Origin: an uncultured Elusimicrobia bacterium
Lineage (GTDB): Bacteria; Elusimicrobiota; Elusimicrobia; Elusimicrobiales; UBA9959
Direction of reading: 5' to 3'
DNA: 64,000 bases
Assembly: GCA_903867985.1 (NCBI GenBank)
Contig: CAIPTO010000082.1
Location: 7,580-71,579, forward strand
Shown: positions 1-64,000 of the stretch, one piece after another
Position numbering within the stretch: position 1 is the stretch's first letter
Layout: every line of letters starts with the position of its first letter
Position numbers and translations under genes: made by a program
The notes under the pieces: model-generated
Seen by the model: the letters and a program-made list of their open reading frames with translations, nothing else
The model's database searches: none
Told to the model about the DNA's origin: nothing

Positions 1-460
1 AAAGCGTGAGGACCGGGATGAGCGTCAGCAGAAACTGCGGGATGATTTCCAGAACATGCGTTAGCTTTTCGTTCAGTTTTAAACTTGCCAGGAACGGGTA
101 GCTGTTTACGAGTTTTGAGTTCAGATTCAGAACGAACTGCTGGATGCGGTCGGCGTAAGCCGGCCACGACTGCTGCAGTGTATCCATCTCGAACGAAAGG
201 AAATGAAAAAGAAGATATATGCACACGAAGATAAGGACGCCCACCGTCATGTAGAGGCCGATGACGGCGTATAGCCGCTTTATCCCGCGCACTTCAAAGT
301 ATTTTATTATCGGATTAAGGATGTAGGCGAGAGCGGCGCTGAGGATGAAAGGGAATACCGCGCCTTTAGCCAGAACCAGCATATAGGCGAACCCCAGGAC
401 GATAAAAACCGGGAGGATGAATTCCCGGTAACTTCTTTTAGCGGCGGGTTCGTTAGCCAT
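1..460 (-). CDS. AI-2E family transporter (PerM-like), 5' part; runs off window
   Basis: Manual translation from ATG at 460: MANEPAAKRSYREFILPVFIVLGFAYMLVLAKGAVFPFILSAALAYILNPIIKYFEVRGIKR; the PF..S..LAYILNP pattern is typical of AI-2E transporters. Confidence 0.8.
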   Translation of the reverse strand, partial: MANEPAAKRSYREFILPVFIVLGFAYMLVLAKGAVFPFILSAALAYILNPIIKYFEVRGIKRLYAVIGLYMTVGVLIFVCIYLLFHFLSFEMDTLQQSWPAYADRIQQFVLNLNSKLVNSYPFLASLKLNEKLTHVLEIIPQFLLTLIPVLTL

Positions 461-478
461 AAAAATATCCGGATTTCT

Positions 479-970
479 TTATCCCTGCGGCTTCTCTATC
501 ACGGCGCGCAGGCGGGCCGACATGATCTTGGCCAGTTGCGTGGCGATGACCACGCCGATCTTAGGCCGCGCGAAAAGCAGCGTTTCCAGCTTGATTTTAA
601 ATAGCATGAAGACTTTCGTCTCTTCAAGCGCGTAAACGGTGGCGGTTCTGGGCATCTCTTCAAGGAGCGCCATCTCTCCGAAAAATTCTCCGGGTTGCAC
701 CTCGGCGATGATCTCGCTCTTCTCCGTATCGCGCTCCATTCTTGACAGCGCTATCTTGCCGGAGAAGACTATGAACAGCGCCCGGCCGATGTCGCCTTGG
801 GTGAAAATGGTCTCGCCTTTGAGATATGTGCGTTCCTGAAGGTTTTCCAGGATGTGAATAAGGTCCCGTTTTTTTATGCCTTCAAAAAGACGGATGCTTT
901 TCAGGAAATCTATTTTTCTGAGCGTTTCCTTGTCGTAGAGGCGGTTTAATATGTTTATCACTTTAAACAT
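479..970 (-). CDS. Cyclic nucleotide-binding domain protein (no HTH)
   Basis: GETIFTQGD, PGEFFGEMALL..PRTATV cNMP-binding motifs. Confidence 0.9.
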   Translation of the reverse strand: MFKVINILNRLYDKETLRKIDFLKSIRLFEGIKKRDLIHILENLQERTYLKGETIFTQGDIGRALFIVFSGKIALSRMERDTEKSEIIAEVQPGEFFGEMALLEEMPRTATVYALEETKVFMLFKIKLETLLFARPKIGVVIATQLAKIMSARLRAVIEKPQG

Positions 971-1042
971 TCTTTCTCCCGTGAAAAGTGCGGATATAGG
1001 TTTGGGGGCGTGGCGGAGTCGGATTGCGACCCGTGCTTTTTC

Positions 1043-1291
1043 CTATTTTTTAAAGAATCCGTAAATACTTTGCGCCGCGCGAAACCAGCCGGACGAAATG
1101 CCGCTCGCGACTGTCTGAACGGCGCTGACGACCGGGTCCAGGGCGGTAAGTTTCCCGTCCGCGTTCAGGGCAAGGTATTCCACTGCCTTGGCGGTATAGC
1201 GCACCTGTCTCAGGGTGAGGATCGCCTGCGCTGCGAGCGCGACGAAAGCCAGGGTCGCTACGATTACGCATACTGTAATTACGGTTGTCAT
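1043..1291 (-). CDS. Small single-TM membrane protein (DUF948-like)
   Basis: N-terminal TM then amphipathic helix; AGGAG upstream on minus strand; co-oriented with neighbours. Confidence 0.6.
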   Translation of the reverse strand: MTTVITVCVIVATLAFVALAAQAILTLRQVRYTAKAVEYLALNADGKLTALDPVVSAVQTVASGISSGWFRAAQSIYGFFKK

Positions 1292-1436
1292 GATATTCTC
1301 CTGAGAAAAAAATAAAGGGCTGATTTCAGCTTCTTATTAGAGTATATAAAATTTCGCCCCGTTCATTACTATTGCCGCTCGGTAATGGGGGGGGGGCGGC
1401 TGCGTTCCGCGCATGATTGCGGCCGGCAGGGAGGCG

Positions 1437-1811
1437 CTATTTGTTTAAGATACGGCGTTCAAGAACCTTGATCCTGGCCAGTAGGATGTCGTTGTTAAAG
1501 GGTTTGGGCAGGTAGTCGTCCGCCCCTGTTTCATAGCCGCGCACCTGGTCTTTGGCTTGTGTCATGACGGTCAGCATGAGTACGGGCATCTTCTTAAATC
1601 TGCCGTCCCTTCTTATGTGGTTCAAGAGTTCAAATCCGTCCATCTCCGGCATGTTCACGTCCAGCACCGCCATATCCGCCCCGTCGGCCTTAAGCCTCTC
1701 CCAAGCCAGGAGTCCGTTCATCTCCGCGGCCACCTCGTAACCCGCTTCGGTAAGTACTTCAGCCAGCAGGTCCCTGAAAACATCGTTGTCTTCGGCTATC
1801 AGTATTTTCAT
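1437..1811 (-). CDS. Single-domain response regulator (receiver)
   Basis: ILIAEDN, VLDVNMPEMDG, MLT, DDYLPKPF. Confidence 0.93.
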   Translation of the reverse strand: MKILIAEDNDVFRDLLAEVLTEAGYEVAAEMNGLLAWERLKADGADMAVLDVNMPEMDGFELLNHIRRDGRFKKMPVLMLTVMTQAKDQVRGYETGADDYLPKPFNNDILLARIKVLERRILNK

Positions 1812-2536
1812 AAATTTCCCTCCGCCCTGCCTTTATAAGTGTATCCGGTTCCGTAAACTGTTTTTATATTTTCCCCGTATGATCCCAATTTGTGTCTCAA
1901 AGATTCCACATGTTTATCGATGGTTTCAAAATTGACATGGCCGGATTTTTCCTGCCAGATAGTCTCCATCAGGGATTTTCTTGAAACCACGTGGTTTTCG
2001 TTCCCCAGGAGCATGAAAAAAATTTCAAATTCTTTAGGCGTTAGATCGTCAAGGATTTTGTTTTTGCCCGAGGGCAGGCGCAATTTAACGGTTTTTGCGG
2101 CTCTGTCCGTTTCAATATGCCCGTCCGCGGACTTGATCAGGGTCCTGGCCATGTTCAGGCTGGGTAAAAGACGCCGCATGTGGGCTTTTGTTTTTGAAAG
2201 CAGCACCTCTTCGTCTATATCGCTGGTTATAAAATCGTCGGCTCCGTTCTCAAGGAAACCGGAGATATCCGAATTGGAGACTTTGCCCGGGCGGCTGAAG
2301 ACTATTACCGCGATATTATTCCTTCCGTTCAGGAGGGTTTTAAGATCCCCGGGTGAAGCGAGCCCGTCGGCGCATATTTCCACGAACGCCAGTCCCCAGG
2401 CGTCCTTAGATATACTGTTGATCGCCGCCAGGTTCGGGAGCGGAGTGACGCTGAAACGCGCTCTGGAAAACACGCTGCGCCATTTGTCGGATGTTTCCCC
2501 GTCCTGGGTGACAAGCCATAAAGTGAATTTAATCAT
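1808..2536 (-). CDS. OmpR-family winged-helix regulator with atypical receiver
   Basis: LTPKEFEI, VVSRKSLMETIW, IDKHVESLRHKL, IKTVYGTGY; receiver has FVE instead of the phospho-Asp motif. Confidence 0.85.
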   Translation of the reverse strand: MIKFTLWLVTQDGETSDKWRSVFSRARFSVTPLPNLAAINSISKDAWGLAFVEICADGLASPGDLKTLLNGRNNIAVIVFSRPGKVSNSDISGFLENGADDFITSDIDEEVLLSKTKAHMRRLLPSLNMARTLIKSADGHIETDRAAKTVKLRLPSGKNKILDDLTPKEFEIFFMLLGNENHVVSRKSLMETIWQEKSGHVNFETIDKHVESLRHKLGSYGENIKTVYGTGYTYKGRAEGNL

Positions 2537-2571
2537 AATGCGTAATCCGGGTATTATATAATAAGTACCAC

Positions 2572-2670
2572 ATATATCCGATATGTCCGGCTATATCTGA
2601 AACTCTAAATTTGGCCGGACCATGAGCTGACTATACCAATGGCGTTGTTATAATGTAATATTATTATAAC
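2572..2670. promoter_or_regulatory. Divergent promoter region: three ~9-bp direct repeats plus back-to-back TATAAT boxes
   Basis: ATATATCCG/ATATGTCCG/CTATATCTG at 2572-2599; GTTATAAT-N8-ATTATAAC at 2647-2670, with TGn-TATAAT extended -10 on + strand. Confidence 0.5.
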
Positions 2671-2726
2671 TTTTCTGAAACATCGTTTCCGTACAATTTA
2701 ACTGAACGGTACAAAGGGAGATTACT

Positions 2727-3464
2727 ATGGATTTAAGTACTATTTTCGGAGTATTCGCTTTCGCGCTGCTTATTTTCGTGGGTATAATCACCCACCAGCT
2801 TACAGATTCGCTGGTGAATCTGCACGGCGTTTTCGTCGTGCTCGGCGGCTGTTTTGTGGCTATGCTGCTTAACACTCCGCTTAAACACCTGGTCAAAGCG
2901 TTTGTGGGACTGAAATCGCTTATGCTGGATGATAATAGCGATGTTCAAAAGATCATCCCCGTTATGACCAGTCTGGCGGAGCAGTGCCGCATGAGGGGGC
3001 TGTCCGCTCTTAAGGACGCTGATCCTGCCATTGCAAAAGGCTTTCTGAGCCGAGTCTCGCTGGCCGCGCTGGAGTACAACGACTTTAATTTCGTAAAGCA
3101 GGTAATTGAACAGGAAATTAACCAGGGGGCCGATGAGACCAATGAAGTTGCGAATGTCTACCGGACAATGAGTCTTCTTATGCCCATGTTCGGCCTGCTT
3201 GGTACGCTGATCGGTATCATAGGCGTGCTGCGCGATCTCGCCAACCCGGAAAACGTCGGTCCGGCAATGGGCGTAGCCATAACTTCGGCTTTTTACGGCA
3301 TCTTCCTGGCTAATATGGTTTGCGTTCCTATAGCCGGCAAGATCCGCTCCAGGATCTGGCTGGACGTTAAAATGAAGTCCATGATCCTGGACGGCGTTCT
3401 GGAAATAATGAAAGGCAGCATTCCTATAGTTGTGGAGCGGAGGCTGCAGGCTTATCTGGGTTAG
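2727..3464 (+). CDS. motA: MotA/PomA-type stator subunit A
   Basis: MDLSTIFG N-terminus, VVLGG, PMFGLLGTLIGII..L..L.NP..VGPAMGVA..SAFYG..LAN....PIAGKI. Confidence 0.85.
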   Translation: MDLSTIFGVFAFALLIFVGIITHQLTDSLVNLHGVFVVLGGCFVAMLLNTPLKHLVKAFVGLKSLMLDDNSDVQKIIPVMTSLAEQCRMRGLSALKDADPAIAKGFLSRVSLAALEYNDFNFVKQVIEQEINQGADETNEVANVYRTMSLLMPMFGLLGTLIGIIGVLRDLANPENVGPAMGVAITSAFYGIFLANMVCVPIAGKIRSRIWLDVKMKSMILDGVLEIMKGSIPIVVERRLQAYLG

Positions 3465-3539
3465 CCCGGTCTTTTCGGTCGCCGCGACATCTGTTTTGAG
3501 CGTGCGTTAAAGAAGCACCTAAGGTTTCGGGGAATATTT

Positions 3540-4892
3540 ATGGAAAAGAAAAACTCGCTTTTCGCCGGATTGAATTCAGCCCCGGCCTCCCCGTTCTCTC
3601 CGGCGGCCGCGCCCAAACCGGCTGCTTCTGATCAGGATATTACGGCTCTTAAGCAGAAGATGGAGGCGCTGGAGGGGAGTATCGCCGCCGTGCTTGAGAA
3701 AAAAATAGGAGAGGCTTTAAAAGGCTCCGTTTCGGCCGCGCCCAGGCCTCCTGACATGAGCGCTCAATTTTTGCTGGCCAGAATAGGCGAGCTGGATAAA
3801 CGGCTGGAAGAATTTACCCGCAGCGCCACAGTGTCTTCTACACAGATGAAAAATATTGAGGAGTCCAAGATCAGCGCCCGCCGCGAGATAGAGGATCTGC
3901 TTAAAGTTGTGCGCGAGCAGCAGAAGTATTCCGAGCTCGACCGCCAGATGCACGATCAGCTTGAGAAATCCTGGCGCCGGGTGGAAGAGCTGGAAAAAAA
4001 GCTGATGGATTTTTACGGCTCGATCCTGGCCGGCCAGCAGAAGAAAGAAGATATAGACGGCATGCTTTCCAGAGACCTCGGCGGCAGGATAGAGGCGCTG
4101 GCCGCAAGGCTTGAACTGCACACGCAGGCTGTGGAGACTAAACTTCTGGCTCAGAGCGCTTCCCTTGCGGCGGTGGCTGATATAAAAAAAGAAGTTATGG
4201 CAGAACTCGGCAGGACCCGCGAGGAAACCATAGCTCTCGGAAAGGAGCAGGCCGCGGCTTTGCGGACCATGTTTGAGGAACTTATGCCGGGCTCGGTTAC
4301 CGCCGAACTTGAGCGGAGCCGCCGGGACGCGGCCGAAGAAATAGGGCTTTTTAAGAAAGAGTTCTCCGGATATATGGCTGACATGCGGGTAATGCTTGAT
4401 AATTTTAACCGCGCGGCGCGTGAGAACCTGGTCAGAGCTGAGGGGGTGCAGGAATCCGTCGCCAAAAATACGGCAGACACCGCCGCCCTTCTCAAGGGTA
4501 ATTTTGAAAAGATAAGCGAAACTCTGGACCGCGAAGGCGGCAAATTCCTGTCTGAACTTGAGCAGCGCAACAGGCGGCACTTTGAAGCCCTGAACACGAA
4601 ATACGCGGATGCTCTTTCGAACGCGTCCGTGCTGGATTTTATCGGCGCGTCGGCGGACGCTTCACTAAAAAAGATGGCGGCTCTGGAAGAGACGCTTTCC
4701 GGCCTGATAAATCAGGTAGATAAAGACAGACTCAGCGCGGCGCTGGGAGTTTCCGGCATGCTTATCCGTAAAAATTTTGAGGCCATGGAAGCGCTGCTGG
4801 CCGGGATCAGGCAGGACGCGTCCGGGCTTGAACGGATTAAAAATGAGACTGGCGAAAAATTAAAAGGCGTTTTCAGAGAAGGCGGCAAATAA
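3540..4892 (+). CDS. Hypothetical long coiled-coil cytoplasmic protein
   Basis: 450 aa, E/K/L/A-rich heptads, Pro/Ala-rich N-terminus, no TM; ends 4 bp before motB. Confidence 0.75.
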   Translation: MEKKNSLFAGLNSAPASPFSPAAAPKPAASDQDITALKQKMEALEGSIAAVLEKKIGEALKGSVSAAPRPPDMSAQFLLARIGELDKRLEEFTRSATVSSTQMKNIEESKISARREIEDLLKVVREQQKYSELDRQMHDQLEKSWRRVEELEKKLMDFYGSILAGQQKKEDIDGMLSRDLGGRIEALAARLELHTQAVETKLLAQSASLAAVADIKKEVMAELGRTREETIALGKEQAAALRTMFEELMPGSVTAELERSRRDAAEEIGLFKKEFSGYMADMRVMLDNFNRAARENLVRAEGVQESVAKNTADTAALLKGNFEKISETLDREGGKFLSELEQRNRRHFEALNTKYADALSNASVLDFIGASADASLKKMAALEETLSGLINQVDKDRLSAALGVSGMLIRKNFEAMEALLAGIRQDASGLERIKNETGEKLKGVFREGGK

Positions 4893-4896
4893 CGCT

Positions 4897-5586
4897 ATGA
4901 TACACCGAAACCGGAGGGAAGAACTGGAAAATCAGCTGAACAAGGGCGCTCTTTGGGCCGTCACCTACGGCGACCTTATGAGCTACCTGATGATATTCTT
5001 TCTGGTTCTCTTCTCTTTCTCCATAGCGAAGACTGACAAGGCCAAGACCCGTAAATACGAAGAGTCGCTTGTAAACATCCAGAAAGCTTTCGGCGGTAAG
5101 TTAGACAAAAAACAGGTTGAGCGCGCCAAAGCCCAGGATCAGGAAGATAAAGTGGCCGACAAGCTCAAGGAGAGCATGGCGAACAATCAGATGTCCAACC
5201 TGGTCCAGATAGATTCTAACGAACACAGGGTGAGGCTGGTTCTGACCGAAGCGGTACTTTTTGATTCCGGCAAGGCGGACCTGAGGGGGCGGGCTAAAGA
5301 CGTTCTTAAATCCATAGCCGAGGAGCTAAAGAAGCTGCCCAACGAAGTGCAGGTCGAGGGTCATACCGACAACGTGCCGATACGTGCCGGGCGGTACGCC
5401 ACCAACTGGGAACTGTCTATGGCCCGGGCCTACAGCGTTATACAATTTTTGGAATCGACAGGCATGGATCCCAAGAAACTGGCCGGAATCGGCTATGGGG
5501 AGAACCGGGCGGTGGCGGAAAATACCACTATAGAGGGACGAGCCAAGAACCGCCGCATAGAGATCTCGCTGCTGAAGACCGATTAA
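4897..5586 (+). CDS. motB: MotB-type stator subunit B with OmpA-like PG-binding domain
   Basis: WAVTYGDLMSYLMIFFLVLFS TM with conserved Asp; LFDSGKA, VEGHTDNVP, NWELSMARA, NRRIEI. Confidence 0.9.
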   Translation: MIHRNRREELENQLNKGALWAVTYGDLMSYLMIFFLVLFSFSIAKTDKAKTRKYEESLVNIQKAFGGKLDKKQVERAKAQDQEDKVADKLKESMANNQMSNLVQIDSNEHRVRLVLTEAVLFDSGKADLRGRAKDVLKSIAEELKKLPNEVQVEGHTDNVPIRAGRYATNWELSMARAYSVIQFLESTGMDPKKLAGIGYGENRAVAENTTIEGRAKNRRIEISLLKTD

Positions 5587-5734
5587 GATTCCCTGAGTCA
5601 AAATAACTTTTTAAGTCAACCCCGAAAAGTCAGGTTCCTTTTTGATGTTTTTGTGCCCCAAACATCAAAGGGAGCCCGTTATATTTTGTATAATTACTCT
5701 GATTTATACGTCACGATACGAGGATACTACACAG

Positions 5735-8596
5735 ATGACCACTGAAAACATGGACTACTCCAAAACGGTTTTTCTGCCTAAGACGGCTTTCTCCATGAAA
5801 GCCGACTTGCCAAAAAAAGAGCCCGGCCTGCTGGAGTTCTGGAATAAAATAAACCTTTACGCCAAAATGCTGGAAAAACGCAAAGACGCCAAGCCTTATA
5901 TCCTGCACGACGGGCCGCCGTACGCCAACGGCCACATTCATATCGGCCACGCCCTGAATAAACTCCTAAAGGACATGACGGTAAAGTCCCGCTGCCTCAC
6001 CGGTCATTATACACCCTATGTTCCCGGCTGGGACTGTCACGGCCTTCCCATAGAGCAGGCCCTGCTCAAAGAACTGAAGATGGGCAAAAGGCATATTGAC
6101 GACGTAGCCGCTTTCAGGAAAAAGGCCAGGGAATTCGCCGGGAAATTTATAGACATACAGCGCGAAGAATTTAAGCGCCTGGGGATCATGGCCGATTGGG
6201 CTAATCCGTATATCACCATGTCCAACGACTACGAGGGCACGGTCATAAAAGCTTTCCGTGAACTGCTGGAAAAAGGCCATATTCACCGGGACAAGAAGAC
6301 TATTTACTGGTGCATCTCCTGCGAGACCGCCCTGGCCGACGCAGAGGTTGAATACAAGGACAAGACGTCGCCGTCCGTCTATGTTAAATTCCCGCTCCGG
6401 GACCCTTCAATATCTCTTTTCGGCGCCGCAGTCGAAGGGAGAAAGGTTTCTATCGTTATCTGGACCACCACGCCCTGGACCCTGCCGTCCAATATGGCGG
6501 CCGCCGTCTCGAAAGAAGAAACCTACCGTCTGCTGAACATAGATGGGGAATATCTGGTAGTGGCCGATAAACTGGCGGATTCTTTCCTTGCCGAAACCGG
6601 CGTTAATGCTTCTAAGGGCGCGCAGATCCCGGGCGAAAAATTGGTGGGCCTGAAATACGACCATTGCCTTGCGCCGCATATGCCTGAAAGCCGCCGCTTT
6701 CCAAGGGTCATAATCTCCACTGATTTCGTGGATATGTCCACCGGCACGGGCATCGTGCATATAGCGCCCGGACACGGAGAAGAAGACTTTCACGCCGGCA
6801 AGAAATGGGGGCTTGAAGTGTTCTGTCCGGTAAACGAGGAAGGCCGCTTCACCGCTGACGCCGGCATATTTGAGGGGCTGAAAGTTTTTGAGGCAAATGA
6901 AAAAGTGCTTGAAACTTTGAAAGGAGACGGATTGCTGCTCGGCTCCAAGGTCATATCTCACAGCTATCCGCACTGCTGGCGCTGCAAACAGCCTGTCATC
7001 TTTCGCGCCACTGAGCAATGGTTTCTCAAGGTGGACCTGAAAGACCTGCGCGGAGCGCTGCTTAAGGAAGCCGACAAGGTAGAGTGGATCCCCAAAGCCG
7101 GCCACGAGCGTATGGTTTCAATGCTCAAACAGCGGCCAGACTGGTGCCTTTCCCGCCAGAGATACTGGGGGACTCCGATCATGGCTCTGTACTGCGAGGA
7201 CTGCGGCAAGCCTCAGACAGACAGCGGCCTGCTGAAAGGCTTTGAGGAAAGAGTGTTCAGCGAAGGCAGCGATTTTTGGTTCTCCGAAGATGTTAAAAGC
7301 TTGCTCCCCACGGGGTATAAATGCGCCTGCGGCGGAACCGCGTTCCGCAAAGAAAAAGACATCATGGACGTATGGCTGGATTCGGGCGTTTCCTGGTACG
7401 CGGTCTTAAAAGACAAAAAAAGGTTCCCGGTGACCGGTAGCCAATCCGCCCTGTCACCTATGACCGCTGGTTCCGCCTACCCCGCCGACATGTACCTGGA
7501 AGGTTCCGACCAGCACCGCGGCTGGTTCCAGACCTCGCTTATTCCGTCGGTGGCGCTCAACGGCCATCCGCCCTATAAGACAGTGCTTACCCACGGCTTC
7601 GTCCTGGACGACCACGGCCGGGCCATGCATAAATCCATGGGCAATGTCGTAGCTCCCCAGGAAGTAATAACCAAGTACGGCGCCGAAGTGCTGCGCCTCT
7701 GGGTGGCTCTGAGCGACTATTCAGAGGATATCCGCATTTCAGACAAGCTTCTCAGCGGCCCCATAGACACCTACCGCAAGATCCGCAACACTATGCGCTA
7801 CCTGCTCGGGAATTTGAGCGACTTTAAACCCGAAAACAGGCTTGAGGAAGCCCGCCTTCTGGAGATAGACCGCTATATACTTATGCGCCTGGCTGAAGTC
7901 ACAGCTAAGGTGCGCGGACATTATGAAGCATTCGAGTTCCGTCAGGCCATACGCGCCGTCACGGATTTCTGCATATTGGACCTTTCGGCTTTTTATCTGG
8001 ACGCTATTAAGGACCGGCTATACACTTATAGCGCGGATTCCGTGGAGCGCCGCTCAGCCCAGACCGCGCTTTACGACATACTGACCGCCGTTCTTAAGAT
8101 GATCAGCCCTGTGCTGTCGTTCACGGCCGAGGAAGGTTGGCAGACGCTTAAGGCCGAGATAGCGCCGGGGCTTGAAGAGAGCGTTTTCCTGACCGACTAC
8201 CCCCGATTTGCGGACTCACGGCTGAATAAAGAGCTTGGAGAAAAATGGGCGCGCATGATGGGGCTGCGCGAAACAGTTACTAAGGCCATAGAGGAGCGCC
8301 GCCGCGAAACCGTCGTCGGCTCTTCGCTGGAGGCCAAAGTCACTTTCCGTACCTCCGGCGCGGATATGAATAAATTCCTTTCCGATACGCTGTCTTTCTG
8401 GCCTCAGATACTTATCGTTTCATCCTGCGCGCTTGAGTTTGACCCCGCGGCCGGGGAGTTTGAGGTCCGGGTGGAGCATGCGGACGGAGACAAGTGCCCG
8501 CGCTGCTGGCAATGGAAGAAGGATATAGGGGCGGATGCCGCGCGCGCCGGGGTCTGCGGCCGCTGCGCCGAAGCCCTGAATAAAATAAAGGCCTGA
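5735..8596 (+). CDS. ileS: Isoleucine--tRNA ligase
   Basis: HDGPPYANGHIHIGH, PGWDCHGLPIE, WCLSRQRYWG, EGSDQHRGWF, MHKS, C-terminal CPRC..CGRC; start moved to ATG 5735 (GAGGA upstream). Confidence 0.97.
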   Translation: MTTENMDYSKTVFLPKTAFSMKADLPKKEPGLLEFWNKINLYAKMLEKRKDAKPYILHDGPPYANGHIHIGHALNKLLKDMTVKSRCLTGHYTPYVPGWDCHGLPIEQALLKELKMGKRHIDDVAAFRKKAREFAGKFIDIQREEFKRLGIMADWANPYITMSNDYEGTVIKAFRELLEKGHIHRDKKTIYWCISCETALADAEVEYKDKTSPSVYVKFPLRDPSISLFGAAVEGRKVSIVIWTTTPWTLPSNMAAAVSKEETYRLLNIDGEYLVVADKLADSFLAETGVNASKGAQIPGEKLVGLKYDHCLAPHMPESRRFPRVIISTDFVDMSTGTGIVHIAPGHGEEDFHAGKKWGLEVFCPVNEEGRFTADAGIFEGLKVFEANEKVLETLKGDGLLLGSKVISHSYPHCWRCKQPVIFRATEQWFLKVDLKDLRGALLKEADKVEWIPKAGHERMVSMLKQRPDWCLSRQRYWGTPIMALYCEDCGKPQTDSGLLKGFEERVFSEGSDFWFSEDVKSLLPTGYKCACGGTAFRKEKDIMDVWLDSGVSWYAVLKDKKRFPVTGSQSALSPMTAGSAYPADMYLEGSDQHRGWFQTSLIPSVALNGHPPYKTVLTHGFVLDDHGRAMHKSMGNVVAPQEVITKYGAEVLRLWVALSDYSEDIRISDKLLSGPIDTYRKIRNTMRYLLGNLSDFKPENRLEEARLLEIDRYILMRLAEVTAKVRGHYEAFEFRQAIRAVTDFCILDLSAFYLDAIKDRLYTYSADSVERRSAQTALYDILTAVLKMISPVLSFTAEEGWQTLKAEIAPGLEESVFLTDYPRFADSRLNKELGEKWARMMGLRETVTKAIEERRRETVVGSSLEAKVTFRTSGADMNKFLSDTLSFWPQILIVSSCALEFDPAAGEFEVRVEHADGDKCPRCWQWKKDIGADAARAGVCGRCAEALNKIKA
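7422..7471. repeat. Degenerate heptamer inverted array inside ileS
   Basis: GGTTCCC GGTGACC GGTAGCC ... CTGTCAC CTATGAC; coincides with extra residues before YPADMYLEGSDQ. Confidence 0.4.
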
Positions 8597-8612
8597 ACCG
8601 GGACACTGGACT

Positions 8613-9092
8613 ATGGGTCTATTTGTAAACGCCTGTGAGAAAATTAAGACCCCCGGTTTACTTCTCCGGGGCTTTGAACCGGCATTGGTGCTGGCGATTT
8701 TTTCCCTGGACCGCTTCACTAAGGCCCTCGCTATTAAACATCTGTACCTCAAATCTGAGGTGATCCTGCCTTTTTTAAGGTTTACGTACGTTGAAAATAC
8801 CGGCGTGGCTTTCGGTATGTTCAGAGATAGCAATAATTTCTTTATCGCTTTTTCCGTCGTTCTTATCGCCGCGCTGCTGGTTTTCAGGATGAAATGTTCC
8901 GTGCGCGGCCTGGCCGCCACCGCGGGCTTTGCGCTGGTTTTGGGAGGGGCTTTGGGCAACCTCTACGACAGAATATTTTACGGGTTTGTGGCGGATTTTT
9001 TCGATTTTTCTTTTTTCCCTGCGGTTTTCAACGTCGCCGACAGTGCGATAACGGTCGGAGCCTTTTTTCTGATATTAGGCCTCAGGGAATGA
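8613..9092 (+). CDS. lspA: Lipoprotein signal peptidase II
   Basis: DRFTK, ENTGVAFG, GGALGNLYDR, VADFF, FNVAD; follows ileS. Confidence 0.93.
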   Translation: MGLFVNACEKIKTPGLLLRGFEPALVLAIFSLDRFTKALAIKHLYLKSEVILPFLRFTYVENTGVAFGMFRDSNNFFIAFSVVLIAALLVFRMKCSVRGLAATAGFALVLGGALGNLYDRIFYGFVADFFDFSFFPAVFNVADSAITVGAFFLILGLRE

Positions 9093-9145
9093 TTTCAAGG
9101 AGTTAGCGGAGTTACTGTCTTGCTGCCGCGCTGTCTGTAATTTTT

Positions 9146-10117
9146 ATGAAAAAATATCTCGCTATTCTAACCCTGCTGGTTTTTACGGCCGCCTGCAACA
9201 GGTCGCCTGAATATTATTTTGAGCAGGGGAACCGTCTGGCTTTGTCCGGCCGGAGTATGGAGTCCGTTGAGATGTATAACAAGGCCCTGTTGCTGAAGAA
9301 GAAGTACCCTGAAGCTCTTACTTCCCGGGCTCTGGTTTATGAAAAGCTCGGTGACAGGCAGAAGGCCGCGTACGACTATCAGAAGGCCATAGATATGGAC
9401 CCGTCATACGGCCCGGCCTACAATAATCTGGCCGCGCTTTACCTGGACTCCGGAGAATACGCCGCGGCGGTCAGCCGTCTTTCCTCAGCTTTGGAGTTGG
9501 ACCCCTCTTATGCGTACGCTTATCTCAACCGGGGTATAGCCCGCTATAAACTTTCCGACTATCCCGGCTCCATGGCCGACCTGAACAGGGCGATAGAACT
9601 GGATCCCAAACTTGAATTGGCGCGATATCAGCGCGCCCTTGCCGCGGTCAAGCTGGGCGACTCTGTAACGGCGCTAGGGGATTTGAATTTACTGCTGAGC
9701 GCCAATCCCGGCTCCGCCCCGGTGTGGTTTGCGCGCGGCCGCCTTAAGTATAACGCAAAAGATTATCCCGGCGCGATCGAAGATCTTAAAAAAGCCGTGG
9801 AGCTCAAACCCGGCGCCGGGGCTTATCTTTACTGGCGCACCCTTGCGGTTTTAAAGACCGGCCGATACGACGACGCGCTGAAAGACCTGAACCTCATACT
9901 GCAGGCCGCTCCTGCTTACGCGCGCGCCTGGCTTCTCAAAGGCGACGTTCATGCGCTTATGCGAAATTTGCCTGCGGCCCGTGAAAGCTATTCAAGAGCG
10001 CTGGCGCTGGACCCAGCCAACACCGGGCTTTACATGGTCAGAATGTCCGCCCTTGACCGTCCTGTTCCGGCTACGGTAATGAAGCCCGCGAAGAAGGGGC
10101 GAAAAAAGACTAAATAA
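9146..10117 (+). CDS. TPR-repeat lipoprotein
   Basis: Signal peptide ending FTAAC; repeated AY.NRG / A.ELDP TPR units. Confidence 0.85.
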   Translation: MKKYLAILTLLVFTAACNRSPEYYFEQGNRLALSGRSMESVEMYNKALLLKKKYPEALTSRALVYEKLGDRQKAAYDYQKAIDMDPSYGPAYNNLAALYLDSGEYAAAVSRLSSALELDPSYAYAYLNRGIARYKLSDYPGSMADLNRAIELDPKLELARYQRALAAVKLGDSVTALGDLNLLLSANPGSAPVWFARGRLKYNAKDYPGAIEDLKKAVELKPGAGAYLYWRTLAVLKTGRYDDALKDLNLILQAAPAYARAWLLKGDVHALMRNLPAARESYSRALALDPANTGLYMVRMSALDRPVPATVMKPAKKGRKKTK

Positions 10118-10172
10118 AAGGCAGTTTAGGTGCGAAGTGAAGTAATTTTCCTTTGTTCAAGAGAGACCGCTT

Positions 10173-12332
10173 ATGGCTGAAAAAAAAGAAATTTCCGGTT
10201 GGCGTAAAAGATTTCTCGCTAACAGGATGAGTTTTGAAAGCATCATGTTTGAAAAAGAGCTGGTCGTGCAGGATCGCGAAAGCCTTGGCAAGGGCCTGGC
10301 CGGCGCGCTCGCCATAGGGATATTCGCGTCGCTGCTTACCGCCCAGTGGGTGTTGAGGCAGGGATATTTGTTTACCGCCGCAGACTCCGCCGGCTTCCAG
10401 ATGGCGTTCTCCTGTCTGGATCATTTCAAGTCCGGCGGCGTGTGGAATCTTTTTAAGCCGCTTTCAAACGGTTTCGGCGCGCCGGTGATACCGCCGCTTT
10501 ACTATCTCACCTATGTGCCGGTCCTGAAATTCATCACCGGCAACCTGAATTGGGCGATGGTCCTGGTGAACACATTCTATCTGACCGGGTTGGCCCTGGC
10601 TCTCTTCATCGCCATAAAAAAGAACCGGAATAATAAATCCGGCTGGCTCGGCGTTTCTGTCGCCATGGCCATGCCTTTCGTCCTGGAAACAGCAAGGCAT
10701 CCCGATTACAGACTGGCCTCCATGGCGCTGGCCGCGGCGGCTTACGCGGCTTTCATAAATTCAGAAGAATTCGAATATCCGTCCTGGAATTTGTGGTGCG
10801 GCGTTTTCTTCGGTCTCGGGTTTTTCTCCGACACCATGTTCTGGGTCTATATGCTCCCGCTTGTGCCTTTCATTATAAGCGGCCTTACCAATCAATTGTC
10901 CGGCGGTTCCATACTTAAGGGTCTGTTGCCGGGCGCAGTTCTGGCCCTGCCCTGGTACGCTTTCGCCTCCGTCTCCTGGGCGGTGCAGTATTTTTCCGGC
11001 TCCGCCGCGACGGACGCCTTAAGGCCGGGGCTGTGGCTCTGTCTGGCCGGCCTTTCCGGGGTCGCCGGTTTCCCGCTTTTCCTGCTGGGGGGAGCGGCGC
11101 TTACCTGGATGTATTTTTCCGTTTTTATGCCATACGCTTCCAGGAAAATAGTTGCCGCCTGGTTCTGGGTTCCTTTAGTGGTAGTTTATTTTCTGTTCAA
11201 AGGCCGGCCTGAATATATGTACCCCGCGCTTTTGCCCATGGCCGTGGCGGTGGCGGTGATGACGCCTGGCCGGGCGCGCAAATACCTGATGGGTCTGGCC
11301 CTGTGTTTACTTGTGGTGAACCAATCCGGGCTGGTGTCGCCTGTTTCGCTGTGGGGAGCGCGTTTAGCCGGCAGTCCGAAACCCTCTGGGGCGCAATACC
11401 GGATGCCGGAACTGATGGCCGAGCTTAAGTCAAGGGCGGCCGGGCCCCTGGCCGCTAAAGTTGCCCTGGTAGGTGAGGATGAAAACTTCAATCATACGAG
11501 CCTGAATTATCTTTCTGAGGAGATGGGACATGCCGCTATGAAGTTTGCCGTGCCGCAGCCCGGCACGCTCTCCCTGGCGGATTTCGTGGTCTATAAGACC
11601 GGCGCTTTCGGCGCTGTCAGATCCGGAGATTGGGCCCCGCTGGCCGCGGAGATTTCCAGGCCCTGGTTCGCTAAGGCTTTTTCCCGCGCGGCCTCGTTTA
11701 ATCTGGCGGATACTTCACAACTTGTCCTTTACGCTAAAAACCCTGTATCCGGCCCCGCGTTCCCGGACGGGAAATATCCTTTTAAAAAAGTGAATCTGGG
11801 GGGGATCCTCATGGATGAGGGTACGCTCAGACTTTCCGGTTTTAATGCGGCCGGAGGCGTTTACGATACGGCCGTGCTTTTTTCTCCTTATGCGACGCTG
11901 GATGGCCTGGATATTTACGGCCTCAACATTGAGATATCCGGTTTTTCCTGCATCTCGCACACCGGCGCTGTCTCGGACATTCAGGCGACCGGAACCGGGA
12001 TAGTACGGATCATTTCAGCAAAGATCAGCAACTACTCCCTGCAGCAGTATCTTGCCGGAAAATATCCGGGTCTGCAAAATATGGAGGTCAAGCTGGATAA
12101 TACGGTGCAGATATCCGGAGAGCGTAACGGGGAAAAGGTGTATGGGGAACTTTCTCTGTCGGCGCGGCTGCCGGAAGTATATCTCCATCTGCAGAATTTA
12201 ACTTACGCCGGGTATAACGTTCCCGATTTCCTGCTGGATATGTTTAAAATTAAATACGACCTGTCCGGGTTGCCATACGATATCCGGTTTAACCGCATAA
12301 AAGTTGCAGGCGAGATGCTGGAGATATCCTGA
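10173..12332 (+). CDS. Polytopic membrane protein, GT-C/ArnT-like N-terminus with large soluble C-terminal domain
   Basis: Many TM segments, PPLYY motif; hydrophilic beta-rich C-terminal half. Confidence 0.55.
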   Translation: MAEKKEISGWRKRFLANRMSFESIMFEKELVVQDRESLGKGLAGALAIGIFASLLTAQWVLRQGYLFTAADSAGFQMAFSCLDHFKSGGVWNLFKPLSNGFGAPVIPPLYYLTYVPVLKFITGNLNWAMVLVNTFYLTGLALALFIAIKKNRNNKSGWLGVSVAMAMPFVLETARHPDYRLASMALAAAAYAAFINSEEFEYPSWNLWCGVFFGLGFFSDTMFWVYMLPLVPFIISGLTNQLSGGSILKGLLPGAVLALPWYAFASVSWAVQYFSGSAATDALRPGLWLCLAGLSGVAGFPLFLLGGAALTWMYFSVFMPYASRKIVAAWFWVPLVVVYFLFKGRPEYMYPALLPMAVAVAVMTPGRARKYLMGLALCLLVVNQSGLVSPVSLWGARLAGSPKPSGAQYRMPELMAELKSRAAGPLAAKVALVGEDENFNHTSLNYLSEEMGHAAMKFAVPQPGTLSLADFVVYKTGAFGAVRSGDWAPLAAEISRPWFAKAFSRAASFNLADTSQLVLYAKNPVSGPAFPDGKYPFKKVNLGGILMDEGTLRLSGFNAAGGVYDTAVLFSPYATLDGLDIYGLNIEISGFSCISHTGAVSDIQATGTGIVRIISAKISNYSLQQYLAGKYPGLQNMEVKLDNTVQISGERNGEKVYGELSLSARLPEVYLHLQNLTYAGYNVPDFLLDMFKIKYDLSGLPYDIRFNRIKVAGEMLEIS

Positions 12333-12334
12333 AA

Positions 12335-13195
12335 ATGACAATCGTTCACCGCCGTCGCGTATTTAGCCCTTTATTCCTCTGCGTCTCCGTGTTTTTATCC
12401 CTGCTGTTGGGCGGCTGCGTACCGCTGCCGGAGGGAGCTCTGGCTGGCATCTCCAAACCCGACATCCAGGCGACCGAACCGCCATATACCGGGCTCGCGC
12501 CGGGCTACAAGACCTATGAAAGCGCCCACTTCATGGTAAAAGCTTATACCAGTGAAACGGCTGTGTCCTACTCCGTTATCTGCGAGGAGGGGTACAACCG
12601 GGTGATGGGCGACGTGGGGCTCTACTCCTTCGCTCTGGCCAAGCCCTATAATATTGTCGTCTATAAAGACTCTGCTGAGTATATAAAAAAGACCGGTCAG
12701 CCAAGTTGGTCGGGCGGGATGTCGCAGGGCAACGCCATATTGGTTTACGAGTCCCAGGGGGCCGGCGCCATACTCGCGCACGAAATGACTCATCTCATTT
12801 TTAACGAGTTCATGGGGCTGGCCAACAGCGTGGATTTTAAATGGATCAACGAAGGCCTGGCTGTATACGAGGAGACCAGAGCCTCCGTTTCCTCCAAAGC
12901 CGCTTATAGCCAGCGGGTGACTTCGCTGGTGGAGCCCAACCCCGTTCCTTTTTCGCAGATGATCAACCTGGCGCCGCAGGGTGAGCAGACCGCTGTTGTT
13001 GAGCGCTGGTACGCCCAGGTGGGCTCGGTGGTTTCTTTTATGATCAACGAAGGCGGTACGCTGGGTTTTTCCATATTTATTACTAAACTCAAATCCGGAG
13101 CCTCCGCTGACGCGGCTGTAGCTGAGGCGTTCCCGGGACTGTGGAAAAATATCGGCGATGTAGAGAAAGCGTGGCTGTTAAATATAAAACGCTAA
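12335..13195 (+). CDS. Peptidase MA-family (gluzincin-like) lipoprotein
   Basis: Lipobox LGGC; LAHEMTH and WINEGLAVYEE. Confidence 0.8.
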   Translation: MTIVHRRRVFSPLFLCVSVFLSLLLGGCVPLPEGALAGISKPDIQATEPPYTGLAPGYKTYESAHFMVKAYTSETAVSYSVICEEGYNRVMGDVGLYSFALAKPYNIVVYKDSAEYIKKTGQPSWSGGMSQGNAILVYESQGAGAILAHEMTHLIFNEFMGLANSVDFKWINEGLAVYEETRASVSSKAAYSQRVTSLVEPNPVPFSQMINLAPQGEQTAVVERWYAQVGSVVSFMINEGGTLGFSIFITKLKSGASADAAVAEAFPGLWKNIGDVEKAWLLNIKR

Positions 13196-13334
13196 TTGCC
13201 ATAAGCCATAGGCTTTAGGCTATAAGCTTTAAGCCATACGCGGAAAATAGGAACTCTCTAAAGTATACGGCGTACGACAAATAGCAATCGGCAGCCGGTA
13301 TTCTGCCTATGGCGTATGGCTTAAAGCTTATAGC
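13196..13334. repeat. Inverted heptamer arrays (family A), empty hairpin element
   Basis: Left GCCATAA GCCATAG GCTTTAG GCTATAA GCTTTAA GCCATAC GCGGA; right TTCTGC CTATGGC GTATGGC TTAAAGC TTATAGC. Confidence 0.9.
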
Positions 13335-13342
13335 AGTTTATT

Positions 13343-15550
13343 ATGCCCGACAAATTTGTTTTACCGGAAGAAAATTTAAAAAAAGCGGTAATTCCACTTG
13401 AGGGCGTCCATTGTGCCAGCTGTGTTGAGCGCGTCGAGAGCGGCCTCGCCCGCATGCCCGGCATCCGCAGGGTTTCCGTCCATCTTCCTTCAAGAACCGC
13501 TTTTCTAACCTATGACCCGGCACTCGCCACCACCGAAGCGATAACGCTGCGGATCGCCGAATTGGGCTACAAGGCGCTTGCTGTTTCCCAGTCGCCGGCT
13601 AAGGCCGAAAATATCGCCGGGGCGGAACTTGAGCGTGAGAAGCGCTATTTCCTGAAAAAATTTCTCGTCTCGCTCGCGGTTACGGGTTTCCTGCTGATGG
13701 GCCGCGTTTTTGATTCTTCGCCGTATACCATGATGATCGCCGCCGCCTTTGCCTGGTGGTGGTGCGGCTCCCATTTCCACGCCGGCCTTATCCGTTCGCT
13801 TAAGGCGCGCGCCGCGGATATGAATACGCTGGTCTCTTTAAGCACCAGCGTCACTTTTTTCTACGGTGTATTCATTACTGTTTTTCCGGCCGCTATGTCC
13901 ATGTCATACCACGCGCAGTGGCACGAGGTGGCCATGCTTATCACCTTTATAAATCTCGGGCGTTGGCTTGAAGCCCGCTCAAAGAGCGCGGCGGCGGCAG
14001 CGGTCTCCAATCTGTTTAAAATCGCGCCCAAGTTCGCGCGCCGTGTCAGGGACGGCAGAGAGGAACTCATACGCGCTGAAGAAATACTGCCCGGCGACGT
14101 GATCTCGCTCCGGCCCGGGGAACAAGTGCCGGTGGACGGGGCGGTTCTGAGCGGCTTTTCAGCCATAGACGAAGCCCTTCTGACCGGGGAGGCGCTGCCG
14201 CAGGAGAAAAGTCCCGGTTCCAGGATTTACGCGGGGACGATAAATACTACCGGCGCGCTGGAATTCTCAGCCACCGGAGTAGGGGAAGATATGGTCCTGA
14301 TGAAGATCATCAAGGCCGTGGAAGAAAGTCAGGCGGCTAAAACCTCCACCCAGCGGCTGGTTGACCGCATCGCGGCCTGGTTCGTGCCTTTTGTCCTGCT
14401 TACGGCTTTTACGGCGCTGGGATTCTGGCTTTATTATACCGACGTTTCCCGCTCGGTAAATGTGTTCGCGGCTGTGCTGGCGGTGGCCTGTCCCTGCGCT
14501 CTGGGGCTGGCCGTCCCCATGGCCTTGGCGGTCGGTTTCGGCCGGGCAGCCGGCCTCGGAATCCTAATAAATAACGGCGACGTACCTGAGCGCATTTCCA
14601 AAGTTGACGTTGTCATCTTCGATAAGACCGGCACCATAACCGAAGGCCGTCTTAAAGTATCAAAGCTGCGGCCCTGGAAGATAAGCGAAACCGAATTTCT
14701 GGCGCTGCTTTTAAGCGCCGAATCCAAATCAGAGCATCCCTTCGCGGCTGCGGTAAGACTTTACGCAGAAGGCCGCGTGCCTTCTTATGAGGCCCCGTCC
14801 GCTATAGAGGTGGTCCCCGGTAAGGGCGTAGCCGTTCAACTTAAGGACCGTGAGATCAAGGCGGGAAGTCAGAAGTGGTTCGTTGAGGAGGGGATAGCGC
14901 TGCCCGCGGATTCATTGGCGGAACTCAGGAATGATGACGGCTCTCTTCTCCTGCTGGCCGAAAACGGGCGGTTTGTCGGATATGTCGTGCTTGCCGATTC
15001 TATGCGCCCCGAAGCCGCCGGGCTCATCAAAGAGCTTGCTTCAATGGGCATAAAGCCTGTAATCGCTTCCGGAGACCGCGCGGCCGCGGTTTCAGCGGCC
15101 GCGGTAACGCTGGGCATTACTGAATTTTACTCCGAGGTTTTTCCAGAGGAGAAACGGCAGATCGTCCTGCGTCATAAAGCGCTTGGGCTGAAGGTCGCGG
15201 TCGTGGGTGACGGCTTTAACGACGCGGCGGCTCTCTCAGAAGCCGATATCGGAATAGCCCTACGGTCCGGCACAGATATCGCGGTCAAAGCAAGCGATAT
15301 CACGCTTATGCATAACGGCATTGCCGGCGTAGCCCAGGCTGTGAAACTCGCCAGGATAATCCGCAGGGTTATTATCGAGAACCTGCTCTGGGCCTTTGCT
15401 TATAATATCATCCTCATCCCGCTCGCGGCAGGCGCCTTTTACCCGGCGTTCGGTCTGACCATCCCGCCGTATTTCGCCGGGGGCGCTATGGCCTTAAGTT
15501 CTGTTTCGGTGGTGATGAATTCGTTACGGCTTAAAAAGATGAAAATTTAA
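13343..15550 (+). CDS. copA: Heavy-metal (Cu+-type) P1B ATPase
   Basis: GVHCASC HMA, TGE, CPC, DKTGT, SEHP, GDGFND, YN and M..SS motifs. Confidence 0.9.
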   Translation: MPDKFVLPEENLKKAVIPLEGVHCASCVERVESGLARMPGIRRVSVHLPSRTAFLTYDPALATTEAITLRIAELGYKALAVSQSPAKAENIAGAELEREKRYFLKKFLVSLAVTGFLLMGRVFDSSPYTMMIAAAFAWWWCGSHFHAGLIRSLKARAADMNTLVSLSTSVTFFYGVFITVFPAAMSMSYHAQWHEVAMLITFINLGRWLEARSKSAAAAAVSNLFKIAPKFARRVRDGREELIRAEEILPGDVISLRPGEQVPVDGAVLSGFSAIDEALLTGEALPQEKSPGSRIYAGTINTTGALEFSATGVGEDMVLMKIIKAVEESQAAKTSTQRLVDRIAAWFVPFVLLTAFTALGFWLYYTDVSRSVNVFAAVLAVACPCALGLAVPMALAVGFGRAAGLGILINNGDVPERISKVDVVIFDKTGTITEGRLKVSKLRPWKISETEFLALLLSAESKSEHPFAAAVRLYAEGRVPSYEAPSAIEVVPGKGVAVQLKDREIKAGSQKWFVEEGIALPADSLAELRNDDGSLLLLAENGRFVGYVVLADSMRPEAAGLIKELASMGIKPVIASGDRAAAVSAAAVTLGITEFYSEVFPEEKRQIVLRHKALGLKVAVVGDGFNDAAALSEADIGIALRSGTDIAVKASDITLMHNGIAGVAQAVKLARIIRRVIIENLLWAFAYNIILIPLAAGAFYPAFGLTIPPYFAGGAMALSSVSVVMNSLRLKKMKI

Positions 15551-15591
15551 TACAATGCCGGCCGCCCGGCAGCTAAAAAAGGAGATATCTC

Positions 15592-15999
15592 ATGAAAAAT
15601 AAATCTACCCGTTTCGGCTATACCTCGGCCCAGGCCCAGAGCGTGAATAAAATAAAGCTTCCGCCCATTGAGGCCTGGGAAAACCAGTATAAGCGGGATT
15701 ACACTATCAGGATCATACATCCGGAATTCACCTCGGTCTGCCCTAAAACAGGCCTGCCGGATTTCGGCACTATTACAGTGGAGTATGTGCCGGGCAAACT
15801 TTGTCTTGAATTAAAATCGCTTAAATATTATTTTCTGCAATACCGCAACCTGGGTATTTTTATGGAAAACATCGCCAACCGCGTGCTTGACGATGTCGTC
15901 GCGGCCATAAAGCCCAAATCCTGCGTAGTCACGGGTGAATTTACGCCCCGCGGCGGCCTCCGTTCCGTCATTGAAGCAAAGTACAATCGTAAACTTTAG
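15592..15999 (+). CDS. queF: NADPH-dependent preQ0 reductase (short type)
   Basis: PEFTSVCPKTGLPDF, ELKSLKYY, GIFME, FTPRGG. Confidence 0.95.
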   Translation: MKNKSTRFGYTSAQAQSVNKIKLPPIEAWENQYKRDYTIRIIHPEFTSVCPKTGLPDFGTITVEYVPGKLCLELKSLKYYFLQYRNLGIFMENIANRVLDDVVAAIKPKSCVVTGEFTPRGGLRSVIEAKYNRKL

Positions 16000-16111
16000 A
16001 TGGCGGGTGGTGTTGTGGCAATGGCAATCCGTTTTTTTGTAGTCTTTCAGAAAGCGGCTGGCGCTTTCGGCGTCGGGAAACCTGGTTTAGGGGCGGACAT
16101 TCGGTGAAATA

Positions 16112-16831
16112 ATGGCGAATATAAAAGTCGTTCTGGTCACTCGTGATCTGGGGGTCGCGGGGTTTTGCGCCGCGGCCTTCAATAATTCTTTTGCGGATTT
16201 TGAATGCGCCTGCGACTCCGGAAAATTCAGGGAAGCGCTGAAAGCCGGGTTCGACGCCATTCTGCTGGATATGGCTGATCTGGCTGATTTGACGGGCTTT
16301 AAAACCACGGAAGACGCGTGCGGCCATCTCAGGAGACTGGGGCGTAAAAATGTGATAATCGTCATGAGCGCAGCCGTTCTGCCTCCGGGTCAGGTGGTGT
16401 CCATTTTAAACAGCGGCGCGAACGATGTTATTACCGGAGAATGGCGGTTTCGGGTGATAGCGGAACAGGTAAAAGCGCTGGTTAACTTCTCCTCCGTGGG
16501 AATTAAAAAAAGCAGAAAAAAGGTATCCCTGAACGACGGCTCCATCACCATGGATATCGCGGCCCGGAGATGTATGGTAACGGAGGGCGCCGCCTCCGCG
16601 AGAGAGGTTTCCCTGACCGGAAATGAATTCAAGATTTTAAACCTTATGGTTTCGCGCAAAGGTGCGCTTGTTACCTATATGGATTTTAAGAATAAGCTGT
16701 GGCCGGACAGGATGTTCCAGGCCGAAGTCAAGCACTCCCTTCTGCAGCATCTGACCGATCTGAGAAGGAAGCTGGGCCCGCTGGGCGCGCGGATAGAAAA
16801 TGTGTGGGGAGAAGGGTTCCGGATAACCTGA
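16112..16831 (+). CDS. OmpR-family winged-helix regulator, degenerate receiver
   Basis: LTGNEFKIL, LRRKLG...IENVWGEGF; receiver lacks the acidic pair and the KP motif. Confidence 0.8.
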   Translation: MANIKVVLVTRDLGVAGFCAAAFNNSFADFECACDSGKFREALKAGFDAILLDMADLADLTGFKTTEDACGHLRRLGRKNVIIVMSAAVLPPGQVVSILNSGANDVITGEWRFRVIAEQVKALVNFSSVGIKKSRKKVSLNDGSITMDIAARRCMVTEGAASAREVSLTGNEFKILNLMVSRKGALVTYMDFKNKLWPDRMFQAEVKHSLLQHLTDLRRKLGPLGARIENVWGEGFRIT

Positions 16832-18300
16832 TGTCGATAAAAATTAAAATAAGTCTAATCATGGCCGTCCTTGTGGTTTTGGTGCTGGTGCTTTTCAGCA
16901 GCATCCTTTATTTTTCACAGAGCCGTGTTATTTACGCGCAGGAGCGTCTCCGGCACGCTACAATAGCCGAGTCGCTGGCGCAGGTGGCGGAGGAGAGCCT
17001 GCTTAGCGGTGACGACTTTTCGCTGATAAATTACACTTTCAAACTTACGAAAAATTCCGCCCTGGTAGCGGCTTACGTTTTTGACGGGCAAAAGTATCTT
17101 TCTCACACGAACAAGCAGCTTGTCCGGATCGTAGTGGCGACCCCGCAGGAATTTAGCGGGCCGGACGACGAGACCATCTCGAAAGAAATAATAGTCGGCG
17201 GGAACAGATATCTGGTCCGTACGGTCTTTTCAAAAAAAATCGTCACGGTGGTGATGCGGTCAGCTCTTGACCGGATCTTCCTGGAAATACTGAAGGTTTC
17301 CCTGGTGGTTTTTTTGATAAGTATGGTCACGGCTTATTTCTTCGCCCTGAGTCTGGTCGCCCCGGTGCTGAAATTGTCCCTGGCCGCGCGCGAAGTGGGA
17401 AAAGGGGATCTCAGCGTGGAAATGGAAACCTCCGTGCCGGACGGCGGCGGGGATGAGATGGAAACGCTCAAAAGGGACTTCAATTCCATGGTGGCCAGAC
17501 TGCGCCAGCTTGACGAGATGAAGAAAGACTTTGTCTCTTCCGTCACACATGAGCTTAAATCTCCGCTCAGCGCGGTGGAATCCTACGTTGACCTTCTGAG
17601 CACGGGTTTTGTCCGCGCACAGGGAAAGGCTGACGCAGGCATGAAGCAGACGCTGGCCGAATGGATCGGGGACGTCGCCTATATACAGCAGAATACCAGG
17701 CGGCTTTTCGCGTTTATTAACGATCTGCTGGATACGGCGAAAATGGAACGCGGCGCTTTCGGTATAAAAAAATCAAAAGTGGAGATGGCGGAGCTTATCA
17801 CGCAGGCGATCCGTGTTTTTTCCTTAAAAGCGGAGAGTTTGGGGGTGAAGCTTGATACGGAAGCGTCTCTTGTCCGGCTTCCGGCAATGATGGTGGATGG
17901 CGAACGTGTTAAGCAGGTGCTCCTTAATCTCATTTCAAACGCCTTAAAATATACGCGGCCCGGGGGGAGAATAACGGTGTCAGCTGAGATGGTTGACGAT
18001 TTGCGTCTGACATTTTTGTGTAAAAGGCATCAGCCGTCCGGCGCCGGCGGCGCCCAGGCAAGTTACGCTTTGATTTGCGTATCGGACACCGGCGTGGGTA
18101 TTCCGGCCGGGGATCTTGAAAGGGTGTTTGGCAAATTTGAACAGGTTAAGACCTCCGGATATCTGGTTAAGGGCGCCAAAGGCGTAGGGCTGGGGCTTTA
18201 TATAGCTAAAAGTATCGTTGAGGCGCATGGCGGGGATATATGGGTTGAAAGCGCGGAGGGGGCCGGCAGCCGGTTTTACTTCGCGCTTCCCAGGGAATAA
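16831..18300 (+). CDS. HAMP-domain sensor histidine kinase
   Basis: Two TMs, HAMP, H-box VTHELKSPL, N-box NLISNALKY, DTGVGI, GVGLGL; ATG overlaps the upstream TGA. Confidence 0.93.
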   Translation: MSIKIKISLIMAVLVVLVLVLFSSILYFSQSRVIYAQERLRHATIAESLAQVAEESLLSGDDFSLINYTFKLTKNSALVAAYVFDGQKYLSHTNKQLVRIVVATPQEFSGPDDETISKEIIVGGNRYLVRTVFSKKIVTVVMRSALDRIFLEILKVSLVVFLISMVTAYFFALSLVAPVLKLSLAAREVGKGDLSVEMETSVPDGGGDEMETLKRDFNSMVARLRQLDEMKKDFVSSVTHELKSPLSAVESYVDLLSTGFVRAQGKADAGMKQTLAEWIGDVAYIQQNTRRLFAFINDLLDTAKMERGAFGIKKSKVEMAELITQAIRVFSLKAESLGVKLDTEASLVRLPAMMVDGERVKQVLLNLISNALKYTRPGGRITVSAEMVDDLRLTFLCKRHQPSGAGGAQASYALICVSDTGVGIPAGDLERVFGKFEQVKTSGYLVKGAKGVGLGLYIAKSIVEAHGGDIWVESAEGAGSRFYFALPRE

Positions 18301-18303
18301 AAT

Positions 18304-18666
18304 ATGAAAATGATACTTGTCGTGGATGATGAGGAAGATTTTCACAGGGTGCTCAGGCGGGTGCTTGAGCCGGAAGGCTATAAGGTGGTTTCTTCGCTCA
18401 GCGCTGAGGAGGCTATGCGGCTGCTGGATGCCGTGGTGCCGGACTTGGCGATACTGGACTGGAACCTGCCCGGCATTACCGGGGTGGAATTAGCTAAGGC
18501 GATGAAGCAGAACCCGCGGTTTCAGAAAATTCCGCTGATAATGTACACTGTCAGGGAAAGTGAGATCGACCAGGTGGACGCGTATTCCTACGGCATACAG
18601 TTTTTTCTCACCAAACCCGTGGGATCCGCCGTACTCATCGCTAAAGTCAAACAGTTGCTTCAGTAG
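18304..18666 (+). CDS. Single-domain response regulator
   Basis: ILVVDDE, LDWNLPGITG, MYT, FLTKP. Confidence 0.93.
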   Translation: MKMILVVDDEEDFHRVLRRVLEPEGYKVVSSLSAEEAMRLLDAVVPDLAILDWNLPGITGVELAKAMKQNPRFQKIPLIMYTVRESEIDQVDAYSYGIQFFLTKPVGSAVLIAKVKQLLQ

Positions 18667-18794
18667 ATCCGGGACGCTTGACTGAATGATTGTTGCGGTT
18701 TGATCCCCGACGACGCCTCAGTTTATAAAGTTTGAGGGGGCGGCACGTCTCGTTGTTTTTTTGTCTACCTATGTGGCATCCCGCCCTGTCTGAA

Positions 18795-18851
18795 TCTTGA
18801 TTAAATCTTGACTATTTCTTGATTGTGCTGGCCCCATTTCGGGGGTATACT
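18795..18851 (+). promoter_or_regulatory. Sigma70-like promoter preceded by three 11-bp-phased TCTTGA boxes
   Basis: TCTTGA at 18795, 18806, 18817; TTGTGC (18823) -17 bp- TATACT (18846). Confidence 0.6.
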
Positions 18852-18857
18852 TTATGT

Positions 18858-20243
18858 ATGACCCATATTAATAGGGGCGAAACTAAAAAAATCCAATCCA
18901 TCGTGTTGCTGGCCGCGTTACTGGTTCTTATGGTGCGGCCCGCGCGCGCCCAATGGGAGAACATCCGCCAGGTTGGGGGAGCCTCATGTCTGATTGAAAG
19001 CAGCACGGGGGCGTATCAGACAAGTTACACGGTAGGCGAACCTTCCGCTTCGTTATATAAAATGGAGACGTCGTCGTCCAGCATGCTCTCTGGTTATCTT
19101 TCCCAAATACCGTCAAAGAATCTCTCCCTGAATGTCGCGTTTGCGCAGGTCTCAGGCGCGGTCAGCCCCGTGGTTTCCGAGGGCGCGCTTTTGGGTGCCG
19201 AAGCCGGCGATCCCGTTAAATTCTCTTTTTCAAACGAAGTCTCGTCCGAAGCGGTGGCGCCGGGGCTTGAGGTCGTAGAGGTTCGCGATCACCTCGGCGC
19301 GCCGGTAAATTCAACGCGGGCTATAAGCGTCGCGCTCGTTCCCAACGATACGGCGGTCGCGCTTAATTCCGCCGCCGGCTGGAATAAAGGGAGCGTTTAC
19401 GCCGTCCGCTATTCTTCTGTGGTCGTGGATATCAACGGGATACCGCTTTCGCAGGACAACACGTATTATTTTACCGTCAAAATGGACCACCTGGAAAAAA
19501 ATGTGGCTCTGGCCTTGAGCGATCTTAAAACGAAAGTTGAAATCCCTCCCGGCGCTTATTCTTCCGATTTTGGTTTGATCGTTTCAACGGCTCAGAACTC
19601 CCCGGCTGTTGCGGCCGCGAACGGCAAACTTTCTTCCATGCCCGGCGTCTTTGCCTCGGCGCTCAGGATTTTAAACGCTTCGGCGTTTGACGCTGGCAGC
19701 AGGGACGTCCAGCCTTCCCTGCCCTGCGTTATCTCGTTCCCTTACGCGGACGAGGACGGCGACGGTATCGTGGACGGCAGTTTTCCGTCAGTGAGAGTGA
19801 GGGATCTGGCGGTCTGGCGCCTGGATGAAACAAACGGGCTGTGGGTCAGAAGGACAGGGGCTAATATCGATGAGACGGCCAAAGAGGTGTATTTTAACGT
19901 GGAGCATTTTTCATCCTACGCGCTGATGGGGGTGCCGGATACGGATGTTTCCCTCGTCCGGGCCTACCCCGTGCCTTTCAGTCCTAACTCCGGAAACAGC
20001 GATCGCTACGGCGACTGGACTCGCCTGATAACTTTTACCGATCTTCCCGCCTACGGCAAAATACGTATTTTCACTATCGCCGGAGATCTTGTGAGAACTC
20101 TGGACGTTGGTCCGCAGGATGTCAATACAAAAAAATGGGATGTCAGGAATTCAGCCGGGCAGATAGTTGCCAGCGGCGTTTACATCTGGGAGATAGTTTC
20201 CGGCAAGAACAGAAAGACGGGCAAATTGATGGTGGTGAAGTAA
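18858..20243 (+). CDS. Secreted protein with Ig-like domain and C-terminal FlgD-Ig/T9SS-CTD-like domain
   Basis: Signal peptide ending ARA; VEHFSSYAL; C-terminus AYPVPF.P ... IRIFTIAGDLVR ... WDVRN..G..VASGVYI ... GKLMVVK. Confidence 0.75.
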   Translation: MTHINRGETKKIQSIVLLAALLVLMVRPARAQWENIRQVGGASCLIESSTGAYQTSYTVGEPSASLYKMETSSSSMLSGYLSQIPSKNLSLNVAFAQVSGAVSPVVSEGALLGAEAGDPVKFSFSNEVSSEAVAPGLEVVEVRDHLGAPVNSTRAISVALVPNDTAVALNSAAGWNKGSVYAVRYSSVVVDINGIPLSQDNTYYFTVKMDHLEKNVALALSDLKTKVEIPPGAYSSDFGLIVSTAQNSPAVAAANGKLSSMPGVFASALRILNASAFDAGSRDVQPSLPCVISFPYADEDGDGIVDGSFPSVRVRDLAVWRLDETNGLWVRRTGANIDETAKEVYFNVEHFSSYALMGVPDTDVSLVRAYPVPFSPNSGNSDRYGDWTRLITFTDLPAYGKIRIFTIAGDLVRTLDVGPQDVNTKKWDVRNSAGQIVASGVYIWEIVSGKNRKTGKLMVVK

Positions 20244-20293
20244 GACAGTGGATAGTGGTTAGTGGACAGTGGCCGGTAAACCAGTGAGCGGTG
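20244..20293. repeat. Heptamer array (AGTG core, family B) starting right after a stop codon
   Basis: GACAGTG GATAGTG GTTAGTG GACAGTG GCCGGTA. Confidence 0.85.
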
Positions 20294-20317
20294 GTAGCTG
20301 AAACGGACGGAAAGAAT

Positions 20318-21544
20318 ATGAAAAAGGTCGAAGCGAAAGGAACGGGAATAAAAGACCACGGCCCGCGCGCGTCTTTTTCCTGTTCTTTTGCCGTCGGCGC
20401 GCGCCGCTTGCTGCTGATACTGGTTGCCTGCTATTTGCTGCCGGTAACGGCTGTGTACGCCGAATCCGGCAAATCCGGAGGCTATTTTTTCAGGGTGATA
20501 CAGAGCCCCAGGGCTTCCGCAATGGGCGAATCCGGCGCCGGGCTTTCCGGCGATCTTTTGGGCGCTTTGGCTCTTAATCCGGCGGCTCTGGGGAGAACGC
20601 GTTACAGTGAATTGGCGGTTACCTACAATTCCTGGCTTGAGGACATCTCCATGCAGCAGGTCGCCTACGCACACCCGCTCTCAAAGACAAGCGCGCTGGC
20701 GGTTTCTGTTTCCCTTCTACAGATGAAATCTTTCGCGGGGTATGACAGTTTCGGAGGTTATGCCGGTTCCGTGAAAGCGGGTGATTCCGCGTATTCGCTG
20801 AGTTATGCCAAAAGAGTTTATGGCCCCTGGGATGATCTGAAGTTCGGGATATTTGTGGGCGGAGGGGTAAAATACGCCCGTGAGGTCCTGGATGAATTTT
20901 CGGCTTCAACGATGCTTTATGACGTCGGTATCCTTTCCATTTCCGAGTTGTTCGGCGGCGTGCTCGGACTTGGTGTTTCGGCCCAATCGCTGGGGCAGGG
21001 TTTCAAATTCAATTCCGTCAGGGATGATCCGCCTTCGGTGCAGAGGGCCGGGGCCGCGTGGACTATCCCGGCTTGGGGAGACCCCCTGACCTTAGCGTTG
21101 GATCTCAAAAAGCCGAACGATTCCAAGGCGGCCTATTTAGCGGGCCTTGAATATGTCGTCAAGGACCTGGTTTCCGGAAGATTCGGCTACGCGGGGGATG
21201 TGGATCTGGGCAACGGCCTGAGATTTGGAATAGGATTCAATCTTAAGGTCGTTCAGATAGATTACGCGCTTTCCAAGTATGGGGACTTCGGTTATACGCA
21301 CAGATTCGGGATTTCATATAAATTCGGAAAGCCGGTGGAAGTCACGCCGCGCTTTACGCCCCGGCAGGAGAAAGCCAGATGGAAACTGGCCCGGGCCAAA
21401 GAGTTTATGAAAGAGAGAAGCTATTACGAGGCTGTGCTGGAACTTAACGACGCCGTAGAACTTGATCCGAATCTTAAAGAGGCGATGCGTCTTATGGAAT
21501 ACGCCAGAGGGATGATGGAGACGGAGACGCCCGGCGCGCGGTAA
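20318..21544 (+). CDS. PorV/PorQ (UPF0164)-family outer-membrane barrel with C-terminal TPR
   Basis: SPRASAMGE, NPAAL, alternating beta strands, IDYA....GDFG.THR.GISYKF, then TPR. Confidence 0.75.
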   Translation: MKKVEAKGTGIKDHGPRASFSCSFAVGARRLLLILVACYLLPVTAVYAESGKSGGYFFRVIQSPRASAMGESGAGLSGDLLGALALNPAALGRTRYSELAVTYNSWLEDISMQQVAYAHPLSKTSALAVSVSLLQMKSFAGYDSFGGYAGSVKAGDSAYSLSYAKRVYGPWDDLKFGIFVGGGVKYAREVLDEFSASTMLYDVGILSISELFGGVLGLGVSAQSLGQGFKFNSVRDDPPSVQRAGAAWTIPAWGDPLTLALDLKKPNDSKAAYLAGLEYVVKDLVSGRFGYAGDVDLGNGLRFGIGFNLKVVQIDYALSKYGDFGYTHRFGISYKFGKPVEVTPRFTPRQEKARWKLARAKEFMKERSYYEAVLELNDAVELDPNLKEAMRLMEYARGMMETETPGAR

Positions 21545-21604
21545 GAAAAGGCAACCGTTTAAGCGGCAGGATATAAACCTGAGCGGAGTCGGAATAAGAG
21601 GCGT

Positions 21605-23110
21605 ATGAAAACGAAAGGGCTGCGGGTAATTAAGGGAGCCATCGGCCGTCTGATAGCCAGCGGCTCATTACGCTGCGCTGTCTCTGCCGCGTGGCGGGCT
21701 CTGCTTTGTTGCGGCGCCTGCGCGGGCATCGCTTTTTTTCCGTTTTTTACCGCGACAGCGAGCGTCTCTTACGCCTCCGAGATGAAGTTCCAGGAAAATC
21801 TGCAGGCGTTCAAAAGGGGTGACTATAAAAACGCGATGCTTGGTTTTATGGATATCGTGATAGAGGATCCCAAAAACGATCTGGCCGGTAAATATTTAAG
21901 GGAATCCGGACTAAAGGTCTTAGAGATCGAGAACGGGAACATTCAGCGCAGAAGAGAAGAGTTGCTCCGCGGCGCCAAAATGATGAAAAAACAGCTTGAT
22001 TCCCTGGAGAAAGTGAAAGAGGAGAAGATCCTGGAGTGGGACAAAGTGTTCTTGCGCGTGAAGAAACTTGCCGAAGACCCGGACTCCCTGCGGAAGGTGT
22101 TCCCGGCATACGCGGATTTTGTGGGCAAAACTCCGATCTACGCCGGAAAGCAGACCGAGCTTTATGAAAAAGAGCAAATTATACGGGAGATTCTTGTTAA
22201 GACGGTGAAGAAGAGCGCCCCGGACATAGTGATCATCGGAACCGGCGTCGACGACGCCAGTCTGGCAGGAATGTTCGCCTCCAGATTCGTTTTAAAAGGC
22301 GTTCTCGCTGAAAGCGTCCTGGCTGAGTTATTGCGGATAAAGGATATGAGGGGAAGAATTTCCGCGCTTTTTGAGTACGAGACGCGCGCTCTTGATCTGT
22401 ACGGAAGGGGCAGGGTTGAGGAAGCGGACGTCCTTTTCAGGAGAGTTTTAAAGGTTGATACCGGCAATGTCGAAGCGGCTTTTTATTCAAACATTGCTTC
22501 TGAGCGTCTTACTGCTTCCTCGTTTCCGGGCACTCCCCTGCCTGCGGTACGCGCCCCTGCGGCTTCTGCGTGTATTAATGACTTATGTCCGAAGACGGAC
22601 ATGATTGATGCCCGTGCCGGCGTCGTTACAGATCAGCGCCCGGCGCGCGGAGCGGTAGCATCAATGCCCGCCGGGCTGCCTGAAAAAACTTTAGTCGAGA
22701 GCTCTTCCGGCGCTGAGGATGTCGCGGATGTGGCGTCGGAGGCCCCCGGCCGGCAGGCTTCCGGTACGGCCTCAGCCTCTGCACCGAATCAGCGTCCGCG
22801 CGAGACTGGTTCCCCGGTTAAGCGGACCGTCGCGGAAAAGGGTGCGCGGCCCAGAGGCAGCGCGGACGCCATTACAGAAGCCTATGGCTATCAGATGTCA
22901 GCTTCCATTTCGGAAGCGCCAGTGGAATCCGGGCAAGTCGGAAGCGCGGTGTCGGCTGATAAGCTTTATGAACAGGGCGTGCGAGAATTCTCGGTAGGAA
23001 ATTACGGCGCCGCCGCTATAATCTGGAAAGAATGTCTGCGGATAGACCCCGGCCATAAAAAGGCGAAACTGGGTATTAAAAGGCTGGAATCGGTAGTCGT
23101 TGATCAGTAG
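21605..23110 (+). CDS. Exported TPR-containing protein with low-complexity linker
   Basis: Signal-like N-terminus ending SYA; TPR-like helices, e.g. LYEQGV.EF..GNY..A...W..CL.IDP. Confidence 0.65.
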   Translation: MKTKGLRVIKGAIGRLIASGSLRCAVSAAWRALLCCGACAGIAFFPFFTATASVSYASEMKFQENLQAFKRGDYKNAMLGFMDIVIEDPKNDLAGKYLRESGLKVLEIENGNIQRRREELLRGAKMMKKQLDSLEKVKEEKILEWDKVFLRVKKLAEDPDSLRKVFPAYADFVGKTPIYAGKQTELYEKEQIIREILVKTVKKSAPDIVIIGTGVDDASLAGMFASRFVLKGVLAESVLAELLRIKDMRGRISALFEYETRALDLYGRGRVEEADVLFRRVLKVDTGNVEAAFYSNIASERLTASSFPGTPLPAVRAPAASACINDLCPKTDMIDARAGVVTDQRPARGAVASMPAGLPEKTLVESSSGAEDVADVASEAPGRQASGTASASAPNQRPRETGSPVKRTVAEKGARPRGSADAITEAYGYQMSASISEAPVESGQVGSAVSADKLYEQGVREFSVGNYGAAAIIWKECLRIDPGHKKAKLGIKRLESVVVDQ

Positions 23111-23144
23111 ATGATTTCACGCGGTGGAGTACGGCAGATATAAT

Positions 23145-26100
23145 ATGAACAAAATATTCAGGTTTGTATATTTAGTTTTTTTCCTTGGCATTTTCGCCGG
23201 AGGCGCCCCCATCGGGTTCCTGGCCGGCAGCCTCGCGTACGCCGGGGCCCCCAAGAGCATTACCTATCAGGGAACCCTGCGCAAGGCCGGAGCTATTTAC
23301 ACCGGCGCGGTGCCGATGGAATTCAGAATAACTAATGCCGACGGCTCGGTAGTTTACTGGACCAGCGGCTCAACTTCTGTTTATGTTTCAGCCGGGCTTT
23401 TCAGGTATCCGTTGGGCACGCCAAATGAAGCTCAGTTTTCGGCCATTCCTTGGTCATCGGCGTCCCCATATATACGCGTTATTATCGACGGGGCGGCCCT
23501 GCCCGCGGATCCGCTTTTATCCACGCCCTACGCCCTGCACGCGGGCACGGCTGAAGGAAGCGGGGGGGATTTTATCGTGGGTGACGGGGATCTTCGAATA
23601 TCCACTACAACGGGGAACCGGGGCATTGTGTTCCAGGATGGTTCAATTCAACGCACGGCTGCGGTTTCGGCGTTAACGATGTCCGGGGACGTAACAATGG
23701 ATAACGCTGGCGTGACGACTATTGGTGCGGCTAAGGTAACTGCCGGCATGATAATGGATGGCGCGATAACCGCGGCCGATATAGCGCCCGCCGCCATATC
23801 GCTGGATAAGTTGAGCCAGAGCGGCTGCGCGGAGAACCAGATACCCAAATGGAACGGCTCCGCGTGGGCGTGCGCGGTGGATATCGGAGGCGGTGCTGAT
23901 ATTTACTGGAGCGGAGCCGCTACGGGCCTTGACGCGGCGGCCGGGCGCGCGTCGCTGGGGCTTGGCGCGCTGGCGACCAAGAGCGCCGTAACGCAATCGG
24001 ACATCTCTGGGACAATCTCAAGCCAGACGATATCGGGATTGGGCGCTTTAGCCGGGCTGAACACTATCACGGATTCATATATAAGCGGGAGTATCAGCGC
24101 GTCAAAGCTTAGCGGCGCGCTGCCGGCGCTGGATGGCGCGCTGCTGCTGAGGATCTCATCCATCACGGCGGGCACGGTAGGCCCGGATGAGCTGGCCGCG
24201 ACGTCTGTGAGTTCGGGCACTTACGGCGACGGCACCAGTGTGGCCCGGTTTACGGTGGACGCTGACGGGCGGTTGACCAGCGCCGAGCAGGTTGCCATTA
24301 CCGGTGCGGCGCCTACCGGCACGGCGGGTGGTGATCTGACGGGTAGCTATCCTAACCCCAGGATCGGTGCCGGTGTGGTAGTGTCAACAAATATAGCGGA
24401 CGGTTCGGTTGTGGATGTTGATGTCGCGCTGACAACAGGCGCGATAAGATCCGGTAAATTTGATGATGAGAGAGTGGGGATAACCGTGTCGGCGATAAGC
24501 GGGCTTGGCGCGCTGGCGACCAAGAGCGCCGTAACGCAATCGGACATCTCTGGGACAATCTCAAGCCAGACGATATCGGGATTGGGCGCTTTAGCCGGGC
24601 TGGACACCATCACGGAGTCATATATAAGCGGCAGTATCAGTCCGTCGAAGATAAACGGCACCGTGGCCACGCTTGGCGCGAACACGTTCACCGCCGCGCA
24701 GACCATACTGTATACCAACGGTGTTGCTGTCGGCTTAACCATCTCCTCCGGGCTGGTGGTGGGGGCCGGCAATGTAGGAATCGGGACTGTGGCGCCGGCT
24801 ACCAAGCTGCATGTCTCAAGCGGAGTGCTCACCGTTGACGGGACTGACGCGGGTATAATCACCACCGGCGCGCTCACCGCCTCAAACCTGTCCGGCACAA
24901 ACACCGGAGACAACGCTGTTAACATGCTGTATAGCGGGCTTATAACAAACGCCACGCACACGGGTGATGCAACGGGGGATACGGTTCTTACCGTAAAGCA
25001 AATAAACGGCGTGGCGCTGTCCGGCCTGGCTACCGGCATCTTAAAAAATACGACAGTGTCAGGCGTGCCGAGTATCGCCCTTGCCGGGACAGACTACCTC
25101 GCGCCGACCGGCAACGGTTCGGAACTTAGCGGGATAATCCAGTCCAGCGCAACCGGGACGTACCCGCTGTCGATATCCGGCAACGCGGCCACTGCCGGCA
25201 GTGTGCCGCAGTCGGGCGTTAACCTGTCAACTGTAACAGTCAGAATAGAGTCACTGGAAGCCAAGACGTCAACCGCGGCCTATCTGTCCAGCCCCCAGAC
25301 CTTCACGGGGGCGAACACCTTCGCCTCAACAACCTCGTTCACGGCGACACACGCCACGCTGCCCGGTGTTGATATCTCGTCCGGTCTGATAGTGCGCGCC
25401 GGCAATCTCGGCATTGGGACCGTGGCGCCGGCTACCAAGCTGCATGTCTCAAGCGGCGTCCTCACTGTCGACGGCGCCGGTGCCGGGATCACGACTACCG
25501 GGAATGTGATAGCTTCAGCAGGTGCGGCAGCCGCGCCCGCTTACGGTTTTGGCGGAGACCTGGATACAGGAATTTACAGCAGCGGGGCCAATTCAGTATC
25601 CATTTCCGCAGGTGGAAACGAAAAAATGCGAATATTCTCAAGCGGGAATATGGCGTTTGATGATTTTGCTAATATGCCCGGGGCCGCAAGCAACGGTACT
25701 TATAAGGTGTTTCATTTTGCTTCTCCCACAAATGACGGATCAACTATACTCTCTATGGCATCCAGAAATAGAAGCACGTCATTTTTCGGGAATTATATAG
25801 GGACATTTGTTATCGGTAATGAAGGAACATATCCGATCGATTTCAAAACCAATTTAGTATATGGGGCCAATGACATCTTTGCGGGAGGCACTACTGTAAT
25901 GCGCATCACGGGCGCTGGCAGCGTAGGCATTGGGACTGTTGCACCGGCTACCAAGCTGCATGTCTCAAGCGGCGTGCTCACTGTTGACGGCATAGGCGCC
26001 GGGATCACCACTACTGGTAACATAACCGCCGCGACATTCATCGGTTCAGGGGCTTCACTTACGGGCGTACCGCAACTGGCCAGCACCCAGACTTTCACCG

Positions 26101-28535
26101 GAGTGAGTTCCTTTGCATCAACAGCCGCGTTCACCGCGACAAACGCCACCCTGCCCGGCGTTGATATCTCATCCGGCTTGATAGTCCGTGCCGGCAATGT
26201 CGGCATCGGGACGGCGACGCCGGCATATATGTTGGATGTTCTTGGAACTACAAATTTCCCCGTCAAAGTTAAAGGCTCCACAGGCGGTGGTTTTATTCTT
26301 GGAGCTTATAATGATCAATGGGGCGGATTGTGGTCAGCAGGTGTAACACCGTCTATTACGAACTATAGTTTTATTGCGCATCCGACGGAGGGTTTGGCTT
26401 TTAATGCTCCCACGGGCGGATCCTTGCAGTTTGATATAAATGACGTTGTGAAAATGTATTTGACCGCGAATGGGGGACTGAATCTTGGTTATGGCACCAC
26501 CGCCACAGCGGCGGGGAATATGGTAATTAGCGGCAATGTCGGTGTCGGGACGGCGGCACCGGCTACCAAGCTGCATGTTTCAAGCGGCGTGCTTACCGTT
26601 GACGGCACAGGCGCCGGGATTACCACTACGGGGAATATGACCGCCGTGACATTTATCGGTTCCGGGGCTTCGCTTACGGGCGTACCGCAGCTCGCGTCCA
26701 CCCAGACTTTCACCGGAGCGAGTTCCTTCGCATCAACAGTCGCGTTCACAGCCACAAACGAAACCCTGCCCGGAGTGGACATCTCATCCGGCCTGATAGT
26801 CCGCGCCGGCAATGTCGGCATCGGGACGGCGTCGCCGGCTCACATGCTTCAAATCGGATCTGGTACCGCGCAGGTATCGATGAACAGTCTGGGACAGTTA
26901 TCAGTTCTTAACAGTGGAGTATATCCCAACAGCACCTATTATTCCGCTACATTCGGTAAAGCTATAAGCATTGTTGGCAGCAACGCCGGTTTCCAAATCG
27001 CCGATAGAGCGAACAGCGCTCATAACTGGCAACATTACTCAACAGGGGATATTTTTAGAATTTATAAGGATTTCGGCACAAATGGCGCAGAACCTTTTGT
27101 AATAGATAGTACGGGTCGGATCGGCGTCGGGACCATCGCGCCCTCCACTAAATTACATATATCCAGCGGCATCCTTACCGTTGACGGCACGGGAGCGGGG
27201 ATTACCACTACTGGGGATATGACCGCTGCGACATTTATCGGTTCCGGTGCTTCGCTTACCGGCGTGGCGCAACTGTCCTCCACCCAGACCTTCACGGGCG
27301 GCAATACCTTCACCGGTAATACCGGCATATATGGGATAACAGTCTCTTCCAACGTGTCGCTTGCCGGCGCGCTCTATACCCAAAACGGCAAAGTCGGCAT
27401 AGGTACCGCTAACCCGAGTGAGTTTTTGGAAGTGAACCCCGGCGCATCGTATGCGGGATATCCTGCAATAAAGATAGTTTCTTCTTACGCTGATGGTTAT
27501 AACGCCAACCTCATATTAAAAAATGCGCATACCGGCGGCCAGGAGTGGTTTATTAGGGCCGGCAATAATCAGTCCGGAGGTGTATATTCTAATTTGCAAA
27601 TTTACCAGACGGGCGCTGGCGCGCGTTTTGATATAACCGCCGCAGGCAATATCGGTATCGGGACCACGGCTCCGGCGGCGCGGCTGACTGTTATTTCCAC
27701 CGGCACCATGGCTTATAGCATGGCAGTGGGAACAAGCACGGCATACAGCATGGTCGTTTCAACCGCCGGCAATGTCGGCATAGGGACCACGGCGCCGGGG
27801 GCTCCATTGGAAGTATATCGGGATGACCCCACAAACGCCTTGCCGACAAGTATTATCAGAGGCGGTAATAACCACGCTCGTCTCAGATTTATTGTGAACG
27901 ACACTTCGGATAGTATCTCCGAAATTTACAAAACTGTTTCTGATTATTCCTTTAACTTCTATACCTCTCCCTCGTATAATAATTCCGGATATAATTTTTA
28001 CACCGCTCAAAGCGCGACAGTTCCAAAATTGTCTATAAAAAATGACGGTACTGTCGGTATCGGGACCACGGCGCCGGCGGCCGGGCTGGCTGTTATTTCC
28101 GGCACTTCCGTGGCGTATAGTTTGGCAGTGGGGACAAGCGCGGCCTCGTATCAGCTGGCGGTTTCAACAATGGGCGCCGTTACCATCGGAAAGTACGCTG
28201 TAACTGATAAAGGCACTGACCCGACAACCATTGCGCTGACTGTTTCCGATTTCGGAAACACCTTTATCTCCACAGGCACCGACACTACCACTCACTACAA
28301 TCTTCCGTCCGTCACCTCAGCCGATGTCGGCGCGCAGTTTACCTTTGTAAAACTAGGCCCCGGAAAAGTTACAATACACGCTTCCGCCTCGACTTATATA
28401 GCCGACTCCGGCGCCGGCGGCACAATATATAATGACTCAACCATGGAAACATACGCATGTATAACCTTGCGCCTGGTGACAGACACGAAATGGATAATAA
28501 TCGGCGGTGACGGAAATTGGATGACCACCAACTAA
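23145..28535 (+). CDS. Giant secreted modular tail-fibre/adhesin-like protein with GNVGIGT repeats
   Basis: Signal peptide, PKSITYQGTL N-domain, G/T/S/A-rich body, about ten G.VGIGT..P motifs; start at ATG 23145 preferred over GTG 23124. Confidence 0.8.
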   Translation: MNKIFRFVYLVFFLGIFAGGAPIGFLAGSLAYAGAPKSITYQGTLRKAGAIYTGAVPMEFRITNADGSVVYWTSGSTSVYVSAGLFRYPLGTPNEAQFSAIPWSSASPYIRVIIDGAALPADPLLSTPYALHAGTAEGSGGDFIVGDGDLRISTTTGNRGIVFQDGSIQRTAAVSALTMSGDVTMDNAGVTTIGAAKVTAGMIMDGAITAADIAPAAISLDKLSQSGCAENQIPKWNGSAWACAVDIGGGADIYWSGAATGLDAAAGRASLGLGALATKSAVTQSDISGTISSQTISGLGALAGLNTITDSYISGSISASKLSGALPALDGALLLRISSITAGTVGPDELAATSVSSGTYGDGTSVARFTVDADGRLTSAEQVAITGAAPTGTAGGDLTGSYPNPRIGAGVVVSTNIADGSVVDVDVALTTGAIRSGKFDDERVGITVSAISGLGALATKSAVTQSDISGTISSQTISGLGALAGLDTITESYISGSISPSKINGTVATLGANTFTAAQTILYTNGVAVGLTISSGLVVGAGNVGIGTVAPATKLHVSSGVLTVDGTDAGIITTGALTASNLSGTNTGDNAVNMLYSGLITNATHTGDATGDTVLTVKQINGVALSGLATGILKNTTVSGVPSIALAGTDYLAPTGNGSELSGIIQSSATGTYPLSISGNAATAGSVPQSGVNLSTVTVRIESLEAKTSTAAYLSSPQTFTGANTFASTTSFTATHATLPGVDISSGLIVRAGNLGIGTVAPATKLHVSSGVLTVDGAGAGITTTGNVIASAGAAAAPAYGFGGDLDTGIYSSGANSVSISAGGNEKMRIFSSGNMAFDDFANMPGAASNGTYKVFHFASPTNDGSTILSMASRNRSTSFFGNYIGTFVIGNEGTYPIDFKTNLVYGANDIFAGGTTVMRITGAGSVGIGTVAPATKLHVSSGVLTVDGIGAGITTTGNITAATFIGSGASLTGVPQLASTQTFTGVSSFASTAAFTATNATLPGVDISSGLIVRAGNVGIGTATPAYMLDVLGTTNFPVKVKGSTGGGFILGAYNDQWGGLWSAGVTPSITNYSFIAHPTEGLAFNAPTGGSLQFDINDVVKMYLTANGGLNLGYGTTATAAGNMVISGNVGVGTAAPATKLHVSSGVLTVDGTGAGITTTGNMTAVTFIGSGASLTGVPQLASTQTFTGASSFASTVAFTATNETLPGVDISSGLIVRAGNVGIGTASPAHMLQIGSGTAQVSMNSLGQLSVLNSGVYPNSTYYSATFGKAISIVGSNAGFQIADRANSAHNWQHYSTGDIFRIYKDFGTNGAEPFVIDSTGRIGVGTIAPSTKLHISSGILTVDGTGAGITTTGDMTAATFIGSGASLTGVAQLSSTQTFTGGNTFTGNTGIYGITVSSNVSLAGALYTQNGKVGIGTANPSEFLEVNPGASYAGYPAIKIVSSYADGYNANLILKNAHTGGQEWFIRAGNNQSGGVYSNLQIYQTGAGARFDITAAGNIGIGTTAPAARLTVISTGTMAYSMAVGTSTAYSMVVSTAGNVGIGTTAPGAPLEVYRDDPTNALPTSIIRGGNNHARLRFIVNDTSDSISEIYKTVSDYSFNFYTSPSYNNSGYNFYTAQSATVPKLSIKNDGTVGIGTTAPAAGLAVISGTSVAYSLAVGTSAASYQLAVSTMGAVTIGKYAVTDKGTDPTTIALTVSDFGNTFISTGTDTTTHYNLPSVTSADVGAQFTFVKLGPGKVTIHASASTYIADSGAGGTIYNDSTMETYACITLRLVTDTKWIIIGGDGNWMTTN
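23958..24640 (+). repeat. 140-bp near-identical intragenic direct repeat (23958-24097 and 24501-24640)
   Basis: Both copies encode GLGALATKSAVTQSDISGTISSQTISGLGALAGL.TIT.SYISGSIS. Confidence 0.9.
25917..26840 (+). repeat. ~310-bp intragenic constant modules (25917-26225 and 26532-26840; partial copies near 24765, 25294, 27113)
   Basis: Repeated GIGT.APATKLHVSSGVLTVDG.GAGITTTG...STQTFTG...LPGVDISSGLIVRAGNVGIGT. Confidence 0.9.
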
Positions 28536-28620
28536 AAAGGTAGCGTCTACCTTTTGGTGGCGAAAAAACCCTTATTATGAATGACTTTTTTGAAAATTGG
28601 AGGGTAGGCGCTACCTTTTT
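28535..28620. repeat. REP/REPIN-like inverted doublet of palindromes
   Basis: AAAAGGTAG-CGT-CTACCTTTT (28535-28555) and AGGGTAG-GCG-CTACCTTTTT (28601-28620). Confidence 0.7.
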
Positions 28621-28640
28621 GAGGTATGGAGGGCTTGATA

Positions 28641-29282
28641 ATGGCCAAGATAAATGAAGTTGCGATAGTGCTTGTTATTTTGCTGGCCGGAACCGTTGGC
28701 TCTTCCTATGGAGCCGATATTTCCATGCACGCGCTTGGACGAAAGAGCGGTTTACCGGCTACGGGGCAATTCACCTGCTACAATGTCACCACTCACGCCG
28801 TAATCGCCTGCCCGGCACCCGGCTCAACCAATGCTCAGGATGGATCATATGTGACGTCAGCTACGTCACCCAGCTTTACAAACAACGGCAACGGAACAAT
28901 AACTGACAATAGAACAGGATTGATGTGGAAAAGATGCACTGAGGGATTGAGCGGGGATAATTGCGCCGCAGGCGCTGTTAATACAATTGCATGGGATGTG
29001 GCTTTAGCTCAATGCGAAAATTTATCGTACGCTGGTCGCACTGACTGGCGTATGCCGAACATAAAGGAGCTTATCAGCATAGTGAACTATCAAAATTATA
29101 ACCCAGCCATAGACATTGTGTATTTCCCGAATACTCCGTATTCCAATTATCATATGGCCTCCACTACATATTCTAATGGTACCAGTATTAACTGGGAAGT
29201 GTCCTTTGCGGATGGAAGTGTGAACCACAATGCTTACAAATCTCAAGTCAACTATGTCCGTTGTGTGCGTGGCGGCCCATGA
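28641..29282 (+). CDS. DUF1566 (Lcl C-terminal) domain secreted protein
   Basis: LPATGQ..CY, QDG, NGNGTITDNRTGLMW, DWRMPNIKELISI, VRCVRGG; GGAGG favours ATG 28641 over 28626. Confidence 0.88.
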   Translation: MAKINEVAIVLVILLAGTVGSSYGADISMHALGRKSGLPATGQFTCYNVTTHAVIACPAPGSTNAQDGSYVTSATSPSFTNNGNGTITDNRTGLMWKRCTEGLSGDNCAAGAVNTIAWDVALAQCENLSYAGRTDWRMPNIKELISIVNYQNYNPAIDIVYFPNTPYSNYHMASTTYSNGTSINWEVSFADGSVNHNAYKSQVNYVRCVRGGP

Positions 29283-29406
29283 CTCACTATCTAACAATTT
29301 CGGATAGTATATCGGGAGTAGCTTTCTCAGCGGGGCCAGGTCGTTAAATTTAGCCAGCGTTTAACAGCGAAGCAAAAAATGTCTTTTTACATGCCTGGTT
29401 GTTTTA

Positions 29407-29435
29407 TTGTCATGCTTTGAAATATATTGTAGTAT
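29407..29435 (+). promoter_or_regulatory. Sigma70-like promoter for tRNA-Val/thrS
   Basis: TTGTCA -17 bp- TAGTAT, 10 bp before the tRNA. Confidence 0.55.
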
Positions 29436-29445
29436 TTATAAATAA

Positions 29446-29520
29446 GCCCAGTTGGCGCAGCGGTAGCGCGTTCCCTTGACATGGGAAAGGTCATAGGTTC
29501 GATCCCTATACTGGGCACCA
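29446..29520 (+). tRNA. tRNA-Val(GAC)
   Basis: Acceptor GCCCAGT/ACTGGGC, anticodon arm TTCCC-TTGACAT-GGGAA, GGTTCGATCC T-loop, encoded CCA. Confidence 0.97.
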
Positions 29521-29531
29521 TTTTTTAGCAG

Positions 29532-29610
29532 GGGATAGGGTAAAGGCTGCAGGATTTAGGGTTGATGAGTGCCTTCCGCCTCTACCCTATATCGCACCCT
29601 CTACCCTTTC
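29532..29610. repeat. Inverted degenerate heptamer arrays (family C)
   Basis: GGGATAG GGTAAAG GCTGCAG GATTTAG ... CCTCTAC CCTATAT ... CCTCTAC. Confidence 0.7.
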
Positions 29611-29618
29611 TTAACTTT

Positions 29619-31376
29619 ATGGCAGAAGAAAAAAAAGACGGTTTTGTCGAGATGATGAGGCATTCCCTGGCGCATGTGATGGCGCAGGCGGTAGTTGAGT
29701 TGTTCCCGGGCGCCAAACTGGCCATCGGCCCCTCGATAGAGAACGGCTTCTATTACGATTTTGAGTCCGAACACCATTTCACCCCCGAAGACCTGCCCAA
29801 AATAGAAAAAAAGATGAAGCATATCATCGCGCAGGCCCAGAAGTTCGAACGCGTCCAACTTACCCGGGAGGAGGCGCTGCGCCATTTTGAAGAGAAGGGC
29901 GAGAAGTTTAAGGTGGAGCTCATTAACGATCTGCCAGCCGCTGAGCCCATAAGCATTTATAAGAACGGCCCCTTTGAAGATCTCTGCCGCGGTCCCCATG
30001 TTGCCCATACCGGCCAGCTCAAGGCCTACAAGCTCGTCTCCATCGCCGGCGCTTACTGGCGCGGCGACGAGAAGCGGCCCATGCTCCAGCGCATATATGC
30101 CGTCGCCTTTGAGACCAAAGAAGAGCTGGACACCTATCTTAAACAGCAGGAAGAAGCCGCCAAGCGCGATCACCGCAAGCTCGGCAAGCAGCTTGATCTC
30201 TACAGTATAAATGAAACCGTGGGGCCCGGCCTGGTGCTTTGGCATCCTAACGGCGCCCGCATACGCAACGCTATAGAGACCTTCTGGAAGGAAGAGCATT
30301 CTAAAGGCGGGTACGACCTTATTTATACGCCCCATATCGGCAGGGCTAATCTCTGGCAGACCTCGGGCCACCTGGATTTCTACAAGGATTCCATGTACGC
30401 CCCGATGGATATAGACGGCATAGACTATTACGCTAAGCCGATGAACTGCCCCTTCCACATACAGATATACCAGAGTTCTCTTCACTCTTATCGCGATTTG
30501 CCGCTCAGATGGGCGGAACTTGGCACGGTTTACCGTTTTGAAAAAGCCGGGGTTCTTCACGGCCTCATGCGCGTACGCGGGTTTACCCAGGACGACGCGC
30601 ACATTATCTGCACGCCGGAACAGATGGAGGCGGAGACGCTTGAAGTGCTGCGTTTCAGCCTGAGCATCTGGCGCGCTTTCGGATTTACCGATATTAAGGC
30701 TTACCTCGCCACGCGTCCCGCCGACGCCGTGGGGGAACCGGCGCGCTGGGAAGAAGCCCAGAAAAGTCTGCTGGCCGCCGTTAATAAAGAAGGCATAAAA
30801 GTTGAGATGGATGAAGGCGGCGGAGCTTTCTACGGCCCCAAAATAGATCTTAAGGTGAAAGATTCGCTCGGCCGGGAATGGCAGACCACGACCATCCAGT
30901 TCGATTTCAATCTGCCCGAACGCTTCCAGATGGAATACACCGGCGCGGACGGCCACCGGCACCGGCCTTATATGCTCCACCGGGCGCTGTTGGGTTCGCT
31001 TGAACGGTTCTTTGGTATTCTGATAGAGCACTTTGCCGGTAATTTTCCGCTTTGGCTCGCCCCCGTGCAGGTTAAAGTGCTGAATATCACTTCGCTTGAA
31101 GAAGGCTACGCCCGCGAGATCGCGGCCAAACTGAAGGCTGCCGGCCTCAGGGTGGTCTTAGACCCGCGTTCCGATACCATCTCCTCTAAAGTCCGTGACG
31201 CCGCGAATGAAAAAGTCCCTTATGCTCTTATAGTCGGCAAAAAAGAAATGGCCGAGGGTAAAGTGTCGCTGCGGCTGAGGGGCAACCAGAGCATTTACGG
31301 ACTTGACCTCTCCGAAGTTACAGAGAACTTCGTGAAAGAGGCCGCCGAAAGACGCCTCACCAATTCTTACAGCTAA
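29619..31376 (+). CDS. thrS: Threonine--tRNA ligase (no N-terminal TGS domain)
   Basis: RHSLAHVMAQAV, DLCRGPH, RDHRKLG, KPMNCP, RVRGFTQDDAH, FYGPKID, HRA..GS.ERF. Confidence 0.97.
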   Translation: MAEEKKDGFVEMMRHSLAHVMAQAVVELFPGAKLAIGPSIENGFYYDFESEHHFTPEDLPKIEKKMKHIIAQAQKFERVQLTREEALRHFEEKGEKFKVELINDLPAAEPISIYKNGPFEDLCRGPHVAHTGQLKAYKLVSIAGAYWRGDEKRPMLQRIYAVAFETKEELDTYLKQQEEAAKRDHRKLGKQLDLYSINETVGPGLVLWHPNGARIRNAIETFWKEEHSKGGYDLIYTPHIGRANLWQTSGHLDFYKDSMYAPMDIDGIDYYAKPMNCPFHIQIYQSSLHSYRDLPLRWAELGTVYRFEKAGVLHGLMRVRGFTQDDAHIICTPEQMEAETLEVLRFSLSIWRAFGFTDIKAYLATRPADAVGEPARWEEAQKSLLAAVNKEGIKVEMDEGGGAFYGPKIDLKVKDSLGREWQTTTIQFDFNLPERFQMEYTGADGHRHRPYMLHRALLGSLERFFGILIEHFAGNFPLWLAPVQVKVLNITSLEEGYAREIAAKLKAAGLRVVLDPRSDTISSKVRDAANEKVPYALIVGKKEMAEGKVSLRLRGNQSIYGLDLSEVTENFVKEAAERRLTNSYS

Positions 31377-31392
31377 TCAGCGGGAGCGTGAC

Positions 31393-34300
31393 ATGAAGAC
31401 AATCTTCCTTGCTTTACTTCTGGTCGGGCCAGCAAGCGCGCGTGCGGAACTCACTACGGCGCAGCTTAGCGAAGATGAGGCCGCTTTTCAAAGTCTCTCC
31501 GACCTTTACCGTGCCGCCGCCGACCGGTCCGCTGTCGTTGGCGCCTTTGATAAATTCATTAAAAAATACCCGAAGAGCATTCGGGCCGCCGACGCGCAGT
31601 TTATGCAGGCCGAGGCCTATATGTCAAAGGGGCTTGAACTCCTGCGCCAGGAAAAGATTTCAAAGATGTCTTCCGAAGCCCGCAGTCTCTCGGGAGACAA
31701 CCAGGCGGCCATAGCAGAGCTTAACAACGCCGCGGCGGCTTACCTTAAAGTAATAAAAAATTACCGCAAGTCCGGTCTGGAAGCCTCGGCCCAGAACCGT
31801 ATCGGCGAAGCTTACTACAATATGGGCAATTGGGAGCGCGCGATAAAAGAATTTGAGCGCGTTGAGGACAAGTACCCGGACAGCTATATCGTGCCGGAAA
31901 GTCTGCTGGGCATTGTTTACTCCAATATCGCCTCAGGCAAGTTCCCGGCAGCCCAATCAACATTATTCCATCTGGAGGAAAGCTACCTCCCGTACATGAA
32001 AGATCCCTCAGTTCTTTTTGCCAAGGCCGTTATTGAGATGAATAACAAGAACTACCCCGCGGCCCAGAAGATATTTTCCCGGCTGGACACTGTTCAGGCT
32101 CGGGTGTTCCTTGGAAAGTCCTACCTTTACGAGGGCAAGACCTATATGGCGGCCGGCATTTTTGAGAAACTGCTGAAGGATTTCCCCGACTCCGATTACA
32201 AAGAAGAGACGGAGTTCATGACCGCAGATTCTTTTTTCTACGCCAAGGATTTTGACGGCGCCATTGTAAAATATGAGAACTTTCTTAAGAAATATCCCGT
32301 TTCCAAACTTAAGAGCGCGGCCGTCTTCCGTATAGGCGCCTCGCAGTTCAGCAAAAAGGATTACTCCAGCGCGCGCTCCAATTTTCAGAGCATTATAGAC
32401 CACACCCCCCAGGACCCTTTCGCGCCGTACGCCCAGTTCTTCATCGCGGAATCCTATCTGGAGAACAAACAGACCAGGGACGCGCTTTTCGCCTACACGA
32501 AGGTTACGGTGAATTACCCCGGTTCCTGGGTCGCCCCGGCTTCGCAGTATAAGTTAGCCTGGTGCCAGTATCTTCTGGAAGATTATCCTCAGGCTGTGCA
32601 CGCCCTTGATAGCTTTCTCTCACTGTATCCCGGCCACACTCTGGCCAAGAACGCCTGGCACCTCTCCGGCAACGCCAACCTGGAGCTGAAAAAGCCGCGG
32701 GAAGCTCTCCGGGCTTTCCAGAACGCGCTGGATATCGCGCCTTCCAGCGAAATAGCCGAACAGTCCCTTTTTCTTATGCTGCGCACCGAGTACGAACGGG
32801 GAAATTACAACAATATCCTTACCTCCTACCAGTTCGTTTTTAAGCACCTGCCCCCGCTGGGTTCCAAGTGGCGCGCGCTCAGCCTTCTCTACGTAGCTGA
32901 CGCCTACATGCGGCTTAATCTTACGGATGACGCCCGGAATATCTACAATACCGTCACCCGCATTTACCCCAATGATATTTCGGCCGTTTACGCCCAGGAA
33001 GGCCTGGTCTGGTGCAACGCGCTGGCCGGAGACGGCGACATAGCCATGAAGACCGCCGACAAACTGAAGACCATGAAGGCCGCGTTCCCCGATATCCCGC
33101 CGTCAGAAAGCGTGGATACCCTGGCCATAGCCGACAGTTATTTTAATCAGAAGGATTTTGAGAAAGCCTACCAGCTTTACGACAAGTTTGTCACCGAAAA
33201 TCCTGCCAGTTCCTACGCTGCCGGCGCGCTTTACCGGGCCGGGCTATCGTTATACCGTCTGCGCTATTACAGCCAGGCCGTGGAACAGTGGGTTAAGCTC
33301 TCAAAGAATTACCCGTCAGCCCCCGAGACGGAGCTGGCGGATTTTCAGACCGCCGACACTTATTTCAGGGCGCAGAAGTATTCGGAAAGCATTGCCGCTT
33401 ATAACGCCATCATCGCGAGGTACCCTAAAAGTTTCCAGCTCCCGCTCGCCTATCTGCGCGTGGCCCAGGTCTATTATAATCTGAAGCAGGACGCTCAGGC
33501 GGTGGAGCAGACCAAGACGGTAGTAGGAAATTTCCCGTCCGCGGCGGAGGCGTATGACGCGTTGGATCTGGCGGAAGTGATCTTTGACCGCGATCCGGGC
33601 ATGGATTTCAAGGCTTACTTTACGGGCCTTTCCGCCATTGAACCCAAAACCAAATCTTCGGGGGAGGCCCTGTTCCGTCTGGGCCGCCGGCTGTTTGAGA
33701 CTAAGAACTATCCGGGCGCCGTGGAATATCTTAAAAAATTCTGCGTGCAGTACATAGATCATTCCTCGGTCAAGGACGCGCAATTCTATCTGGGCGAATC
33801 CTATTTCCAGATTGGGGATATGGAGAACGCGGCCGCCGTGTTCGAGCGCTTCGCGACTAATTATACCGACGCCACGGAACACCCGCTGGCGCTCTTCAGG
33901 CTGGGCAACGCTTACTACAACTCCAAGAAATACGCCCCCGCCGTCAAGGCCTACGCCAAACTCACCGAACTTTATCCCGATAACGAATACATAAAGCCCG
34001 CGCTTTTCAACCTGGCGCTCTGCTATAAGAACACCGGAGCCACCGATCTGGCCGAGGAAACCTATCACAAGTATTTTGAGTTGTCGTCTAAGCCGGAAGA
34101 GGCATTGGGCGCGCTCTGGGAAATTTTTAACATTCAAAAGACGAAAGGGGATATGGCCGGGTCAATTAAAACTCTTACCGAGATCTACGGCGAGGCGGAA
34201 GGTAAGGAAGACGCACTTGAGGCCCTTTATCAGATGGGCGAAATAAGTTTAGAAGGCAAGCAGCCGGACGAGGCGCGCGATTACTGGGAGCGGCTGGCTC

Positions 34301-34692
34301 TGCAAAAACCCTTAAACAGTTCCTGGCGTCTGCAGGGTCTGGTCAAGCTAGGCGAGATCTACGAGGGGGAGAAGAACTACCCCGAAGCGGCCCGCGTATA
34401 CGAAGATATTTCAAAAAACGCGGCCACGCAGGAAGTGTCCAGAGCCGCGGGCGAGCGGGCTAAAGCGCTTATCCGCATGTCGTATCAGGAAAAGGCCGCG
34501 CCGCCTAAAGATACGAAGGCCGCGCCTGAAGCAAAGCCGGCAGCAGCTGCGGACGAAAATGAAGCCCGGCCCGAAGCGGATACCCAGGCTGCCTCTAAAA
34601 AGACGCCGAGGAAAGTGAGAAAGGCAAAAACGCCGGCAAAAGTCCAGGATCTGCCCGGAATGAAGGGAACAAAGACAGAGGCGGTAAACTAG
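31393..34692 (+). CDS. Large exported TPR protein (BamD/CpoB-like repeats)
   Basis: Signal peptide ending ARA; many ..YP.S...A.Y..G.YY repeats. Confidence 0.85.
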   Translation: MKTIFLALLLVGPASARAELTTAQLSEDEAAFQSLSDLYRAAADRSAVVGAFDKFIKKYPKSIRAADAQFMQAEAYMSKGLELLRQEKISKMSSEARSLSGDNQAAIAELNNAAAAYLKVIKNYRKSGLEASAQNRIGEAYYNMGNWERAIKEFERVEDKYPDSYIVPESLLGIVYSNIASGKFPAAQSTLFHLEESYLPYMKDPSVLFAKAVIEMNNKNYPAAQKIFSRLDTVQARVFLGKSYLYEGKTYMAAGIFEKLLKDFPDSDYKEETEFMTADSFFYAKDFDGAIVKYENFLKKYPVSKLKSAAVFRIGASQFSKKDYSSARSNFQSIIDHTPQDPFAPYAQFFIAESYLENKQTRDALFAYTKVTVNYPGSWVAPASQYKLAWCQYLLEDYPQAVHALDSFLSLYPGHTLAKNAWHLSGNANLELKKPREALRAFQNALDIAPSSEIAEQSLFLMLRTEYERGNYNNILTSYQFVFKHLPPLGSKWRALSLLYVADAYMRLNLTDDARNIYNTVTRIYPNDISAVYAQEGLVWCNALAGDGDIAMKTADKLKTMKAAFPDIPPSESVDTLAIADSYFNQKDFEKAYQLYDKFVTENPASSYAAGALYRAGLSLYRLRYYSQAVEQWVKLSKNYPSAPETELADFQTADTYFRAQKYSESIAAYNAIIARYPKSFQLPLAYLRVAQVYYNLKQDAQAVEQTKTVVGNFPSAAEAYDALDLAEVIFDRDPGMDFKAYFTGLSAIEPKTKSSGEALFRLGRRLFETKNYPGAVEYLKKFCVQYIDHSSVKDAQFYLGESYFQIGDMENAAAVFERFATNYTDATEHPLALFRLGNAYYNSKKYAPAVKAYAKLTELYPDNEYIKPALFNLALCYKNTGATDLAEETYHKYFELSSKPEEALGALWEIFNIQKTKGDMAGSIKTLTEIYGEAEGKEDALEALYQMGEISLEGKQPDEARDYWERLALQKPLNSSWRLQGLVKLGEIYEGEKNYPEAARVYEDISKNAATQEVSRAAGERAKALIRMSYQEKAAPPKDTKAAPEAKPAAAADENEARPEADTQAASKKTPRKVRKAKTPAKVQDLPGMKGTKTEAVN

Positions 34693-34735
34693 AAGTTGCT
34701 GTCACTAATTCTTAACCATTACGATTGGAGGTTTC

Positions 34736-35356
34736 GTGGAGAACATTAACTATTTAAATATTTTGAAGGACAGCTTTACGCTGGTCGTCCTGATATGTTG
34801 TTCGCTGCTGTCTTTTACCGTTGCTTTTGAGCGCTGGTGGTATTTCAGGAAAGCGCGTCACAGGAAAGTGGACGATTTTCTGGCGCACATAAGCGGACTG
34901 CTGAAAGAGGATAAGGCGGATAAAGCTGTTGAATATACCGGCAAGATAGATTCACCCGTAGCGAGGCTGTTCAACTACGCCTTACGCCACCGTGAAATGC
35001 CCAAGCACGATATAGAAGAACTGCTGGCCACTAAACGCCAGGAGGAGAAACTTAATCTCGAAAAGTTTCTGGGCGTGCTGGGTACCATGGGTAATATCGC
35101 GCCCTTCATCGGTCTCTTTGGCACGGTAATCGGAATTATAAAGGCTTTTCGCGACCTTGCGCTTTCCGGCGTCGGCGGTCCCACCGTGGTCGCCCGGGGC
35201 ATAGCGGAAGCGCTGGTTGCTACCGCGGCCGGCCTGGCAGTGGCTATCCCCGCCGTCATCATCTTCAACTATTTTACGCGAAAGGTTAAAGTTATCATGA
35301 GCGAACTGGAAATATTCTCTTCGCGCCTGATGATAATAATGGGATCGAAGCATTAA
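34736..35356 (+). CDS. exbB: MotA/TolQ/ExbB proton channel
   Basis: LGTMGNIAPFIGLFGTVIGII.AF, GIAEALVATAAGL.VAIPA. Confidence 0.9.
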   Translation: MENINYLNILKDSFTLVVLICCSLLSFTVAFERWWYFRKARHRKVDDFLAHISGLLKEDKADKAVEYTGKIDSPVARLFNYALRHREMPKHDIEELLATKRQEEKLNLEKFLGVLGTMGNIAPFIGLFGTVIGIIKAFRDLALSGVGGPTVVARGIAEALVATAAGLAVAIPAVIIFNYFTRKVKVIMSELEIFSSRLMIIMGSKH

Positions 35357-35360
35357 AATC

Positions 35361-35448
35361 GCCATTTGCCGTTCGCCATTAGCCAGCAGTTTGGGAAAGA
35401 AGTTCCTTTACAGTTTCTGTGTATAGCAAATGGCCAACGGCTAATGGC
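35361..35448. repeat. Inverted heptamer arrays (family A variant)
   Basis: GCCATTT GCCGTTC GCCATTA GCCAGCA ... GTATAGC AAATGGC CAACGGC TAATGGC. Confidence 0.85.
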
Positions 35449-35476
35449 ATCAAATTAGGTTTTATATATTTATATT

Positions 35477-35881
35477 ATGGGTTTTTCTACAGGCAATTCC
35501 GACGAAGGAATAACTGATATCAATGTCACGCCCCTGGTGGACGTGTCTTTGGTGCTTGTTATAATTTTTATGGCCGTGGCCCCGTTCGCAGTGCAGTCAG
35601 GCATCAAGGTCCTGCAATCAAAGTCCAGCGCCCAGGTGGGCAAGGTTTCCGCCTCGGAGAGCATCCAGGTCAAACTGACCCTCGATGGCGTTATAAAGCT
35701 TAACGGCATCGAGGTCTCGATGCTGGATTTTCCGGCGCGCATAGCCCAGGCTATCCTGGCCAGCAAGGATAAATTTGTGATCATCAAGGCCGATGACGGT
35801 AATAAAGTCGGAGAAGTTGTTACGATGATGGACACGGCAAAGCAGTCCGGCGCTTTAAAGATGGCGCTGATGAAGAACTAA
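35477..35881 (+). CDS. exbD: ExbD/TolR family protein
   Basis: INVTPLVDVSLVLVIIFM; IIKAD. Confidence 0.9.
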   Translation: MGFSTGNSDEGITDINVTPLVDVSLVLVIIFMAVAPFAVQSGIKVLQSKSSAQVGKVSASESIQVKLTLDGVIKLNGIEVSMLDFPARIAQAILASKDKFVIIKADDGNKVGEVVTMMDTAKQSGALKMALMKN

Positions 35882-35885
35882 ATCT

Positions 35886-35927
35886 GGCTTACGGCTTATA
35901 GCATACGGCTTACGGCGTATGGCAATG
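35886..35927. repeat. Heptamer array (family A, right arm only)
   Basis: GGCTTAC GGCTTAT AGCATAC GGCTTAC GGCGTAT GGCAATG. Confidence 0.85.
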
Positions 35928-35937
35928 GTTTACAACT

Positions 35938-36360
35938 ATGTCCTTTAAAGTCGAGAGTAACGACGACAATTTGGTTACCGGTATAAATGTCACGCCCCTG
36001 GTGGACGTCTGCCTGGTGTTGGTCATAATATTTATGGTTACAGCCCCGCTACTGTCGGAGCCGGTTTTTAAGGTGAACCTGCCGCAGGCCCGTACCCAGG
36101 AGGGGGAAGAGAAGGAAAAAATAGTCGTATCTCTCGCTCAGGAAGCCAAATACGCCGTAAATGAAAAGGCGTTCACCGTGAAGGACGAATTTTATAAAGC
36201 GCTGGAACGCTCTATCCGGGAAAGCGGCCTTAAGCTTGTGATCATAAAGGCCGACCAAAACGCCGGTTATGGTCTGCTGACGGACGTTATGCAGCGCGCT
36301 AAAGAAGCCGGGGCGTCCAGCATTACTATAGCCACGGAGCAGACTAAGAAGAAAAAATAA
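35938..36360 (+). CDS. exbD: Second ExbD/TolR family protein
   Basis: INVTPLVDVCLVLVIIFMVTAP, VNLPQA, IIKAD. Confidence 0.9.
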   Translation: MSFKVESNDDNLVTGINVTPLVDVCLVLVIIFMVTAPLLSEPVFKVNLPQARTQEGEEKEKIVVSLAQEAKYAVNEKAFTVKDEFYKALERSIRESGLKLVIIKADQNAGYGLLTDVMQRAKEAGASSITIATEQTKKKK

Positions 36361-36376
36361 CCGGCGGTTATTTTTT
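36352..36376. terminator. Possible bidirectional intrinsic terminator
   Basis: AAAAAATAACC-GGC-GGTTATTTTTT. Confidence 0.5.
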
Positions 36377-36395
36377 AGAGGCAAGTGATAACAAC

Positions 36396-36514
36396 TAGTG
36401 CGTAGTGGTTAGTGAATAGTGAATAGTGAATAGTGAATAGTGAATAGTGAATAGTGACTTACCACTTACCACTTACCACTTACCACTTATCACTTATCAC
36501 TTATCACTTATCAC
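36396..36514. repeat. Abutting inverted heptamer arrays (family B)
   Basis: TAGTGCG TAGTGGT (TAGTGAA)x6 TAGTGAC, then (TTACCAC)x4 (TTATCAC)x4. Confidence 0.95.
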
Positions 36515-36538
36515 TTAACCTTATTACCCTGTTTAACT

Positions 36539-37630
36539 ATGTATTCTCATTCCGATAAAACGCTCTTTTACTCTGCGATCGGAGCCGTTTTATTTCATGG
36601 TCTGTTCTTTTTTTTCTACATTAATTTCGTTCTGCTTGGTCCGCAAACCAGAAATATAGTCATAAACAACGTCGATCTGTTGCTCCAGGAAAAGGAGGCC
36701 CGTGTTCCCAAGGCGCCCGGCAATAAAACCCTGGATTTCTTAAAGCTGGCCCTGCCCAAGATCCCTAAGATCGAGATGACCACGGTGCCCAAACTGCCGG
36801 AGATAAATATCAAGGCGCCGGAAGCCCGCAAAAAGAACTTCGACCTGCCGCAAAAACTGCTGGAACGCTCGGGCCGTGTGCAGGCGCAGGAGCGGCTTGA
36901 GATGGATACGGCTAAACGGGCCGCGGCTGCGATGAACGCTGACCTCGGGATCAAGGCTGAACGCGCTACGGCGGCCCTGGCGCCCAAAATTGAGCTTGAG
37001 GAAGTAGGCATGAAGAAAGCGCCTACCCTCCCTGAGAATCTCCAGTTTGACGAGAACGCCCGTTCCTTCACGCCGCAAACCATGCAGGAACTTAATATCG
37101 CGGTGGAACGGGCCAAGAAATCATCCGCCCTGCCCCAGGGGCTTTCCGAAAGGCAGGGCGAGGTAAGCGCTATACGCGAGAGCGCCCGCATTACCCCGGC
37201 TATGCCTGAACGTCTGGCGGAAGCCATAAGCGCGCCCGCCGAAAGCCTTACGCAGGGGCTCAGGGCAAAACCCGTAATATTGGCCGCGAGTCTGGGCGGG
37301 CCTAAAAACGCCTCCATGAAGCAGGCTGAAGAAACGAAGAAAGTAGAGATAGAGGGGCCGATTTCAAAACGGAAAGTGCTTAAGTATTATGTGCCGTCTT
37401 TCCCGTCCTGGGCGCGCGAGCGCGGTTTGCTGGAAGCTTCGGTGTCCATAAAGTTTTATGTTAACAATTCTGGCCGGGTTCTGAATGGCGCTTCGGTGGA
37501 AAAGACTTCCGGCTACGGCGCTTTGGACCGGAGCGCTATTGACGCGATAAAAAAATGGCAGTTTGAGCCCATTAGCGGCGCGGAATCCCGTCAGTGGGGT
37601 ATAATAACGTTCAGGTTCGTGTCGGAATAA
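36539..37630 (+). CDS. TonB-family energy transducer (long linker, TonB_C)
   Basis: TM with S...A...H; C-terminal P.FP.WA...G...V.IKF.V...G.V....VEKTSGY.ALD..A..A.KKW.FEP. Confidence 0.85.
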   Translation: MYSHSDKTLFYSAIGAVLFHGLFFFFYINFVLLGPQTRNIVINNVDLLLQEKEARVPKAPGNKTLDFLKLALPKIPKIEMTTVPKLPEINIKAPEARKKNFDLPQKLLERSGRVQAQERLEMDTAKRAAAAMNADLGIKAERATAALAPKIELEEVGMKKAPTLPENLQFDENARSFTPQTMQELNIAVERAKKSSALPQGLSERQGEVSAIRESARITPAMPERLAEAISAPAESLTQGLRAKPVILAASLGGPKNASMKQAEETKKVEIEGPISKRKVLKYYVPSFPSWARERGLLEASVSIKFYVNNSGRVLNGASVEKTSGYGALDRSAIDAIKKWQFEPISGAESRQWGIITFRFVSE

Positions 37631-37700
37631 GAGATATAGGGCCGGGACGCCGTGGGGCATACCCGGAAAAAGTCGTGAGTCGGAAAAATAGGAGCAGTTT

Positions 37701-38675
37701 ATGAAACAAAATATTCGCGGTAAAGCTTTAATTTCAGTTTTATTTTCATCGGTCATGCTTACGGCCTACGGCTTATGGCCCGCGGCCTTGGGCGCTCAAC
37801 CCCTGACTGAGGAGGCAACTTCGTATAACGAAGTTCCCCAGGAAATCGTGATCAAGTCGGAAAGCGAAGACAAGATCCGGACCACCAAGCCGCCGCTGAA
37901 GATCAAGACGGATGACTTGGAGAGCATCAGGGAATCCCTCGAGCCGGACAAAGATCTTTTTCTGTACGGCGAGTTCGCGAGCGTTTCCCAGGATTATCCG
38001 GAAAAGTTGTTTTCGACCAGAGTGATACAGCCCTGGCGGGCCGGGTTCAGCGATAAAACCGTTATAGCTTTTTATCCGCTGCGCAAGTTTTCAGAGGCTT
38101 TTAACAGGAATTCATTTGACGGTAATTCCAAAGAGATCCAATGGACGCTTTCGGTCACCGACGAGGAGGGCAAGATCTTTCACAAATACGCCGGGACAGG
38201 CGTGCCGCCGGAATCTATATTCTGGACCGGCGAGAACGATCAGCGGGAATGGCTTAAAGCCGGGCATAATTACGCTCCGGTTTACGTCTTCGTGGACGAG
38301 ATGGGCGCGCTTAAGACCATTGTCGGAGATATTATAAAGTTTACCGCGATAGTATTCCAGAAAGACAGCAACCTTAACATAAGTCTGGATTCAGTCTCCG
38401 TATTCGGGCCTACCAAATCCATGAAGACAGTGGATAAGGTTCTGGGTGAAGCGCTGCTTACCGCCACATGCGACCTTATTAAGCGGCGCTATTATAATGT
38501 TCCGGTCAAGGTCAACGTTTACGCCCAGACCAAGGACCTGGCCGAACAACAGGCCGACCAAGTAAGCAATTTTCTTAAAAAAGAGCTTATGACCGGAGCA
38601 AATCTCATAACCTATGAAGGTTTTGACGAAAGTTTCGCCCAGCAGCGGATCGACGTGATTTTGATGAATAAGTGA
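37701..38675 (+). CDS. Exported hypothetical protein (FlgD-like segment, degenerate OmpA-like C-terminus)
   Basis: Signal peptide; WTLSVTD..GKI...Y.G.G.PP..I.WTG; ends QQRIDVIL. Confidence 0.6.
   Translation: MKQNIRGKALISVLFSSVMLTAYGLWPAALGAQPLTEEATSYNEVPQEIVIKSESEDKIRTTKPPLKIKTDDLESIRESLEPDKDLFLYGEFASVSQDYPEKLFSTRVIQPWRAGFSDKTVIAFYPLRKFSEAFNRNSFDGNSKEIQWTLSVTDEEGKIFHKYAGTGVPPESIFWTGENDQREWLKAGHNYAPVYVFVDEMGALKTIVGDIIKFTAIVFQKDSNLNISLDSVSVFGPTKSMKTVDKVLGEALLTATCDLIKRRYYNVPVKVNVYAQTKDLAEQQADQVSNFLKKELMTGANLITYEGFDESFAQQRIDVILMNK
37757..37791. repeat. Family A heptamer array inside a signal-peptide coding region
   Basis: GCTTACG GCCTACG GCTTATG GCCCGCG GCCTTGG encoding LTAYGLWPAAL. Confidence 0.7.
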
Positions 38676-38684
38676 TATCAGGGG

Positions 38685-38757
38685 AAGTGATAAGTGGTAA
38701 GTGATAAGTGGTAAGTGATAAGTAATAAGACTTACAACTTAATCCTTACAACTTACT
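38685..38757. repeat. Inverted heptamer arrays (family B)
   Basis: AAGTGAT AAGTGGT AAGTGAT AAGTGGT AAGTGAT AAGTAAT AAG then ACTTACA ACTTAAT CCTTACA ACTTACT. Confidence 0.9.
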
Positions 38758-38782
38758 CCTGAGTCTTAATTTCGGAGACAAT

Positions 38783-39658
38783 ATGAAAGGAATAATATTG
38801 GCCGGCGGCAGCGGCACCCGGCTTTATCCCATTACCAACGCGGTCTGCAAACAGCTGCTGCCGGTATATGACAAGCCCATGATATATTATCCCCTGTCCG
38901 CGCTGATGCTGGCCGGGATACGCGAGATACTTATTATTTCCACGCCTAAGGATCTGCCCAGGTTCAGGGAGATCTTCGGAGACGGCGCTGCCTGGGGGCT
39001 CAGTTTTGAATATAAAGAACAGGCCCGTCCCGCCGGTATAGCCGAGGCTTTTGTGATCGGCAGGGAATTTATAGGCGACGACGATGTCTGTCTGATCCTG
39101 GGCGATAACATCTTCTACGGCCAGGGTCTGACCGAAGCTTTAAGAAAAGCCGCCGCCGAGGTCGCCGCGCGCAAAAGCGCCGTCGTGTTCGGCTATTATG
39201 TTACCGATCCCCAGAGGTACGGCGTGGTTGAATTTGACGCGCGAGGCAACGCCGTCTCGATTGAGGAGAAGCCTAAAACCCCAAAATCCAATTATGCCGT
39301 CACCGGCATATATTTTTATCCGAACGACGTGGTTGAAATCGCCGGCGGAATGAAGCCATCGCCTCGCGGCGAACTGGAAATAACCGATGTTAACAGGGAA
39401 TACCTGAAAAGAGGCGTCCTGAAAGTTGAGCTTCTCGGCCGCGGCTACGCCTGGCTTGATACCGGCACTTTTGAAAGCCTGCTGGAGGCGAGCGGGTTTA
39501 TCGCTACCGTAGAGCGCCGGCAGGGTCTGAAGATCGCCTGCATAGAAGAAATCTCCTATTTGCTGGGCTATATTACTAAGGATGCCGTGCTGCTTCTTGC
39601 CGAGTCCATGAGTAAAAATACTTATGGGGAGTACCTGCGGAAAGTAGTGAACGAATAG
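38783..39658 (+). CDS. rfbA: Glucose-1-phosphate thymidylyltransferase
   Basis: [47 protein letters not shown]. Confidence 0.97.
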
Positions 39659-39796
39659 ACGCAAAGCAGTCTAGATGCAAAGCGATCTGGAGGCAAAGCG
39701 ATTTAGAGGGAAAGCAGTTTAGCGGTCTTCTTTGAATCTAAATTGCTAAATGGCTTTGCATCCAGATTGCTAAACTGCCAAACGGCCTTGCATCTA
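39656..39796. repeat. Inverted octamer/16-mer arrays (family E)
   Basis: TAGACGCAAAGCAGTC TAGATGCAAAGCGATC TGGAGGCAAAGCGATT TAGAGGGAAAGCAGTT ... TGCATCCA GATTGCTA AACTGCCA AACGGCCT TGCATCTA. Confidence 0.9.
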
Positions 39797-39805
39797 AAGG
39801 AAATT

Positions 39806-40348
39806 ATGCCTTTTGAGTTTGTAAAATTTAAACTTGACGGTCTTGTGCTGATTAAACCCCGCGTTTTCACCGACGAGCGGGGCTTTTTTCTGGAGGCTTA
39901 TAAATTCAGCGATTTTGAGAGGGCCGGGATAAAAGAAAACTTCGTGCAGGATAATCATTCACGATCCGTCAGGGGCGTCCTGCGGGGCCTGCACTATCAA
40001 AAGCCTCCTGCCGCACAGGGCAAACTGATACGCTGCACTCTGGGCCGCATCCTGGATGTAGCCGTAGACATAAGAAAAGATTCCGCTACTTTTTGTGACT
40101 GGGCGTCAGTAGAATTGAGCGCCGATAACGCCCACATGCTCTATATCCCGCCCGGTTTCGCCCACGGCTTTCTGGTTTTAAGCGATATCGCGGAAATAAT
40201 ATACAAATGCACCAGCGAGTTCGCCCCGGAGCTTGAAGTCGGTATACGCTGGAACGATCCGCGGTTCGGCATCAAGTGGGGCGTAACTGACCCGGCTCTG
40301 TCGCCCAAAGACAGCGTTCTACCCTGGTTTAAAGACGCGGATGTTTAA
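39806..40348 (+). CDS. rfbC: dTDP-4-dehydrorhamnose 3,5-epimerase
   Basis: DERGFFLE, VQDNHSRS..GVLRGLHYQ, GFAHGF; start at ATG 39806. Confidence 0.96.
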   Translation: MPFEFVKFKLDGLVLIKPRVFTDERGFFLEAYKFSDFERAGIKENFVQDNHSRSVRGVLRGLHYQKPPAAQGKLIRCTLGRILDVAVDIRKDSATFCDWASVELSADNAHMLYIPPGFAHGFLVLSDIAEIIYKCTSEFAPELEVGIRWNDPRFGIKWGVTDPALSPKDSVLPWFKDADV

Positions 40349-40362
40349 ACACTCTTCGGTTT

Positions 40363-41211
40363 ATGAAAATTTTAATAACCGGATCAAATGGCCAGCTGGC
40401 GGAAGCGTTCATCCGCCGCTTTGAGGAACAAGGGCACGAGTACCTGGGCCATGACCTCGACACGCTGGATATAGGCGGGCGCGACGCGGTTATTCGGGAG
40501 GTCCGCGCTTTTAAGCCGGGCCTGATAGTCAATTGCGCGGCCTACAATCTGGTGGACAAAGCCGAACAGGACTCTAAGACGGCGTTCAGGGCGAACGCCT
40601 GCGGTCCGGAAAATCTGGCGCTTGCCGCCCTGGAGACCGGCGCTTTTCTTATTCATTTCGGTTCCGATTATATCTTCGACGGCGCCAAGGCTCCAGTCCC
40701 TTACGCTGAAAATGACAAACCGGATCCCCTGAACAAATACGGCGCTTCAAAGCTTGAAGGGGAAAAATTGATAAGGGCGTCCGGCGTCAGGCATCTCATC
40801 CTGCGCGTGAGCTGGGTGTTTGGGAAAGGGAATCAGAATTTTACTGCAAAACTGCTGGAATGGGCCAAAAATCCCGGCGCGGTTACCGTGGCGGCGGATG
40901 AAGTTTCCGTGCCGACCTTCGCGGACGATATTGTTTACGGCTCTATGGCCGCGTTTAAGGCCGGTCTTGAAGGGACATGGCATTTACCCAATACCGGTTC
41001 CTGTTCAAGATATGAGTGGGCGGGTTTGATATTAAAAACTTTGAATATAAATAAAGAGCTGATCCCCGGCCGCATGGCCGATTTTAATCTTCCGGCCCGG
41101 CGCCCCGGTTTTTCCGCCATGTCTAACTCCGCTATTTCCAAAGAGCTGGGCATCACCATACCCGCCTGGCAAGATTCCGCGCGTGCTTTTATAAGGAGAC
41201 AGAATGCCTAA
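40363..41211 (+). CDS. rfbD: dTDP-4-dehydrorhamnose reductase
   Basis: [40 protein letters not shown]. Confidence 0.95.
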
Positions 41212-41944
41212 AGTTATGATAGTCCTTCCGGCGTACAACGCCGAAAAAACCCTCCCGGCCACCCTTGCGGACATACCGGCCGAATATCGCTCCAATGTTA
41301 TACTTGTGGACGACTGTTCTAAAGACAAAACAGCAGAGGCGGCCGCTGGCTTCGGCATTACCGTAGTCCGGCATGAGTCCAATAAAGGCTACGGCGGCAA
41401 TCAAAAAACCTGCTACCGCGAAGCGCTTAAGGCCGGGGCCGATATCGTTGTGATGCTGCACCCGGACTATCAATATAACCCAAAGGTTATCCCGCACCTG
41501 GTCGGCGTGATAGACGCCGGCATTTGCGACATGATGCTGGGGAACCGTATCCGCACCCGCCGCGAAACTCTGGCCGGAGGCATGCCCTTTTACAAATATC
41601 TCTCCAACCGCTTCCTCTCCCTGCTCTGCAATGTGGTGGCCGGGGAAAATCTGGGCGAATGGCACAGTGGCATGCGCGCTTATTCCCGCAAGGTGCTTTT
41701 AACCATTCCCTGGGAGAATAACACCGACGACTTCGCTTTTGACATGCAGTTTCTGGCGCAGGCTTCTTATTTCGGTTTCAGAATGGGCGATATCCCGGTT
41801 GAAACCAAATATTTTAAGGACGCTTCCTCTATAAATTTTATCCGCAGCCTCAAATACGGGCTGCATACGCTGGTGATACTCGCTCAATTCCTGCTGCAGA
41901 AGAGCGGTTTGTTTAAGCCGGGGCTTTTCCGGAAGATAAAATGA
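41204..41944 (+). CDS. GT2 glycosyltransferase (DPM1-like, polyprenol-P glycosylation)
   Basis: [30 protein letters not shown]. Confidence 0.9.
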
Positions 41945-43401
41945 CGGATAAATCTTTACGCGCGCCTGGGATGGTCGCTGAAGCGGGCTGGCGTTCCTTT
42001 TTCTCCGGCGAGGTTGTTTTTTACGCGGCTCTCCTGCTGCTCTGCTTTTTCAGGCTTGGCGAACTGCCCCTGGCCGAGATGGACGACATTACCCACGCGG
42101 CAATAGGCAAGTCCATATTGCTCAGCGGCGACTGGTTCACCATGCATGAAGGAGCGCAGCTCAGTTTCTTAAAGCCGCCGCTTTACTTCTGGCTGGAGGC
42201 TTTTTCGTTCAAGATCTTTTCCGTTTCGGATTATTGGGCCCGCTTTCCGGCGGCTTTAACCGGTTTTCTTACACTGACGCTGGCGTACACAACTATCCGT
42301 TCCGCCTGGGACAGGCAGACCGCTTTCCTTACGGTGCTGATACTCTGCTCAAGCACCTTCTTTGTGAAGTATTCACGCCGCGCTATGCTGGATATGCCGG
42401 TGGCTTTCGCGCTGTGCCTGGGCATATGGGCCGCCGTAAAAGCCGATTACGAGGATAAGCCCCGCTGCCTCCTGCTCTGCGGTATAAGCGCGGCCATAGG
42501 CTATTATTTCAAAGGCGTTCAGGGGTTTTACATACTGGCCGTGCTGCCGGCGTATTACGCGGTCACGCGCAGGCCGCTCCGCCTGTTCAATAAGTGGATG
42601 ATTTTAGGGGGGCTCGCCGGTCTGGGACTTATCGCCGCCTGGGCGCTGCCGCAATATCACTTTAACGGCGCTGATTTCCTTTATTCACAGTCAGGCATCG
42701 GCCCGCTGGTCGACCGCGGCATACCCGGGAAACATAACGCTTTTTATACCCCGTTCATAAAGGCCTTCAGCGTTTTTTATCTGCTGCCGCTTACGCTGTT
42801 CGGCGTGGCCATGATCAGAAAATGGACGCCGGCTGAAAGTAAGTCCGCCGCGCTCAAATACCTGATGCTGACCTGGCTGCTCGTATTGCTGGCCGTGCTG
42901 GGCGCGAGCAACGCTTTTTACATACGCTACCTGATACCGGCTTTCGTGCCAATGGCTTTTTTTGCCGCGCTGGCGGCGCAGAAACTATCCTCTTTCCTGC
43001 GCGAAGAAAAGTCCCGCCCGCAGTTAATGGCTGTTTTCTCTCTGGCACTGCTGGTGTTCTGCGTGTTACCGCTCCCCACGGATTCCGGGGGCACGGGGTA
43101 CAAGGGGCTGTATGAATGTCTCAAAAAAGTAGCTCCCGGGGATGCCAGGATAGTGCTTTATAAGGACAAGGCTTACAGATTCAATCAGGGGCTGGTGTTT
43201 TACGGCGACAGGGTTTTGTGGAAACAGGTCAATTCTCCCGAGGAGCTCCGCTCCGTGGCGGCCGCGAACCCGTCCTGCGCGATAATAGTGACGGCCGCCT
43301 ACTTCCCTGAAATAGCCGGCGCCGGAGTAAAAATACAAAAGATAGCTGAAGAGCCCGGATGGCGGCTGTACTCGGTTAAACCCAATCTTTTGGAGGAGTA
43401 A
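41941..43401 (+). CDS. GT39/ArnT-family (GT-C) glycosyltransferase
   Basis: [25 protein letters not shown]; polytopic. Confidence 0.85.
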
Positions 43402-43404
43402 GAT

Positions 43405-44508
43405 ATGCACACAATACTTGTCACCGGCGGCGCCGGGTTTATAGGCTCAAATTTTATACGCTTTGTTTTTGAGAAAACCGGTTTTTCCGGCAGGATAGTG
43501 AACCTGGATAAGCTGACCTACGCCGGCAATCTGGAAAGCCTGGAAGATATCCGCCGCAAATATAAAGGCCGCTATACTTTTGTTAAAGGCGACATCTGCG
43601 ATTATAAAACCGTTCTGGGGCTGATGAAAAAGCACGGCGTGGATACAGTGGCGCATTTCGCGGCCGAATCCCACGTCGACCGCTCTATCTACGGACCGAA
43701 GGATTTTATAGAGACGAACATTCACGGCACGTTCAGCCTGCTTGAAGCCGCCCGCCAGTTCTGGCAGCCGGCGCCGGAAAAAAAGGCGTCTTCGGGGCTT
43801 CGCTTCCGTTTCCACCATGTCAGCACGGACGAGGTCTACGGTTCCCTGGGGAAAACCGGGAAGTTCAGGGAAACTACCCCTTACGATCCCCGCAGCCCCT
43901 ATTCCGCTTCGAAAGCTTCTTCTGACCATATCGTACGGGCTTACCACCATACCTACGGTCTGCCGGTCACTATTTCAAACTGCTCTAATAATTACGGCCC
44001 CTATCATTTTCCGGAAAAACTTATTCCTCTGGCTATTTTAAACGCGCTGGAGGGCAAACCGCTCCCGGTTTACGGCGACGGCCTGCAGGTGCGCGACTGG
44101 CTGTATGTCACGGACCATTGTGCTGCCATCTGGCGTATCCTTCAGAAAGGCCGGGCGGGGGAAACCTATAACATAGGAGGCAACTGCGAGAAGGCCAATA
44201 TAGATGTCGTTAAAGAGATCTGCCGCGGACTTGAGCGCGCGCGCCCGTCACGCGGCAATCCGGCTTTAAAAGGGCGGAAATATTCCGACCTTATAACTTT
44301 TGTCAAAGACCGGCCCGGCCATGACCGCCGTTACGCCATAGACGCCTCCAGGATCAAGGGGGAACTAGGTTGGAGGCCGGCCCACGATTTTAAAACCGGC
44401 CTCGCGTCCACCATAAACTGGTATCTGCAAAATGCCGCCTGGCTGGCCTCCGTTAAAAAAGCTTCCTATTCCGGCTGGCTGGATAAGAACTATAGCTGCC
44501 GTAAGTAG
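43405..44508 (+). CDS. rfbB: dTDP-glucose 4,6-dehydratase
   Basis: [50 protein letters not shown]. Confidence 0.97.
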
Positions 44509-44555
44509 AGGATTGGAGGATTAGAGGACTAGAGGACTAGAGGACTAGAGGATTG
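44508..44555. repeat. Octamer array GAGGAYTR x6 (family D, left arm)
   Basis: GAGGATTG GAGGATTA GAGGACTA GAGGACTA GAGGACTA GAGGATTG, beginning at the rfbB stop. Confidence 0.95.
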
Positions 44556-44627
44556 GCTGTGGTGATTTTCATTATTTGATAGAATGTCTTTAACCTGATA
44601 AGTCAATAACTGAAAAGGGGATTTTTT

Positions 44628-45395
44628 ATGAAAGTAGTCATTTTGGCTGGCGGGATGGGCACCCGTTTAAGCGAAGAGACCGACCTGAAACCCAAGCCCA
44701 TGGTTGAGATAGGCGAAAGGCCCATGCTCTGGCATATTATGAAACTTTACTCCCATTACGGGTTTAACGATTTCATCATCTGCCTGGGCTACAAGGGCTA
44801 TATGATAAAAGAATACTTCGCCAATTATTTTATGCATCAGGCGGATGTTACCATAGACATGAAAACCAATAAGGTAGAGATCCATCACCAGAAGGCCGAA
44901 CCCTGGAAGGTAACGCTGGTGGACACCGGCCTTAATACCATGACCGGCGGCCGGATAAAAAAAATTGAGAAATACATAGACAATAAACCGTTTCTTCTTA
45001 CCTACGGCGACGGCCTTTCCGACGTGAACATCAAAGACCTGGTTGATTTTCATAAAAAGAGCGGCAATCTCGCTACGCTTACTGCCGTGCAGACCCTGGG
45101 GCGTTTCGGCGCGCTGGAAATTGCCCCAAAGGGCGGCGTTAAAGCCTTCAGGGAAAAGCCGGTGGGCGACGGAGCCTGGATAAACGGCGGATTTTTTGTC
45201 GTTGAGCCTGCCGCGCTTAAATTGCTTAAAGACGACTCCACAGTCTGGGAGCGCGAACCCCTCGAGCGTCTGGCGCGGGATAACAAACTGGGCGCTTATA
45301 AACATGCCGGGTTCTGGAAATGCATGGATACTTTAAGGGATAAAGTGGAGTTCGAAAAACTCTGGCGGGATAACGCGGCACCGTGGAAAAGATGA
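44628..45395 (+). CDS. rfbF: Glucose-1-phosphate cytidylyltransferase
   Basis: [46 protein letters not shown]. Confidence 0.96.
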
Positions 45396-45429
45396 GCATC
45401 GTCGGCTCTATTTGAAAGAGGGAATGAAT

Positions 45430-46545
45430 ATGAAAAAAGCTTTAATCGCCGGTATCACAGGACAGGACGGAGCGTATCTCACTGAATTGCTGCTTAAGAA
45501 AGGCTATGAAGTATACGGCGTACGCAGAAGGGTTTCAGTTGACAACACCTCCCGCCTCAGAGAATATCTGGGCGAAGGTTTTAAAAATCCAAGGCTTAAA
45601 CTGGTGTACGGCGATATGACGGATTCGGCCAGCGTTACCCGCCTGATAGAAAGAATACGGCCCGACGAAATATACAACCTGGCCGCCCAGAGCCATGTGG
45701 CGGTGAGCTTTGAGCAGCCGGAATACACAGCCAATTGCGATGCCATCGGCACCCTGCGCCTCCTTGAAGCCGTCAAGACGCTGGGGCTCCTCAAAAAAAC
45801 AAAGATATACCAGGCCTCCACTTCCGAACTTTTCGGCAGGGTACGCGCCATCCCGCAGAACGAGAATACCCCCTTTTATCCCCGCTCGCCGTACGGTGTC
45901 GCTAAACTTTACGGTTATTGGATAATCGTCAATTACCGCGAATCCTACGGCCTCTTCGCTTCAAACGGCATTCTCTTTAACCACGAGTCCGCGCTGCGCG
46001 GCGAAACTTTCGTCACCCGCAAGGTGACTATCGCTCTTTCGCGGATACTGATGGGGCTTGAGGATTGCCTTCACCTCGGTAATCTGAACTCCAAACGGGA
46101 CTGGGGCCACGCCAAGGATTATGTGGAAGCCATGTGGCTGATACTCCAGCAGAAAACCGCCGAGGATTTTGTCATAGCCACCGGCAAACAATATTCCGTG
46201 CGCCAATTTATAGAGGAAGCGGCAAAATTCATGGGCGTTGCCATAAAATGGCAGGGCAAAGGCCTGAATGAGCGCGGCGTAGTGGCCGGGATCTTTAAGC
46301 CGCATGACGGCTCCGGTATAACCCCTGAAATGGTAAAGCTGAAAAAAGGCGACGTGATAGTCCGCGTAGATCCGGCTTATTTCAGGCCGGCGGAGGTCGA
46401 CACGCTGCTGGGCGATTCCTCCAAGGCCAGAAAGAAGCTGGGCTGGAAGCCTAAAGTCGATTTCAACGGACTTGTCAAAGAGATGATGTTCGCCGACCTG
46501 AAGGCGGCGCGCAAGGAAATACATCTTAAGAAAGGCGGATTTTAA
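45430..46545 (+). CDS. gmd: GDP-mannose 4,6-dehydratase
   Basis: [44 protein letters not shown]. Confidence 0.96.
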
Positions 46546-46554
46546 GGAGCGTCA

Positions 46555-48024
46555 ATGAAGGCGATCATACTTGCCGGCGGCTCGGGTACGCGGCTTTGGC
46601 CTGTTTCGCGGTACGGCCTGCCCAAGCAGTTTATAAAACTGAACGGCGGTAAATCCCTGCTTTGCCAGACCGTGGAACGCCTGGCGGCCGTAGTGCCGCT
46701 GAAAGATATTTTTGTTATCACCAACGAGGATTATCACTTTCACGTGCAGGAAGACCTTAAATCAGTGTCGCCGGATATACAGGATAATATCATTCTTGAA
46801 CCGGTGGGGCGCAACACGGCCCCGGCTATAGCGCTGGTGATGAAGTACTGCCTGGAGAAGCTTAAATGCGCTAAGAGCGAGGTTGTTTTTATCTGCCCTT
46901 CCGATCATATCCTGGAGCCGGTGGAAAAGTTCGCCCGCTACGCCAAACAGGCCGAAGTCGCCGCCAAGGCCGGCAGCATTGTTACCTTCGGCATAAAGCC
47001 CAGCCGCCCTGAAACAGGCTACGGCTATATTAAAGCGGGGACCAGAATAGTCACATGTCAAAAGTCGCAGGTTAAAAATAAAAAATCCGCCGATTCCGTA
47101 AAGCCTGCAGCCTGTGAAAGTCTTTTCGCTAACGTTTATAAGGTCGCGCACTTTACCGAAAAGCCTGATCGTGCAATAGCCGAGAAATATCTTAAAGACG
47201 GTAATTATTATTGGAATCTGGGCATCTTCGCGTTTACGATCGGCGCCATGCTGGCGGAATTTAAAGCTTACGCTCCGGAAATAAGCCGCAAAATGGGGCA
47301 GACTTTCGCAAAAATGACGGCGGATTTTAAGGATATCCCGCCCATTTCCATAGATTACGCCGTGATGGAGAAGTCTAAAAATACCGCGGTCCTGCCGATA
47401 GACATTCTCTGGTCAGACGTCGGCTCATGGGATTCTTTACCCGAAGTTATCAAGCCGGATTTCCAGGGTAATGTGAAAATCGGCGACGTGATAGCCGTCG
47501 ATACGGTAAAAACCATAGTGATGGGGGAAAACCGGCTTATTTCAACGATAGGGCTTAAAGACCTGATAATTGTGGACACCCCCGACGCTCTGCTTATAGC
47601 CCGCCGCGGCCAGGCCCAGCGCGTTAAAGAAATAGTGGACATGCTTAAAGAGCGCAAGCGTAAAGAAGTTGAGGAGCATACCACCACTTACCGGCATTGG
47701 GGTTCTTATACCGTTCTGGAAGAAGGCCCCCGCTACAAGATAAAACGCATAGTGGTTAAACCAGGCCAGAAGCTCAGCCACCAGGTGCACTACCACCGCA
47801 GCGAGCACTGGGTTATAGTTAAGGGCACGGCAAAAGCCACTATAGGCAAAAAGTCATTTATAGTGCATGAGAACGAAAGCACCTATGTGCCAAAATCCAC
47901 CGGGCACCGCGTGGGGAACCCCGGCAAAGTTCCGCTTGAAATAATAGAGGTTCAGAACGGCGAATATGTCGGCGAAGACGATATCGTGCGGCTGGATGAC
48001 GCTTACGAGCGGCGGCGACATTAG
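46555..48024 (+). CDS. manC: Mannose-1-phosphate guanylyltransferase/mannose-6-phosphate isomerase
   Basis: [13 protein letters not shown]...PKQF, EPVGRNTAPA, ETGYGYI, SIDYAVME, WSDVGSW, cupin H.HRSEHW. Confidence 0.95.
   Translation: MKAIILAGGSGTRLWPVSRYGLPKQFIKLNGGKSLLCQTVERLAAVVPLKDIFVITNEDYHFHVQEDLKSVSPDIQDNIILEPVGRNTAPAIALVMKYCLEKLKCAKSEVVFICPSDHILEPVEKFARYAKQAEVAAKAGSIVTFGIKPSRPETGYGYIKAGTRIVTCQKSQVKNKKSADSVKPAACESLFANVYKVAHFTEKPDRAIAEKYLKDGNYYWNLGIFAFTIGAMLAEFKAYAPEISRKMGQTFAKMTADFKDIPPISIDYAVMEKSKNTAVLPIDILWSDVGSWDSLPEVIKPDFQGNVKIGDVIAVDTVKTIVMGENRLISTIGLKDLIIVDTPDALLIARRGQAQRVKEIVDMLKERKRKEVEEHTTTYRHWGSYTVLEEGPRYKIKRIVVKPGQKLSHQVHYHRSEHWVIVKGTAKATIGKKSFIVHENESTYVPKSTGHRVGNPGKVPLEIIEVQNGEYVGEDDIVRLDDAYERRRH
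47050..47117. repeat. Degenerate heptamer inverted array inside manC
   Basis: GTCACAT GTCAAAA GTCGCAG GTTAAAA ... GCCTGCA GCCTGTG, within an unusually long loop between GYGYIK and F.EKP. Confidence 0.55.
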
Positions 48025-48041
48025 AGGCCGCCTGAACATGT

Positions 48042-49202
48042 ATGAAAAATAAAAACCTTCCATCCTCATCTTTTTGGCGTGACAAAAAGGTATTCCTCAC
48101 CGGACATACCGGCTTTAAAGGCGCCTGGCTCTCCATCTGGCTGGACGCTATGGGAGCAGAAGTCACAGGTTACGCTCTTAAGCCTCCCACAAAACCGAGC
48201 CTTTTCGAACTGTGCCGCGTTGACCGCTCCGTTAAGTCACTTATAGCCGATATCCGTGACGCAGGGCGCCTGCAAAAAGCTGTCCTGGCGGCAAGGCCGG
48301 AAATAGTAATTCACATGGCCGCCCAGCCCATAGTCCGGCAATCCTATAAAGATCCGCGCGAAACTTATGAAACCAATGTCATGGGTACGGTAAACCTGCT
48401 TGAGGCCGTCCGTAATTGCGGTACTGTGCGGGCCGTAGTCAATGTCACCACCGATAAATGCTACGAAAACAAGGAGCATCTCCGCGGGTACAAAGAGGAT
48501 GAACCCATGGGCGGTTATGATCCGTACTCAAGCAGCAAGGCCTGTTCAGAACTCGTCACTGCGGCCTATCGCAACTCCTTCTTTAATCCCAAATCTTATC
48601 GTGCCTCCTGCCGATCCTCCAGTCCTCTAATCCTCCAGTCCTCTAATCCTCCAGTCCTCCAATGCGCCCACCATGTGGCCCTGGCTTCAGCCCGGGCGGG
48701 AAATGTTATCGGTGGCGGGGATTGGGCGGCCGACCGCCTTATTCCGGACATAATACGCGCGGCTTTAAAGGGGGACAAAGTCCTTATCCGCAATCCCAGG
48801 GCAATACGCCCCTGGCAGCATGTTTTGGAACCGCTCAGCGGCTATCTGGTTCTGGCTGAAAAACTTTATAAGCGGGGCCCCGGTTACGCCCAGGCCTGGA
48901 ATTTCGGTCCCGACGCGGGCGACGCCAAAGACGTGGAATGGATAGCGGAACGGATGTTCTCCGCCTGGCCCGAAGCCCCCGGCTACGCTCTGGATAAAGG
49001 CCTTCACCCCCATGAAGCGCATTACCTGAAACTTGACTCCGCCAAAGCCCGCCGCGAACTCGGCTGGGCCCCGCGCTGGCGCATAGGCCAGGCCATAGAT
49101 AAAATAATAGAATGGACCCTGGCGTATCAAAACAGTCTGGATATGCGGGATGTGACCCTTGGACAAATAAAGGAATATATTGCCATAAGCCATAGGCTTT
49201 AG
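48042..49202 (+). CDS. rfbG: CDP-glucose 4,6-dehydratase (carries in-frame repeat insertion)
   Basis: TGHTGFKGAWL, HMAAQP.VR.SY, TTDKCYEN, DPYSSSK, ARAGNVIGGGDW, RPWQHVLEPL. Confidence 0.96.
   Translation: MKNKNLPSSSFWRDKKVFLTGHTGFKGAWLSIWLDAMGAEVTGYALKPPTKPSLFELCRVDRSVKSLIADIRDAGRLQKAVLAARPEIVIHMAAQPIVRQSYKDPRETYETNVMGTVNLLEAVRNCGTVRAVVNVTTDKCYENKEHLRGYKEDEPMGGYDPYSSSKACSELVTAAYRNSFFNPKSYRASCRSSSPLILQSSNPPVLQCAHHVALASARAGNVIGGGDWAADRLIPDIIRAALKGDKVLIRNPRAIRPWQHVLEPLSGYLVLAEKLYKRGPGYAQAWNFGPDAGDAKDVEWIAERMFSAWPEAPGYALDKGLHPHEAHYLKLDSAKARRELGWAPRWRIGQAIDKIIEWTLAYQNSLDMRDVTLGQIKEYIAISHRL
48612..48663. repeat. Octamer array YARTCCTC x6 (family D, right arm) in frame within rfbG
   Basis: CGATCCTC CAGTCCTC TAATCCTC CAGTCCTC TAATCCTC CAGTCCTC CAAT. 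Confidence 0.95.
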
Positions 49203-49667
49203 GCCGTAAGCTATAAGCCGTAGGCAGATTGGAAGAGGGAGCGAAATGGAAAAGTGGAAGAGTCTTGAGGTTTGGCAACTTGCTAATGATCTGGCGCATA
49301 AGGTTTATTTGGCAACAAAAGATTTTCCTAAAGAAGAGCTATATGGGCTGACATCCCAATTACGCCGGGCTGCTTTGTCAGTTCCTACGAATATAGTGGA
49401 GGGACATTCCAGGAGTGGGGATAAAGAACTTGCACGATTCTTAAATATTTCTTTGGGATCTCTCGGCGAAACAAAGTATCTTCTTTTCTTTTCAAATCAG
49501 TTGCAGTATTTGCCGGAGAAGTCTTTTCTTGAGTTGGATAAGTTAACCCAAGACGTTGGCGTAAAACTTTGGGCGTTCTATAAAGTTGTAAAAGAATAGT
49601 TCTGTTCTGCGTATGGCTAAATCTTATGGCCTAAAGCCTAAAGCCTAAAGCCTAAAGCTTATGGCAA
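49180..49667. mobile_element. Putative cassette: four-helix-bundle gene enclosed by inverted family A heptamer arms
   Basis: Perfect 11-bp terminal inverted repeat TTGCCATAAGC (49180-49190) / GCTTATGGCAA (49657-49667); arms 49182-49228 and 49605-49665; mobility is inferred, no TSD seen. Confidence 0.6.
49246..49599 (+). CDS. Four helix bundle protein (23S rRNA IVP family)
   Basis: L.VWQ.A..L...VY..TK.FPKEELYGLTSQLRRAA.SVP.NI.EG..R......RFL.IS.GSL.E. Confidence 0.93.
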   Translation: MEKWKSLEVWQLANDLAHKVYLATKDFPKEELYGLTSQLRRAALSVPTNIVEGHSRSGDKELARFLNISLGSLGETKYLLFFSNQLQYLPEKSFLELDKLTQDVGVKLWAFYKVVKE

Positions 49668-49689
49668 ACCTAATCGATAAGGCTCTACT

Positions 49690-50433
49690 ATGGAAATAAT
49701 ATTCTTAGGCACCAACGGTTGGTATGATACTAAACTCGGTAACGCCGTCTGCGTACTTCTCAAAACCGAAAAATACGACATCGTCATGGACGCCGGCAAC
49801 GGCATCTATAAGCTGGACCAATATGTGGACGGTTCAAAACCCGTTTATCTTTTTTTAAGCCATTTCCATCTGGATCACATAGTCGGCCTTCACATCCTGA
49901 CAAAGTTTAATTTTAAAAAGGGTATGACCATTTGCGCCGGTAAAGGCGCCAATAAAACGTTAAATTCGATCCTTCGCCGCCCGTTCACCATCCCGCTGAA
50001 AAAATTAAGGACCAAAACCGGCGTTCTGGAGCTGCCGGCGCAGGCCGCGCGAATACCTTTTGACGTCAAATGCCTTCCTCTGGTTCACGCCGATCCTGTG
50101 CTGGGCTACAGATTTAATATAGACGGCAAAATTGTGACTTATTGCACCGATACCGGCTATTGCCCGAATTCATTAAAACTGGCAGCAGGCGCGGACCTGC
50201 TTATAAGCGAATGCGCCCACAGGCCGGGTGAGGAGAATCCCGGCTGGCCTCACATGAACCCGGAAAGCGCTGCCGCTCTGGCCAAAGAAGCCGGGGTGAA
50301 AAAGCTGATCCTTGTCCATTTCGGCGCCGACAGATATCCCGCCATGAAAGACCGGGAAAACGCCCAAAAAATAGCCCGAAAAACCTTCAGAAACACCCGG
50401 GCCGCAGTTGATGGCCTGCGCATGGTGATTTAA
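49690..50433 (+). CDS. MBL-fold metallohydrolase, RNase Z-like
   Basis: IIFLGT, DAGNG, SHFHLDH, H, YCTDT, ADLLISEC, HM, LILVHF. Confidence 0.85.
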   Translation: MEIIFLGTNGWYDTKLGNAVCVLLKTEKYDIVMDAGNGIYKLDQYVDGSKPVYLFLSHFHLDHIVGLHILTKFNFKKGMTICAGKGANKTLNSILRRPFTIPLKKLRTKTGVLELPAQAARIPFDVKCLPLVHADPVLGYRFNIDGKIVTYCTDTGYCPNSLKLAAGADLLISECAHRPGEENPGWPHMNPESAAALAKEAGVKKLILVHFGADRYPAMKDRENAQKIARKTFRNTRAAVDGLRMVI

Positions 50434-50677
50434 CTCCGCTCAGTCCTTTGCTGACTGCAGCAAACTCATTAAAAATGGCATATAGGGGAGCCAGTAAGTT
50501 CGCGAGGTCGCCGAGGGGTGGGTTCCAAAAACCAGGGTCGGGACACACCGTGCCCGCCCTTCCCTTCCTCAGCCTCGCCGCTTACGTAAGTCTCGGCTTC
50601 CGGAGGGTTTTTTCCACCCACCCCTCGGCGCCTGCTCCATTGATTCATATGTGAGGCCTGCGCATGGTGATTTAACT
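50413..50677. mobile_element. Structured non-coding insert flanked by 23-bp direct repeats
   Basis: GGCCTGCGCATGGTGATTTAACT at 50413-50435 and 50655-50677; internal perfect 15-bp stem 50509-50523/50616-50630. Confidence 0.6.
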
Positions 50678-50746
50678 TCGCCAGTCCTGCACTAGCTTTA
50701 AAAATGCAGTCAAATGCAACATTTGCGCCAAGTGGGTCCTTTGGGC

Positions 50747-50778
50747 GGATCCGCCAGTCCTTTGGCCCTCTAATCCTC
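50747..50778. repeat. Degenerate family D octamer right arm
   Basis: GGATCCGC CAGTCCTT TGGCCCTC TAATCCTC. Confidence 0.55.
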
Positions 50779-50796
50779 TCATACAAATTGCTATAA

Positions 50797-50984
50797 TTAA
50801 CCTAAATCCTGCAGTTAAAGATAGATTTCGTTTGGGAAAACCGGGAACATGATTATTCTGCAGGATTTCCCGCACACCGGGCTGAGGGCCCAGCGCTATG
50901 CGCGCCTGGCCCGAAGAGGTGTATGCCTCCCGAATGGGCGCCCGCAATGCGGGCGGAAAGTTGCAGCTGCAACTTTTAGGTTAA
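50797..50984. mobile_element. MITE-like element
   Basis: Terminal inverted repeats TTAACCTAAAtccTGCAG / CTGCAactTTTAGGTTAA; GC-rich internal hairpins; no credible ORF. Confidence 0.65.
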
Positions 50985-51019
50985 CTATATAATAAGCGAT
51001 TTGGAACTGAGGGACTGAA

Positions 51020-52534
51020 ATGGGCCTCAAAACTGCTAAAACCGAAAAAAAACTGCGCAAAGAGATACTTCGTAAGGTTTCGGAGTATCATGGCCTTTTC
51101 CATAAGAAAAAGGACTTTGAGCCAGGCAAGTCTTTTGTCGCTTACGGCGGAAGGGTATATGACGGGAAGGAATTATGCAATCTTGTCGGTTCCGCCCTTG
51201 ATTTCTGGCTTACTTCCGGCCCATATGTTGACGCTTTCGAGAAAAAGTTCGGAGAATTCCTTGGCGTCAGGCATGTTTCCCTCGTAAATTCCGGCTCATC
51301 GGCCAATCTTCTGGCGTTCATGGCCCTCACCTCCCCGAAACTTGGCGAAAGGCGCATAAAGCCCGGTGATGAGGTTATAACCGTCGCCGCCGGCTTTCCT
51401 ACCACGGTTACTCCTATAATCCAGTACGGCGCGGTCCCCGTCTTCGTTGATGTCGAAATTCCGTCCTATAATATCGATTGTTCTCTGCTGGAAAAAGCTC
51501 TTTCAAAAAAGACCAAAGCCGTAATGGTCGCCCACACTTTGGGCAACCCCTTTGACCTGAAAAAGGTCCGCGCTTTTTGCGACAAGCATCGCCTCTGGCT
51601 AATTGAGGATAACTGCGACGCTCTGGGCAGTAGGTACAGAAGAATGGAGGACTGGAAGACTGGAGGACTAGCCAAACCCGCGGATCTTTGCCGCTGCCAA
51701 TCCTCTAATCCTACAACCCTCCAAAAATCTGCTCTCTTGCCAATCCTCCAATCCTCTAATCCTCTAATCTTCCAATACACCGGAACTTTCGGCGATATCG
51801 GTACTTCCAGCTTCTATCCGCCGCATCATATGACCATGGGCGAGGGGGGAGCGGTCTATACTGATAACCCCCAGCTTAAAAGGCTTGTGGATTCTTTCCG
51901 TGACTGGGGCCGCGACTGCTGGTGCCCGTCCGGAAAAGACAACACTTGCGGTAAGAGATTCACCCGGCAGTTCGGCGAGCTTCCTTTGGGCTACGACCAC
52001 AAGTATGTTTACTCTCATTTCGGTTATAATCTCAAGGCCACCGAGATGCAGGCTGCCGTCGGCCTGGCCCAGCTTGAAAAGCTTCCCAAATTCATTGAAG
52101 CCAGAAAAAAGAACTGGCAATACCTGCGCAAAGCCCTTAATTCTTTTTCGGATAAGCTTATCCTGCCCGAACCCGCCGATAATTCCGACCCCAGCTGGTT
52201 CGGCTTCCTGCTGACGGTCAGGGGGAACGCCGGCTTCACCCGCGAAGAGCTGGTCAGCCATCTTGAGGCCAATAAAATACAAACCCGCGTGCTGTTCGCA
52301 GGCAACCTTATAAAGCACCCCTGCTTCGACGAAATGCGCCGCTCCGGCAAAGGCTTCCGCGTCGTAGCCGGCGCTTCTCGCCAGTCCTCCAATCCTCCAA
52401 TCCTCCTGGCCTCATTGCCCGTTACCGACCAGATCATGCGCGACACTTTCTGGATAGGCGTCTATCCCGGCATGACCGTAGAAATGCTGAAGTATGTCTC
52501 GGATACTTTTAAATCTTTTTTTAACCGTTCGTAA
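51020..52534 (+). CDS. rfbH: CDP-4-keto-6-deoxy-D-glucose 3-dehydratase (E1), with two in-frame repeat insertions
   Basis: [60 protein letters not shown]. Confidence 0.95.
51639..51776. repeat. Complete family D hairpin (left arm plus two right arms) in frame within rfbH
   Basis: GAAGAATG GAGGACTG GAAGACTG GAGGACTA ... CAATCCTC TAATCCTA CAACCCTC ... CAATCCTC CAATCCTC TAATCCTC TAATCTTC CAAT. Confidence 0.95.
52382..52413. repeat. Family D right arm in frame within rfbH C-terminus
   Basis: CAGTCCTC CAATCCTC CAATCCTC CTGGCCTC. Confidence 0.9.
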
Positions 52535-52543
52535 AGGATCATT

Positions 52544-53596
52544 ATGAGAACATATATCGCGGGCCACACCGGATTGGTCGGCTCGGCTATTTGCCGGAAA
52601 CTGGCTGCCGGCAAAAAGCATGAGCTGCTGGTAGAAGATCACGATAAGCTGGATTTGAAAAGGCAGAAAGAAACCGAGGACTATTTTAAAAAAAACAAAC
52701 CGGATTGGGTTTTCCTCGCCGCGGCAAGGGTCGGGGGGATACTCGCGAACAGCACCTATAAAGCCGAATTCATCTATGATAATCTGGCCATTGCCCTCAA
52801 TGTTATAGATGCCGCTTATAAGACGGGAGTGAAAAAACTTTTAAACCTCGGTTCTTCGTGCATTTATCCCAAACTCGCCCCCCAGCCGATGAAAGAGGAG
52901 TCGCTGCTTACAAGCGCGCTGGAACCCACCAACGAGGCTTACGCCATCTCGAAAATAGCTGCTTTAAAAATGTGCCGTTATTACAACGAGCAGTACGGCA
53001 CCAACTACATCTCGGCGATGCCCACCAATCTTTACGGACCGCACGATAACTATAATCTGGAAACCGCCCACGTCCTGCCCGCCATGCTCAGGAAATTCCA
53101 TCTCGCTAAGCTCTTAAAGCTTAGGGATTTTTCCGCTCTCTCTAAAGATCTGCAGAAGCGTCCCATAGGCTTCGGTCTCGATAAAAAAGTGGATTTTAAG
53201 GATGAAGGCTCCATTTGCGCCGCTTTGGAGTCCATAGGCGTTACGGCGGACAGCGTTCTTCTTTGGGGCACAGGCGAAGTTTACCGGGAATTTCTGCACG
53301 TCGACGATATGGCGGCCGCGGCCCTGTTCCTTATGGAGAAATGCGATTATTCCGATATCGGCGAGATAATAAATATCGGCACGGGTGAAGATCTGAAATT
53401 AAAGCTGCTGGCGCACATTATAAGAGACGCGGTTGAGTACGACGGCGCCATAAAATACGATACCTTCAAACCCGACGGCACCCCAAGAAAACTTTTAGAT
53501 ATCTCAAGGATAAGGGCGCTGGGCTGGCAGCCCGCGATCCCGTTAAAAGACGGCGTAAAACAAAGCTACGCGTGGTATCTGTCTTCTCACGCGTAA
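52544..53596 (+). CDS. fcl: GDP-L-fucose synthase
   Basis: AGHTGLVGSA, AAARVGGI.AN, LGSSCIYP, EPTNEAYA..K, MPTNLYGP.DN, REFLHVDD, PDGTPRK. Confidence 0.93.
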   Translation: MRTYIAGHTGLVGSAICRKLAAGKKHELLVEDHDKLDLKRQKETEDYFKKNKPDWVFLAAARVGGILANSTYKAEFIYDNLAIALNVIDAAYKTGVKKLLNLGSSCIYPKLAPQPMKEESLLTSALEPTNEAYAISKIAALKMCRYYNEQYGTNYISAMPTNLYGPHDNYNLETAHVLPAMLRKFHLAKLLKLRDFSALSKDLQKRPIGFGLDKKVDFKDEGSICAALESIGVTADSVLLWGTGEVYREFLHVDDMAAAALFLMEKCDYSDIGEIINIGTGEDLKLKLLAHIIRDAVEYDGAIKYDTFKPDGTPRKLLDISRIRALGWQPAIPLKDGVKQSYAWYLSSHA

Positions 53597-53651
53597 AGTT
53601 TGACGCCACTGGTTTTTGCCAGCATCAGAATTGCCGCCGGAGGCCCAGTTT

Positions 53652-55427
53652 ATGAAGTTGTCGGATTATGTCATAGATTTTATCGTAAAAGAAAAGGTCC
53701 GCCACGTTTTTGAAATGGTAGGCGGGGCCATAACCCATCTCCTGGATTCCGTCCACGGACGCAAGGATATAGTCTGCGTCTCCATGCATCATGAGCAGGC
53801 GGCGGCCTTCGCCGCTGAAGGCTACGCGCGCGTCAACGGCCGGCTTGGGGTGGCCATGGCTACCAGCGGCCCCGGCGCTCTTAACATGCTGACGCCCATA
53901 GGCAGCTGTTATTTCGACTCCGTCCCCTGCCTGTTTATAACCGGTCAGGTCAACACTTACGAATACAAATTTAACAGCCCGGTCCGCCAGATCGGTTTTC
54001 AGGAAACCGATATAGTCAGCGTCGCCAGGCCTCTGGTTAAATACGGAGAGATGATCACCGACGCGTCCCGGATACGCTACTGCGTTGAAAAGGCGGTTTT
54101 CCTTGCCCGCAGCGGCAGGCCCGGCCCGGTTCTGCTGGATATACCGATGAATATCCAGCGAGCTGAAATAAATCCCAAAAAACTGAAAGGTTTTTTCGGC
54201 ACTCCTGAACACCGGCGTCTGGCAAAAATAAATGCGCCGTCTCAGGCTGTTATCGCAAGGATAGTAAAGTTGATTTCCGCCGCCAAACGCCCGGTGATAC
54301 TCGCCGGCGGCGGAGTGCGAACCTCCGGCGCTGCGGCGGAGCTGGAAATTTTGGTAAAAAAAACCGGTATTCCCGTGGTCACTTCCCTTATGGGTTTGGA
54401 CTCCTTCGCCCACGATGATCCGTCGTTTGCGGGCATGATAGGCGCTTACGGCAACCGCTACGCAAACCTGGCCTTGGCCAATTCAGATCTGCTGCTCGTC
54501 CTCGGTTCCAGGCTTGATAACCGCCAGACCGGCACAAAACCCGCAACTTTCGCGCGCGGCGCCGTTAAGATCCATGTTGATATTGACCCCGTAGAACTTA
54601 ACGCCAAGGTTAAAACGGACATTGCGCTTAATTGCGATGCGCGGGTTTTTATTAAAGCCCTTAATTCCGCGCTAAGCGCCCGGCCGCGTTCGGCGCTTGC
54701 GCCCTGGTATAAAGTTATGGACGACTGCCGCCTCAGGTATCCGGCGTCCGAAAGCAAAAATCCCGGCGGAGATATTCAGCCCAACAATTTCATGGCGTTT
54801 CTGTCAGCCCGCGCTAAAGGCAGCGACATCGTTTGTCTTGACGTCGGGCAGAATCAGATGTGGGCCGCTCAGTCCTTTAAAGTTAAGAAAGGGCAAAGGA
54901 TGCTGGTTTCCGGCGGGATGGGGTCAATGGGTTTTTCGATGCCGGCGGCGATAGGCGCCGTTCTCGCGGCTCCGGGAAAAAGAGCGCTGGTGATCTGCGG
55001 CGACGGCGGCATACAGGTGAATATCCAGGATATGGACGCTCTTGTGAAACTCCGGCTTCCGGTTAAGATAGTCATAATGAATAACGGCTGTCTTGGCATG
55101 GTCAGGCAGTTTCAGGATATATACTTCGGGGGCAGACGGCAATCCACGGAGATCGGTTACCATTGCCCCGATATTAAAAAGATCGCAGTCGCTTATGGCG
55201 TCAAAGTCTACACCATACGCGCCATGGGTCAGGCGGGGAAAGTCCTTGATTCCGCCTTAAATTATAACGGGCCGGTTTTGATAGACGTGAAGCTGGGGAA
55301 AAATACGACCGTTGACCCTAAACTGACCGTTAATTGCCCCATAGAGGATATGTCGCCGCATTTGTCCCCTGAGGTCCTGGAAAAAGAGATGATCGTTAAG
55401 GCGGCGCCGGATAAACGGAAAATATGA
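53652..55427 (+). CDS. Thiamine-diphosphate enzyme, acetolactate-synthase-like (YerE-like in this context)
   Basis: HHEQAAAFAAEGYAR, TSGPGA.N, ITGQV, RPGPVLLDIP, GDGG...N, NN..LGMVRQ.Q; start at ATG 53652. Confidence 0.85.
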   Translation: MKLSDYVIDFIVKEKVRHVFEMVGGAITHLLDSVHGRKDIVCVSMHHEQAAAFAAEGYARVNGRLGVAMATSGPGALNMLTPIGSCYFDSVPCLFITGQVNTYEYKFNSPVRQIGFQETDIVSVARPLVKYGEMITDASRIRYCVEKAVFLARSGRPGPVLLDIPMNIQRAEINPKKLKGFFGTPEHRRLAKINAPSQAVIARIVKLISAAKRPVILAGGGVRTSGAAAELEILVKKTGIPVVTSLMGLDSFAHDDPSFAGMIGAYGNRYANLALANSDLLLVLGSRLDNRQTGTKPATFARGAVKIHVDIDPVELNAKVKTDIALNCDARVFIKALNSALSARPRSALAPWYKVMDDCRLRYPASESKNPGGDIQPNNFMAFLSARAKGSDIVCLDVGQNQMWAAQSFKVKKGQRMLVSGGMGSMGFSMPAAIGAVLAAPGKRALVICGDGGIQVNIQDMDALVKLRLPVKIVIMNNGCLGMVRQFQDIYFGGRRQSTEIGYHCPDIKKIAVAYGVKVYTIRAMGQAGKVLDSALNYNGPVLIDVKLGKNTTVDPKLTVNCPIEDMSPHLSPEVLEKEMIVKAAPDKRKI

Positions 55428-56347
55428 AAAACAGGATCCTGATAACCGGCGCTTCCGGGTTCATCGGCCGCAATCTTACCGAGCGCCTTTCGGCTAAAGG
55501 ACAACAGGTGTTCCAGGCGGATCTGCCGGGGCTTGATCTTGCCGATGAAGCCGCTGTTATGGCGGCCTTTGATGATTTTTCACCGGAAGTCGTTATACAT
55601 TGCGCCAATGTAGGCGGTACCAGAGCTTCCGAGTCTGATAAAGCTGCCGCTGATAAAGCTTTCGCGCTTAACATGCGCATATTTTTTAACCTGGCGCGCT
55701 GTCTTAAACCGGGCATGCGCATGATCGCCATGGGCAGCGGAGCTGAATATGACAAGCGCCGTCCGCTGCGCAAAGTTCCGGAAAAGGATTTCGACGCTTT
55801 TGTTCCTGCAGATGACTACGGATACGCCAAGTACCTGATCTCAAAGTACATAGAAAGAACTGACAATATCACCTGCCTGCGAATTTTCGGTCTTTACGGC
55901 AAATATGAAGACTATACCTTCAAGTTCATCTCCAACGCCATCGTTAAAAATCTTCTAGGCCTGCCCATAGTAATAAACCAGAATGTGGTCTTTGATTTCC
56001 TATGGATAGAGGATTTTTGTGAGATAGTCGGACAGCTTATCAATATAAAACCCCGGCACCCGCATTACAATATAACTCCAACCGAGTCAGTGGACCTTGT
56101 TTCGCTCGCGGACATGGTGAACGCCGCGGGTAAAAAAAAGAGCGAAATCAAGGTTCTTGCACCCGGGCTTAACAGGGAATATACCGGCGATAATACCCGT
56201 CTGATCTCCGAACTGCCGGAGCTCAAATTTACGCCTTATCTGCCGGCCATTAAAAAGCTTTACGCCTACTACAGCGAAAACCTTGAGAAATTGGATCTTG
56301 CCGCGGTAAAGGCGGACCCATACCTTAAAAATTGCAAGACGGCATAA
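55424..56347 (+). CDS. NAD-dependent epimerase/reductase (NDP-sugar SDR)
   Basis: GASGFIG, GSGAEY, YGYAK. Confidence 0.85.
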   Translation: MKNRILITGASGFIGRNLTERLSAKGQQVFQADLPGLDLADEAAVMAAFDDFSPEVVIHCANVGGTRASESDKAAADKAFALNMRIFFNLARCLKPGMRMIAMGSGAEYDKRRPLRKVPEKDFDAFVPADDYGYAKYLISKYIERTDNITCLRIFGLYGKYEDYTFKFISNAIVKNLLGLPIVINQNVVFDFLWIEDFCEIVGQLINIKPRHPHYNITPTESVDLVSLADMVNAAGKKKSEIKVLAPGLNREYTGDNTRLISELPELKFTPYLPAIKKLYAYYSENLEKLDLAAVKADPYLKNCKTA

Positions 56348-56348
56348 T

Positions 56349-57290
56349 ATGACAAATAGCAAACCCCGCGTATTTTTAACCGGCGGTTCGGGAATGGTCG
56401 GGCACAATATCCTGGAACATCCCGCGGCTTCAAAACTTGAGATCTTCGCGCCGGATATTCCGGAATTGAACCTTTTTGATTACAACGCCGTCCGGGCTTA
56501 TATGGCCAGGATCAAGCCTGACATCGTTATCCACGCCGCCGGCCGCGTGGGCGGCATACAGGCCAATATGGCCCATCCCGTGGCCTTTCTGCTGGAGAAT
56601 CTTGATATGGGCCGCAATACGGTCTGGGCCGCCTGCAACTGCGGCGTCAAGAAGTTTATAAATCTCGGCAGTTCCTGTATGTATCCGCGCAACGCGCCCA
56701 ATCCCCTTAAAGAAGAAATGGTGCTGCAGGGCGAACTTGAACCCACAAACGAGGGCTACGCCCTGGCAAAGACCGTAGTATCACGGTTGGCCGCCTATAT
56801 TTCAAAAGAGGCTCCTGAATTCCGCTATAAAACCCTTATTCCCTGCAACCTCTATGGCCGCTGGGATAAGTTCGCGCCTGAAAATTCACACATGATCCCC
56901 GCGGTCATACGCAAACTGCATCTGGCCAAGCTGAATAAGGAAAAAACGGTGGAGATCTGGGGCGACGGACTGGCCAGGAGGGAATTCATGTACGCCGGAG
57001 ATATCGCCGACTGTATCCATCGCGCCATAACCGATTTTGACACCCTGCCGGCTCTGATGAATGTCGGCTTGGGGCTTGATAATTCCGTTAACGACTATTA
57101 TCTGACCGTGGCCGAAGTTGTGGGCTACAAGGGCGCCTTCACTCATGACCTCTCCAAGCCGGCCGGCATGAAGCAAAAGCTGATAGATACGACCCGCCAG
57201 ACCGCCTGGGGCTGGCAGCCGAAAACCACCCTGAAAGAAGGAATAGCCAAGGCGTATGAGTTTTTTTTACAGCACGCGGTAAAGCAGTGA
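56349..57290 (+). CDS. Second Fcl-family epimerase/reductase (ColC-like)
   Basis: GGSGMVG, AAGRVGGIQAN, LGSSCMYP, EPTNEGYALAK, PCNLYG..DKF, WGDG.ARREF. Confidence 0.85.
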   Translation: MTNSKPRVFLTGGSGMVGHNILEHPAASKLEIFAPDIPELNLFDYNAVRAYMARIKPDIVIHAAGRVGGIQANMAHPVAFLLENLDMGRNTVWAACNCGVKKFINLGSSCMYPRNAPNPLKEEMVLQGELEPTNEGYALAKTVVSRLAAYISKEAPEFRYKTLIPCNLYGRWDKFAPENSHMIPAVIRKLHLAKLNKEKTVEIWGDGLARREFMYAGDIADCIHRAITDFDTLPALMNVGLGLDNSVNDYYLTVAEVVGYKGAFTHDLSKPAGMKQKLIDTTRQTAWGWQPKTTLKEGIAKAYEFFLQHAVKQ

Positions 57291-57291
57291 G

Positions 57292-57534
57292 TTCTGCGTA
57301 TGGCGTAAATCGTAAGCAATTCTGCAAATGGCCTAAATCGTGAAGCGGAAAACGTAAAGCGTAAATAGTAAGAAGTCTTTATTCTGCTTATGGCTTAAAT
57401 CGTAAAGCGTAAAACGTAAATAGTAAAAGATTCTGCAAATGGCCTAAATCGTAAAGCGGAAAACGTAAAGCGTAAATAGTAAAAGATTCTGCGTATGGCA
57501 AACGGCGAATGGCATATGGCAAACGGCTTACGGA
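57292..57534. repeat. Five tandem family A right-arm modules, each starting TTCTGC
   Basis: TTCTGC at 57292, 57320, 57382, 57431, 57487, each followed by heptamers such as AAATGGC CTAAATC GTAAAGC GGAAAAC. Confidence 0.92.
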
Positions 57535-57537
57535 GTG

Positions 57538-57579
57538 TTGATATTTACCTCCAAATATCCTAATATGTACCATATTAGG
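57538..57579 (+). promoter_or_regulatory. Promoter with overlapping palindromic operator-like site
   Basis: TTGATA -17 bp- TAATAT; perfect CCTAATATG-TAC-CATATTAGG at 57559-57579. Confidence 0.55.
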
Positions 57580-57599
57580 TGAATGGGTTCACCCAAAAC

Positions 57600-58736
57600 A
57601 TGCATATTAAGAGAACTATACAGGCGAGTATTGAAAAGAGCCTTTTCAAAAACAAGGTTCTTATACTTTACGGCGCGCGGCAAGTGGGCAAGACCACTTT
57701 GGTCCGGGAGATACTTAAAAAGCATCCGGGGCAGTCAGCGTATTTAAATTGCGATGAACCTGACATTCGTGCCGCTTTGACAGACAAGACTTCTACCGAA
57801 CTTAAAGTTTTTTTTAAGGAAAAAAAGTTTATTGTTCTTGATGAGGCCCAGCAGGTCAAAAACATCGGCCATACGCTTAAAATAATAGCCGACAATCTGC
57901 CGTCCACGCAGATCCTTGCCACCGGATCGTCCTCTTTTGAGCTTTCAGACAAAATAGCCGAGCCTTTAACCGGAAGAAAGAGGGAGTTTCTGCTCTATCC
58001 GTTCTCTTTCCAGGAATTGGCGTCTTTCTATTCGGAAGTTGAAATGGACAGGCTGCTTGAACGCCGTATTATTTATGGCATGTACCCTGAAATAGTAGCC
58101 GGTAAAGAAAACACCGAGATAAACCTTAAAAGCCTTGCGCGCAGCTATTCTTACAAGGATGTTCTTAAATACCAGAATATAAAAAACCCGGATCTGCTGG
58201 AAAAGCTCCTGCAGGCCTTGGCGCTCCAGGTCGGCAATGAGGTGTCTTATAATGAGCTGGCAGCCCTTTTAGGGATAGATAAGAATACCGTGGCGTCCTA
58301 TATTCAGATCCTTGAAAAGGCGTTTATTATTTTCAGAGTGGGGCCGTTCAGCAGGAATTTACGCAACGAACTTAAAAAACTCCGTAAAATTTATTTCTAC
58401 GATACCGGGCTCCGCAACGCTCTTATAAACAATCTTAATCCGCTTGATCTGCGCCAGGATGTGGGGGCTTTGTGGGAAAATTTTGTTATATCCGAAAGAC
58501 GGAAGTTCCTCGCCAATACCGCTCTTGATAGAAAAGGGTATTTCTGGCGGACAGCCCAAAAACAGGAGATCGACTATCTGGAAGAAGGCGGGGGACATTT
58601 GTGGGCGTTTGAAGTAAAATGGAGAAAAGAAAAATTCAGGACCCCGAAAGTATTTTCACAGGCATATCCTGACGCGGAAGTTTCGCTGGTGACCTCAAAA
58701 AATTATAAAGATTTTATAGGCGCGGTCAAAGCGTAA
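57600..58736 (+). CDS. AAA_14 ATPase with DUF4143 (wHTH and PD-(D/E)XK-like C-terminus)
   Basis: GARQVGKT, LDEAQ, TGSSS, LTGRK, KIYFYDTGLRN, GALWEN, YFWR....EID, AFEVKW. Confidence 0.9.
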   Translation: MHIKRTIQASIEKSLFKNKVLILYGARQVGKTTLVREILKKHPGQSAYLNCDEPDIRAALTDKTSTELKVFFKEKKFIVLDEAQQVKNIGHTLKIIADNLPSTQILATGSSSFELSDKIAEPLTGRKREFLLYPFSFQELASFYSEVEMDRLLERRIIYGMYPEIVAGKENTEINLKSLARSYSYKDVLKYQNIKNPDLLEKLLQALALQVGNEVSYNELAALLGIDKNTVASYIQILEKAFIIFRVGPFSRNLRNELKKLRKIYFYDTGLRNALINNLNPLDLRQDVGALWENFVISERRKFLANTALDRKGYFWRTAQKQEIDYLEEGGGHLWAFEVKWRKEKFRTPKVFSQAYPDAEVSLVTSKNYKDFIGAVKA

Positions 58737-58809
58737 ATCGACAATCGGAAAGCGGAAAGCGTGAAACGTAAAGCGGAAAACGTAAAGCGTAAAGCCTAAA
58801 GCCTATGGC
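58726..58809. repeat. Family A heptamer array (12 units); supplies the ATPase stop codon
   Basis: TCAAAGC GTAAATC GACAATC GGAAAGC GGAAAGC GTGAAAC GTAAAGC GGAAAAC GTAAAGC GTAAAGC CTAAAGC CTATGGC. Confidence 0.92.
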
Positions 58810-58832
58810 ATATTTTCCGGAGGAAAATATCT

Positions 58833-60008
58833 ATGATCCCATTGATGAAAAACACATTTCTTAACGAGTATGAGACCAAAAAAGAGCTCGTGGATTTTAT
58901 ACTAAAAGCTAAGATCCTAAGCATGGGTGAGAAATGCGCGGAGTTTGAAAAGGCCTTTGCCAAGGCGCAGGGACGGAAGTATTGTGTGCTTTTTAACAGC
59001 GGGGGCAGCGCTAATTTGGCCCTGCTTCAGGCCCTTAAAAATATGGGCCGGCTTAAGGATGGGGATACCGTCGGTTTTTCAGCTCTTACCTGGTCCACAA
59101 ATGTCATGCCGATACTCCAGTTGGGTATGAAGGCGGTTCCGGTGGACTGCGAAGCTCAAACGCTTAACTGTATGGCCGCTAACCTTTCCCAAACCCTTAA
59201 GAAGGTAAAGCTGAACGCGTTCTTTATTACCAACGCGCTGGGTTTTGCCGGAGATCTGGGCGAGATCCGGGATGTCTGCAAAAAAAACGGCGTCCTGCTT
59301 ATAGAGGATAACTGCGAATCTCTTTGCACGGCTTTACCGGAAGGTAAAACCGGCAACTTCGGCTTGGCCTCAACATTTTCTTTCTTTGTCGCGCATCATA
59401 TGTCAACCATTGAGGGCGGCTGCGCCTGCACTGATGACGAAGAAATGGATGAGATGCTGCGCATTACCCGCGCTAACGGTTGGGACCGTAACCTGAATTT
59501 TACGGCTCAGCGCCGCTTAAGGGCGAAACACGGCATAAAAAGTGAATTTGAGGCCAAATACACTTTCTATGATCTGGGTTTTAATCTCAGGCCCACCGAG
59601 ATAACCGGATTCCTCGGTCTGACCCAGCTTAAATACCTTGATGAAAATTGCGGCATACGCCAGAATAATTATTTCGCCTTGGAAGAAGAGGTCCTGAATA
59701 ATCCGGATCTCCTTCCGATAAAAAGGGGACATCTTTCCTTTCTTTCCAATTTCGCCTTCCCCGTTATCTGTAGAACCAAGGAACTGCGGAGCAGGTATAT
59801 AGAACATTTTTCCGGAGACGGCGTAGAGATACGTCCTGTAATAGCCGGCAATATGCAGCATCAGCCATTTTTCGCTAAATACGTCAAAGGTGACTGGGAC
59901 CTGAAGGGCGCCCAGTTCCTGCATGAATGCGGTTTTTACTTCGGCAATTACCCGGAGCTTACCGGATCCGATCTGGACATGCTGAAAAGCTGCCTGCGGA
60001 AATATTAA
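58833..60008 (+). CDS. DegT/DnrJ-fold enzyme, ColD-like GDP-4-keto-6-deoxymannose 3-dehydratase
   Basis: NSGGSANL, TWSTN, EDNCES, SFFVAHHMSTIEGG (His at the usual PLP-Lys position), GFNLRP.E, RPVIAGN. Confidence 0.8.
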   Translation: MIPLMKNTFLNEYETKKELVDFILKAKILSMGEKCAEFEKAFAKAQGRKYCVLFNSGGSANLALLQALKNMGRLKDGDTVGFSALTWSTNVMPILQLGMKAVPVDCEAQTLNCMAANLSQTLKKVKLNAFFITNALGFAGDLGEIRDVCKKNGVLLIEDNCESLCTALPEGKTGNFGLASTFSFFVAHHMSTIEGGCACTDDEEMDEMLRITRANGWDRNLNFTAQRRLRAKHGIKSEFEAKYTFYDLGFNLRPTEITGFLGLTQLKYLDENCGIRQNNYFALEEEVLNNPDLLPIKRGHLSFLSNFAFPVICRTKELRSRYIEHFSGDGVEIRPVIAGNMQHQPFFAKYVKGDWDLKGAQFLHECGFYFGNYPELTGSDLDMLKSCLRKY

Positions 60009-60058
60009 CCGTGTGTGTGAAATAAAGGGAAGTTGCGCCTTATGATGCTTCTGTAAAT

Positions 60059-62194
60059 ATGAAAATCAGGGACCTCGCCCAAAAACATCCCAATTTAGCT
60101 TTTTATGCCGCCTTGTGCGGTGTTATCGCGCTCGCTAATCTAGGCGTTGTAAGCGGCCGGCGGTATATGAACTGGGATTCCTATTATTATTTTTATCCCA
60201 AATTCTTATACTTTGCAGACAGTCTTAAATCGGGATATTTCCCTTTATGGAATTCATTTGAACTGTCTGGCGTTCCCTTTATCCCTTGGAACGGGTTTCT
60301 TTTTAACCCTGTAAACTTTGTTTTCGTGGCGCTTGCCCAGATATTTAATCCGCTTTATGTGTTCCAACTCATGCTGCTTTTTCTGGTTTTTATCGGGGGA
60401 GCGGGGGCCTATCATTTTTTCAATAGCTTAAATTATCCCAAAAACGTTTCATGGTTCGGGTCTTTGGCGTTTTCGCTGACCATGTACGGGATGTTGTTAG
60501 GCCAATACAACATAGCTTACGCGGTAGCGTTTGCCCCCTGGGGATTGTATGGCCTGAATAATGTTCTGGATTGCCAGGGCCGGGTCAGCGTTAATCAGAT
60601 CATAGTCTACGCCCTTATCCTTTGTTGTTTTATTATCACCGCGTACCCGGTTATGATATTTCTGGTGGCTTTACTTTTAGGTTCTTGGGGGATTTATAAG
60701 TTTTACGTTAACACGGAATTGCGCGGCAGGCCTGCTGTTGTTGTGGTTGTGAAAAAAATACTGCTGATCTGTGTTTTGGCCGGCTTGTGCTCAAGTTTTG
60801 TTTCCATCCCCCTGGTTGAAAACAGGGTTTATGTCGCGCATGGTCTGCAGGGGGAATTTACCTCTCCGGACCCATGGGTGAGAGTTTTCCTGAAAAAAAC
60901 CGATCCGGTCTGTGGTTATGACGCCAACTTATTGAACTATTTAAAATCGTTCGTTTCACCGGTCGGTTGGTCAGAGGTTTCCGGAGTGGCGGTGTTGTTT
61001 CTGGGCGTTCTGGCGCTGACCAGGTTTCTTGGAGATCCCCTGTTGAGGTTTTTGTTTTTATTGCTTGCTGTATTTATCTCATACACTCACGGGCGGGGCG
61101 GTATCATCTATGAGTTTGTGTTCGATTATATCCCTATATTCGGCAATAATAGATATCCTTTAATCGGTCTGTTGATGTTTAAAGCTGTTTTATTGGTTAT
61201 TTCCGCGCATTATCTGGCTTTTTGGGGAATGATAAGGACAAATGAGCAAGGATGTAGCCGGGAATTACGAAAGGTGAAAATATTGGGTTTGATGTCATTC
61301 TTTCTTATATTCGCCGCTTTTTTATATAAACCCTTTCTTCTTATAGGTATTTCGGGGATCGTTTTTTCAATACTATCGTTTCAGTATCTTAAGGGGAGAA
61401 TTTCCGGGAATATCTTTATCGGTTGCCTGGTGCTGAGTCTTTTCGCTCAGGCTGTTCCCGGCAGGCATCGCTATGTGGATAAAATTAATTATCACACTGA
61501 TGCGACCAAATCCCGAGTAACATCTGTGATATATAAGGCTAATTCCCGTGATGTGACCGTAAGTGCCGAGCCCTGGTCCGTGAATAGCTGGGTTTTTAAA
61601 AAAACACCAACAAACCAGGGGTATTATACGGCTGATACGGTCCCTTACTGGTATCTTAAAAATCACAGATCGATTCAACATTTCTTTTATACAACGCGCG
61701 ATATCGTGGCAGAGGACGCGGGAGTCGTCCGCTCGAATTACAAAACCGACAACGAGTTCGTTGCGGCTTCGCTCACCCAGGTCTTATCCCAAAAAAACGG
61801 CGCGACAATAGTCGATAAGATGCCAAGCTGGGCGAAGGGGGAGGCAGGCTGCAAGTGCAAGCAGAATGATCCGGAGCAAGCCGGCTTGTCCAATATTTCA
61901 ATAGCTCCGAATGAATTACGGGTTGACGTTACAACCGCGCACCCTGTTCTGCTCGTGCTTACCGATAAATATTATCCCGGGTGGAAGGTCTTTGTGAATG
62001 GGGTTGAGAAACAACTGGTAATAACTAATCTCTGTTTTAAAGGCGTTTATCTGGAAGCGGGAACGCATAAAGTTATATTTTCCTTCCGTCCCAAATCATT
62101 TTATATCGCGCTGTTCATCAGTTGCCTTACATTATTGATCCTCGCCGTCTGGGCGGCAATTTCAAAATTAAAGGATGGAGAATCAGCGCCGTGA
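60059..62194 (+). CDS. YfhO-family (GT-C-like) membrane protein
   Basis: G.FPLWN....GVPF, polytopic; C-terminal LVLTDKYYPGWKVFVNG ... GV.L.AG.H.V.F.FRP. Confidence 0.8.
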   Translation: MKIRDLAQKHPNLAFYAALCGVIALANLGVVSGRRYMNWDSYYYFYPKFLYFADSLKSGYFPLWNSFELSGVPFIPWNGFLFNPVNFVFVALAQIFNPLYVFQLMLLFLVFIGGAGAYHFFNSLNYPKNVSWFGSLAFSLTMYGMLLGQYNIAYAVAFAPWGLYGLNNVLDCQGRVSVNQIIVYALILCCFIITAYPVMIFLVALLLGSWGIYKFYVNTELRGRPAVVVVVKKILLICVLAGLCSSFVSIPLVENRVYVAHGLQGEFTSPDPWVRVFLKKTDPVCGYDANLLNYLKSFVSPVGWSEVSGVAVLFLGVLALTRFLGDPLLRFLFLLLAVFISYTHGRGGIIYEFVFDYIPIFGNNRYPLIGLLMFKAVLLVISAHYLAFWGMIRTNEQGCSRELRKVKILGLMSFFLIFAAFLYKPFLLIGISGIVFSILSFQYLKGRISGNIFIGCLVLSLFAQAVPGRHRYVDKINYHTDATKSRVTSVIYKANSRDVTVSAEPWSVNSWVFKKTPTNQGYYTADTVPYWYLKNHRSIQHFFYTTRDIVAEDAGVVRSNYKTDNEFVAASLTQVLSQKNGATIVDKMPSWAKGEAGCKCKQNDPEQAGLSNISIAPNELRVDVTTAHPVLLVLTDKYYPGWKVFVNGVEKQLVITNLCFKGVYLEAGTHKVIFSFRPKSFYIALFISCLTLLILAVWAAISKLKDGESAP

Positions 62195-62271
62195 TTTTAT
62201 GATAAAACTTAATGCTGTCGCGCCGTGTTATAATGGTTTCGGCGATGTAAATAAGAGTTTAGGGGAATCTT

Positions 62272-63078
62272 GTGGCGAAAATTAGAGAATTGGCCGGCAT
62301 TAAAAAAAAGTGCCTCGCAAAAATTCTTGGCATGTATAAAAAAGCCAATGCCGGGCATATAGGGGCTTCATTATCGTGCCTGGATATCCTGATATATCTT
62401 TTTTTTCATAAAATTAAGTCCGCTGACAAGTTTATACTTTCAAAAGGTCATGCCGCGCTCGGATTATATGTAGTACTGGGTGAATCGGGCAGGATGGATA
62501 AAGCGGCGCTTGATACATTCTATAAAGATGGTACTTTTCTTGCTGCCCACCCGCCATGCAATGGCGTGATCAAAGATATTCCGTTCGGAACAGGTAGTTT
62601 AGGGCATGGTTTATCTCTTGCCGTTGGGATAGCGTTTTCGACAAGGTTCAGTAAGGCAAAATTCAAAGTGTATTGCGTATTATCCGATGGTGATTGCAAC
62701 GAAGGTTCCACGTGGGAAGCGGCTTTGTTCGCGGCGCAGCACAAGTTGGATAATTTAGTCGTTATAATTGATAAAAATAATCTGCAGGGCTTTGGAAAAA
62801 CCAGAGATGTTGTCAATCTGGACCCTATGGGGAAAAAATGGGAAGCGTTCAATTTTGATGTTGCGACAGCTCTGGATGGGAATGATTTTGCCGCTATCGA
62901 TAAGGCTTTTAATGAATTGGCTGTAAAAAGGTCGCGACGGCCTAAATGTATTATTGCAAACACAATAAAAGGCAGCGGGGTTTCCTATATGGCAAATAAA
63001 ATGGAGTGGCACTATCTGCCAATGAGCGATGAACAATATAAAAAAGCCTTAAAAGAAAACGGATTACAAGATGCGTAA
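62272..63078 (+). CDS. Transketolase, N-terminal (TPP-binding) subunit
   Basis: GHIGASLS, FILSKGHA, TGSLGHG, SDGDCNEGSTWEA, TIKG.GVS.M....WH. Confidence 0.92.
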   Translation: MAKIRELAGIKKKCLAKILGMYKKANAGHIGASLSCLDILIYLFFHKIKSADKFILSKGHAALGLYVVLGESGRMDKAALDTFYKDGTFLAAHPPCNGVIKDIPFGTGSLGHGLSLAVGIAFSTRFSKAKFKVYCVLSDGDCNEGSTWEAALFAAQHKLDNLVVIIDKNNLQGFGKTRDVVNLDPMGKKWEAFNFDVATALDGNDFAAIDKAFNELAVKRSRRPKCIIANTIKGSGVSYMANKMEWHYLPMSDEQYKKALKENGLQDA

Positions 63079-63976
63079 AGAATTTTCCTTAGCAATAAAA
63101 AAAATAGCTATTGCGCGGCCGGAGGTTCTGTTTTTAACAGGTGATCTCGGATTTATGGCGCTTGAAGATGTGCGGAAAGCACTCGGTAAGCGGTTTATAA
63201 ATGCGGGGGTGAGCGAACAGAATATGGTGACGATGGCTGCTGGGCTGGCATCACAGGGGCATACGGTGATATGCTATAGCATAGCGCCGTTTGCGGTTTT
63301 CCGACCGGCGGAACAAATACGACTGGATGTGTGCCTTCACAATATGGACGTGAAGATAGTGGGAAATGGCGGCGGTTATGGTTATGGGATAATGGGCGCG
63401 ACTCATCATGCGATAGAGGATATAGCAGTTTTGTCAAGTTACCAGAATATGAGATGCTATATCCCATTTTGCAATGAGGATGTGGAAGCTGGTGTGGCCG
63501 CGGCAATGAAAAGAAAGGGGCCCGCCTACCTCAGGCTCGGATACGGAGTGAAACCCGCCTCTTTTCAAATGCCGGCTTATGAAGTTGCGGGACTGATCGC
63601 CAGCGGTGACAAATTGACAATCGCCTGTATGGGACCGGTGGCCTTAAACGCTTTTAAGGCGCTTGAAGTATTAAAACAGAAAGACATCGCTGACTTGTTT
63701 GTTATCCGGGAGGTTCCGCTGCCGGAACTTCCCGAAAAGTTTTTGGATAGTGTGAAAAAAACTAAAAAGCTTCTGGTTATAGAAGAACATGTGGCCAGAG
63801 GCGGCCTGGGGGAGCATTTATCACTTTTCCTGATGAAAAAAGGTATCGGTTGTACTATGATCCACCGGCATGCGCTTGGCTATCCCGGCGGATTATACGG
63901 CAGTCAGTCATATCACCAGAAAGTATGCGGGCTTGATAGCGAAGCCTTGGCCATAACCATAAAGGAACTTGCCTGA
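63071..63976 (+). CDS. Transketolase, C-terminal subunit
   Basis: LTGDLG, NAGVSEQNM, EQIRLD, GATHHAIED, PAYLRL, EEH...GGLG. Confidence 0.92.
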   Translation: MRKEFSLAIKKIAIARPEVLFLTGDLGFMALEDVRKALGKRFINAGVSEQNMVTMAAGLASQGHTVICYSIAPFAVFRPAEQIRLDVCLHNMDVKIVGNGGGYGYGIMGATHHAIEDIAVLSSYQNMRCYIPFCNEDVEAGVAAAMKRKGPAYLRLGYGVKPASFQMPAYEVAGLIASGDKLTIACMGPVALNAFKALEVLKQKDIADLFVIREVPLPELPEKFLDSVKKTKKLLVIEEHVARGGLGEHLSLFLMKKGIGCTMIHRHALGYPGGLYGSQSYHQKVCGLDSEALAITIKELA

Positions 63977-64000
63977 TGAATAAGAATATCCTGTATAAAG

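What the first reader, a model, noticed from the sequence alone, without database searches (positions are those of the whole stretch)
7422..58809. Window-wide system of oriented 7/8-mer tandem-array hairpins that invade intergenic gaps and reading frames, linked to a four-helix-bundle gene
Seen: about 20 arrays belonging to at least five unrelated unit families. A is GCCATAA/TTATGGC/GTAAAGC, B is AGTG/CACT heptamers, C is GGNNNAG/CCTNTAC, D is GAGGAYTR/YARTCCTC octamers, and E is TAGATGCA-AAGCAGTT. They share one architecture: a left arm starting at or just after a stop codon, then a complementary right arm ending just before the next RBS or start codon. Wherever both arms occur together, their order on the + (sense) strand is the same within a family. 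Several stop codons come from the repeat itself (rfbA, rfbB, rfbG, the ATPase). Known: cyanobacterial STRR heptamers and Rickettsia palindromic elements in ORFs are partial precedents, and the four-helix-bundle (IVP) family is structurally related to the RNA-binding DGR protein Avd. Inference: shared geometry with divergent units suggests an active array-generating or mobilising process, or an RNA-level structural code, rather than random slippage.
Basis: partly seen in the sequence, partly recalled or inferred. Interest (0 to 1): 0.9.

Follow-up and report, generated by a model that had tools for sequence, protein, structure and literature searches.

The report
Repeat-armed hairpins carrying four-helix-bundle genes
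Between many genes of this freshwater bacterium sit fast-changing hairpins whose two arms are runs of 7- or 8-letter repeats, and the small "ribosomal RNA intervening-sequence protein" genes ride inside such hairpins here and in many other bacteria, which ties together three old puzzles.

Summary
The genome (an Elusimicrobiota MAG, 2.62 Mb) holds 155 period-7/8 tandem arrays against 0-2 in shuffles. They fall into about 7 unit families, and 13 lie in the window at the strict threshold. 58 of 155 have a reverse-complement partner within 600 nt (control 2 of 155). In 54 of 57 classified pairs the purine-rich arm is the 5' arm.

Sense and antisense folds are equally stable.

The arrays turn over fast. 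Sites are filled or empty against a 90%-identical relative. In-frame hairpins of different unit families occupy the same codon of a DegT gene in three congeners.

The four-helix-bundle (4HB) link holds widely:
- Both PF05635 genes of the genome lie in hairpin loops.
- So do 17 of 28 in the family and 46 of 63 in metagenome contigs (controls 1 and 4).
- Three of six cyanobacterial plasmid copies show the same by that measure.

In a related genome one such hairpin occupies the apical loop of a 23S rRNA helix that I take to be helix 45.

I read these as STRR-like, IVS-like hairpin elements with 4HB genes as cargo. The mechanism is inferred, not shown.

The parts
13196..13342 (.). A-family hairpin (GCCATAA-type left arm, loop, cap TTCTGC plus NNATGGC-type right arm) filling the spacer between a peptidase-MA-like gene and a P-type ATPase gene
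   Evidence: -56.4 kcal/mol, z -5.4; 23-bp perfect stem
20244..20290 (.). B-family purine arm (AGTGGAT-type units) starting 1 nt after a stop codon
35357..35450 (.). Hairpin with GCCATTN / NAATGGC heptamer arms between exbB and exbD
   Evidence: z -4.4. The orthologous spacer in L001 carries different arms
35882..35937 (.). GGCTTAC-type heptamer array between the two exbD genes
   Evidence: L001 has 135 nt more here, with K and A arrays
36396..36523 (.). B-family hairpin: 7 perfect TAGTGAA units, then CTTACCA/CTTATCA units, between exbD and tonB
   Evidence: z -6.5. L001 has a degenerate version
38673..38762 (.). B-family hairpin that starts in the TGA stop codon of the upstream gene and ends 21 nt before rfbA
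   Evidence: z -4.3. The site is empty (13-nt spacer) in L001
39656..39800 (.). E-family hairpin of 16-nt units. The left arm starts with the TAG stop of rfbA. The right arm lies before the Pfam-matched part of rfbC
   Evidence: -58.5 kcal/mol, z -5.9. L001 has 7 units instead of 4
44504..44559 (.). D-family purine arm (TAGAGGAC/TGGAGGAT octamers) that supplies the TAG stop of the rfbB-like dehydratase gene. No complementary arm was detected in the spacer
48608..48669 (+). In-frame D-family pyrimidine array inside the rfbG-like dehydratase gene (peptide [19 protein letters not shown])
   Evidence: The insert at the same site is absent in G006 and differs in G004, G001 and G003
49175..49245 (.). 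A-family purine arm overlapping the last 7 codons and the stop of the rfbG-like gene. It is the left arm of the 4HB cassette
   Evidence: 18 of 20 complementary to the right arm
49246..49599 (+). Four-helix-bundle gene (PF05635 / TIGR02436, 117 aa) lying in the loop of the A hairpin
   Evidence: The cassette is absent from the orthologous site in G001 and G003
49600..49666 (.). Cap motif TTCTGCGTATGGC plus the A-family right arm of the 4HB cassette, ending 24 nt before the MBL-fold gene
51630..51779 (+). Complete D-family hairpin inserted in frame in the DegT aminotransferase gene (about 40 extra residues)
   Evidence: -42 kcal/mol, z -3.5
52377..52415 (+). Second in-frame D-family pyrimidine array in the same DegT gene
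   Evidence: an E-family array at the same place in G002; none in G004 or G001
57291..57530 (.). Composite K/A arrays with 49-56-nt higher-order repeats (cap TTCTGCNNATGGC plus K units) upstream of the AAA_14/DUF4143 ATPase gene
58728..58805 (.). K-family purine array that contains the TAA stop of the ATPase gene and runs into A-type units
9110..9140 (.). Short F-family stretch (CTGTCTTGCTGCCGCGCTGTCTG) in a 53-nt spacer
   Evidence: The F family is defined genome-wide

Best explanation
What it is. The arrays form one genome-wide class of STRR-like elements. Each is a short tandem run of 7- or 8-nt units (median 5 units). The runs come as inverted pairs: a purine-rich 5' arm and a complementary pyrimidine-rich 3' arm. 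Together the arms make long, periodically mismatched hairpins that fill the spacer between a stop codon and the next ribosome-binding site in operons.

Shown:
- The elements are gained, lost, resized and exchanged between unit families on the time-scale of species within a genus.
- They tolerate in-frame insertion in proteins.
- In a same-family genome one of them sits in the apical loop of a 23S rRNA helix that I take, by recall, to be helix 45, the classical site of rRNA intervening sequences (IVS).
- PF05635/TIGR02436 four-helix-bundle genes, the '23S rRNA IVS protein' family, lie in their loops in Elusimicrobiota, in metagenome contigs of unknown taxa and in cyanobacterial plasmids.

Inferred:
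- They are selfish or near-neutral DNA-level elements. They spread and change by slippage, by template switching between the arms, and by copying of whole modules.
- They persist where they do little harm, that is in stop-to-RBS spacers, protein surface loops and the apical loops of rRNA helices.
- Once transcribed, each folds into a stem-loop in the polycistronic RNA. As with IVSs, this stem-loop is probably a substrate of RNase III.
- The 4HB gene is a passenger that depends on read-through transcription from the host operon.
For: Reality and scale:
- Arrays number 87 (period 7) and 60 (period 8), against 0-16 for periods 4-6 and 9-11 and 0-2 in shuffles. There are 155 merged arrays, and 143 fall into families K/H, D, B, F, A, C, G and E.
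- 114 of 155 lie outside ORFs, although only 9.1% of the genome is intergenic.

Hairpins:
- A reverse-complement partner at 16 or more of 20 exists for 58 of 155 arrays, against 2 of 155 in the control.
- The purine arm comes first in 54 of 57 pairs.
- Fold z-scores are -3.5 to -6.5.

DNA-level character:
- There is no sense/antisense difference in stability.
- 35 A-family copies share the non-repetitive cap TTTCTGCGTATGGC. This argues for copying rather than independent slippage.

Turnover:
- Six spacers were compared with L001, which is collinear at about 90% nt identity. Two are presence/absence differences and four differ in units or copy number.
- DegT carries hairpins of D, E and GGAAGGTT units at one codon in G000, G002 and G004. 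G001 and five further orthologues have none.
- The rfbG-like insert is variable or absent among congeners.

IVS link:
- A 79-nt insertion, the core of a B-type array hairpin, sits in the apical loop at Rfam LSU positions 1206-1226 of the G010 23S rRNA (z -6.2).

4HB link:
- 2 of 2 genes in G000, against 32 of 2140 genes overall.
- 17 of 28 in the family, against 1 of 28 in the control.
- 46 of 63 metagenome loci, against 4 of 63. Period-7/8 arrays occur in the flanks, and at most one array is found at any other period.
- 3 of 6 cyanobacterial plasmid loci by score, and heptamer arrays beside 5 of 6.
- The cassette site is empty in G001 and G003.
- The 4HB gene is co-oriented with both neighbours in 18 of 26 loci and antisense to both in 1.

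Supporting points:
- RNase III is encoded in the genome.
- RNase III excision of an S23p-bearing IVS with 28-bp terminal inverted repeats has been published (PMC4990558, passages read).
Against: - No enzyme or mechanism for spread was identified.
- The two Y1 transposases have their own REPs, not heptamer arrays.
- The arms are mostly not exact copies of each other. In-register match is 64%, against 55-56% one unit out of register. This fits two independently degenerating arrays better than a copied palindrome.
- 97 of 155 arrays have no partner at the threshold used.
- No RNA data exist.
- The fixed purine-first order is unexplained by a neutral model.
- G001 has arrays (4 in 94 kb) but no small 4HB gene, so the arrays do not need a resident 4HB gene.
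- The gene calls come from a crude ORF caller of my own. The 41-42 'coding' arrays (41, 42) are an upper bound, because open pyrimidine arms let ORFs run on upstream.
Confidence: 0.6

Rival explanations
1. The hairpins are selected RNA-level devices, maintained site by site in operons. The left arm sits within reach of the terminating ribosome and the right arm abuts the next ribosome-binding site. Translation of the upstream gene would then open the hairpin (translational coupling), or the stem would stabilise or insulate cistrons.
For: Geometry:
- Purine arrays start a median 5.5-8 nt after the stop codon.
- Pyrimidine arrays end a median 7-17 nt before the start codon.

Distribution among spacers: observed co-directional 93, convergent 10 and divergent 7, against 75.4, 15.5 and 19.1 expected by spacer length (p = 0.001).

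Literature:
- The same roles have been suggested for cyanobacterial STRR hairpins between hupS and hupL (PMC2670836, passage).
- Heptamer repeats affected reporter expression in Nostoc (bioRxiv 10.1101/2022.06.06.494920, passages).
Against: - Sense and antisense strands fold equally well, so there is no G-U signature of selection on the transcript.
- Sites are empty, or occupied by a different unit family, in genomes with about 90% identical flanking genes. A site-specific function is therefore dispensable.
- The same elements sit inside ORFs and inside 23S rRNA.
- The geometry also follows simply from insertion into spacers that were only 7-20 nt long.
Confidence: 0.2
2. The arrays are ordinary long simple-sequence repeats made by polymerase slippage. 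They have no element identity, and the neighbourhood of 4HB genes is incidental.
For: - Heptanucleotide repeats are the commonest long SSR class in many prokaryotes, and slippage was proposed as the cause (as reviewed in PMC4679880, passages).
- One window array has 7 perfect copies where the relative has degenerate units, which suggests a recent slippage expansion.
Against: - Slippage alone does not pair each array with a complementary array in a fixed order (58 against 2; 54 of 57).
- It does not reuse about 7 unit families at 143 sites.
- It does not place different families at one codon.
- It does not enclose 4HB genes in 17 of 28, 46 of 63 and 2 of 2 cases.
Confidence: 0.08
3. The hairpins are REPIN- or MITE-like non-autonomous transposable elements, mobilised in trans by a transposase encoded elsewhere in the genome.
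For: - They are dispersed hairpin elements about 80-150 nt long in spacers.
- The A family has a conserved end motif.
- Filled and empty sites occur.
- Two Y1 (IS200/IS605-type) transposase genes are present.
Against: - Both Y1 transposase genes are flanked by their own, different palindromes: AAAGGTAGCGTCTACCTTT and TTAAAGTGACACACAACTTAA.
- No target-site duplication was seen at the two empty/filled pairs read.
- Arm sequences are far more heterogeneous than those of REPINs.
- The arms are not exact inverted copies.
Confidence: 0.15
4. The 4HB protein is the element's own factor. The pentameric ring would bind the repeat arms, one protomer per unit, and would promote their formation, spread or protection. 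Gene-less hairpins would then be its non-autonomous partners.
For: - The closest solved relative, 2GSC, is deposited with five chains. It is described as a homopentameric toroid in PMC4990558.
- Arrays have a median of 5.0 units, IQR 4.4-5.7.
- The number of 4HB genes and array density correlate across 13 genomes (Spearman 0.85).
- The two 4HB cassettes of G000 use the K and A arms, two of the commoner heptamer families.
Against: - The correlation is confounded by G+C (rho -0.80 with both variables) and by kinship.
- G001 has arrays without a small 4HB gene.
- Two 4HB genes cannot plausibly recognise 7 unrelated unit sequences.
- The lower bound of 4 units is set by my detection threshold.
- The cited Coxiella study concluded that S23p is probably not made in vivo (PMC4990558 abstract).
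Confidence: 0.25

Closest known systems
Cyanobacterial STRR (short tandemly repeated repetitive) heptamer sequences
   Same: - Both are tandem heptamers of several unit families.
- Both are mostly intergenic and able to form hairpins between genes of an operon (PMC2670836 passage). Left and right complementary forms are noted in Nostoc.
- STRR also occurs inside a structural RNA gene (title of Vioque 1997, seen in a reference list).
   Different: - The host here is Elusimicrobiota, not cyanobacteria.
- Octamer and 16-mer families are as common as heptamers.
- I found no description of the systematic purine-first inverted pairing, the in-frame coding inserts or the nesting of 4HB genes in the papers searched.
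- The classic STRR papers of the 1990s are not in the library and are recalled only.
23S rRNA intervening sequences (IVS) with or without an S23p ORF
   Same: - Both are stem-loops closed by complementary termini, with an optional PF05635 ORF in the loop.
- Both occupy the apical loop of the same 23S helix, identified as helix 45 by recall.
- Both have a sporadic distribution.
- RNase III excision is published for IVSs (PMC4990558).
- A repeat-armed hairpin occupies this site in G010.
   Different: - Here the elements are mostly in mRNA spacers and ORFs, not in rRNA.
- Their stems are tandem arrays with periodic mismatches rather than near-perfect 28-bp stems.
- Cleavage by RNase III is not tested.
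Rickettsia palindromic elements (RPE)
   Same: Both are palindromic repeats inserted in frame into protein-coding genes without destroying the frame, as in DegT and the rfbG-like gene.
   Different: - RPEs are conserved 100-150-nt sequences, not arrays of 7/8-nt units.
- There is no known 4HB cargo.
- This comparison rests on recall; no RPE paper was read.
REP/REPIN elements with RAYT transposases
   Same: - Both are dispersed intergenic hairpins in operon spacers.
- The genome does have two such systems, one with a copy in the window at 28536-28625.
   Different: The array hairpins are not the palindromes that flank the Y1 transposase genes. They are much more variable and have internal 7/8-nt periodicity.
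TAACTGA and other intergenic heptamer direct repeats of Beggiatoaceae, Microcystis, Bacteroidetes and Geobacter
   Same: They are intergenic heptamer arrays close to start codons. They are patchily distributed and are missing from orthologous spacers of close relatives (PMC4679880 and PMC2700814, passages).
   Different: - Those are described as direct repeats, essentially without inverted partners (169 direct sets and one indirect in the abstract of PMC4679880).
- Their supplementary tables could not be seen.

Membership tests
STRR-type tandem heptamer repeats | Tandem arrays of a 7-nt unit, several unit families per genome | tested here: met
   There are also 8- and 16-nt families.
STRR-type tandem heptamer repeats | Predominantly intergenic, able to form hairpins | tested here: met
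   114 of 155 arrays lie outside ORFs. 58 of 155 have a complementary partner.
STRR-type tandem heptamer repeats | Host is a (heterocyst-forming) cyanobacterium | tested here: not met
   The relatives are Elusimicrobiota/Elusimicrobiales MAGs.
23S rRNA intervening sequence (IVS) | Extra stem-loop replacing the apical loop of 23S helix 25 or 45 | tested here: inconclusive
   Met for one element in relative G010 (the helix number is by recall). No 23S rRNA is assembled in G000. The window's elements lie in mRNA spacers and ORFs.
23S rRNA intervening sequence (IVS) | Complementary termini enclosing, in some cases, a PF05635 (S23p) ORF | tested here: met
   Window 49175-49666 and C48:26843-27273.
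23S rRNA intervening sequence (IVS) | Excised from the transcript by RNase III | not testable with these tools
   RNase III is encoded.
PF05635 / TIGR02436 four-helix-bundle protein | Score above the curated cut-offs | tested here: met
   PF05635 scores 120.2 bits against a cut-off of 33.8. TIGR02436 scores 111.1 and 120.9 bits against a cut-off of 24. The solved relative is 2GSC.
DGR accessory protein Avd | Matches the Avd equivalog model and lies beside a DGR reverse transcriptase with template and variable repeats | tested here: not met
   NF033474 scores 26.5 and 32.5 bits against a cut-off of 80. The only RT in the genome is on another contig and matches the group II intron RT model best, below its cut-off.
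REPIN/RAYT system | Copies of the repeat flank the Y1 transposase gene | tested here: not met
   Both Y1 genes are flanked by other palindromes.
MITE | Terminal inverted repeats plus a target-site duplication at filled sites | tested here: inconclusive
   Inverted arms are present. No duplication was evident at the two filled/empty pairs read. Only two pairs were read.
Rickettsia palindromic elements | In-frame insertion of a palindromic repeat in ORFs | tested here: met
   Sequence relatedness to RPEs was not tested.

The most novel reading that the evidence does not exclude
The proposal is that three things are parts of one widespread class of genetic element:
- STRR-type tandem-repeat hairpins;
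- the intervening sequences of 23S rRNA;
- the orphan '23S rRNA IVS protein' four-helix-bundle genes.

This element would be a repeat-armed hairpin cassette that colonises stop-to-RBS spacers, loops of structural RNAs and protein surface loops across phyla (Elusimicrobiota, Cyanobacteriota and others). The pentameric 4HB protein would be its own repeat-binding factor, and the many gene-less hairpins would be its non-autonomous relatives.
Probability: 0.3. Interest if true: 0.9.

Novelty: new variant of a known kind. Interest (0 to 1): 0.8.

Why it matters
STRR repeats have been used for cyanobacterial fingerprinting for decades without a known origin or role. rRNA intervening sequences and their S23p ORFs are equally unexplained. 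PF05635 genes are annotated by the thousand as 'four helix bundle protein'.

If the nesting found here is general, the three puzzles become one question that can be tested directly:
- Does the 4HB pentamer bind the arms?
- Does RNase III cut the stems in mRNA as it does in rRNA?
- How are modules copied?

There are also practical consequences:
- The elements create hypervariable in-frame segments in surface-sugar enzymes.
- They shift stop codons.
- They can mislead gene callers, which extend ORFs through the open pyrimidine arms.

Tried and rejected
Transcription polarity. I rejected this as a test once it was clear that an inverted repeat reads identically on both strands. One-armed arrays follow the same geometry, but they may simply have undetected partners.

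Strand-specific RNA selection. No difference was found.

Exact palindromes. In-register arm identity is only modestly better than one unit out of register.

Rfam. Only a tRNA is matched in the window.

DGR/Avd and reverse transcriptase. There is no support.

RAYT as mobiliser. The flanking palindromes are different.

23S rRNA of G000. It is not assembled.

Array density against 4HB count. Spearman rho is 0.85, but it is confounded by G+C and kinship, and it rests on only 66-100 kb per genome. I treat it as a hint only.

Sequencing runs. No RNA holder is listed. DNA holders are lake and freshwater metagenomes from 10 studies. No reads were laid, so within-population variation in unit number and RNA ends were not examined.

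Literature. Six searches found no paper linking PF05635 genes to tandem-repeat hairpins. Elhai 2008, Mazel 1990 and Vioque 1997 are not held (for the last) and are recalled or known by title only. Supplementary files of PMC4679880 and PMC2700814, which list repeat loci, were not seen and may bear on how often those repeats are inverted.

Full report
**Source.**
- The window is G000:C82:7580-71579, from a 2.62-Mb, 147-contig assembly with 52.5% G+C.
- A protein of the window finds its relatives in Elusimicrobiota/Elusimicrobiales MAGs.
- DNA runs that hold the stretch are lake and freshwater metagenomes.
- From 2727 to the end of the window, all genes called but one weak ORF (16390-16659) lie on the + strand.
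- The genes include exbB-exbD-exbD-tonB, the rfbACD genes, glycosyltransferases, sugar dehydratases and aminotransferases.

- Tandem Repeats Finder lists period-7/8 arrays throughout the window.
- I ran a genome-wide self-match scan at 17 or more of 21 positions. It gives 87 arrays at period 7 and 60 at period 8, with 60 and 44 at the doubled periods.
- Other periods give 0, 0, 9, 16, 3 and 11 (periods 4, 5, 6, 9, 10, 11). Locally shuffled sequence gives 0-2. At 19 of 21 the contrast persists.
- Merging gives 155 arrays, 13 of them in the window.
- 143 of the 155 fall into a few unit families:
  - K/H (CGTAAAG/CGTAAAT), 40 arrays
  - D (GGAGGAYT), 30
  - F (a 16-mer), 18
  - B (AGTGRTA), 17
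  - A (GCCATAA), 16
  - C (AGGGTAG), 15
  - G, 4
  - E (a 16-mer), 3
- 114 of 155 lie outside ORFs, in a genome that is 9.1% intergenic. Among spacers, co-directional ones are favoured and divergent ones avoided: 93/10/7 observed against 75.4/15.5/19.1 expected.
- The gene calls are from my own crude caller.

**Architecture.**
- 58 of 155 arrays have a reverse-complement partner within 600 nt, at 16 or more of 20 matches. A reversed-but-not-complemented control finds 2 of 155.
- In 54 of 57 classified pairs the purine-rich arm is the 5' arm, and this holds in every family.
- Among the 3 exceptions, the one I examined is a pair of arms of neighbouring spacers on either side of a gene, rplV.
- In co-directional spacers, purine arrays begin a median 5.5-8 nt after the stop codon. 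Pyrimidine arrays end a median 7-17 nt before the start codon.
- Six window hairpins fold at z -3.5 to -6.5.
- An inverted repeat reads the same on both strands.
- Sense and antisense RNAs of 43 spacers are equally stable.
- The arms are complementary at the level of units rather than exact copies: 64% match in register against 55-56% one unit out of register.
- Purine arms close all three reading frames more often than pyrimidine arms do (60 against 23 of 155). This explains why several genes end in a repeat unit, as confirmed for rfbA, rfbB, the rfbG-like gene and the ATPase.

**Turnover.**
- L001 is collinear with window 29401-41781 at about 90% nt identity. Six spacers were compared:
  - Two are presence/absence differences. 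The 107-nt B hairpin before rfbA faces a 13-nt spacer in L001. The tonB-downstream spacer carries about 100 nt of arrays only in L001.
  - Four differ in units or copy number.
- Arrays occur in lower-G+C relatives (L001, L002, L004, L015), sometimes with other unit families. None was found in L003 (52% G+C) or in nine loci of 58% G+C or more.
- The DegT gene carries a complete hairpin in frame, directly after the motif DNCDALGS[RK]Y:
  - D units in G000 (-41 kcal/mol)
  - E units in G002 (-52 kcal/mol)
  - GGAAGGTT units in G004 (-23 kcal/mol)
  - nothing in G001 or in five further orthologues
- A second site in DegT behaves the same way.
- The rfbG-like gene has a variable insert at one site in G000, G004, G001 and G003, and none in G006.

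**At least one family is copied, not only slipped.** Thirty-five A-family right arms begin with the same non-repetitive cap, TTTCTGCGTATGGC. The same cap follows the stop codon of the window's 4HB gene.

**The four-helix-bundle link.**
- The genome has two PF05635 genes. Each lies between a purine arm and its complementary pyrimidine arm (18 and 19 of 20).
- Only 32 of 2140 genes in the genome have such flanks at 16 or more of 20, and 9 at 18 or more.
- In 40 other genomes of the family, 22 have PF05635 matches. Of 30 loci fetched, 28 were testable. Seventeen of these have complementary flanks, against 1 of 28 in the control. One of the 17 is G000's own locus. The unit families differ from genome to genome.
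- A metagenome scan returned 80 loci, of which 63 were testable.
  - 46 have complementary flanks, against 4 in the control.
  - Period-7/8 arrays are present in the flanks: 13 + 12 upstream and 11 + 19 downstream. At most 1 array is found at any other period.
  - The upstream arm is purine-rich in 35 loci, pyrimidine-rich in 8 and neutral in 3.
- A tblastn search of plasmids finds 22 records, nearly all cyanobacterial. Six were fetched.
  - The gene is wedged between RNR genes, between cas6 and cas4, or between cmr2 and cmr3.
  - Three have complementary flanks (20, 19 and 17 of 20).
  - Five have heptamer arrays in at least one flank.
- The window cassette is missing from the orthologous rfbG-to-MBL spacer of G001 (7 nt) and of G003.
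- In family loci the gene is co-oriented with both neighbours in 18 of 26 cases and antisense to both in 1.

**The IVS link.**
- G000 has no assembled 23S rRNA.
- In G010, a genome of the same family with nine PF05635 matches, the 23S gene carries a 79-nt insertion, the core of a B-type array hairpin. Its arms are AGTGATT AGTGGCG AGTGAAT ... / TTCACTA AACACTA ....
- The insertion lies in the apical loop of the helix at Rfam model positions 1206-1226 (z -6.2). I identify this helix as helix 45 from recall of the E. coli sequence.
- A published IVS with an S23p ORF sits in helix 45, has 28-bp terminal inverted repeats and is cut by RNase III (PMC4990558, passages).
- G000 encodes RNase III.

**Comparison with what is known.**
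- Intergenic heptamer arrays are known in cyanobacteria as STRR. Hairpins between hupS and hupL are described in PMC2670836, and left and right heptamers in Nostoc.
- Similar arrays are known in Beggiatoaceae and Bacteroidetes (PMC4679880) and in Geobacter (PMC2700814).
- In six searches I found nothing on three points:
  - the purine-first pairing rule
  - exchange of unit families at one codon
  - the nesting of PF05635 genes in such hairpins
- The 4HB proteins are members of TIGR02436, not Avd equivalogs. The closest solved structure is 2GSC.

**Verdict.**
- Its 'oriented' and 'RNA code' readings do not.
- Its guess of an active, mobile process linked to 4HB genes is supported and extends across phyla.
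- What moves or builds the arrays, and what the 4HB protein does, remain inferred.

Noticed in passing
window 28536-28625: A near-perfect 23-bp palindrome (AAAGGTAGCGTCTACCTTT...) is the same sequence that flanks a Y1 (IS200/IS605-type) transposase gene at G000:C96:1548-2189. It looks like a REPIN of a RAYT-like system, distinct from the heptamer arrays.
   Followed up: partly
L062 (G010 23S rRNA), 23S positions about 1973-2604: A roughly 630-nt insertion carries a 198-codon open frame that looks like a LAGLIDADG homing endonuclease, so it is probably a group I intron. The name comes from inspection only; no family search was run.
   Followed up: no
window 50434-51019: A 586-nt spacer between the MBL-fold gene and DegT folds at -239.7 kcal/mol with long-range inverted repeats. 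It contains D-like units and has no Rfam match.
   Followed up: no
window 57579-58736: An AAA_14/DUF4143 ATPase gene is bracketed on both sides by K-family purine arrays. The upstream block is organised in 49-56-nt higher-order repeats.
   Followed up: partly
window 37757-37788: Heptamer units (GCTTACG GCCTACG GCTTATG GCC) lie inside the predicted signal-peptide region of the Pfam-less gene 37701-38675, which is conserved in Elusimicrobiales.
   Followed up: no
L213 and L215 (Anabaena sp. 90 and Picosynechococcus plasmids): Four-helix-bundle genes with repeat arms are wedged inside CRISPR-Cas operons, between cas6 and cas4 and between cmr2 and cmr3.
   Followed up: no
window 29446-29561: A tRNA gene is followed directly by C-like units (GGGGATAGGGTAAAGG...GGATTTAGGG).
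   Followed up: no
G000:C43:40431-40869: In the ribosomal-protein operon, rplV is flanked by B-like arms of the two neighbouring spacers. The arrays therefore also populate highly expressed essential operons.
   Followed up: partly

What the first reader, a model, noticed from the sequence alone, without database searches (positions are those of the whole stretch)
49180..49667. Four-helix-bundle gene sitting in the loop of a heptamer-array hairpin: candidate core of the system
Seen: a 117-aa IVP-family gene with its own RBS, bracketed by complementary arms with a perfect 11-bp terminal inverted repeat, between the normally adjacent rfbG and rfbH. Known: family members were first found in excised 23S rRNA intervening sequences of Leptospira, and the fold is shared with pentameric Avd. 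Inference: an mRNA-embedded intervening-sequence-like unit whose protein may bind periodic repeat RNA or DNA and help process or spread it. No transposase, RT or TSD is seen.
Basis: partly seen in the sequence, partly recalled or inferred. Interest (0 to 1): 0.85.

Follow-up and report, generated by a model that had tools for sequence, protein, structure and literature searches.

The report
Hairpin cassette carrying a four-helix-bundle gene
A small gene of the kind first found inside ribosomal-RNA intervening sequences sits here in a sugar operon between two mirror-image arrays of 7-base repeats, and the same gene-plus-arms layout turns up across many bacterial phyla, which suggests a widespread self-contained genetic element.

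Summary
A 117-aa PF05635/TIGR02436 gene (49246-49599) lies between complementary heptamer arrays (49180-49225, 49625-49667) that end in a perfect 11-nt inverted repeat. The upstream dehydratase gene's stop codon lies inside the left arm.

The layout is not local chance. The genome's only other PF05635 gene has the same layout with another heptamer family. Flank complementarity passed the 95th percentile of mismatched controls in 20 of 28 relatives' copies and 58 of 76 copies from many phyla. Periodicity is 7 or 8 nt and hugs the gene.

- Arm families follow the protein lineage, not the host genome.
- A 75%-identical protein in another genus, at another site, has the same arm family and the same terminal 11-mer.
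- The proteins are under purifying selection (dN/dS 0.1-0.33).
- 74 of 100 cassettes are co-oriented with both neighbours.
- This genome holds dozens of ORF-less hairpins of the same family.

Best reading: an rRNA-IVS-type selfish cassette living in mRNA operons. The published Coxiella IVS has heptamer repeats at its RNase III site.

Not shown: protein binding to the arms, RNA processing, and the way it moves. I found no target-site duplication, no adjacent transposase or reverse transcriptase, and no G·U excess. This is a new variant of a known kind, and its interest is high.

The parts
49180..49225 (+). Left arm: about 6 units of the heptamer GCYNTAR. Its first 11 nt (49180-49190) are the left terminal inverted repeat. 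It contains the stop codon (49200-49202) of the upstream gene.
   Evidence: The left boundary of similarity to the G016 copy falls here.
49226..49245 (+). Spacer with a purine-rich SD-like stretch before the ATG.
   Evidence: The median arm-to-start gap in 60 cassettes is 24.5 nt.
49246..49599 (+). 117-aa four-helix-bundle protein gene (PF05635 / TIGR02436; S23p/IVP family).
   Evidence: Model pLDDT 97.3 with four long helices. TM 0.96 to PDB 2gsc. dN/dS below 0.11 against the G016 homologue.
49605..49617 (+). Post-stop 'head' motif TTCTGCGTATGGC that opens the right arm. It is shared with dozens of ORF-less hairpins in the genome.
49625..49667 (+). Right arm: heptamer array complementary to the left arm. 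Its last 11 nt (49657-49667) are the right terminal inverted repeat.
   Evidence: The right boundary of similarity to the G016 copy falls here.
48042..49202 (+). Its last codons and its stop are supplied by the left arm.
49690..50433 (+). Downstream host gene (MBL-fold hydrolase). It starts 22 nt after the right arm and is the normal neighbour of the dehydratase gene in relatives.

Best explanation
The feature is a compact cassette of about 488 bp, of the same kind as the ORF-bearing intervening sequences of 23S rRNA, but lodged in a protein-coding operon.

Its parts, in order:
- a left arm of degenerate heptamers;
- a short spacer with a ribosome-binding site;
- a gene for a PF05635 four-helix-bundle protein, whose solved relatives are ring-shaped pentamers;
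- a right arm that is the inverted complement of the left.

It sits in sense orientation exactly at the 3' end of the upstream gene and has no promoter of its own that I could see, so it is most likely read from the host operon's transcript.

It belongs to a class found in many phyla. In that class the arms keep their 7- or 8-nt periodicity and their mutual complementarity, while their sequence changes together with the protein lineage. ORF-less hairpin copies of the same arm family can multiply in a genome.

Most likely mechanism:
- Shown: gene plus arms are inherited and moved as one unit.
- Inferred: in RNA the arms pair into a stem of about 40 bp, which RNase III can cut, as published for the rRNA version.
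- Inferred: the pentameric protein recognises the periodic units of its own arms, roughly one unit per protomer, and serves the element's maintenance or spread.

The chemistry of movement is unknown.
For: Anatomy and fold:
- Anatomy.
- Fold: pLDDT 97.3; TM 0.96 to 2gsc, 0.83 to 2rld, 0.78 to Avd 4dwl. 2gsc and 2rld each hold 5 chains.
- Passages seen in PMC4990558 call the Xanthomonas protein a homopentameric toroid.

Generality:
- 2 of 2 PF05635 genes in this genome are bracketed by inverted heptamer arrays, of different families.
- Flank complementarity reached the 95th percentile of mismatched pairs in 20 of 28 copies from relatives.
- It did so in 58 of 76 copies from other phyla, and 34 of 76 reached the 99th percentile.

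Position and period:
- A 7/8-nt periodic window lies within 100 nt upstream in 35 of 103 loci.
- One lies within 100 nt downstream in 33 of 99 loci.
- The next 100 nt out hold 6 and 4 such loci, and bins farther out 0-2.
- Periods 5, 6, 9, 10 and 11 occur in at most 1 locus per bin.

The cassette is a unit:
- The nearest protein relative in another genome and at another site shares arm 6-mers above the 95th percentile in 37 of 112 cassettes. At 70% identity or more the figure is 16 of 21.
- Only 2 of 56 within-genome paralogue pairs do so.
- The G016 homologue (75% identical) lies between unrelated membrane genes. It has the same arm family and the same terminal 11-mer. Similarity ends at the arm tips.
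- In a Gemmatimonadales genome, two similar paralogues share 8-mer arms, while divergent paralogues have other arms.

Constraint:
- dN/dS is 0.1-0.33 in 10 pairs.
- Window against G016: arms are 63% and 77% identical, third codon positions 39%.

Dependence on host transcription:
- Both neighbours are co-oriented in 74 of 100 loci and both opposite in 2.
- No promoter or terminator signal above shuffles.
- The upstream arm is purine-rich on the sense strand in 68 of 75 cassettes, pyrimidine-rich in 5 and tied in 2.

ORF-less relatives:
- The head motif occurs 59 times against 11-25 for scrambled patterns. 35 copies carry the head plus array.
- The GCYNTAR x3 pattern occurs 54 times in G000, 201 in G002, 71 in G016 and 29 in G001. 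It occurs 0-1 times in 35 of 41 relatives. The reversed control gives 0 in all but one genome.
- The Gemmatimonadales 8-mer arm family occurs 141 times in its genome, control 3.

Empty sites in relatives.

RNA feasibility:
- MFE and centroid folds pair the arms.
- RNase III is encoded.
- In the Coxiella IVS, tandem heptamers precede the S23p start and RNase III cuts at the first repeat (passages of PMC4990558).
- DGR Avd, a fold relative, binds a defined RNA element as a pentamer (passages of bioRxiv 10.1101/2023.10.23.563531).
Against: - Arm mismatches give no excess of sense-strand G·U (70) over A·C (76). Complementarity may therefore be made or kept at the DNA level rather than selected in RNA.
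- No RNA data exist for this organism.
- Four metagenome runs showed no contig that skips the cassette, so no excision or empty-site polymorphism was seen.
- No target-site duplication (mean shared word 3.07 vs 3.21 in controls, 55 cassettes).
- No enzyme of known mobility function in the cassette.
- Own-arm against ortholog-arm complementarity only weakly favours concerted evolution (12 vs 5 of 18 non-independent pairs).
- The overall rank correlation of protein identity with arm similarity is weak (0.044; 47 of 500 permutations reach it). The link is clear only above about 60% identity, which plain co-inheritance could explain without any binding specificity.
- Several array families in this genome (for example AGGGTAT, AGTGGAT and the 8-mers) have no cognate PF05635 gene in the 92%-complete assembly.
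- G001 has 29 arrays of this family but no cognate gene was found there.
- ORF-less copies are few in the five Bacteroidota genomes searched (1-10 matches each).
- The window protein is only weakly basic (pI 7.9, net +1; family median pI 9.1).
- The 80 distant loci were the best matches to this clade, not a random sample of PF05635.
Confidence: 0.6

Rival explanations
1. Host regulatory module. The heptamer arrays are cis-acting punctuation of operons, acting on mRNA stability, translation coupling or attenuation as proposed for other intergenic heptamer repeats. The four-helix-bundle protein is their trans-acting regulator and is encoded next to one of its own sites.
For: - Arrays lie in many intergenic spacers of ordinary operons.
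- The proteins are under purifying selection.
- The upstream arm has a strong strand polarity.
- Stop codons in all three frames are modestly enriched upstream (63 of 112 vs 36-38 of 112 in controls).
- PMC4679880 (passages seen) proposes translational regulation for TAACTGA repeats.
Against: - The array family is patchy even within the genus: 0-1 matches in 3 of 6 genus-mates, 29-201 in the others.
- The same cassette with the same termini sits at unrelated sites in different genera.
- Orthologous junctions exist without it.
- Arm families differ among paralogues in one genome.
- There are only 2 protein genes for at least 5 array families here.
Confidence: 0.15
2. Passenger gene. The periodic hairpins are the mobile or self-expanding entity, driven by slippage plus an unidentified host or element enzyme. 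The four-helix-bundle gene is a frequent cargo or a preferred resident of their loops and has no role in them.
For: - ORF-less hairpins far outnumber ORF-bearing ones.
- Arrays persist in G001 without a cognate gene.
- Two array units sit at the G001 junction without the gene.
- No G·U excess and no target-site duplication.
- The protein has no known catalytic motif.
Against: - In this genome only PF05635 genes fill gene-sized loops. The 10 other intervals I examined, mostly the wider inverted pairs, enclose ordinary housekeeping genes.
- The association holds across phyla with wholly different unit sequences.
- Arm family tracks protein lineage.
- The RAYT-like transposase genes of this genome are flanked by other palindromes, not heptamers.
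- ORF-bearing copies are strongly sense-oriented (74 vs 2), whereas ORF-less ones are not (14 vs 8). This points to selection for expression of the protein.
Confidence: 0.17
3. Remnant of a diversity-generating retroelement: an Avd-like accessory gene left behind after loss of its reverse transcriptase and template repeat.
For: Weak matches to bAvd (PF22296, 26 bits, below the cut-off of 40; NF033474, 26.5 bits, below 80). The fold resembles Avd at TM 0.78.
Against: - Both Avd models score below their cut-offs.
- The genome's single RVT_1 match is on another contig.
- The arms are arrays, not a template/variable repeat pair.
- The best structural and sequence relatives are the non-DGR proteins 2gsc and 2rld.
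Confidence: 0.03
4. Coincidence: a small gene that happens to lie between two of the many arrays of an array-rich genome.
For: The genome has 291 merged TRF arrays of period 7/14/21.
Against: - 2 of 2 genes in this genome have the layout.
- 58 of 76 distant copies pass the control threshold.
- The arrays are positioned tightly at the gene.
Confidence: 0.01

Closest known systems
ORF-bearing intervening sequences (IVS) of 23S rRNA (Coxiella, Leptospira)
   Same: - Size: 428-444 nt in Coxiella against 488 nt here.
- Complementary borders that form a long stem.
- A single ORF of the S23p/PF05635 family.
- Tandem heptamers just upstream of the ORF, where RNase III cuts (passages of PMC4990558).
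- Regarded as selfish and horizontally acquired.
   Different: - The IVS lies in helix 45 of 23S rRNA; this one lies between protein-coding genes.
- None of the roughly 100 loci examined was in rRNA. 74 have co-directional ORFs on both sides, and 20 of the others were scanned with Rfam, which found one tRNA only.
- Both arms here are arrays.
- The protein is under purifying selection, whereas the Coxiella ORF is reported as probably not expressed.
- ORF-less copies are dispersed in the genome.
REPIN-RAYT systems (REP hairpin doublets with a flanked single-copy RAYT gene)
   Same: - A single-copy gene flanked by inverted copies of a short repeat.
- Many gene-less hairpin copies in intergenic DNA.
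- The repeat family is matched to the gene lineage.
- Patchy distribution among relatives (PMC3116915, abstract only in a search listing; the rest recalled).
   Different: - The enclosed gene is a four-helix bundle, not an HUH/Y1 transposase.
- The arms are tandem 7/8-mers, not a unique palindrome.
- This genome's two Y1_Tnp-like genes are flanked by different palindromes.
Avd of diversity-generating retroelements
   Same: Same fold (TM 0.78). Pentameric barrel that binds a defined RNA element (passages of bioRxiv 10.1101/2023.10.23.563531).
   Different: No reverse transcriptase partner, no template or variable repeats, and the Avd models score below their cut-offs.
MITEs and their autonomous transposons
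   Same: Terminal inverted repeats. An ORF-bearing form plus many short ORF-less forms.
   Different: No transposase, no target-site duplication, and arms built of periodic units whose sequence differs between lineages.
Intergenic heptanucleotide repeat arrays (cyanobacterial STRR; TAACTGA repeats of Beggiatoaceae, Cyanobacteria and Bacteroidetes)
   Same: Tandem degenerate heptamers in intergenic DNA, often just before start codons. Patchy phylogenetic spread and unknown origin (passages of PMC4679880; STRR recalled).
   Different: Those are described as direct repeats with no associated gene. In the passages found, that paper does not mention the S23/IVS protein family (0 occurrences of 'intervening', 'S23' and 'helix bundle'). 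A link to PF05635 cassettes was not tested here for those organisms.

Membership tests
PF05635 / TIGR02436 (23S rRNA IVS protein, 'four helix bundle protein', S23p) | Match to the family models above the curated cut-offs | tested here: met
   PF05635 120.2 bits against 33.8. TIGR02436 111.1 bits against 24.
PF05635 / TIGR02436 | Four-helix-bundle fold like the solved members | tested here: met
   pLDDT 97.3 with four long helices. TM 0.96 and rmsd 0.9 to 2gsc; TM 0.83 to 2rld.
PF05635 / TIGR02436 | Homopentameric ring | not tested
   Only by relatives: 5 chains in each of 2gsc and 2rld, and 'homopentamer ... toroidal' in passages of PMC4990558.
rRNA intervening sequence (IVS) | Inserted in a helix of a 16S or 23S rRNA gene | tested here: not met
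   It lies between a dehydratase gene and an MBL-fold gene. Rfam finds no rRNA in 48000-52600.
rRNA intervening sequence (IVS) | Bordered by complementary sequences that form a stable stem | tested here: met
rRNA intervening sequence (IVS) | Cut out of the transcript by RNase III without re-ligation | not testable with these tools
   No RNA run holds the stretch. RNase III is encoded in the genome.
Diversity-generating retroelement | Reverse transcriptase plus template and variable repeats next to the Avd gene | tested here: not met
   The only RVT_1 match is on contig C46, while the two genes are on C82 and C48. The Avd models score below their cut-offs.
DNA transposon / MITE | Terminal inverted repeats | tested here: met
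   A perfect 11-nt terminal inverted repeat. The same terminal 11-mer is found on the right arm of the G016 copy.
DNA transposon / MITE | Target-site duplication | tested here: not met
   55 cassettes: mean longest shared word 3.07 against 3.21 in mismatched controls.
DNA transposon / MITE | Element-encoded transposase | tested here: not met
   The only ORF is PF05635. It has no PADLOC match either.
REPIN-RAYT | The flanked gene is a Y1/HUH RAYT transposase | tested here: not met
   The flanked gene is PF05635. The genome's Y1_Tnp-like genes carry other flanking palindromes.

The most novel reading that the evidence does not exclude
PF05635 pentamers are the repeat-recognising factor of a previously unrecognised, transposase-less class of hairpin elements. 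Each protein lineage keeps and spreads its own 7/8-nt periodic arms. The classical ORF-bearing rRNA intervening sequences are the rare copies that landed in rRNA. The ORF-less derivatives account for a good part of the unexplained heptanucleotide repeat arrays in bacterial intergenic DNA.
Probability: 0.3. Interest if true: 0.9.

Novelty: new variant of a known kind. Interest (0 to 1): 0.8.

Why it matters
PF05635/TIGR02436 is a large family with no known function outside its Avd cousins. Passages of PMC11270868 call it 'functionally uncharacterized'. The origin of rRNA intervening sequences and of intergenic heptanucleotide arrays has also been open for decades.

The regular gene-plus-arms layout supplies a concrete candidate ligand for the protein: its own flanking repeat units. 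It also supplies natural specificity pairs, namely different protein clades with different units, sometimes within one genome. Some carriers are cultured and harmless, for example Flavobacterium isolates.

This makes binding, RNA processing and mobility directly testable. If the protein does read periodic repeats, one unit per protomer, it would be a new kind of programmable repeat-binding ring.

Six full-text searches found no description of this general layout. The closest is the Coxiella paper's remark on heptamers inside its IVS. Curators' notes on the family models and papers outside the library could not be checked.

Tried and rejected
- RNA-level selection on the stem: G·U-type against A·C-type arm mismatches were 70 vs 76, and 26 vs 22 by locus. 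No signal.
- Target-site duplication: none.
- Concerted evolution of arms in same-site pairs: own-arm score beat the cross score in 12 pairs, lost in 5 and tied in 1 of 18. The pairs are not independent, so this is weak.
- Global Mantel-type test of protein identity against arm similarity: Spearman 0.044, and 47 of 500 permutations reach it. It was replaced by a nearest-neighbour test. The 'other site' filter there is a 10-mer overlap of outer flanks and may miss old orthologous sites.
- Three-frame stop idea for why periods 7 and 8 are used: only a modest enrichment. Kept as a side remark.
- Pentamer equals five units: the median arm is 32 nt (IQR 27-39.5) and TRF copy numbers range from about 3 to 9. 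This is compatible but not diagnostic.
- Promoter and terminator scan: nothing above shuffles.
- Rfam on 48000-52600: one sub-threshold miRNA match, taken as chance. Rfam on 20 loci without simple ORF contexts: one tRNA and no rRNA.
- PADLOC: no match.
- RAYT as the mobiliser: its genes have other flanking palindromes.
- Other intervals I examined, mostly the wider inverted array pairs (0.6-2.2 kb): the 10 longest ORFs look like ordinary housekeeping genes by reading. Only the DUF4143 ATPase was scanned with Pfam.
- Sequencing runs: no RNA holder listed. Contigs of four DNA runs showed no joint that skips the cassette, and parts without cover say nothing.
- ORF-less arrays are few in five Bacteroidota genomes and at 5 loci in one Planctomycetales genome.
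- Complex prediction was not used, because it allows at most four copies and takes no nucleic acid.
- Supplementary files were not asked for. The strain tables of PMC4990558 and the repeat tables of PMC4679880 might bear on the heptamer claims.
Full report
**What is there.** The window is C82:7580-71579 of a 2.6-Mb, 147-contig genome. Its nearest named relative among fetched loci is an Elusimicrobia MAG. At 49246-49599 lies a 117-aa ORF. It matches PF05635 (E 5.7e-35) and TIGR02436, and matches the Avd models only below their cut-offs. The AlphaFold model (pLDDT 97.3) is a four-helix bundle. It superposes on the Xanthomonas protein 2gsc at TM 0.96, on 2rld at 0.83 and on phage Avd at 0.78.

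The ORF is bracketed by two arrays of degenerate heptamers (unit GCYNTAR and its complement). They are mutually complementary over 43 nt (81%) and end in a perfect 11-nt inverted repeat. The upstream dehydratase gene now ends inside the left arm. An MBL-fold gene starts 22 nt after the right arm. Its statement that the gene separates rfbG from rfbH is not accurate. In three relatives the dehydratase gene abuts the MBL-fold gene, and that is the junction occupied here.

**Not chance, and not local.**
- The genome has only two PF05635 genes. The second sits between the alpha and beta genes of a lysine 5,6-aminomutase (Pfam). It is bracketed in the same way, but by CGKAAAR heptamers.
- Of 190 heptamer arrays of 24 nt or more in the genome, 22 have an inverted partner within 2.5 kb. 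The only two with loops of 355 and 399 nt are these two genes.
- Ten other intervals I examined, mostly the wider inverted pairs, enclose what read as ordinary housekeeping genes.
- In 40 related genomes plus this one, 18 of 41 carry the family. Of 28 copies with both flanks, 20 exceed the 95th percentile of mismatched upstream/downstream pairs and 15 exceed the 99th.
- A scan of one genome per species returned at least 596 relatives. I took the best 80, which come from Planctomycetota, Omnitrophota, Bacteroidota, Chloroflexota, candidate-phyla-radiation lineages, Desulfobacterota, Acidobacteriota, Gemmatimonadota and others. Of the 76 with both flanks, 58 pass the 95th percentile and 34 the 99th.
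- Periodicity is specific in place and period. A strict 7- or 8-nt periodic window lies within 100 nt upstream in 35 of 103 loci and within 100 nt downstream in 33 of 99. The next 100 nt out hold 6 and 4 such loci, and bins farther out 0-2. Periods 5, 6, 9, 10 and 11 occur in at most 1 locus per bin.
- The typical build is: an arm of about 32 nt, about 24 nt to the start codon, the ORF, about 6 nt, then the other arm.

**Gene and arms travel together.** The unit sequences differ widely between loci, including between paralogues in one genome, so the arms are not a host-wide motif. Only 2 of 56 within-genome paralogue pairs share arm 6-mers above the 95th percentile of random pairs.

The arms follow the protein instead. 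For 37 of 112 cassettes, the nearest protein relative in another genome at another site has similar arms (25 above the 99th percentile). The figure rises to 16 of 21 at 70% identity or more.

The clearest case concerns this very cassette:
- In another genus (G016), the closest homologue (75% identical) lies between two unrelated membrane-protein genes.
- It carries the same arm family and the same terminal 11-mer.
- Its DNA similarity to the window begins and ends at the arm tips.
- Between these two copies, third codon positions are 39% identical and synonymous sites are saturated. The arms are 63% and 77% identical. Repeats can inflate such identities, so this figure carries a caveat.

Further cases:
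- An 8-mer family is shared by 64-85%-identical proteins at three different sites in Pirellulales, Sedimentisphaerales and a Gemmatimonadota genome.
- In a Gemmatimonadales genome, two similar paralogues share 8-mer arms, while divergent paralogues have 7-, 8- or 9-mer arms of other sequence.

The global rank correlation is weak. The link is evident only at closer distances. That fits co-inheritance with fast-changing arms and does not by itself prove binding specificity.

**The protein matters and the host's transcript feeds it.**
- dN/dS is 0.1-0.33 in ten pairs.
- In 74 of 100 loci both neighbours run the same way as the gene; in 2 both run opposite.
- The median distance from the upstream stop codon to the start is 61 nt, so the arm and spacer fill the whole gap.
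- No promoter or terminator signal exceeds shuffles.
- The upstream arm is purine-rich on the sense strand in 68 of 75 cassettes, pyrimidine-rich in 5 and tied in 2.
- ORF-less copies in this genome show only a weak orientation bias (14 vs 8). The strong bias of ORF-bearing copies therefore looks like selection for expressing the protein.

**ORF-less relatives.**
- A 13-nt head motif follows the stop codon and opens the right arm. It recurs 59 times in the genome, against 11-25 for scrambled patterns. About 35-48 copies are followed by the same heptamer arrays and preceded by the complementary array across a short palindromic apex.
- The array family is patchy among relatives: 54 matches in this genome, 201, 71, 29, 14 and 13 in five others, and 0-1 in the remaining 35. 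The reversed control gives 0 in all but one genome.
- A Gemmatimonadales genome has 141 matches of its own cassette's 8-mer family, against 3 in the control.
- Five Bacteroidota genomes have few.

**Empty junctions in relatives.**
- One genus-mate has the dehydratase stop codon 1 nt from the MBL start, with no array.
- Another has just two units of this family there.
- A third genus has an 8-mer hairpin at the same junction.
- The aminomutase junction is uninterrupted in two genus-mates.

**Known relatives.** Passages of the Coxiella paper (PMC4990558) describe a 428-nt selfish IVS in helix 45 of 23S rRNA:
- it is bordered by inverted repeats;
- it holds an S23p ORF preceded by three tandem heptamers, with the cut at the first repeat.

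The same passages cite the Xanthomonas protein as a homopentameric toroid. They also recall the old idea that the ORF might serve mobility.

The window's unit is thus the same kind of object in a new place. None of the roughly 100 loci I examined is in rRNA. As RNA, both of this genome's cassettes fold with the arms paired, and RNase III is encoded. In DGRs the fold relative Avd binds a defined RNA element as a pentamer (passages of bioRxiv 10.1101/2023.10.23.563531).

**What speaks against, or is missing.**
- Arm mismatches show no surplus of G·U over A·C (70 vs 76). The complementarity may therefore be produced at the DNA level rather than selected in the sense RNA.
- There is no target-site duplication.
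- There is no adjacent transposase or reverse transcriptase. The one RVT_1 match is on another contig. The genome's RAYT-like genes carry other palindromes.
- No RNA run holds the locus.
- Contigs of four DNA runs confirm the cassette in another study's sample, but none skips it.
- Several array families here have no cognate gene in this 92%-complete assembly.
- Binding of the protein to the repeats is inference only.

**Verdict.** This is an IVS-type hairpin cassette with a PF05635 gene. It is one member of a widespread, apparently undescribed class that lives in operons and can leave many ORF-less hairpins. Six literature searches and targeted reading found only the local Coxiella remark on heptamers.

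Noticed in passing
window 48614-48663; 51639-51669; 51740-51776; 52381-52406: Arrays of 8-nt units lie inside the coding sequences of the dehydratase and DegT-family genes. They are in frame and read as SSNPPILQ-like peptides. Summed contig depth over the first array is 17-40 against 3-9 beside it in two runs. A genus-mate has a 7-mer array at the equivalent spot of the dehydratase gene.
   Followed up: partly
window 50434-51019: A 586-nt non-coding gap follows the MBL-fold gene. The gene's last ~25 nt recur at about 50655-50685. Positions 50808-51015 have summed contig depth of 50-80 against about 4-6 beside them, so this looks like another multi-copy element.
   Followed up: no
window 57292-57527 and 58728-58805: Compound repeats (a 49-56-nt super-unit, each holding the same head motif plus heptamers) precede a DUF4143/AAA_14 ATPase gene (57579..58736), and a heptamer array follows it. 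Here the arrays are direct, not inverted.
   Followed up: partly
window 35886-38760: Heptamer arrays fill successive spacers of an ExbD/TonB-like gene string. At 36410-36517 two near-perfect arrays abut (6.9 and 8.7 copies) and are only partly complementary.
   Followed up: no
G000 C71:3235-3558 and C96:1827-2156 (outside the window): Two Y1_Tnp (RAYT-like) genes are flanked by their own short palindromes, a separate REP-like system in the same genome. Counts of such genes and of PF05635 genes look broadly similar across the relatives by eye, without a test.
   Followed up: partly
L019 (G001:C11) and L018; L021, L006: Some PF05635 frames run without a stop into the next gene. A divergent copy is fused upstream of the signal peptide of a large, probably secreted protein. 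The open frames are 1166-1202 aa in five genomes. Two others run into outer-membrane-like proteins.
   Followed up: partly
L073, L074, L087 (Flavobacterium): The cassette lies directly before a gene that starts MAKDIKF. I take this from memory to be groEL, so the cassette would sit inside a highly expressed chaperonin operon.
   Followed up: no
L003 1370-1443: One relative's cassette follows a tRNA gene rather than a protein gene.
   Followed up: no

Follow-up and report, generated by a model that had tools for sequence, protein, structure and literature searches.

Introduction

Short tandem repeats of bacterial genomes include the tandem heptanucleotide repeats (STRR) of cyanobacteria, and the tetranucleotide repeats of Haemophilus, which form simple-sequence contingency loci in LPS genes. 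The TAACTGA repeats of the Beggiatoaceae are presented in PMC4679880 as direct and intergenic. The Rickettsia palindromic elements (RPE), as treated in sections of PMC10969869 citing Ogata et al. (2000, 2002), fall into families of roughly 150-bp elements whose encoded peptide is conserved; they are dispersed and lie in frame in the ORFs of unrelated genes, the extra peptide being judged compatible with the protein fold.

Here, we analyse a repeat hairpin in the rfbH gene of an uncultured Elusimicrobia bacterium, within a stretch of 64,000 nucleotides (the window) in which a sequence-only reading had identified it. A search of the main texts of a limited set of papers found neither tandem-octamer hairpins in Elusimicrobia nor repeat inserts in RfbH described.

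Results

Identity and conservation of rfbH

The rfbH product matches NF011936, the NCBIfam equivalog for RfbH, a CDP-6-deoxy-L-threo-D-glycero-4-hexulose 3-dehydrase, with 726.3 bits against a cut-off of 423, its residues 6-502 covering profile positions 3-437 of 440, and matches PDB 3bcx with E 7e-161, the E1 enzyme aligning across residues 9-207 and 253-502. The same gene cluster contains rfbF (44628-45395) and rfbG (48042-49202), both equivalogs; we found no E3-like reductase gene in the cluster, and two NAD_binding_1 proteins elsewhere in the genome. The SFYPPHH motif of the product aligns with SFYPAHH in 3bcx and with SFYPAKH in the H220K mutant 3bb8, and H269 thus supplies the catalytic histidine that replaces the lysine of aminotransferases. 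H269 and H270 are invariant across a 42-sequence alignment, as are E196, D197, C199, D200, L202 and G203 within EDNCDALG, and the cysteines C199, C300, C302 and C310. The last four are consistent with the four-cysteine [2Fe-2S] motif of E1 outlined in part of a review (PMC8987622), in which each would presumably act as a particular cluster ligand.

Over 444 core codons of rfbH, dN/dS is 0.10 against G002, the closest orthologue (dS 0.35), and 0.09 against G004 (dS 1.2). Purifying selection on the core of the gene is thus strong, and the relaxed selection that the sequence-only reading had named as a sign of decay was not found.

Anatomy and reading frame of the insert

The hairpin lies at 51638-51773, to within about 4 nt of the coordinates first given for it (51639-51776); its left arm has four RGARGAYT units, and two right arms are built of ARTCYTCY units (Table 1). 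Tandem Repeats Finder (TRF) places arrays of period 8 at 51639-51669 and 51740-51776, and the BLASTN alignment of the window to G002 ends at 51639 and restarts at 51773, with flanks that are about 90% identical. Against an expectation of 0.19, the window contains 15 occurrences of the two-unit pattern, a count reached by none of 100 shuffles. With the ORF intact, the arms in place and a count far above chance, the original observation of a repeat hairpin inside rfbH is confirmed.

Table 1. Coordinates of rfbH, its repeat insert and associated features, in positions of the window.
Feature	Position	Strand	Description
rfbG in-frame array	48614..48663	+	six units of the rfbH-insert family; rfbG encodes CDP-glucose 4,6-dehydratase
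rfbH (CDP-6-deoxy-hexulose 3-dehydrase, E1)	51020..52534	+	504 aa, intact ORF, no stop
EDNCDALG (E196-G203) codons	51605..51628	+	immediately upstream of insert
Left arm	51638..51669	+	four 8-nt units RGARGAYT: AGAAGAAT GGAGGACT GGAAGACT GGAGGACT
Inserted or replaced segment, 133 nt	51640..51772	+	no likeness to closest orthologue G002
Loop 1	51672..51698	+	unique sequence, small internal GCGG/CCGC stem
Right arm 1	51699..51722	+	three ARTCYTCY units, two degenerate: AATCCTCT AATCCTAC AACCCTCC; unpaired in minimum-energy fold
Spacer 2	51723..51741	+	unique sequence
Right arm 2	51742..51773	+	four ARTCYTCY units: AATCCTCC AATCCTCT AATCCTCT AATCTTCC; paired with left arm in minimum-energy fold
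H269-H270 codons	51824..51829	+	H269 aligned to E1 His220 (3bcx, 3bb8)
C300, C302, C310 codons	51917..51949	+	with C199, the four invariant cysteines
Second in-frame array of rfbH	52381..52406	+	three ARTCYTCY units, single arm

Residues 208-252 are encoded by 51640-51772 together with the flanking junction codons. Between Y206 and Y253 there are 46 residues, versus 7 in insert-free relatives, a net gain of 39 that agrees with the roughly 40 aa estimated earlier; in the alignment to the solved E1 enzyme, 45 residues of the query stand opposite 2. The second array of the gene belongs to a 14-residue segment that is likewise missing from E1.

No stop codon occurs in the gene frame across the insert. 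The stops that this insert (G000) contains fall out of frame, 2 in each of the remaining sense frames: TAG at 51669 and TAA at 51765 in frame +1, and TAA at 51706 and 51757 in frame +2. Junction codons read in frame are TGG (51653) and CAA (51698, 51722, 51749 and 51773), and the codon table thus bears out the claim that in-frame units always read TGG or CAA while TAG and TAA variants are out of frame.

The insert is not an assembly artefact. An 832-nt contig from a run of another study (X2, record 3) spans 51341-52172 with 0 differences and 0 gaps, and a second protein record (P0121) contains the insert peptide at 100% identity. Contigs from other runs frequently end at the repeat. There were no inserted or deleted letters in the stretch in contigs of 4 DNA runs, in which rare variants are hidden. 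A joint between 51671 and 51744 in X3 carries 38 other letters, matching another family copy (G000 C34) and not a variant of rfbH. A search with the insert peptide alone, which is uninformative on breadth, returned the protein itself and one partial duplicate among 8 candidates.

Predicted structure of the insert

The AlphaFold2 model of the rfbH product (mean pLDDT 84.6, pTM 0.86) resembles 3bcx_A in Foldseek (E 6e-57, TM 0.93 normalised to the target), consistent with an E1 fold. Residues 214-245, bordered by strands 205-207 and 251-253, and residues 453-462 in the second array region have pLDDT below 50, a value that proves neither disorder nor harmlessness. The structure prediction proposed in the sequence-only reading yields an E1-like model, in which the insert forms a loop, modelled with low confidence, where a beta-hairpin has its tip. 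The site lies between the EDNCDALG strand and the strand leading to the catalytic His269, 17 residues before the histidine, and the insert stretches the spacing from the first to the other three conserved cysteines by about 43 residues. It is conceivable that the insert affects activity or the way in which the reductase partner docks.

A genome-wide family of hairpins

We identified 69 arms of the hairpin family in 54 elements across the genome, with 168 pattern matches versus 10 in the control. The arms of the rfbH copy match many other loci and its two loops (27 and 19 nt) match only themselves, the sole full-length BLAST match of loop 1 in the genome being itself and all others spanning 11-16 nt; loops also differ between the other family copies. 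The elements lie mostly between genes and at gene ends, and arrays of 7-nt units are also present in the window. Besides rfbH, all of the ORFs with in-frame arrays that were scanned have Pfam domains (10/10), with the arrays in linkers, termini or loops; array-bearing genes include those for PKS, UvrD-like, NuoM-like and UDG proteins.

We considered two candidate sources for these elements. Genes for four-helix-bundle (Avd-like, TIGR02436) proteins cannot account for at least 54 elements, because only 2 copies in the genome score above the cut-off. A link to RAYT was also rejected, as neither of the two Y1_Tnp genes (C71 and C96) is flanked by arrays: TRF detected no arrays of 7- or 8-nt units in the roughly 1.5 kb to each side of either gene. 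No target duplication was found at the three sites inspected, which were two filled-versus-empty intergenic junctions and the rfbH junctions.

Folding of the hairpin

Folded as mRNA, the insert reaches -42.7 kcal/mol (z -2.3, with 4 of 200 shuffles equally good), and as the antisense strand -70.3 kcal/mol (z -5.2, 0 of 200), the hairpin depending in part on G-U pairs of the antisense strand; as single-stranded DNA it reaches -14.2 kcal/mol (z -0.3). The mRNA hairpins of the G002 and L015 inserts are at about -52 kcal/mol, and a strong mRNA hairpin could be an obstacle to translation. Selection for weak mRNA structure was rejected, since the sense strand folds far more weakly than the antisense strand in G000 and G021, a difference that G002, G004 and L015 do not show; strand bias of folding is absent among 13 intergenic copies, and none is consistent among 5 rfbH inserts. 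No terminator-like site was found at the insert. The combination of one purine arm with two pyrimidine arms recalls an intramolecular triplex, a lead taken from part of PMC4666352, which we rejected by inspection because right arm 2 repeats right arm 1 in direct and not in mirror orientation.

A recurrent site in RfbH relatives

The survey of homologues that the sequence-only reading had proposed identified many unrelated repeat inserts at the same site. Repeat-coded inserts are found there in 38 of 116 RfbH clusters, with at least 18 state changes (gains or losses), and just 2 positions of the protein account for all internal insertions of at least 6 aa in 120 clusters. The inserts at the site are unrelated, number in the dozens and measure 8-44 residues, giving spacers of 20-56 residues versus the usual 12. 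Between the same junctions (TAC-AG ... CAA-TAC), G000, G002 and G004 hold different repeat families, although their proteins are 83-87% identical, and within each of the G000 and G002 genes both sites hold one and the same family. By sequence comparison, the rfbH site is therefore a recurrent slot, with content that evidently turns over much faster than the gene; this is the principal new finding here. Insert-free RfbH is nonetheless the majority state, and includes the close relatives G001, P0004 and P0005; the insert is therefore dispensable.

The raw counts of expansions at the two sites are associated (33 with both, 4 with site 1 only, 24 with site 2 only and 50 with neither), but no correlation is seen in independent pairs. 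Seed homology, whereby native DGEWK codons resemble the repeat unit, was set aside with modest support: when windows are ranked by resemblance to the unit, the native site falls at a median within the top 11%, with 24 of 74 genes in the top 5% (these rows being non-independent), and the P0007 insert lies in an 8-residue spacer that lacks the motif. Outside rfbH, two of two intergenic junctions compared in four congeneric genomes contain different hairpin families or almost nothing. In a separate case, an intein-like insert exceeding 400 residues separates EDN from CDALG in the G020 orthologue, at a position 12 residues upstream of the site.

Discussion

The 133-nt segment is a copy of the genome-wide hairpin family and lies in frame in rfbH; we consider it likely that it is translated, and that it is tolerated rather than needed. 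The arms of the family are short tandem RGARGAYT and ARTCYTCY arrays, and this copy would be placed at the surface tip of a beta-hairpin in an otherwise normal RfbH that is predicted to be functional. The segment would be transcribed and translated with the gene, probably adding about 39 residues of unstructured loop, and would persist as it is tolerated and not needed. Selection would filter only the in-frame unit variants, allowing CAA and TGG and never TAA or TAG, and the site would be one of two places in RfbH where arrays can persist. We infer the neutrality of the insert, as we would any mechanism by which the element arrived.

The sequence-only reading had offered two alternatives, of which a long repeat-derived loop near the cofactor motifs is supported, with the frame kept, dN/dS of about 0.1, the catalytic residues intact and a loop in the model; removal or bypass of the hairpin at the RNA level is not. 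A stable mRNA hairpin in a conserved part of an enzyme might suggest that it is excised like an intron, cut by RNase III with rejoining of the ends, or bypassed by the ribosome, but there would then be no constraint to hold five independent inserts in frame and without stops. In all five of the insert-bearing orthologues available as DNA (G000, G002, G004, G021 and the Nitrospirota L015) the insert is in frame and stop-free, for which chance would be about (1/3)^5 for the frame alone, although the inserts differ in length and sequence. All 38 insert-bearing protein clusters are full-length RfbH. In a genome census built on ORF-based gene calls made for this analysis, 73 of 144 YAR junctions in non-coding copies are TAA or TAG, and coding arrays have 0 stops among 10 in-frame junctions, a count that is partly circular. 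The insert moreover has no stop in frame, such as a bypass would need along with matching codons for take-off and landing, Rfam at the gathering threshold returns one tRNA and no intron family in the window, and we know of no bacterial pathway that rejoins mRNA after excision of a hairpin. On these sequence grounds RNA-level removal appears very improbable, and the insert is very probably translated with its gene. A decaying pseudogene or a chimera of assembly, suggested by a repeat next to active-site motifs and by the contigs that break at it, is scarcely credible against the low dN/dS, the intact ORF with all invariant residues kept, the identical independent contig and the second protein record with the same peptide.

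It is improbable that the arrays of rfbH and rfbG form a contingency locus, switching surface-sugar genes through frame shifts of one unit. In favour of such a locus, the number of bases in a unit is not divisible by 3, arrays occur in two genes of a dideoxyhexose pathway, and array lengths vary between relatives; however, the units are few (3-6) and imperfect, the same kinds of array occur in the PKS, UvrD-like, NuoM-like and UDG genes, and the contigs of 4 runs show no indels, which is weak evidence because contigs drop rare variants. Recurrence at the same junctions, with only two internal positions used, is more than simple tolerance predicts, and may reflect a function or a targeting mechanism. 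A slot under selection for the peptide or for the hairpin itself, in RNA or DNA form, or one where new elements replace old ones because the site or a hairpin already there is recognised by an insertion machinery, is accordingly a real if doubtful possibility. It would fit the exchange of families between identical junctions in G000, G002 and G004, the at least 18 state changes, the sharing of one family by both sites of a gene, the similar variation of the intergenic junctions, and the antisense RNA fold (z -5.2). Against it stand the insert-free majority with its close relatives, the inconsistent strand preference of folding, the modest likeness of native sites to the unit, and the lack of an enzyme linked to the arrays.

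As a tentative proposal, the hairpins of freshwater Elusimicrobiota and Nitrospirota might belong to a class not yet described, mobile or self-renewing, with arms of tandem 7-8-nt (or 16-nt) units and unique loops, occupying fixed slots between genes and in two RfbH loops, and replacing one another there far faster than the genes change. Such a class would imply a hairpin- or site-directed mechanism of insertion or replacement unlike those of MITEs, REPINs and RPE, and would be a steady supply of new translated sequence for enzyme loops. Protein-coding repeat hairpins are known mainly from Rickettsia, and occur here in unrelated free-living phyla as a differently built element. One RfbH loop with many unrelated inserts and no loss of the gene is a natural experiment, which bears on how enzymes tolerate and gain new loops and on how annotation pipelines handle low-complexity segments in MAG proteins. 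The pattern of fixed slots with fast turnover makes the movement of tandem-repeat hairpins testable by comparison of congeneric genomes.

Comparison with known systems

Like contingency loci, the arrays are non-triplet tandem units within genes for surface polysaccharides, but they are imperfect, few and paired with an inverted partner, have no length variants in the contigs of 4 runs, and occur also in housekeeping genes. They share with STRR and the Beggiatoaceae TAACTGA repeats the scattering of many families of 7-8-nt tandem units between genes; those repeats are described as intergenic and direct, whereas the arms here form inverted pairs and are also genic and in frame. As with MITEs and REP/REPIN-RAYT systems, the elements are small, dispersed, hairpin-forming and mostly at gene ends or intergenic. 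No terminal inverted repeat with target duplication, as in MITEs, was visible at the two filled-versus-empty junctions inspected, and unlike REP/REPIN-RAYT, the two Y1-transposase genes of the genome lack flanking arrays. Inteins too are selfish, and the intein-like insert of the G020 orthologue likewise interrupts a conserved part of RfbH, but an intein has splicing motifs and excises itself from the protein, whereas the 46-residue rfbH segment has no such motifs and must stay in place. RPE, as characterised in the sections cited above, are similar in that the rfbH insert is a member of a dispersed palindromic repeat, in frame within an intact gene. The differences are that only the arms, built of tandem 8-nt arrays, are shared here, the loops being unique with no conserved middle or peptide; that several unrelated families occupy one site in close relatives; and that the hosts are free-living freshwater Elusimicrobiota and Nitrospirota.

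Identity and integrity of the rfbH gene

In the source genome (G000; 2.62 Mb in 147 contigs, the window being C82:7580-71579), the rfbH product scored 726 bits against the NCBIfam RfbH equivalog (cut-off 423) and 291 bits against Pfam DegT_DnrJ_EryC1. Residues 9-207 and 253-502 align to positions 3-201 and 204-434 of 3bcx, the solved structure of CDP-6-deoxy-hexulose 3-dehydrase (E1), leaving 45 residues between the two blocks as opposed to 2 in E1. A review (PMC8987622) names as hallmarks of E1 its catalytic histidine and a [2Fe-2S] motif built of four cysteines. In a 42-sequence RfbH alignment, H269 (which aligns to the position mutated in the H220K structure 3bb8), H270, GEGG and cysteines C199, C300, C302 and C310 were invariant, as was EDNCDALG except at the nearly invariant N198 and A201. 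Over 444 gap-free codons, core-gene dN/dS was 0.10 against the orthologue in the related genome G002 (dS 0.35) and 0.09 against that in G004 (dS 1.2), and the surrounding nucleotide-sugar cluster contains rfbF and rfbG equivalogs and a ThDP enzyme. Thus, we found no relaxed selection across rfbH, which the sequence-only reading had named as a sign of decay.

We additionally noted that the 590 nt ahead of rfbH (50434-51019) are non-coding, are conserved in G002 only in their middle part (…GCCAGTCCTTTGGCCCTCTAATCCTCTC…TTGCTATAATTAACC), which contains a TATAAT-like box, and match no Rfam family. Downstream, a GDP-fucose-synthase-like protein (52544-53596; 350 residues, 308-position profile) matches its profile in two stretches at 433 bits, short of the 500-bit cut-off, and has an insert of ~40 residues near residues 192-235 without a repeat-coded look. 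Eight RfbH homologues of 551-602 residues (P0054, P0064, P0066, P0075, P0088, P0095, P0103 and P0119) carry a PemK/MazF-type domain (PF02452, precomputed Pfam), and may be fusions or miscalled starts.

Architecture of the insert

Reading of the sequence bore out the proposed architecture of one four-unit left arm and two right arms (site 1). Matches to the two-unit pattern number 15 over the window, with 0.19 expected. A second array (site 2) lies where RfbH has 14 residues without counterpart in the 3bcx alignment. An 832-nt contig from another study's run spans 51341-52172 with zero differences and zero gaps, contigs from two more runs span the right part of the insert, and protein record P0121 has an identical insert peptide, ruling out an assembly artefact.

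Repeat features in and near rfbH
Feature	Position	Strand	Description	Basis
rfbG array	48614-48663	+	six in-frame octamer units, inside rfbG 48042-49202 (CDP-glucose 4,6-dehydratase)	
rfbH ORF	51020-52534	+	504 residues, stop-free	
Left arm	51638-51669	+	four RGARGAYT units	sequence, repeat finding
Loop 1	between left arm and right arm 1	+	unique, 27 nt	sequence
Right arm 1	51699-51722	+	three ARTCYTCY units	sequence
Spacer 2	between right arms 1 and 2	+	unique, 19 nt	sequence
Right arm 2	51742-51773	+	four ARTCYTCY units	sequence, repeat finding
Site 2 array	52381-52406	+	one-armed, three units, in frame, near C-terminus	

Probable translation and modelled placement

The insert contains no stops in the rfbH frame and two in each of the other sense frames (TAG 51669 and TAA 51765; TAA 51706 and TAA 51757). 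In the gene's own frame the units join at TGG and CAA codons, in agreement with the claim that in-frame unit positions always read so and that TAG/TAA variants lie out of frame. Non-coding copies of the octamer family have TAA or TAG at 73 of 144 YAR junctions, so that an unfiltered copy would often close the frame; within the rfbH copy alone the effect is modest, with 5/5 in-frame junctions open and stops at 4/8 out-of-frame junctions. The comparative evidence for translation is stronger. At the DNA level, the frame is kept and stops are absent in five of five insert-bearing orthologues, whose inserts differ in sequence and length (33-51-residue spacers between the site-1 flanks), and all 38 insert-bearing clusters of a large protein collection are full-length RfbH.

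The sequence-only reading had offered either a translated repeat-derived loop or removal or bypass of the hairpin at the RNA level. Excision or hopping is disfavoured because nothing would then enforce an open frame across the insert-bearing orthologues; at the insert, a search returned no Rfam family, and its codons include no take-off stop of the kind needed for bypass. The sequencing runs found to contain the stretch included none of RNA. Of the two readings the translated loop is the better supported, and comparison of orthologues argues strongly that the insert is translated as part of RfbH.

The structure prediction that had been proposed, an AlphaFold2 model built on the 42-sequence alignment (mean pLDDT 84.6, pTM 0.86), is E1-like, with a TM of 0.93 to 3bcx_A. 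pLDDT falls below 50 at residues 214-245 and 453-462, and strands 205-207 and 251-253 border the insert, which is thus modelled as a loose loop at a beta-hairpin tip, with the core fold predicted to be unchanged. In sequence the insert starts 7 residues past D200 and ends 17 ahead of H269, making the C199-C300 spacing ~43 residues longer than in E1.

Different hairpins at the same site

We identified a hairpin of a 16-nt family at this site in G002 (RfbH 87% identical, flanking DNA about 90%), with the same junctions, TAC-AG ... CAA-TAC; aligned with G002, the window loses likeness at precisely 51639|51640 and regains it at 51773. A GAAGGTTG hairpin occupies the site in G004, the CATGCCTC type in another genus (G021), and yet another octamer hairpin (-56.5 kcal/mol) in a Nitrospirota MAG (64% identical), while G001, G026, G011 and G012 lack an insert and keep 7 native residues. 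Each insert is a member of a repeat family found in its own genome: ARTCYTCY has 168 matches in G000 (10 in control), the 16-mer 42 in G002 (0), the Nitrospirota unit 65 (6) and AACCYTCC 12 in G004 (5). This last family is nearly confined to rfb-cluster genes, with most matches in the rfb contig; 9/12 of its two-unit matches are found no more than 4 kb from the rfb cluster (C4 59859-63910). In G020, a genome from the same taxonomic family as G000, rfbH (C89, locus positions 1238-3295) carries, between EDN and CDALG, an intein-like insert of >400 residues (CVDGDR...VLLHN|C). It falls at the first conserved Cys, 12 residues before the site of the hairpin, and this rfbH is cut off by the end of its contig.

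In a set of 92 loci, 80 from other species and the rest from relatives, 74 have a 12-residue and 9 an 8-residue spacer, expansion being limited here to insert-bearing lineages. The proposed survey of homologues was extended to the best 120 clusters from 5.8 billion proteins (4 not scorable), in which spacers of 12, 8 and 20-56 residues occur in 36, 42 and 38 clusters, most of the 38 showing clear repeat coding (e.g. RRLEDWK.GG ... QPSNPPTLQPSNP). Across the 120 clusters, insertions of >=6 residues inside the protein fall at just two positions, after residues ~207 (38 sequences) and ~451 (56 sequences). A FastTree phylogeny of 116 clusters, with the spacer left out and many branches weakly supported, gives rough counts of at least 18 changes between insert and no insert at site 1 and at least 11 at site 2 (expanded in 57/111). 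Within the P0001 clade, P0005 has a native-looking spacer, and that of P0004 resembles a G002-type insert that has collapsed (RMQSD-FQ).

Both intergenic junctions examined likewise differ in hairpin content across G000, G001, G002 and G004 (octamer, heptamer or other GC-rich hairpin, or almost nothing), with conserved bordering stop and start codons and no visible target duplication.

Repeat arrays across the genome

A degenerate two-unit search of G000 recovered 54 octamer elements with 69 arms, including 14 left-plus-right hairpins. Unit positions that vary do so by transition (R or Y), and loops vary between copies. For the rfbH copy, matches to the arms lie at many loci, and each loop matches only itself. 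Arrays of period 7, 8, 14 and 16 total 259, of which 142 are intergenic, 49 overlap a gene end, 20 lie within 60 nt of one, and 48 fall inside ORF-based gene calls (88% of the genome), several of these probably being chance repeats. All ten scanned ORFs with in-frame arrays have Pfam domains (PKS modules, PD-(D/E)XK nuclease, aldolase, UvrD, radical SAM, NuoM-like, MobA-like and UDG among the ORFs), the encoded peptides (e.g. SKTARQQDSAA), mostly from single arms, lying in linkers, termini or loops. Among full hairpins inside genes, the one in rfbH is the clearest. At the place of the rfbG array, the G004 and G001 orthologues have other repeat-coded peptides, found also at their N-termini.

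Several further arrays were observed. Two PKS genes (C11:40918-41022 and C47:869-975) share a composite in-frame segment that includes SKTARQQDSAA, in which two repeat families adjoin each other within the linker between domains. Intergenic modules at 57292-57527 and 58728-58805 combine TTCTGC..ATGGC with 7-nt arrays (TAAATCG, TAAAGCG, GCCTAAA), and differ strongly in number and order between G000 and G002 despite 90-95% identical flanks. A four-helix-bundle gene (49246-49599; TIGR02436, weakly Avd-like) is bordered by GCCATAA and GCCTAAA arrays (49182-49225 and 49629-49658). Perfect back-to-back 7-nt arrays of other families but like style lie at 36403-36517 and 38685-38760 (TAGTGAA x7 then ACTTACC x8.7; AAGTGAT then ACTTACA).

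Origin of the pattern and comparison with known systems

Our data establish that the hairpin family is dispersed, that one copy lies in frame in a gene under selection, that the modelled fold accommodates it and that turnover at fixed sites is fast. The rfbH copy would be translated into a tolerated loop, and selection may do no more than purge stop-containing units where they fall in frame and confine survivors to two permissive loops. That unrelated families share junctions could mean either that insertion is tolerated at no other position, or that the next element is drawn in by the site itself or by a hairpin already present there; in a seed-likeness test the native site resembles the unit only modestly. 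A strand rule for the folding of inserts and copies and a terminator at the insert were looked for, and neither was found. As candidate movers we rejected Y1 transposases, none being flanked by arrays in G000, and Avd-like four-helix-bundle genes, only two being above cut-off in that genome.

A limited literature collection contained no description of tandem-octamer hairpins in Elusimicrobia or of repeat inserts in RfbH. The interest rests on the recurrent-slot pattern, not on the single rfbH insert. Rickettsia palindromic elements, as described in part of a review (PMC10969869), have the same outcome of repeats in frame in genes. In contrast, the elements identified here comprise tandem 8-mers and unique loops, share a slot among several families and live in other hosts, and they lack the whole-element conservation of the Rickettsia elements. 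MITEs are likewise conserved over the whole element, whereas here the arms are shared and the loops differ among copies.
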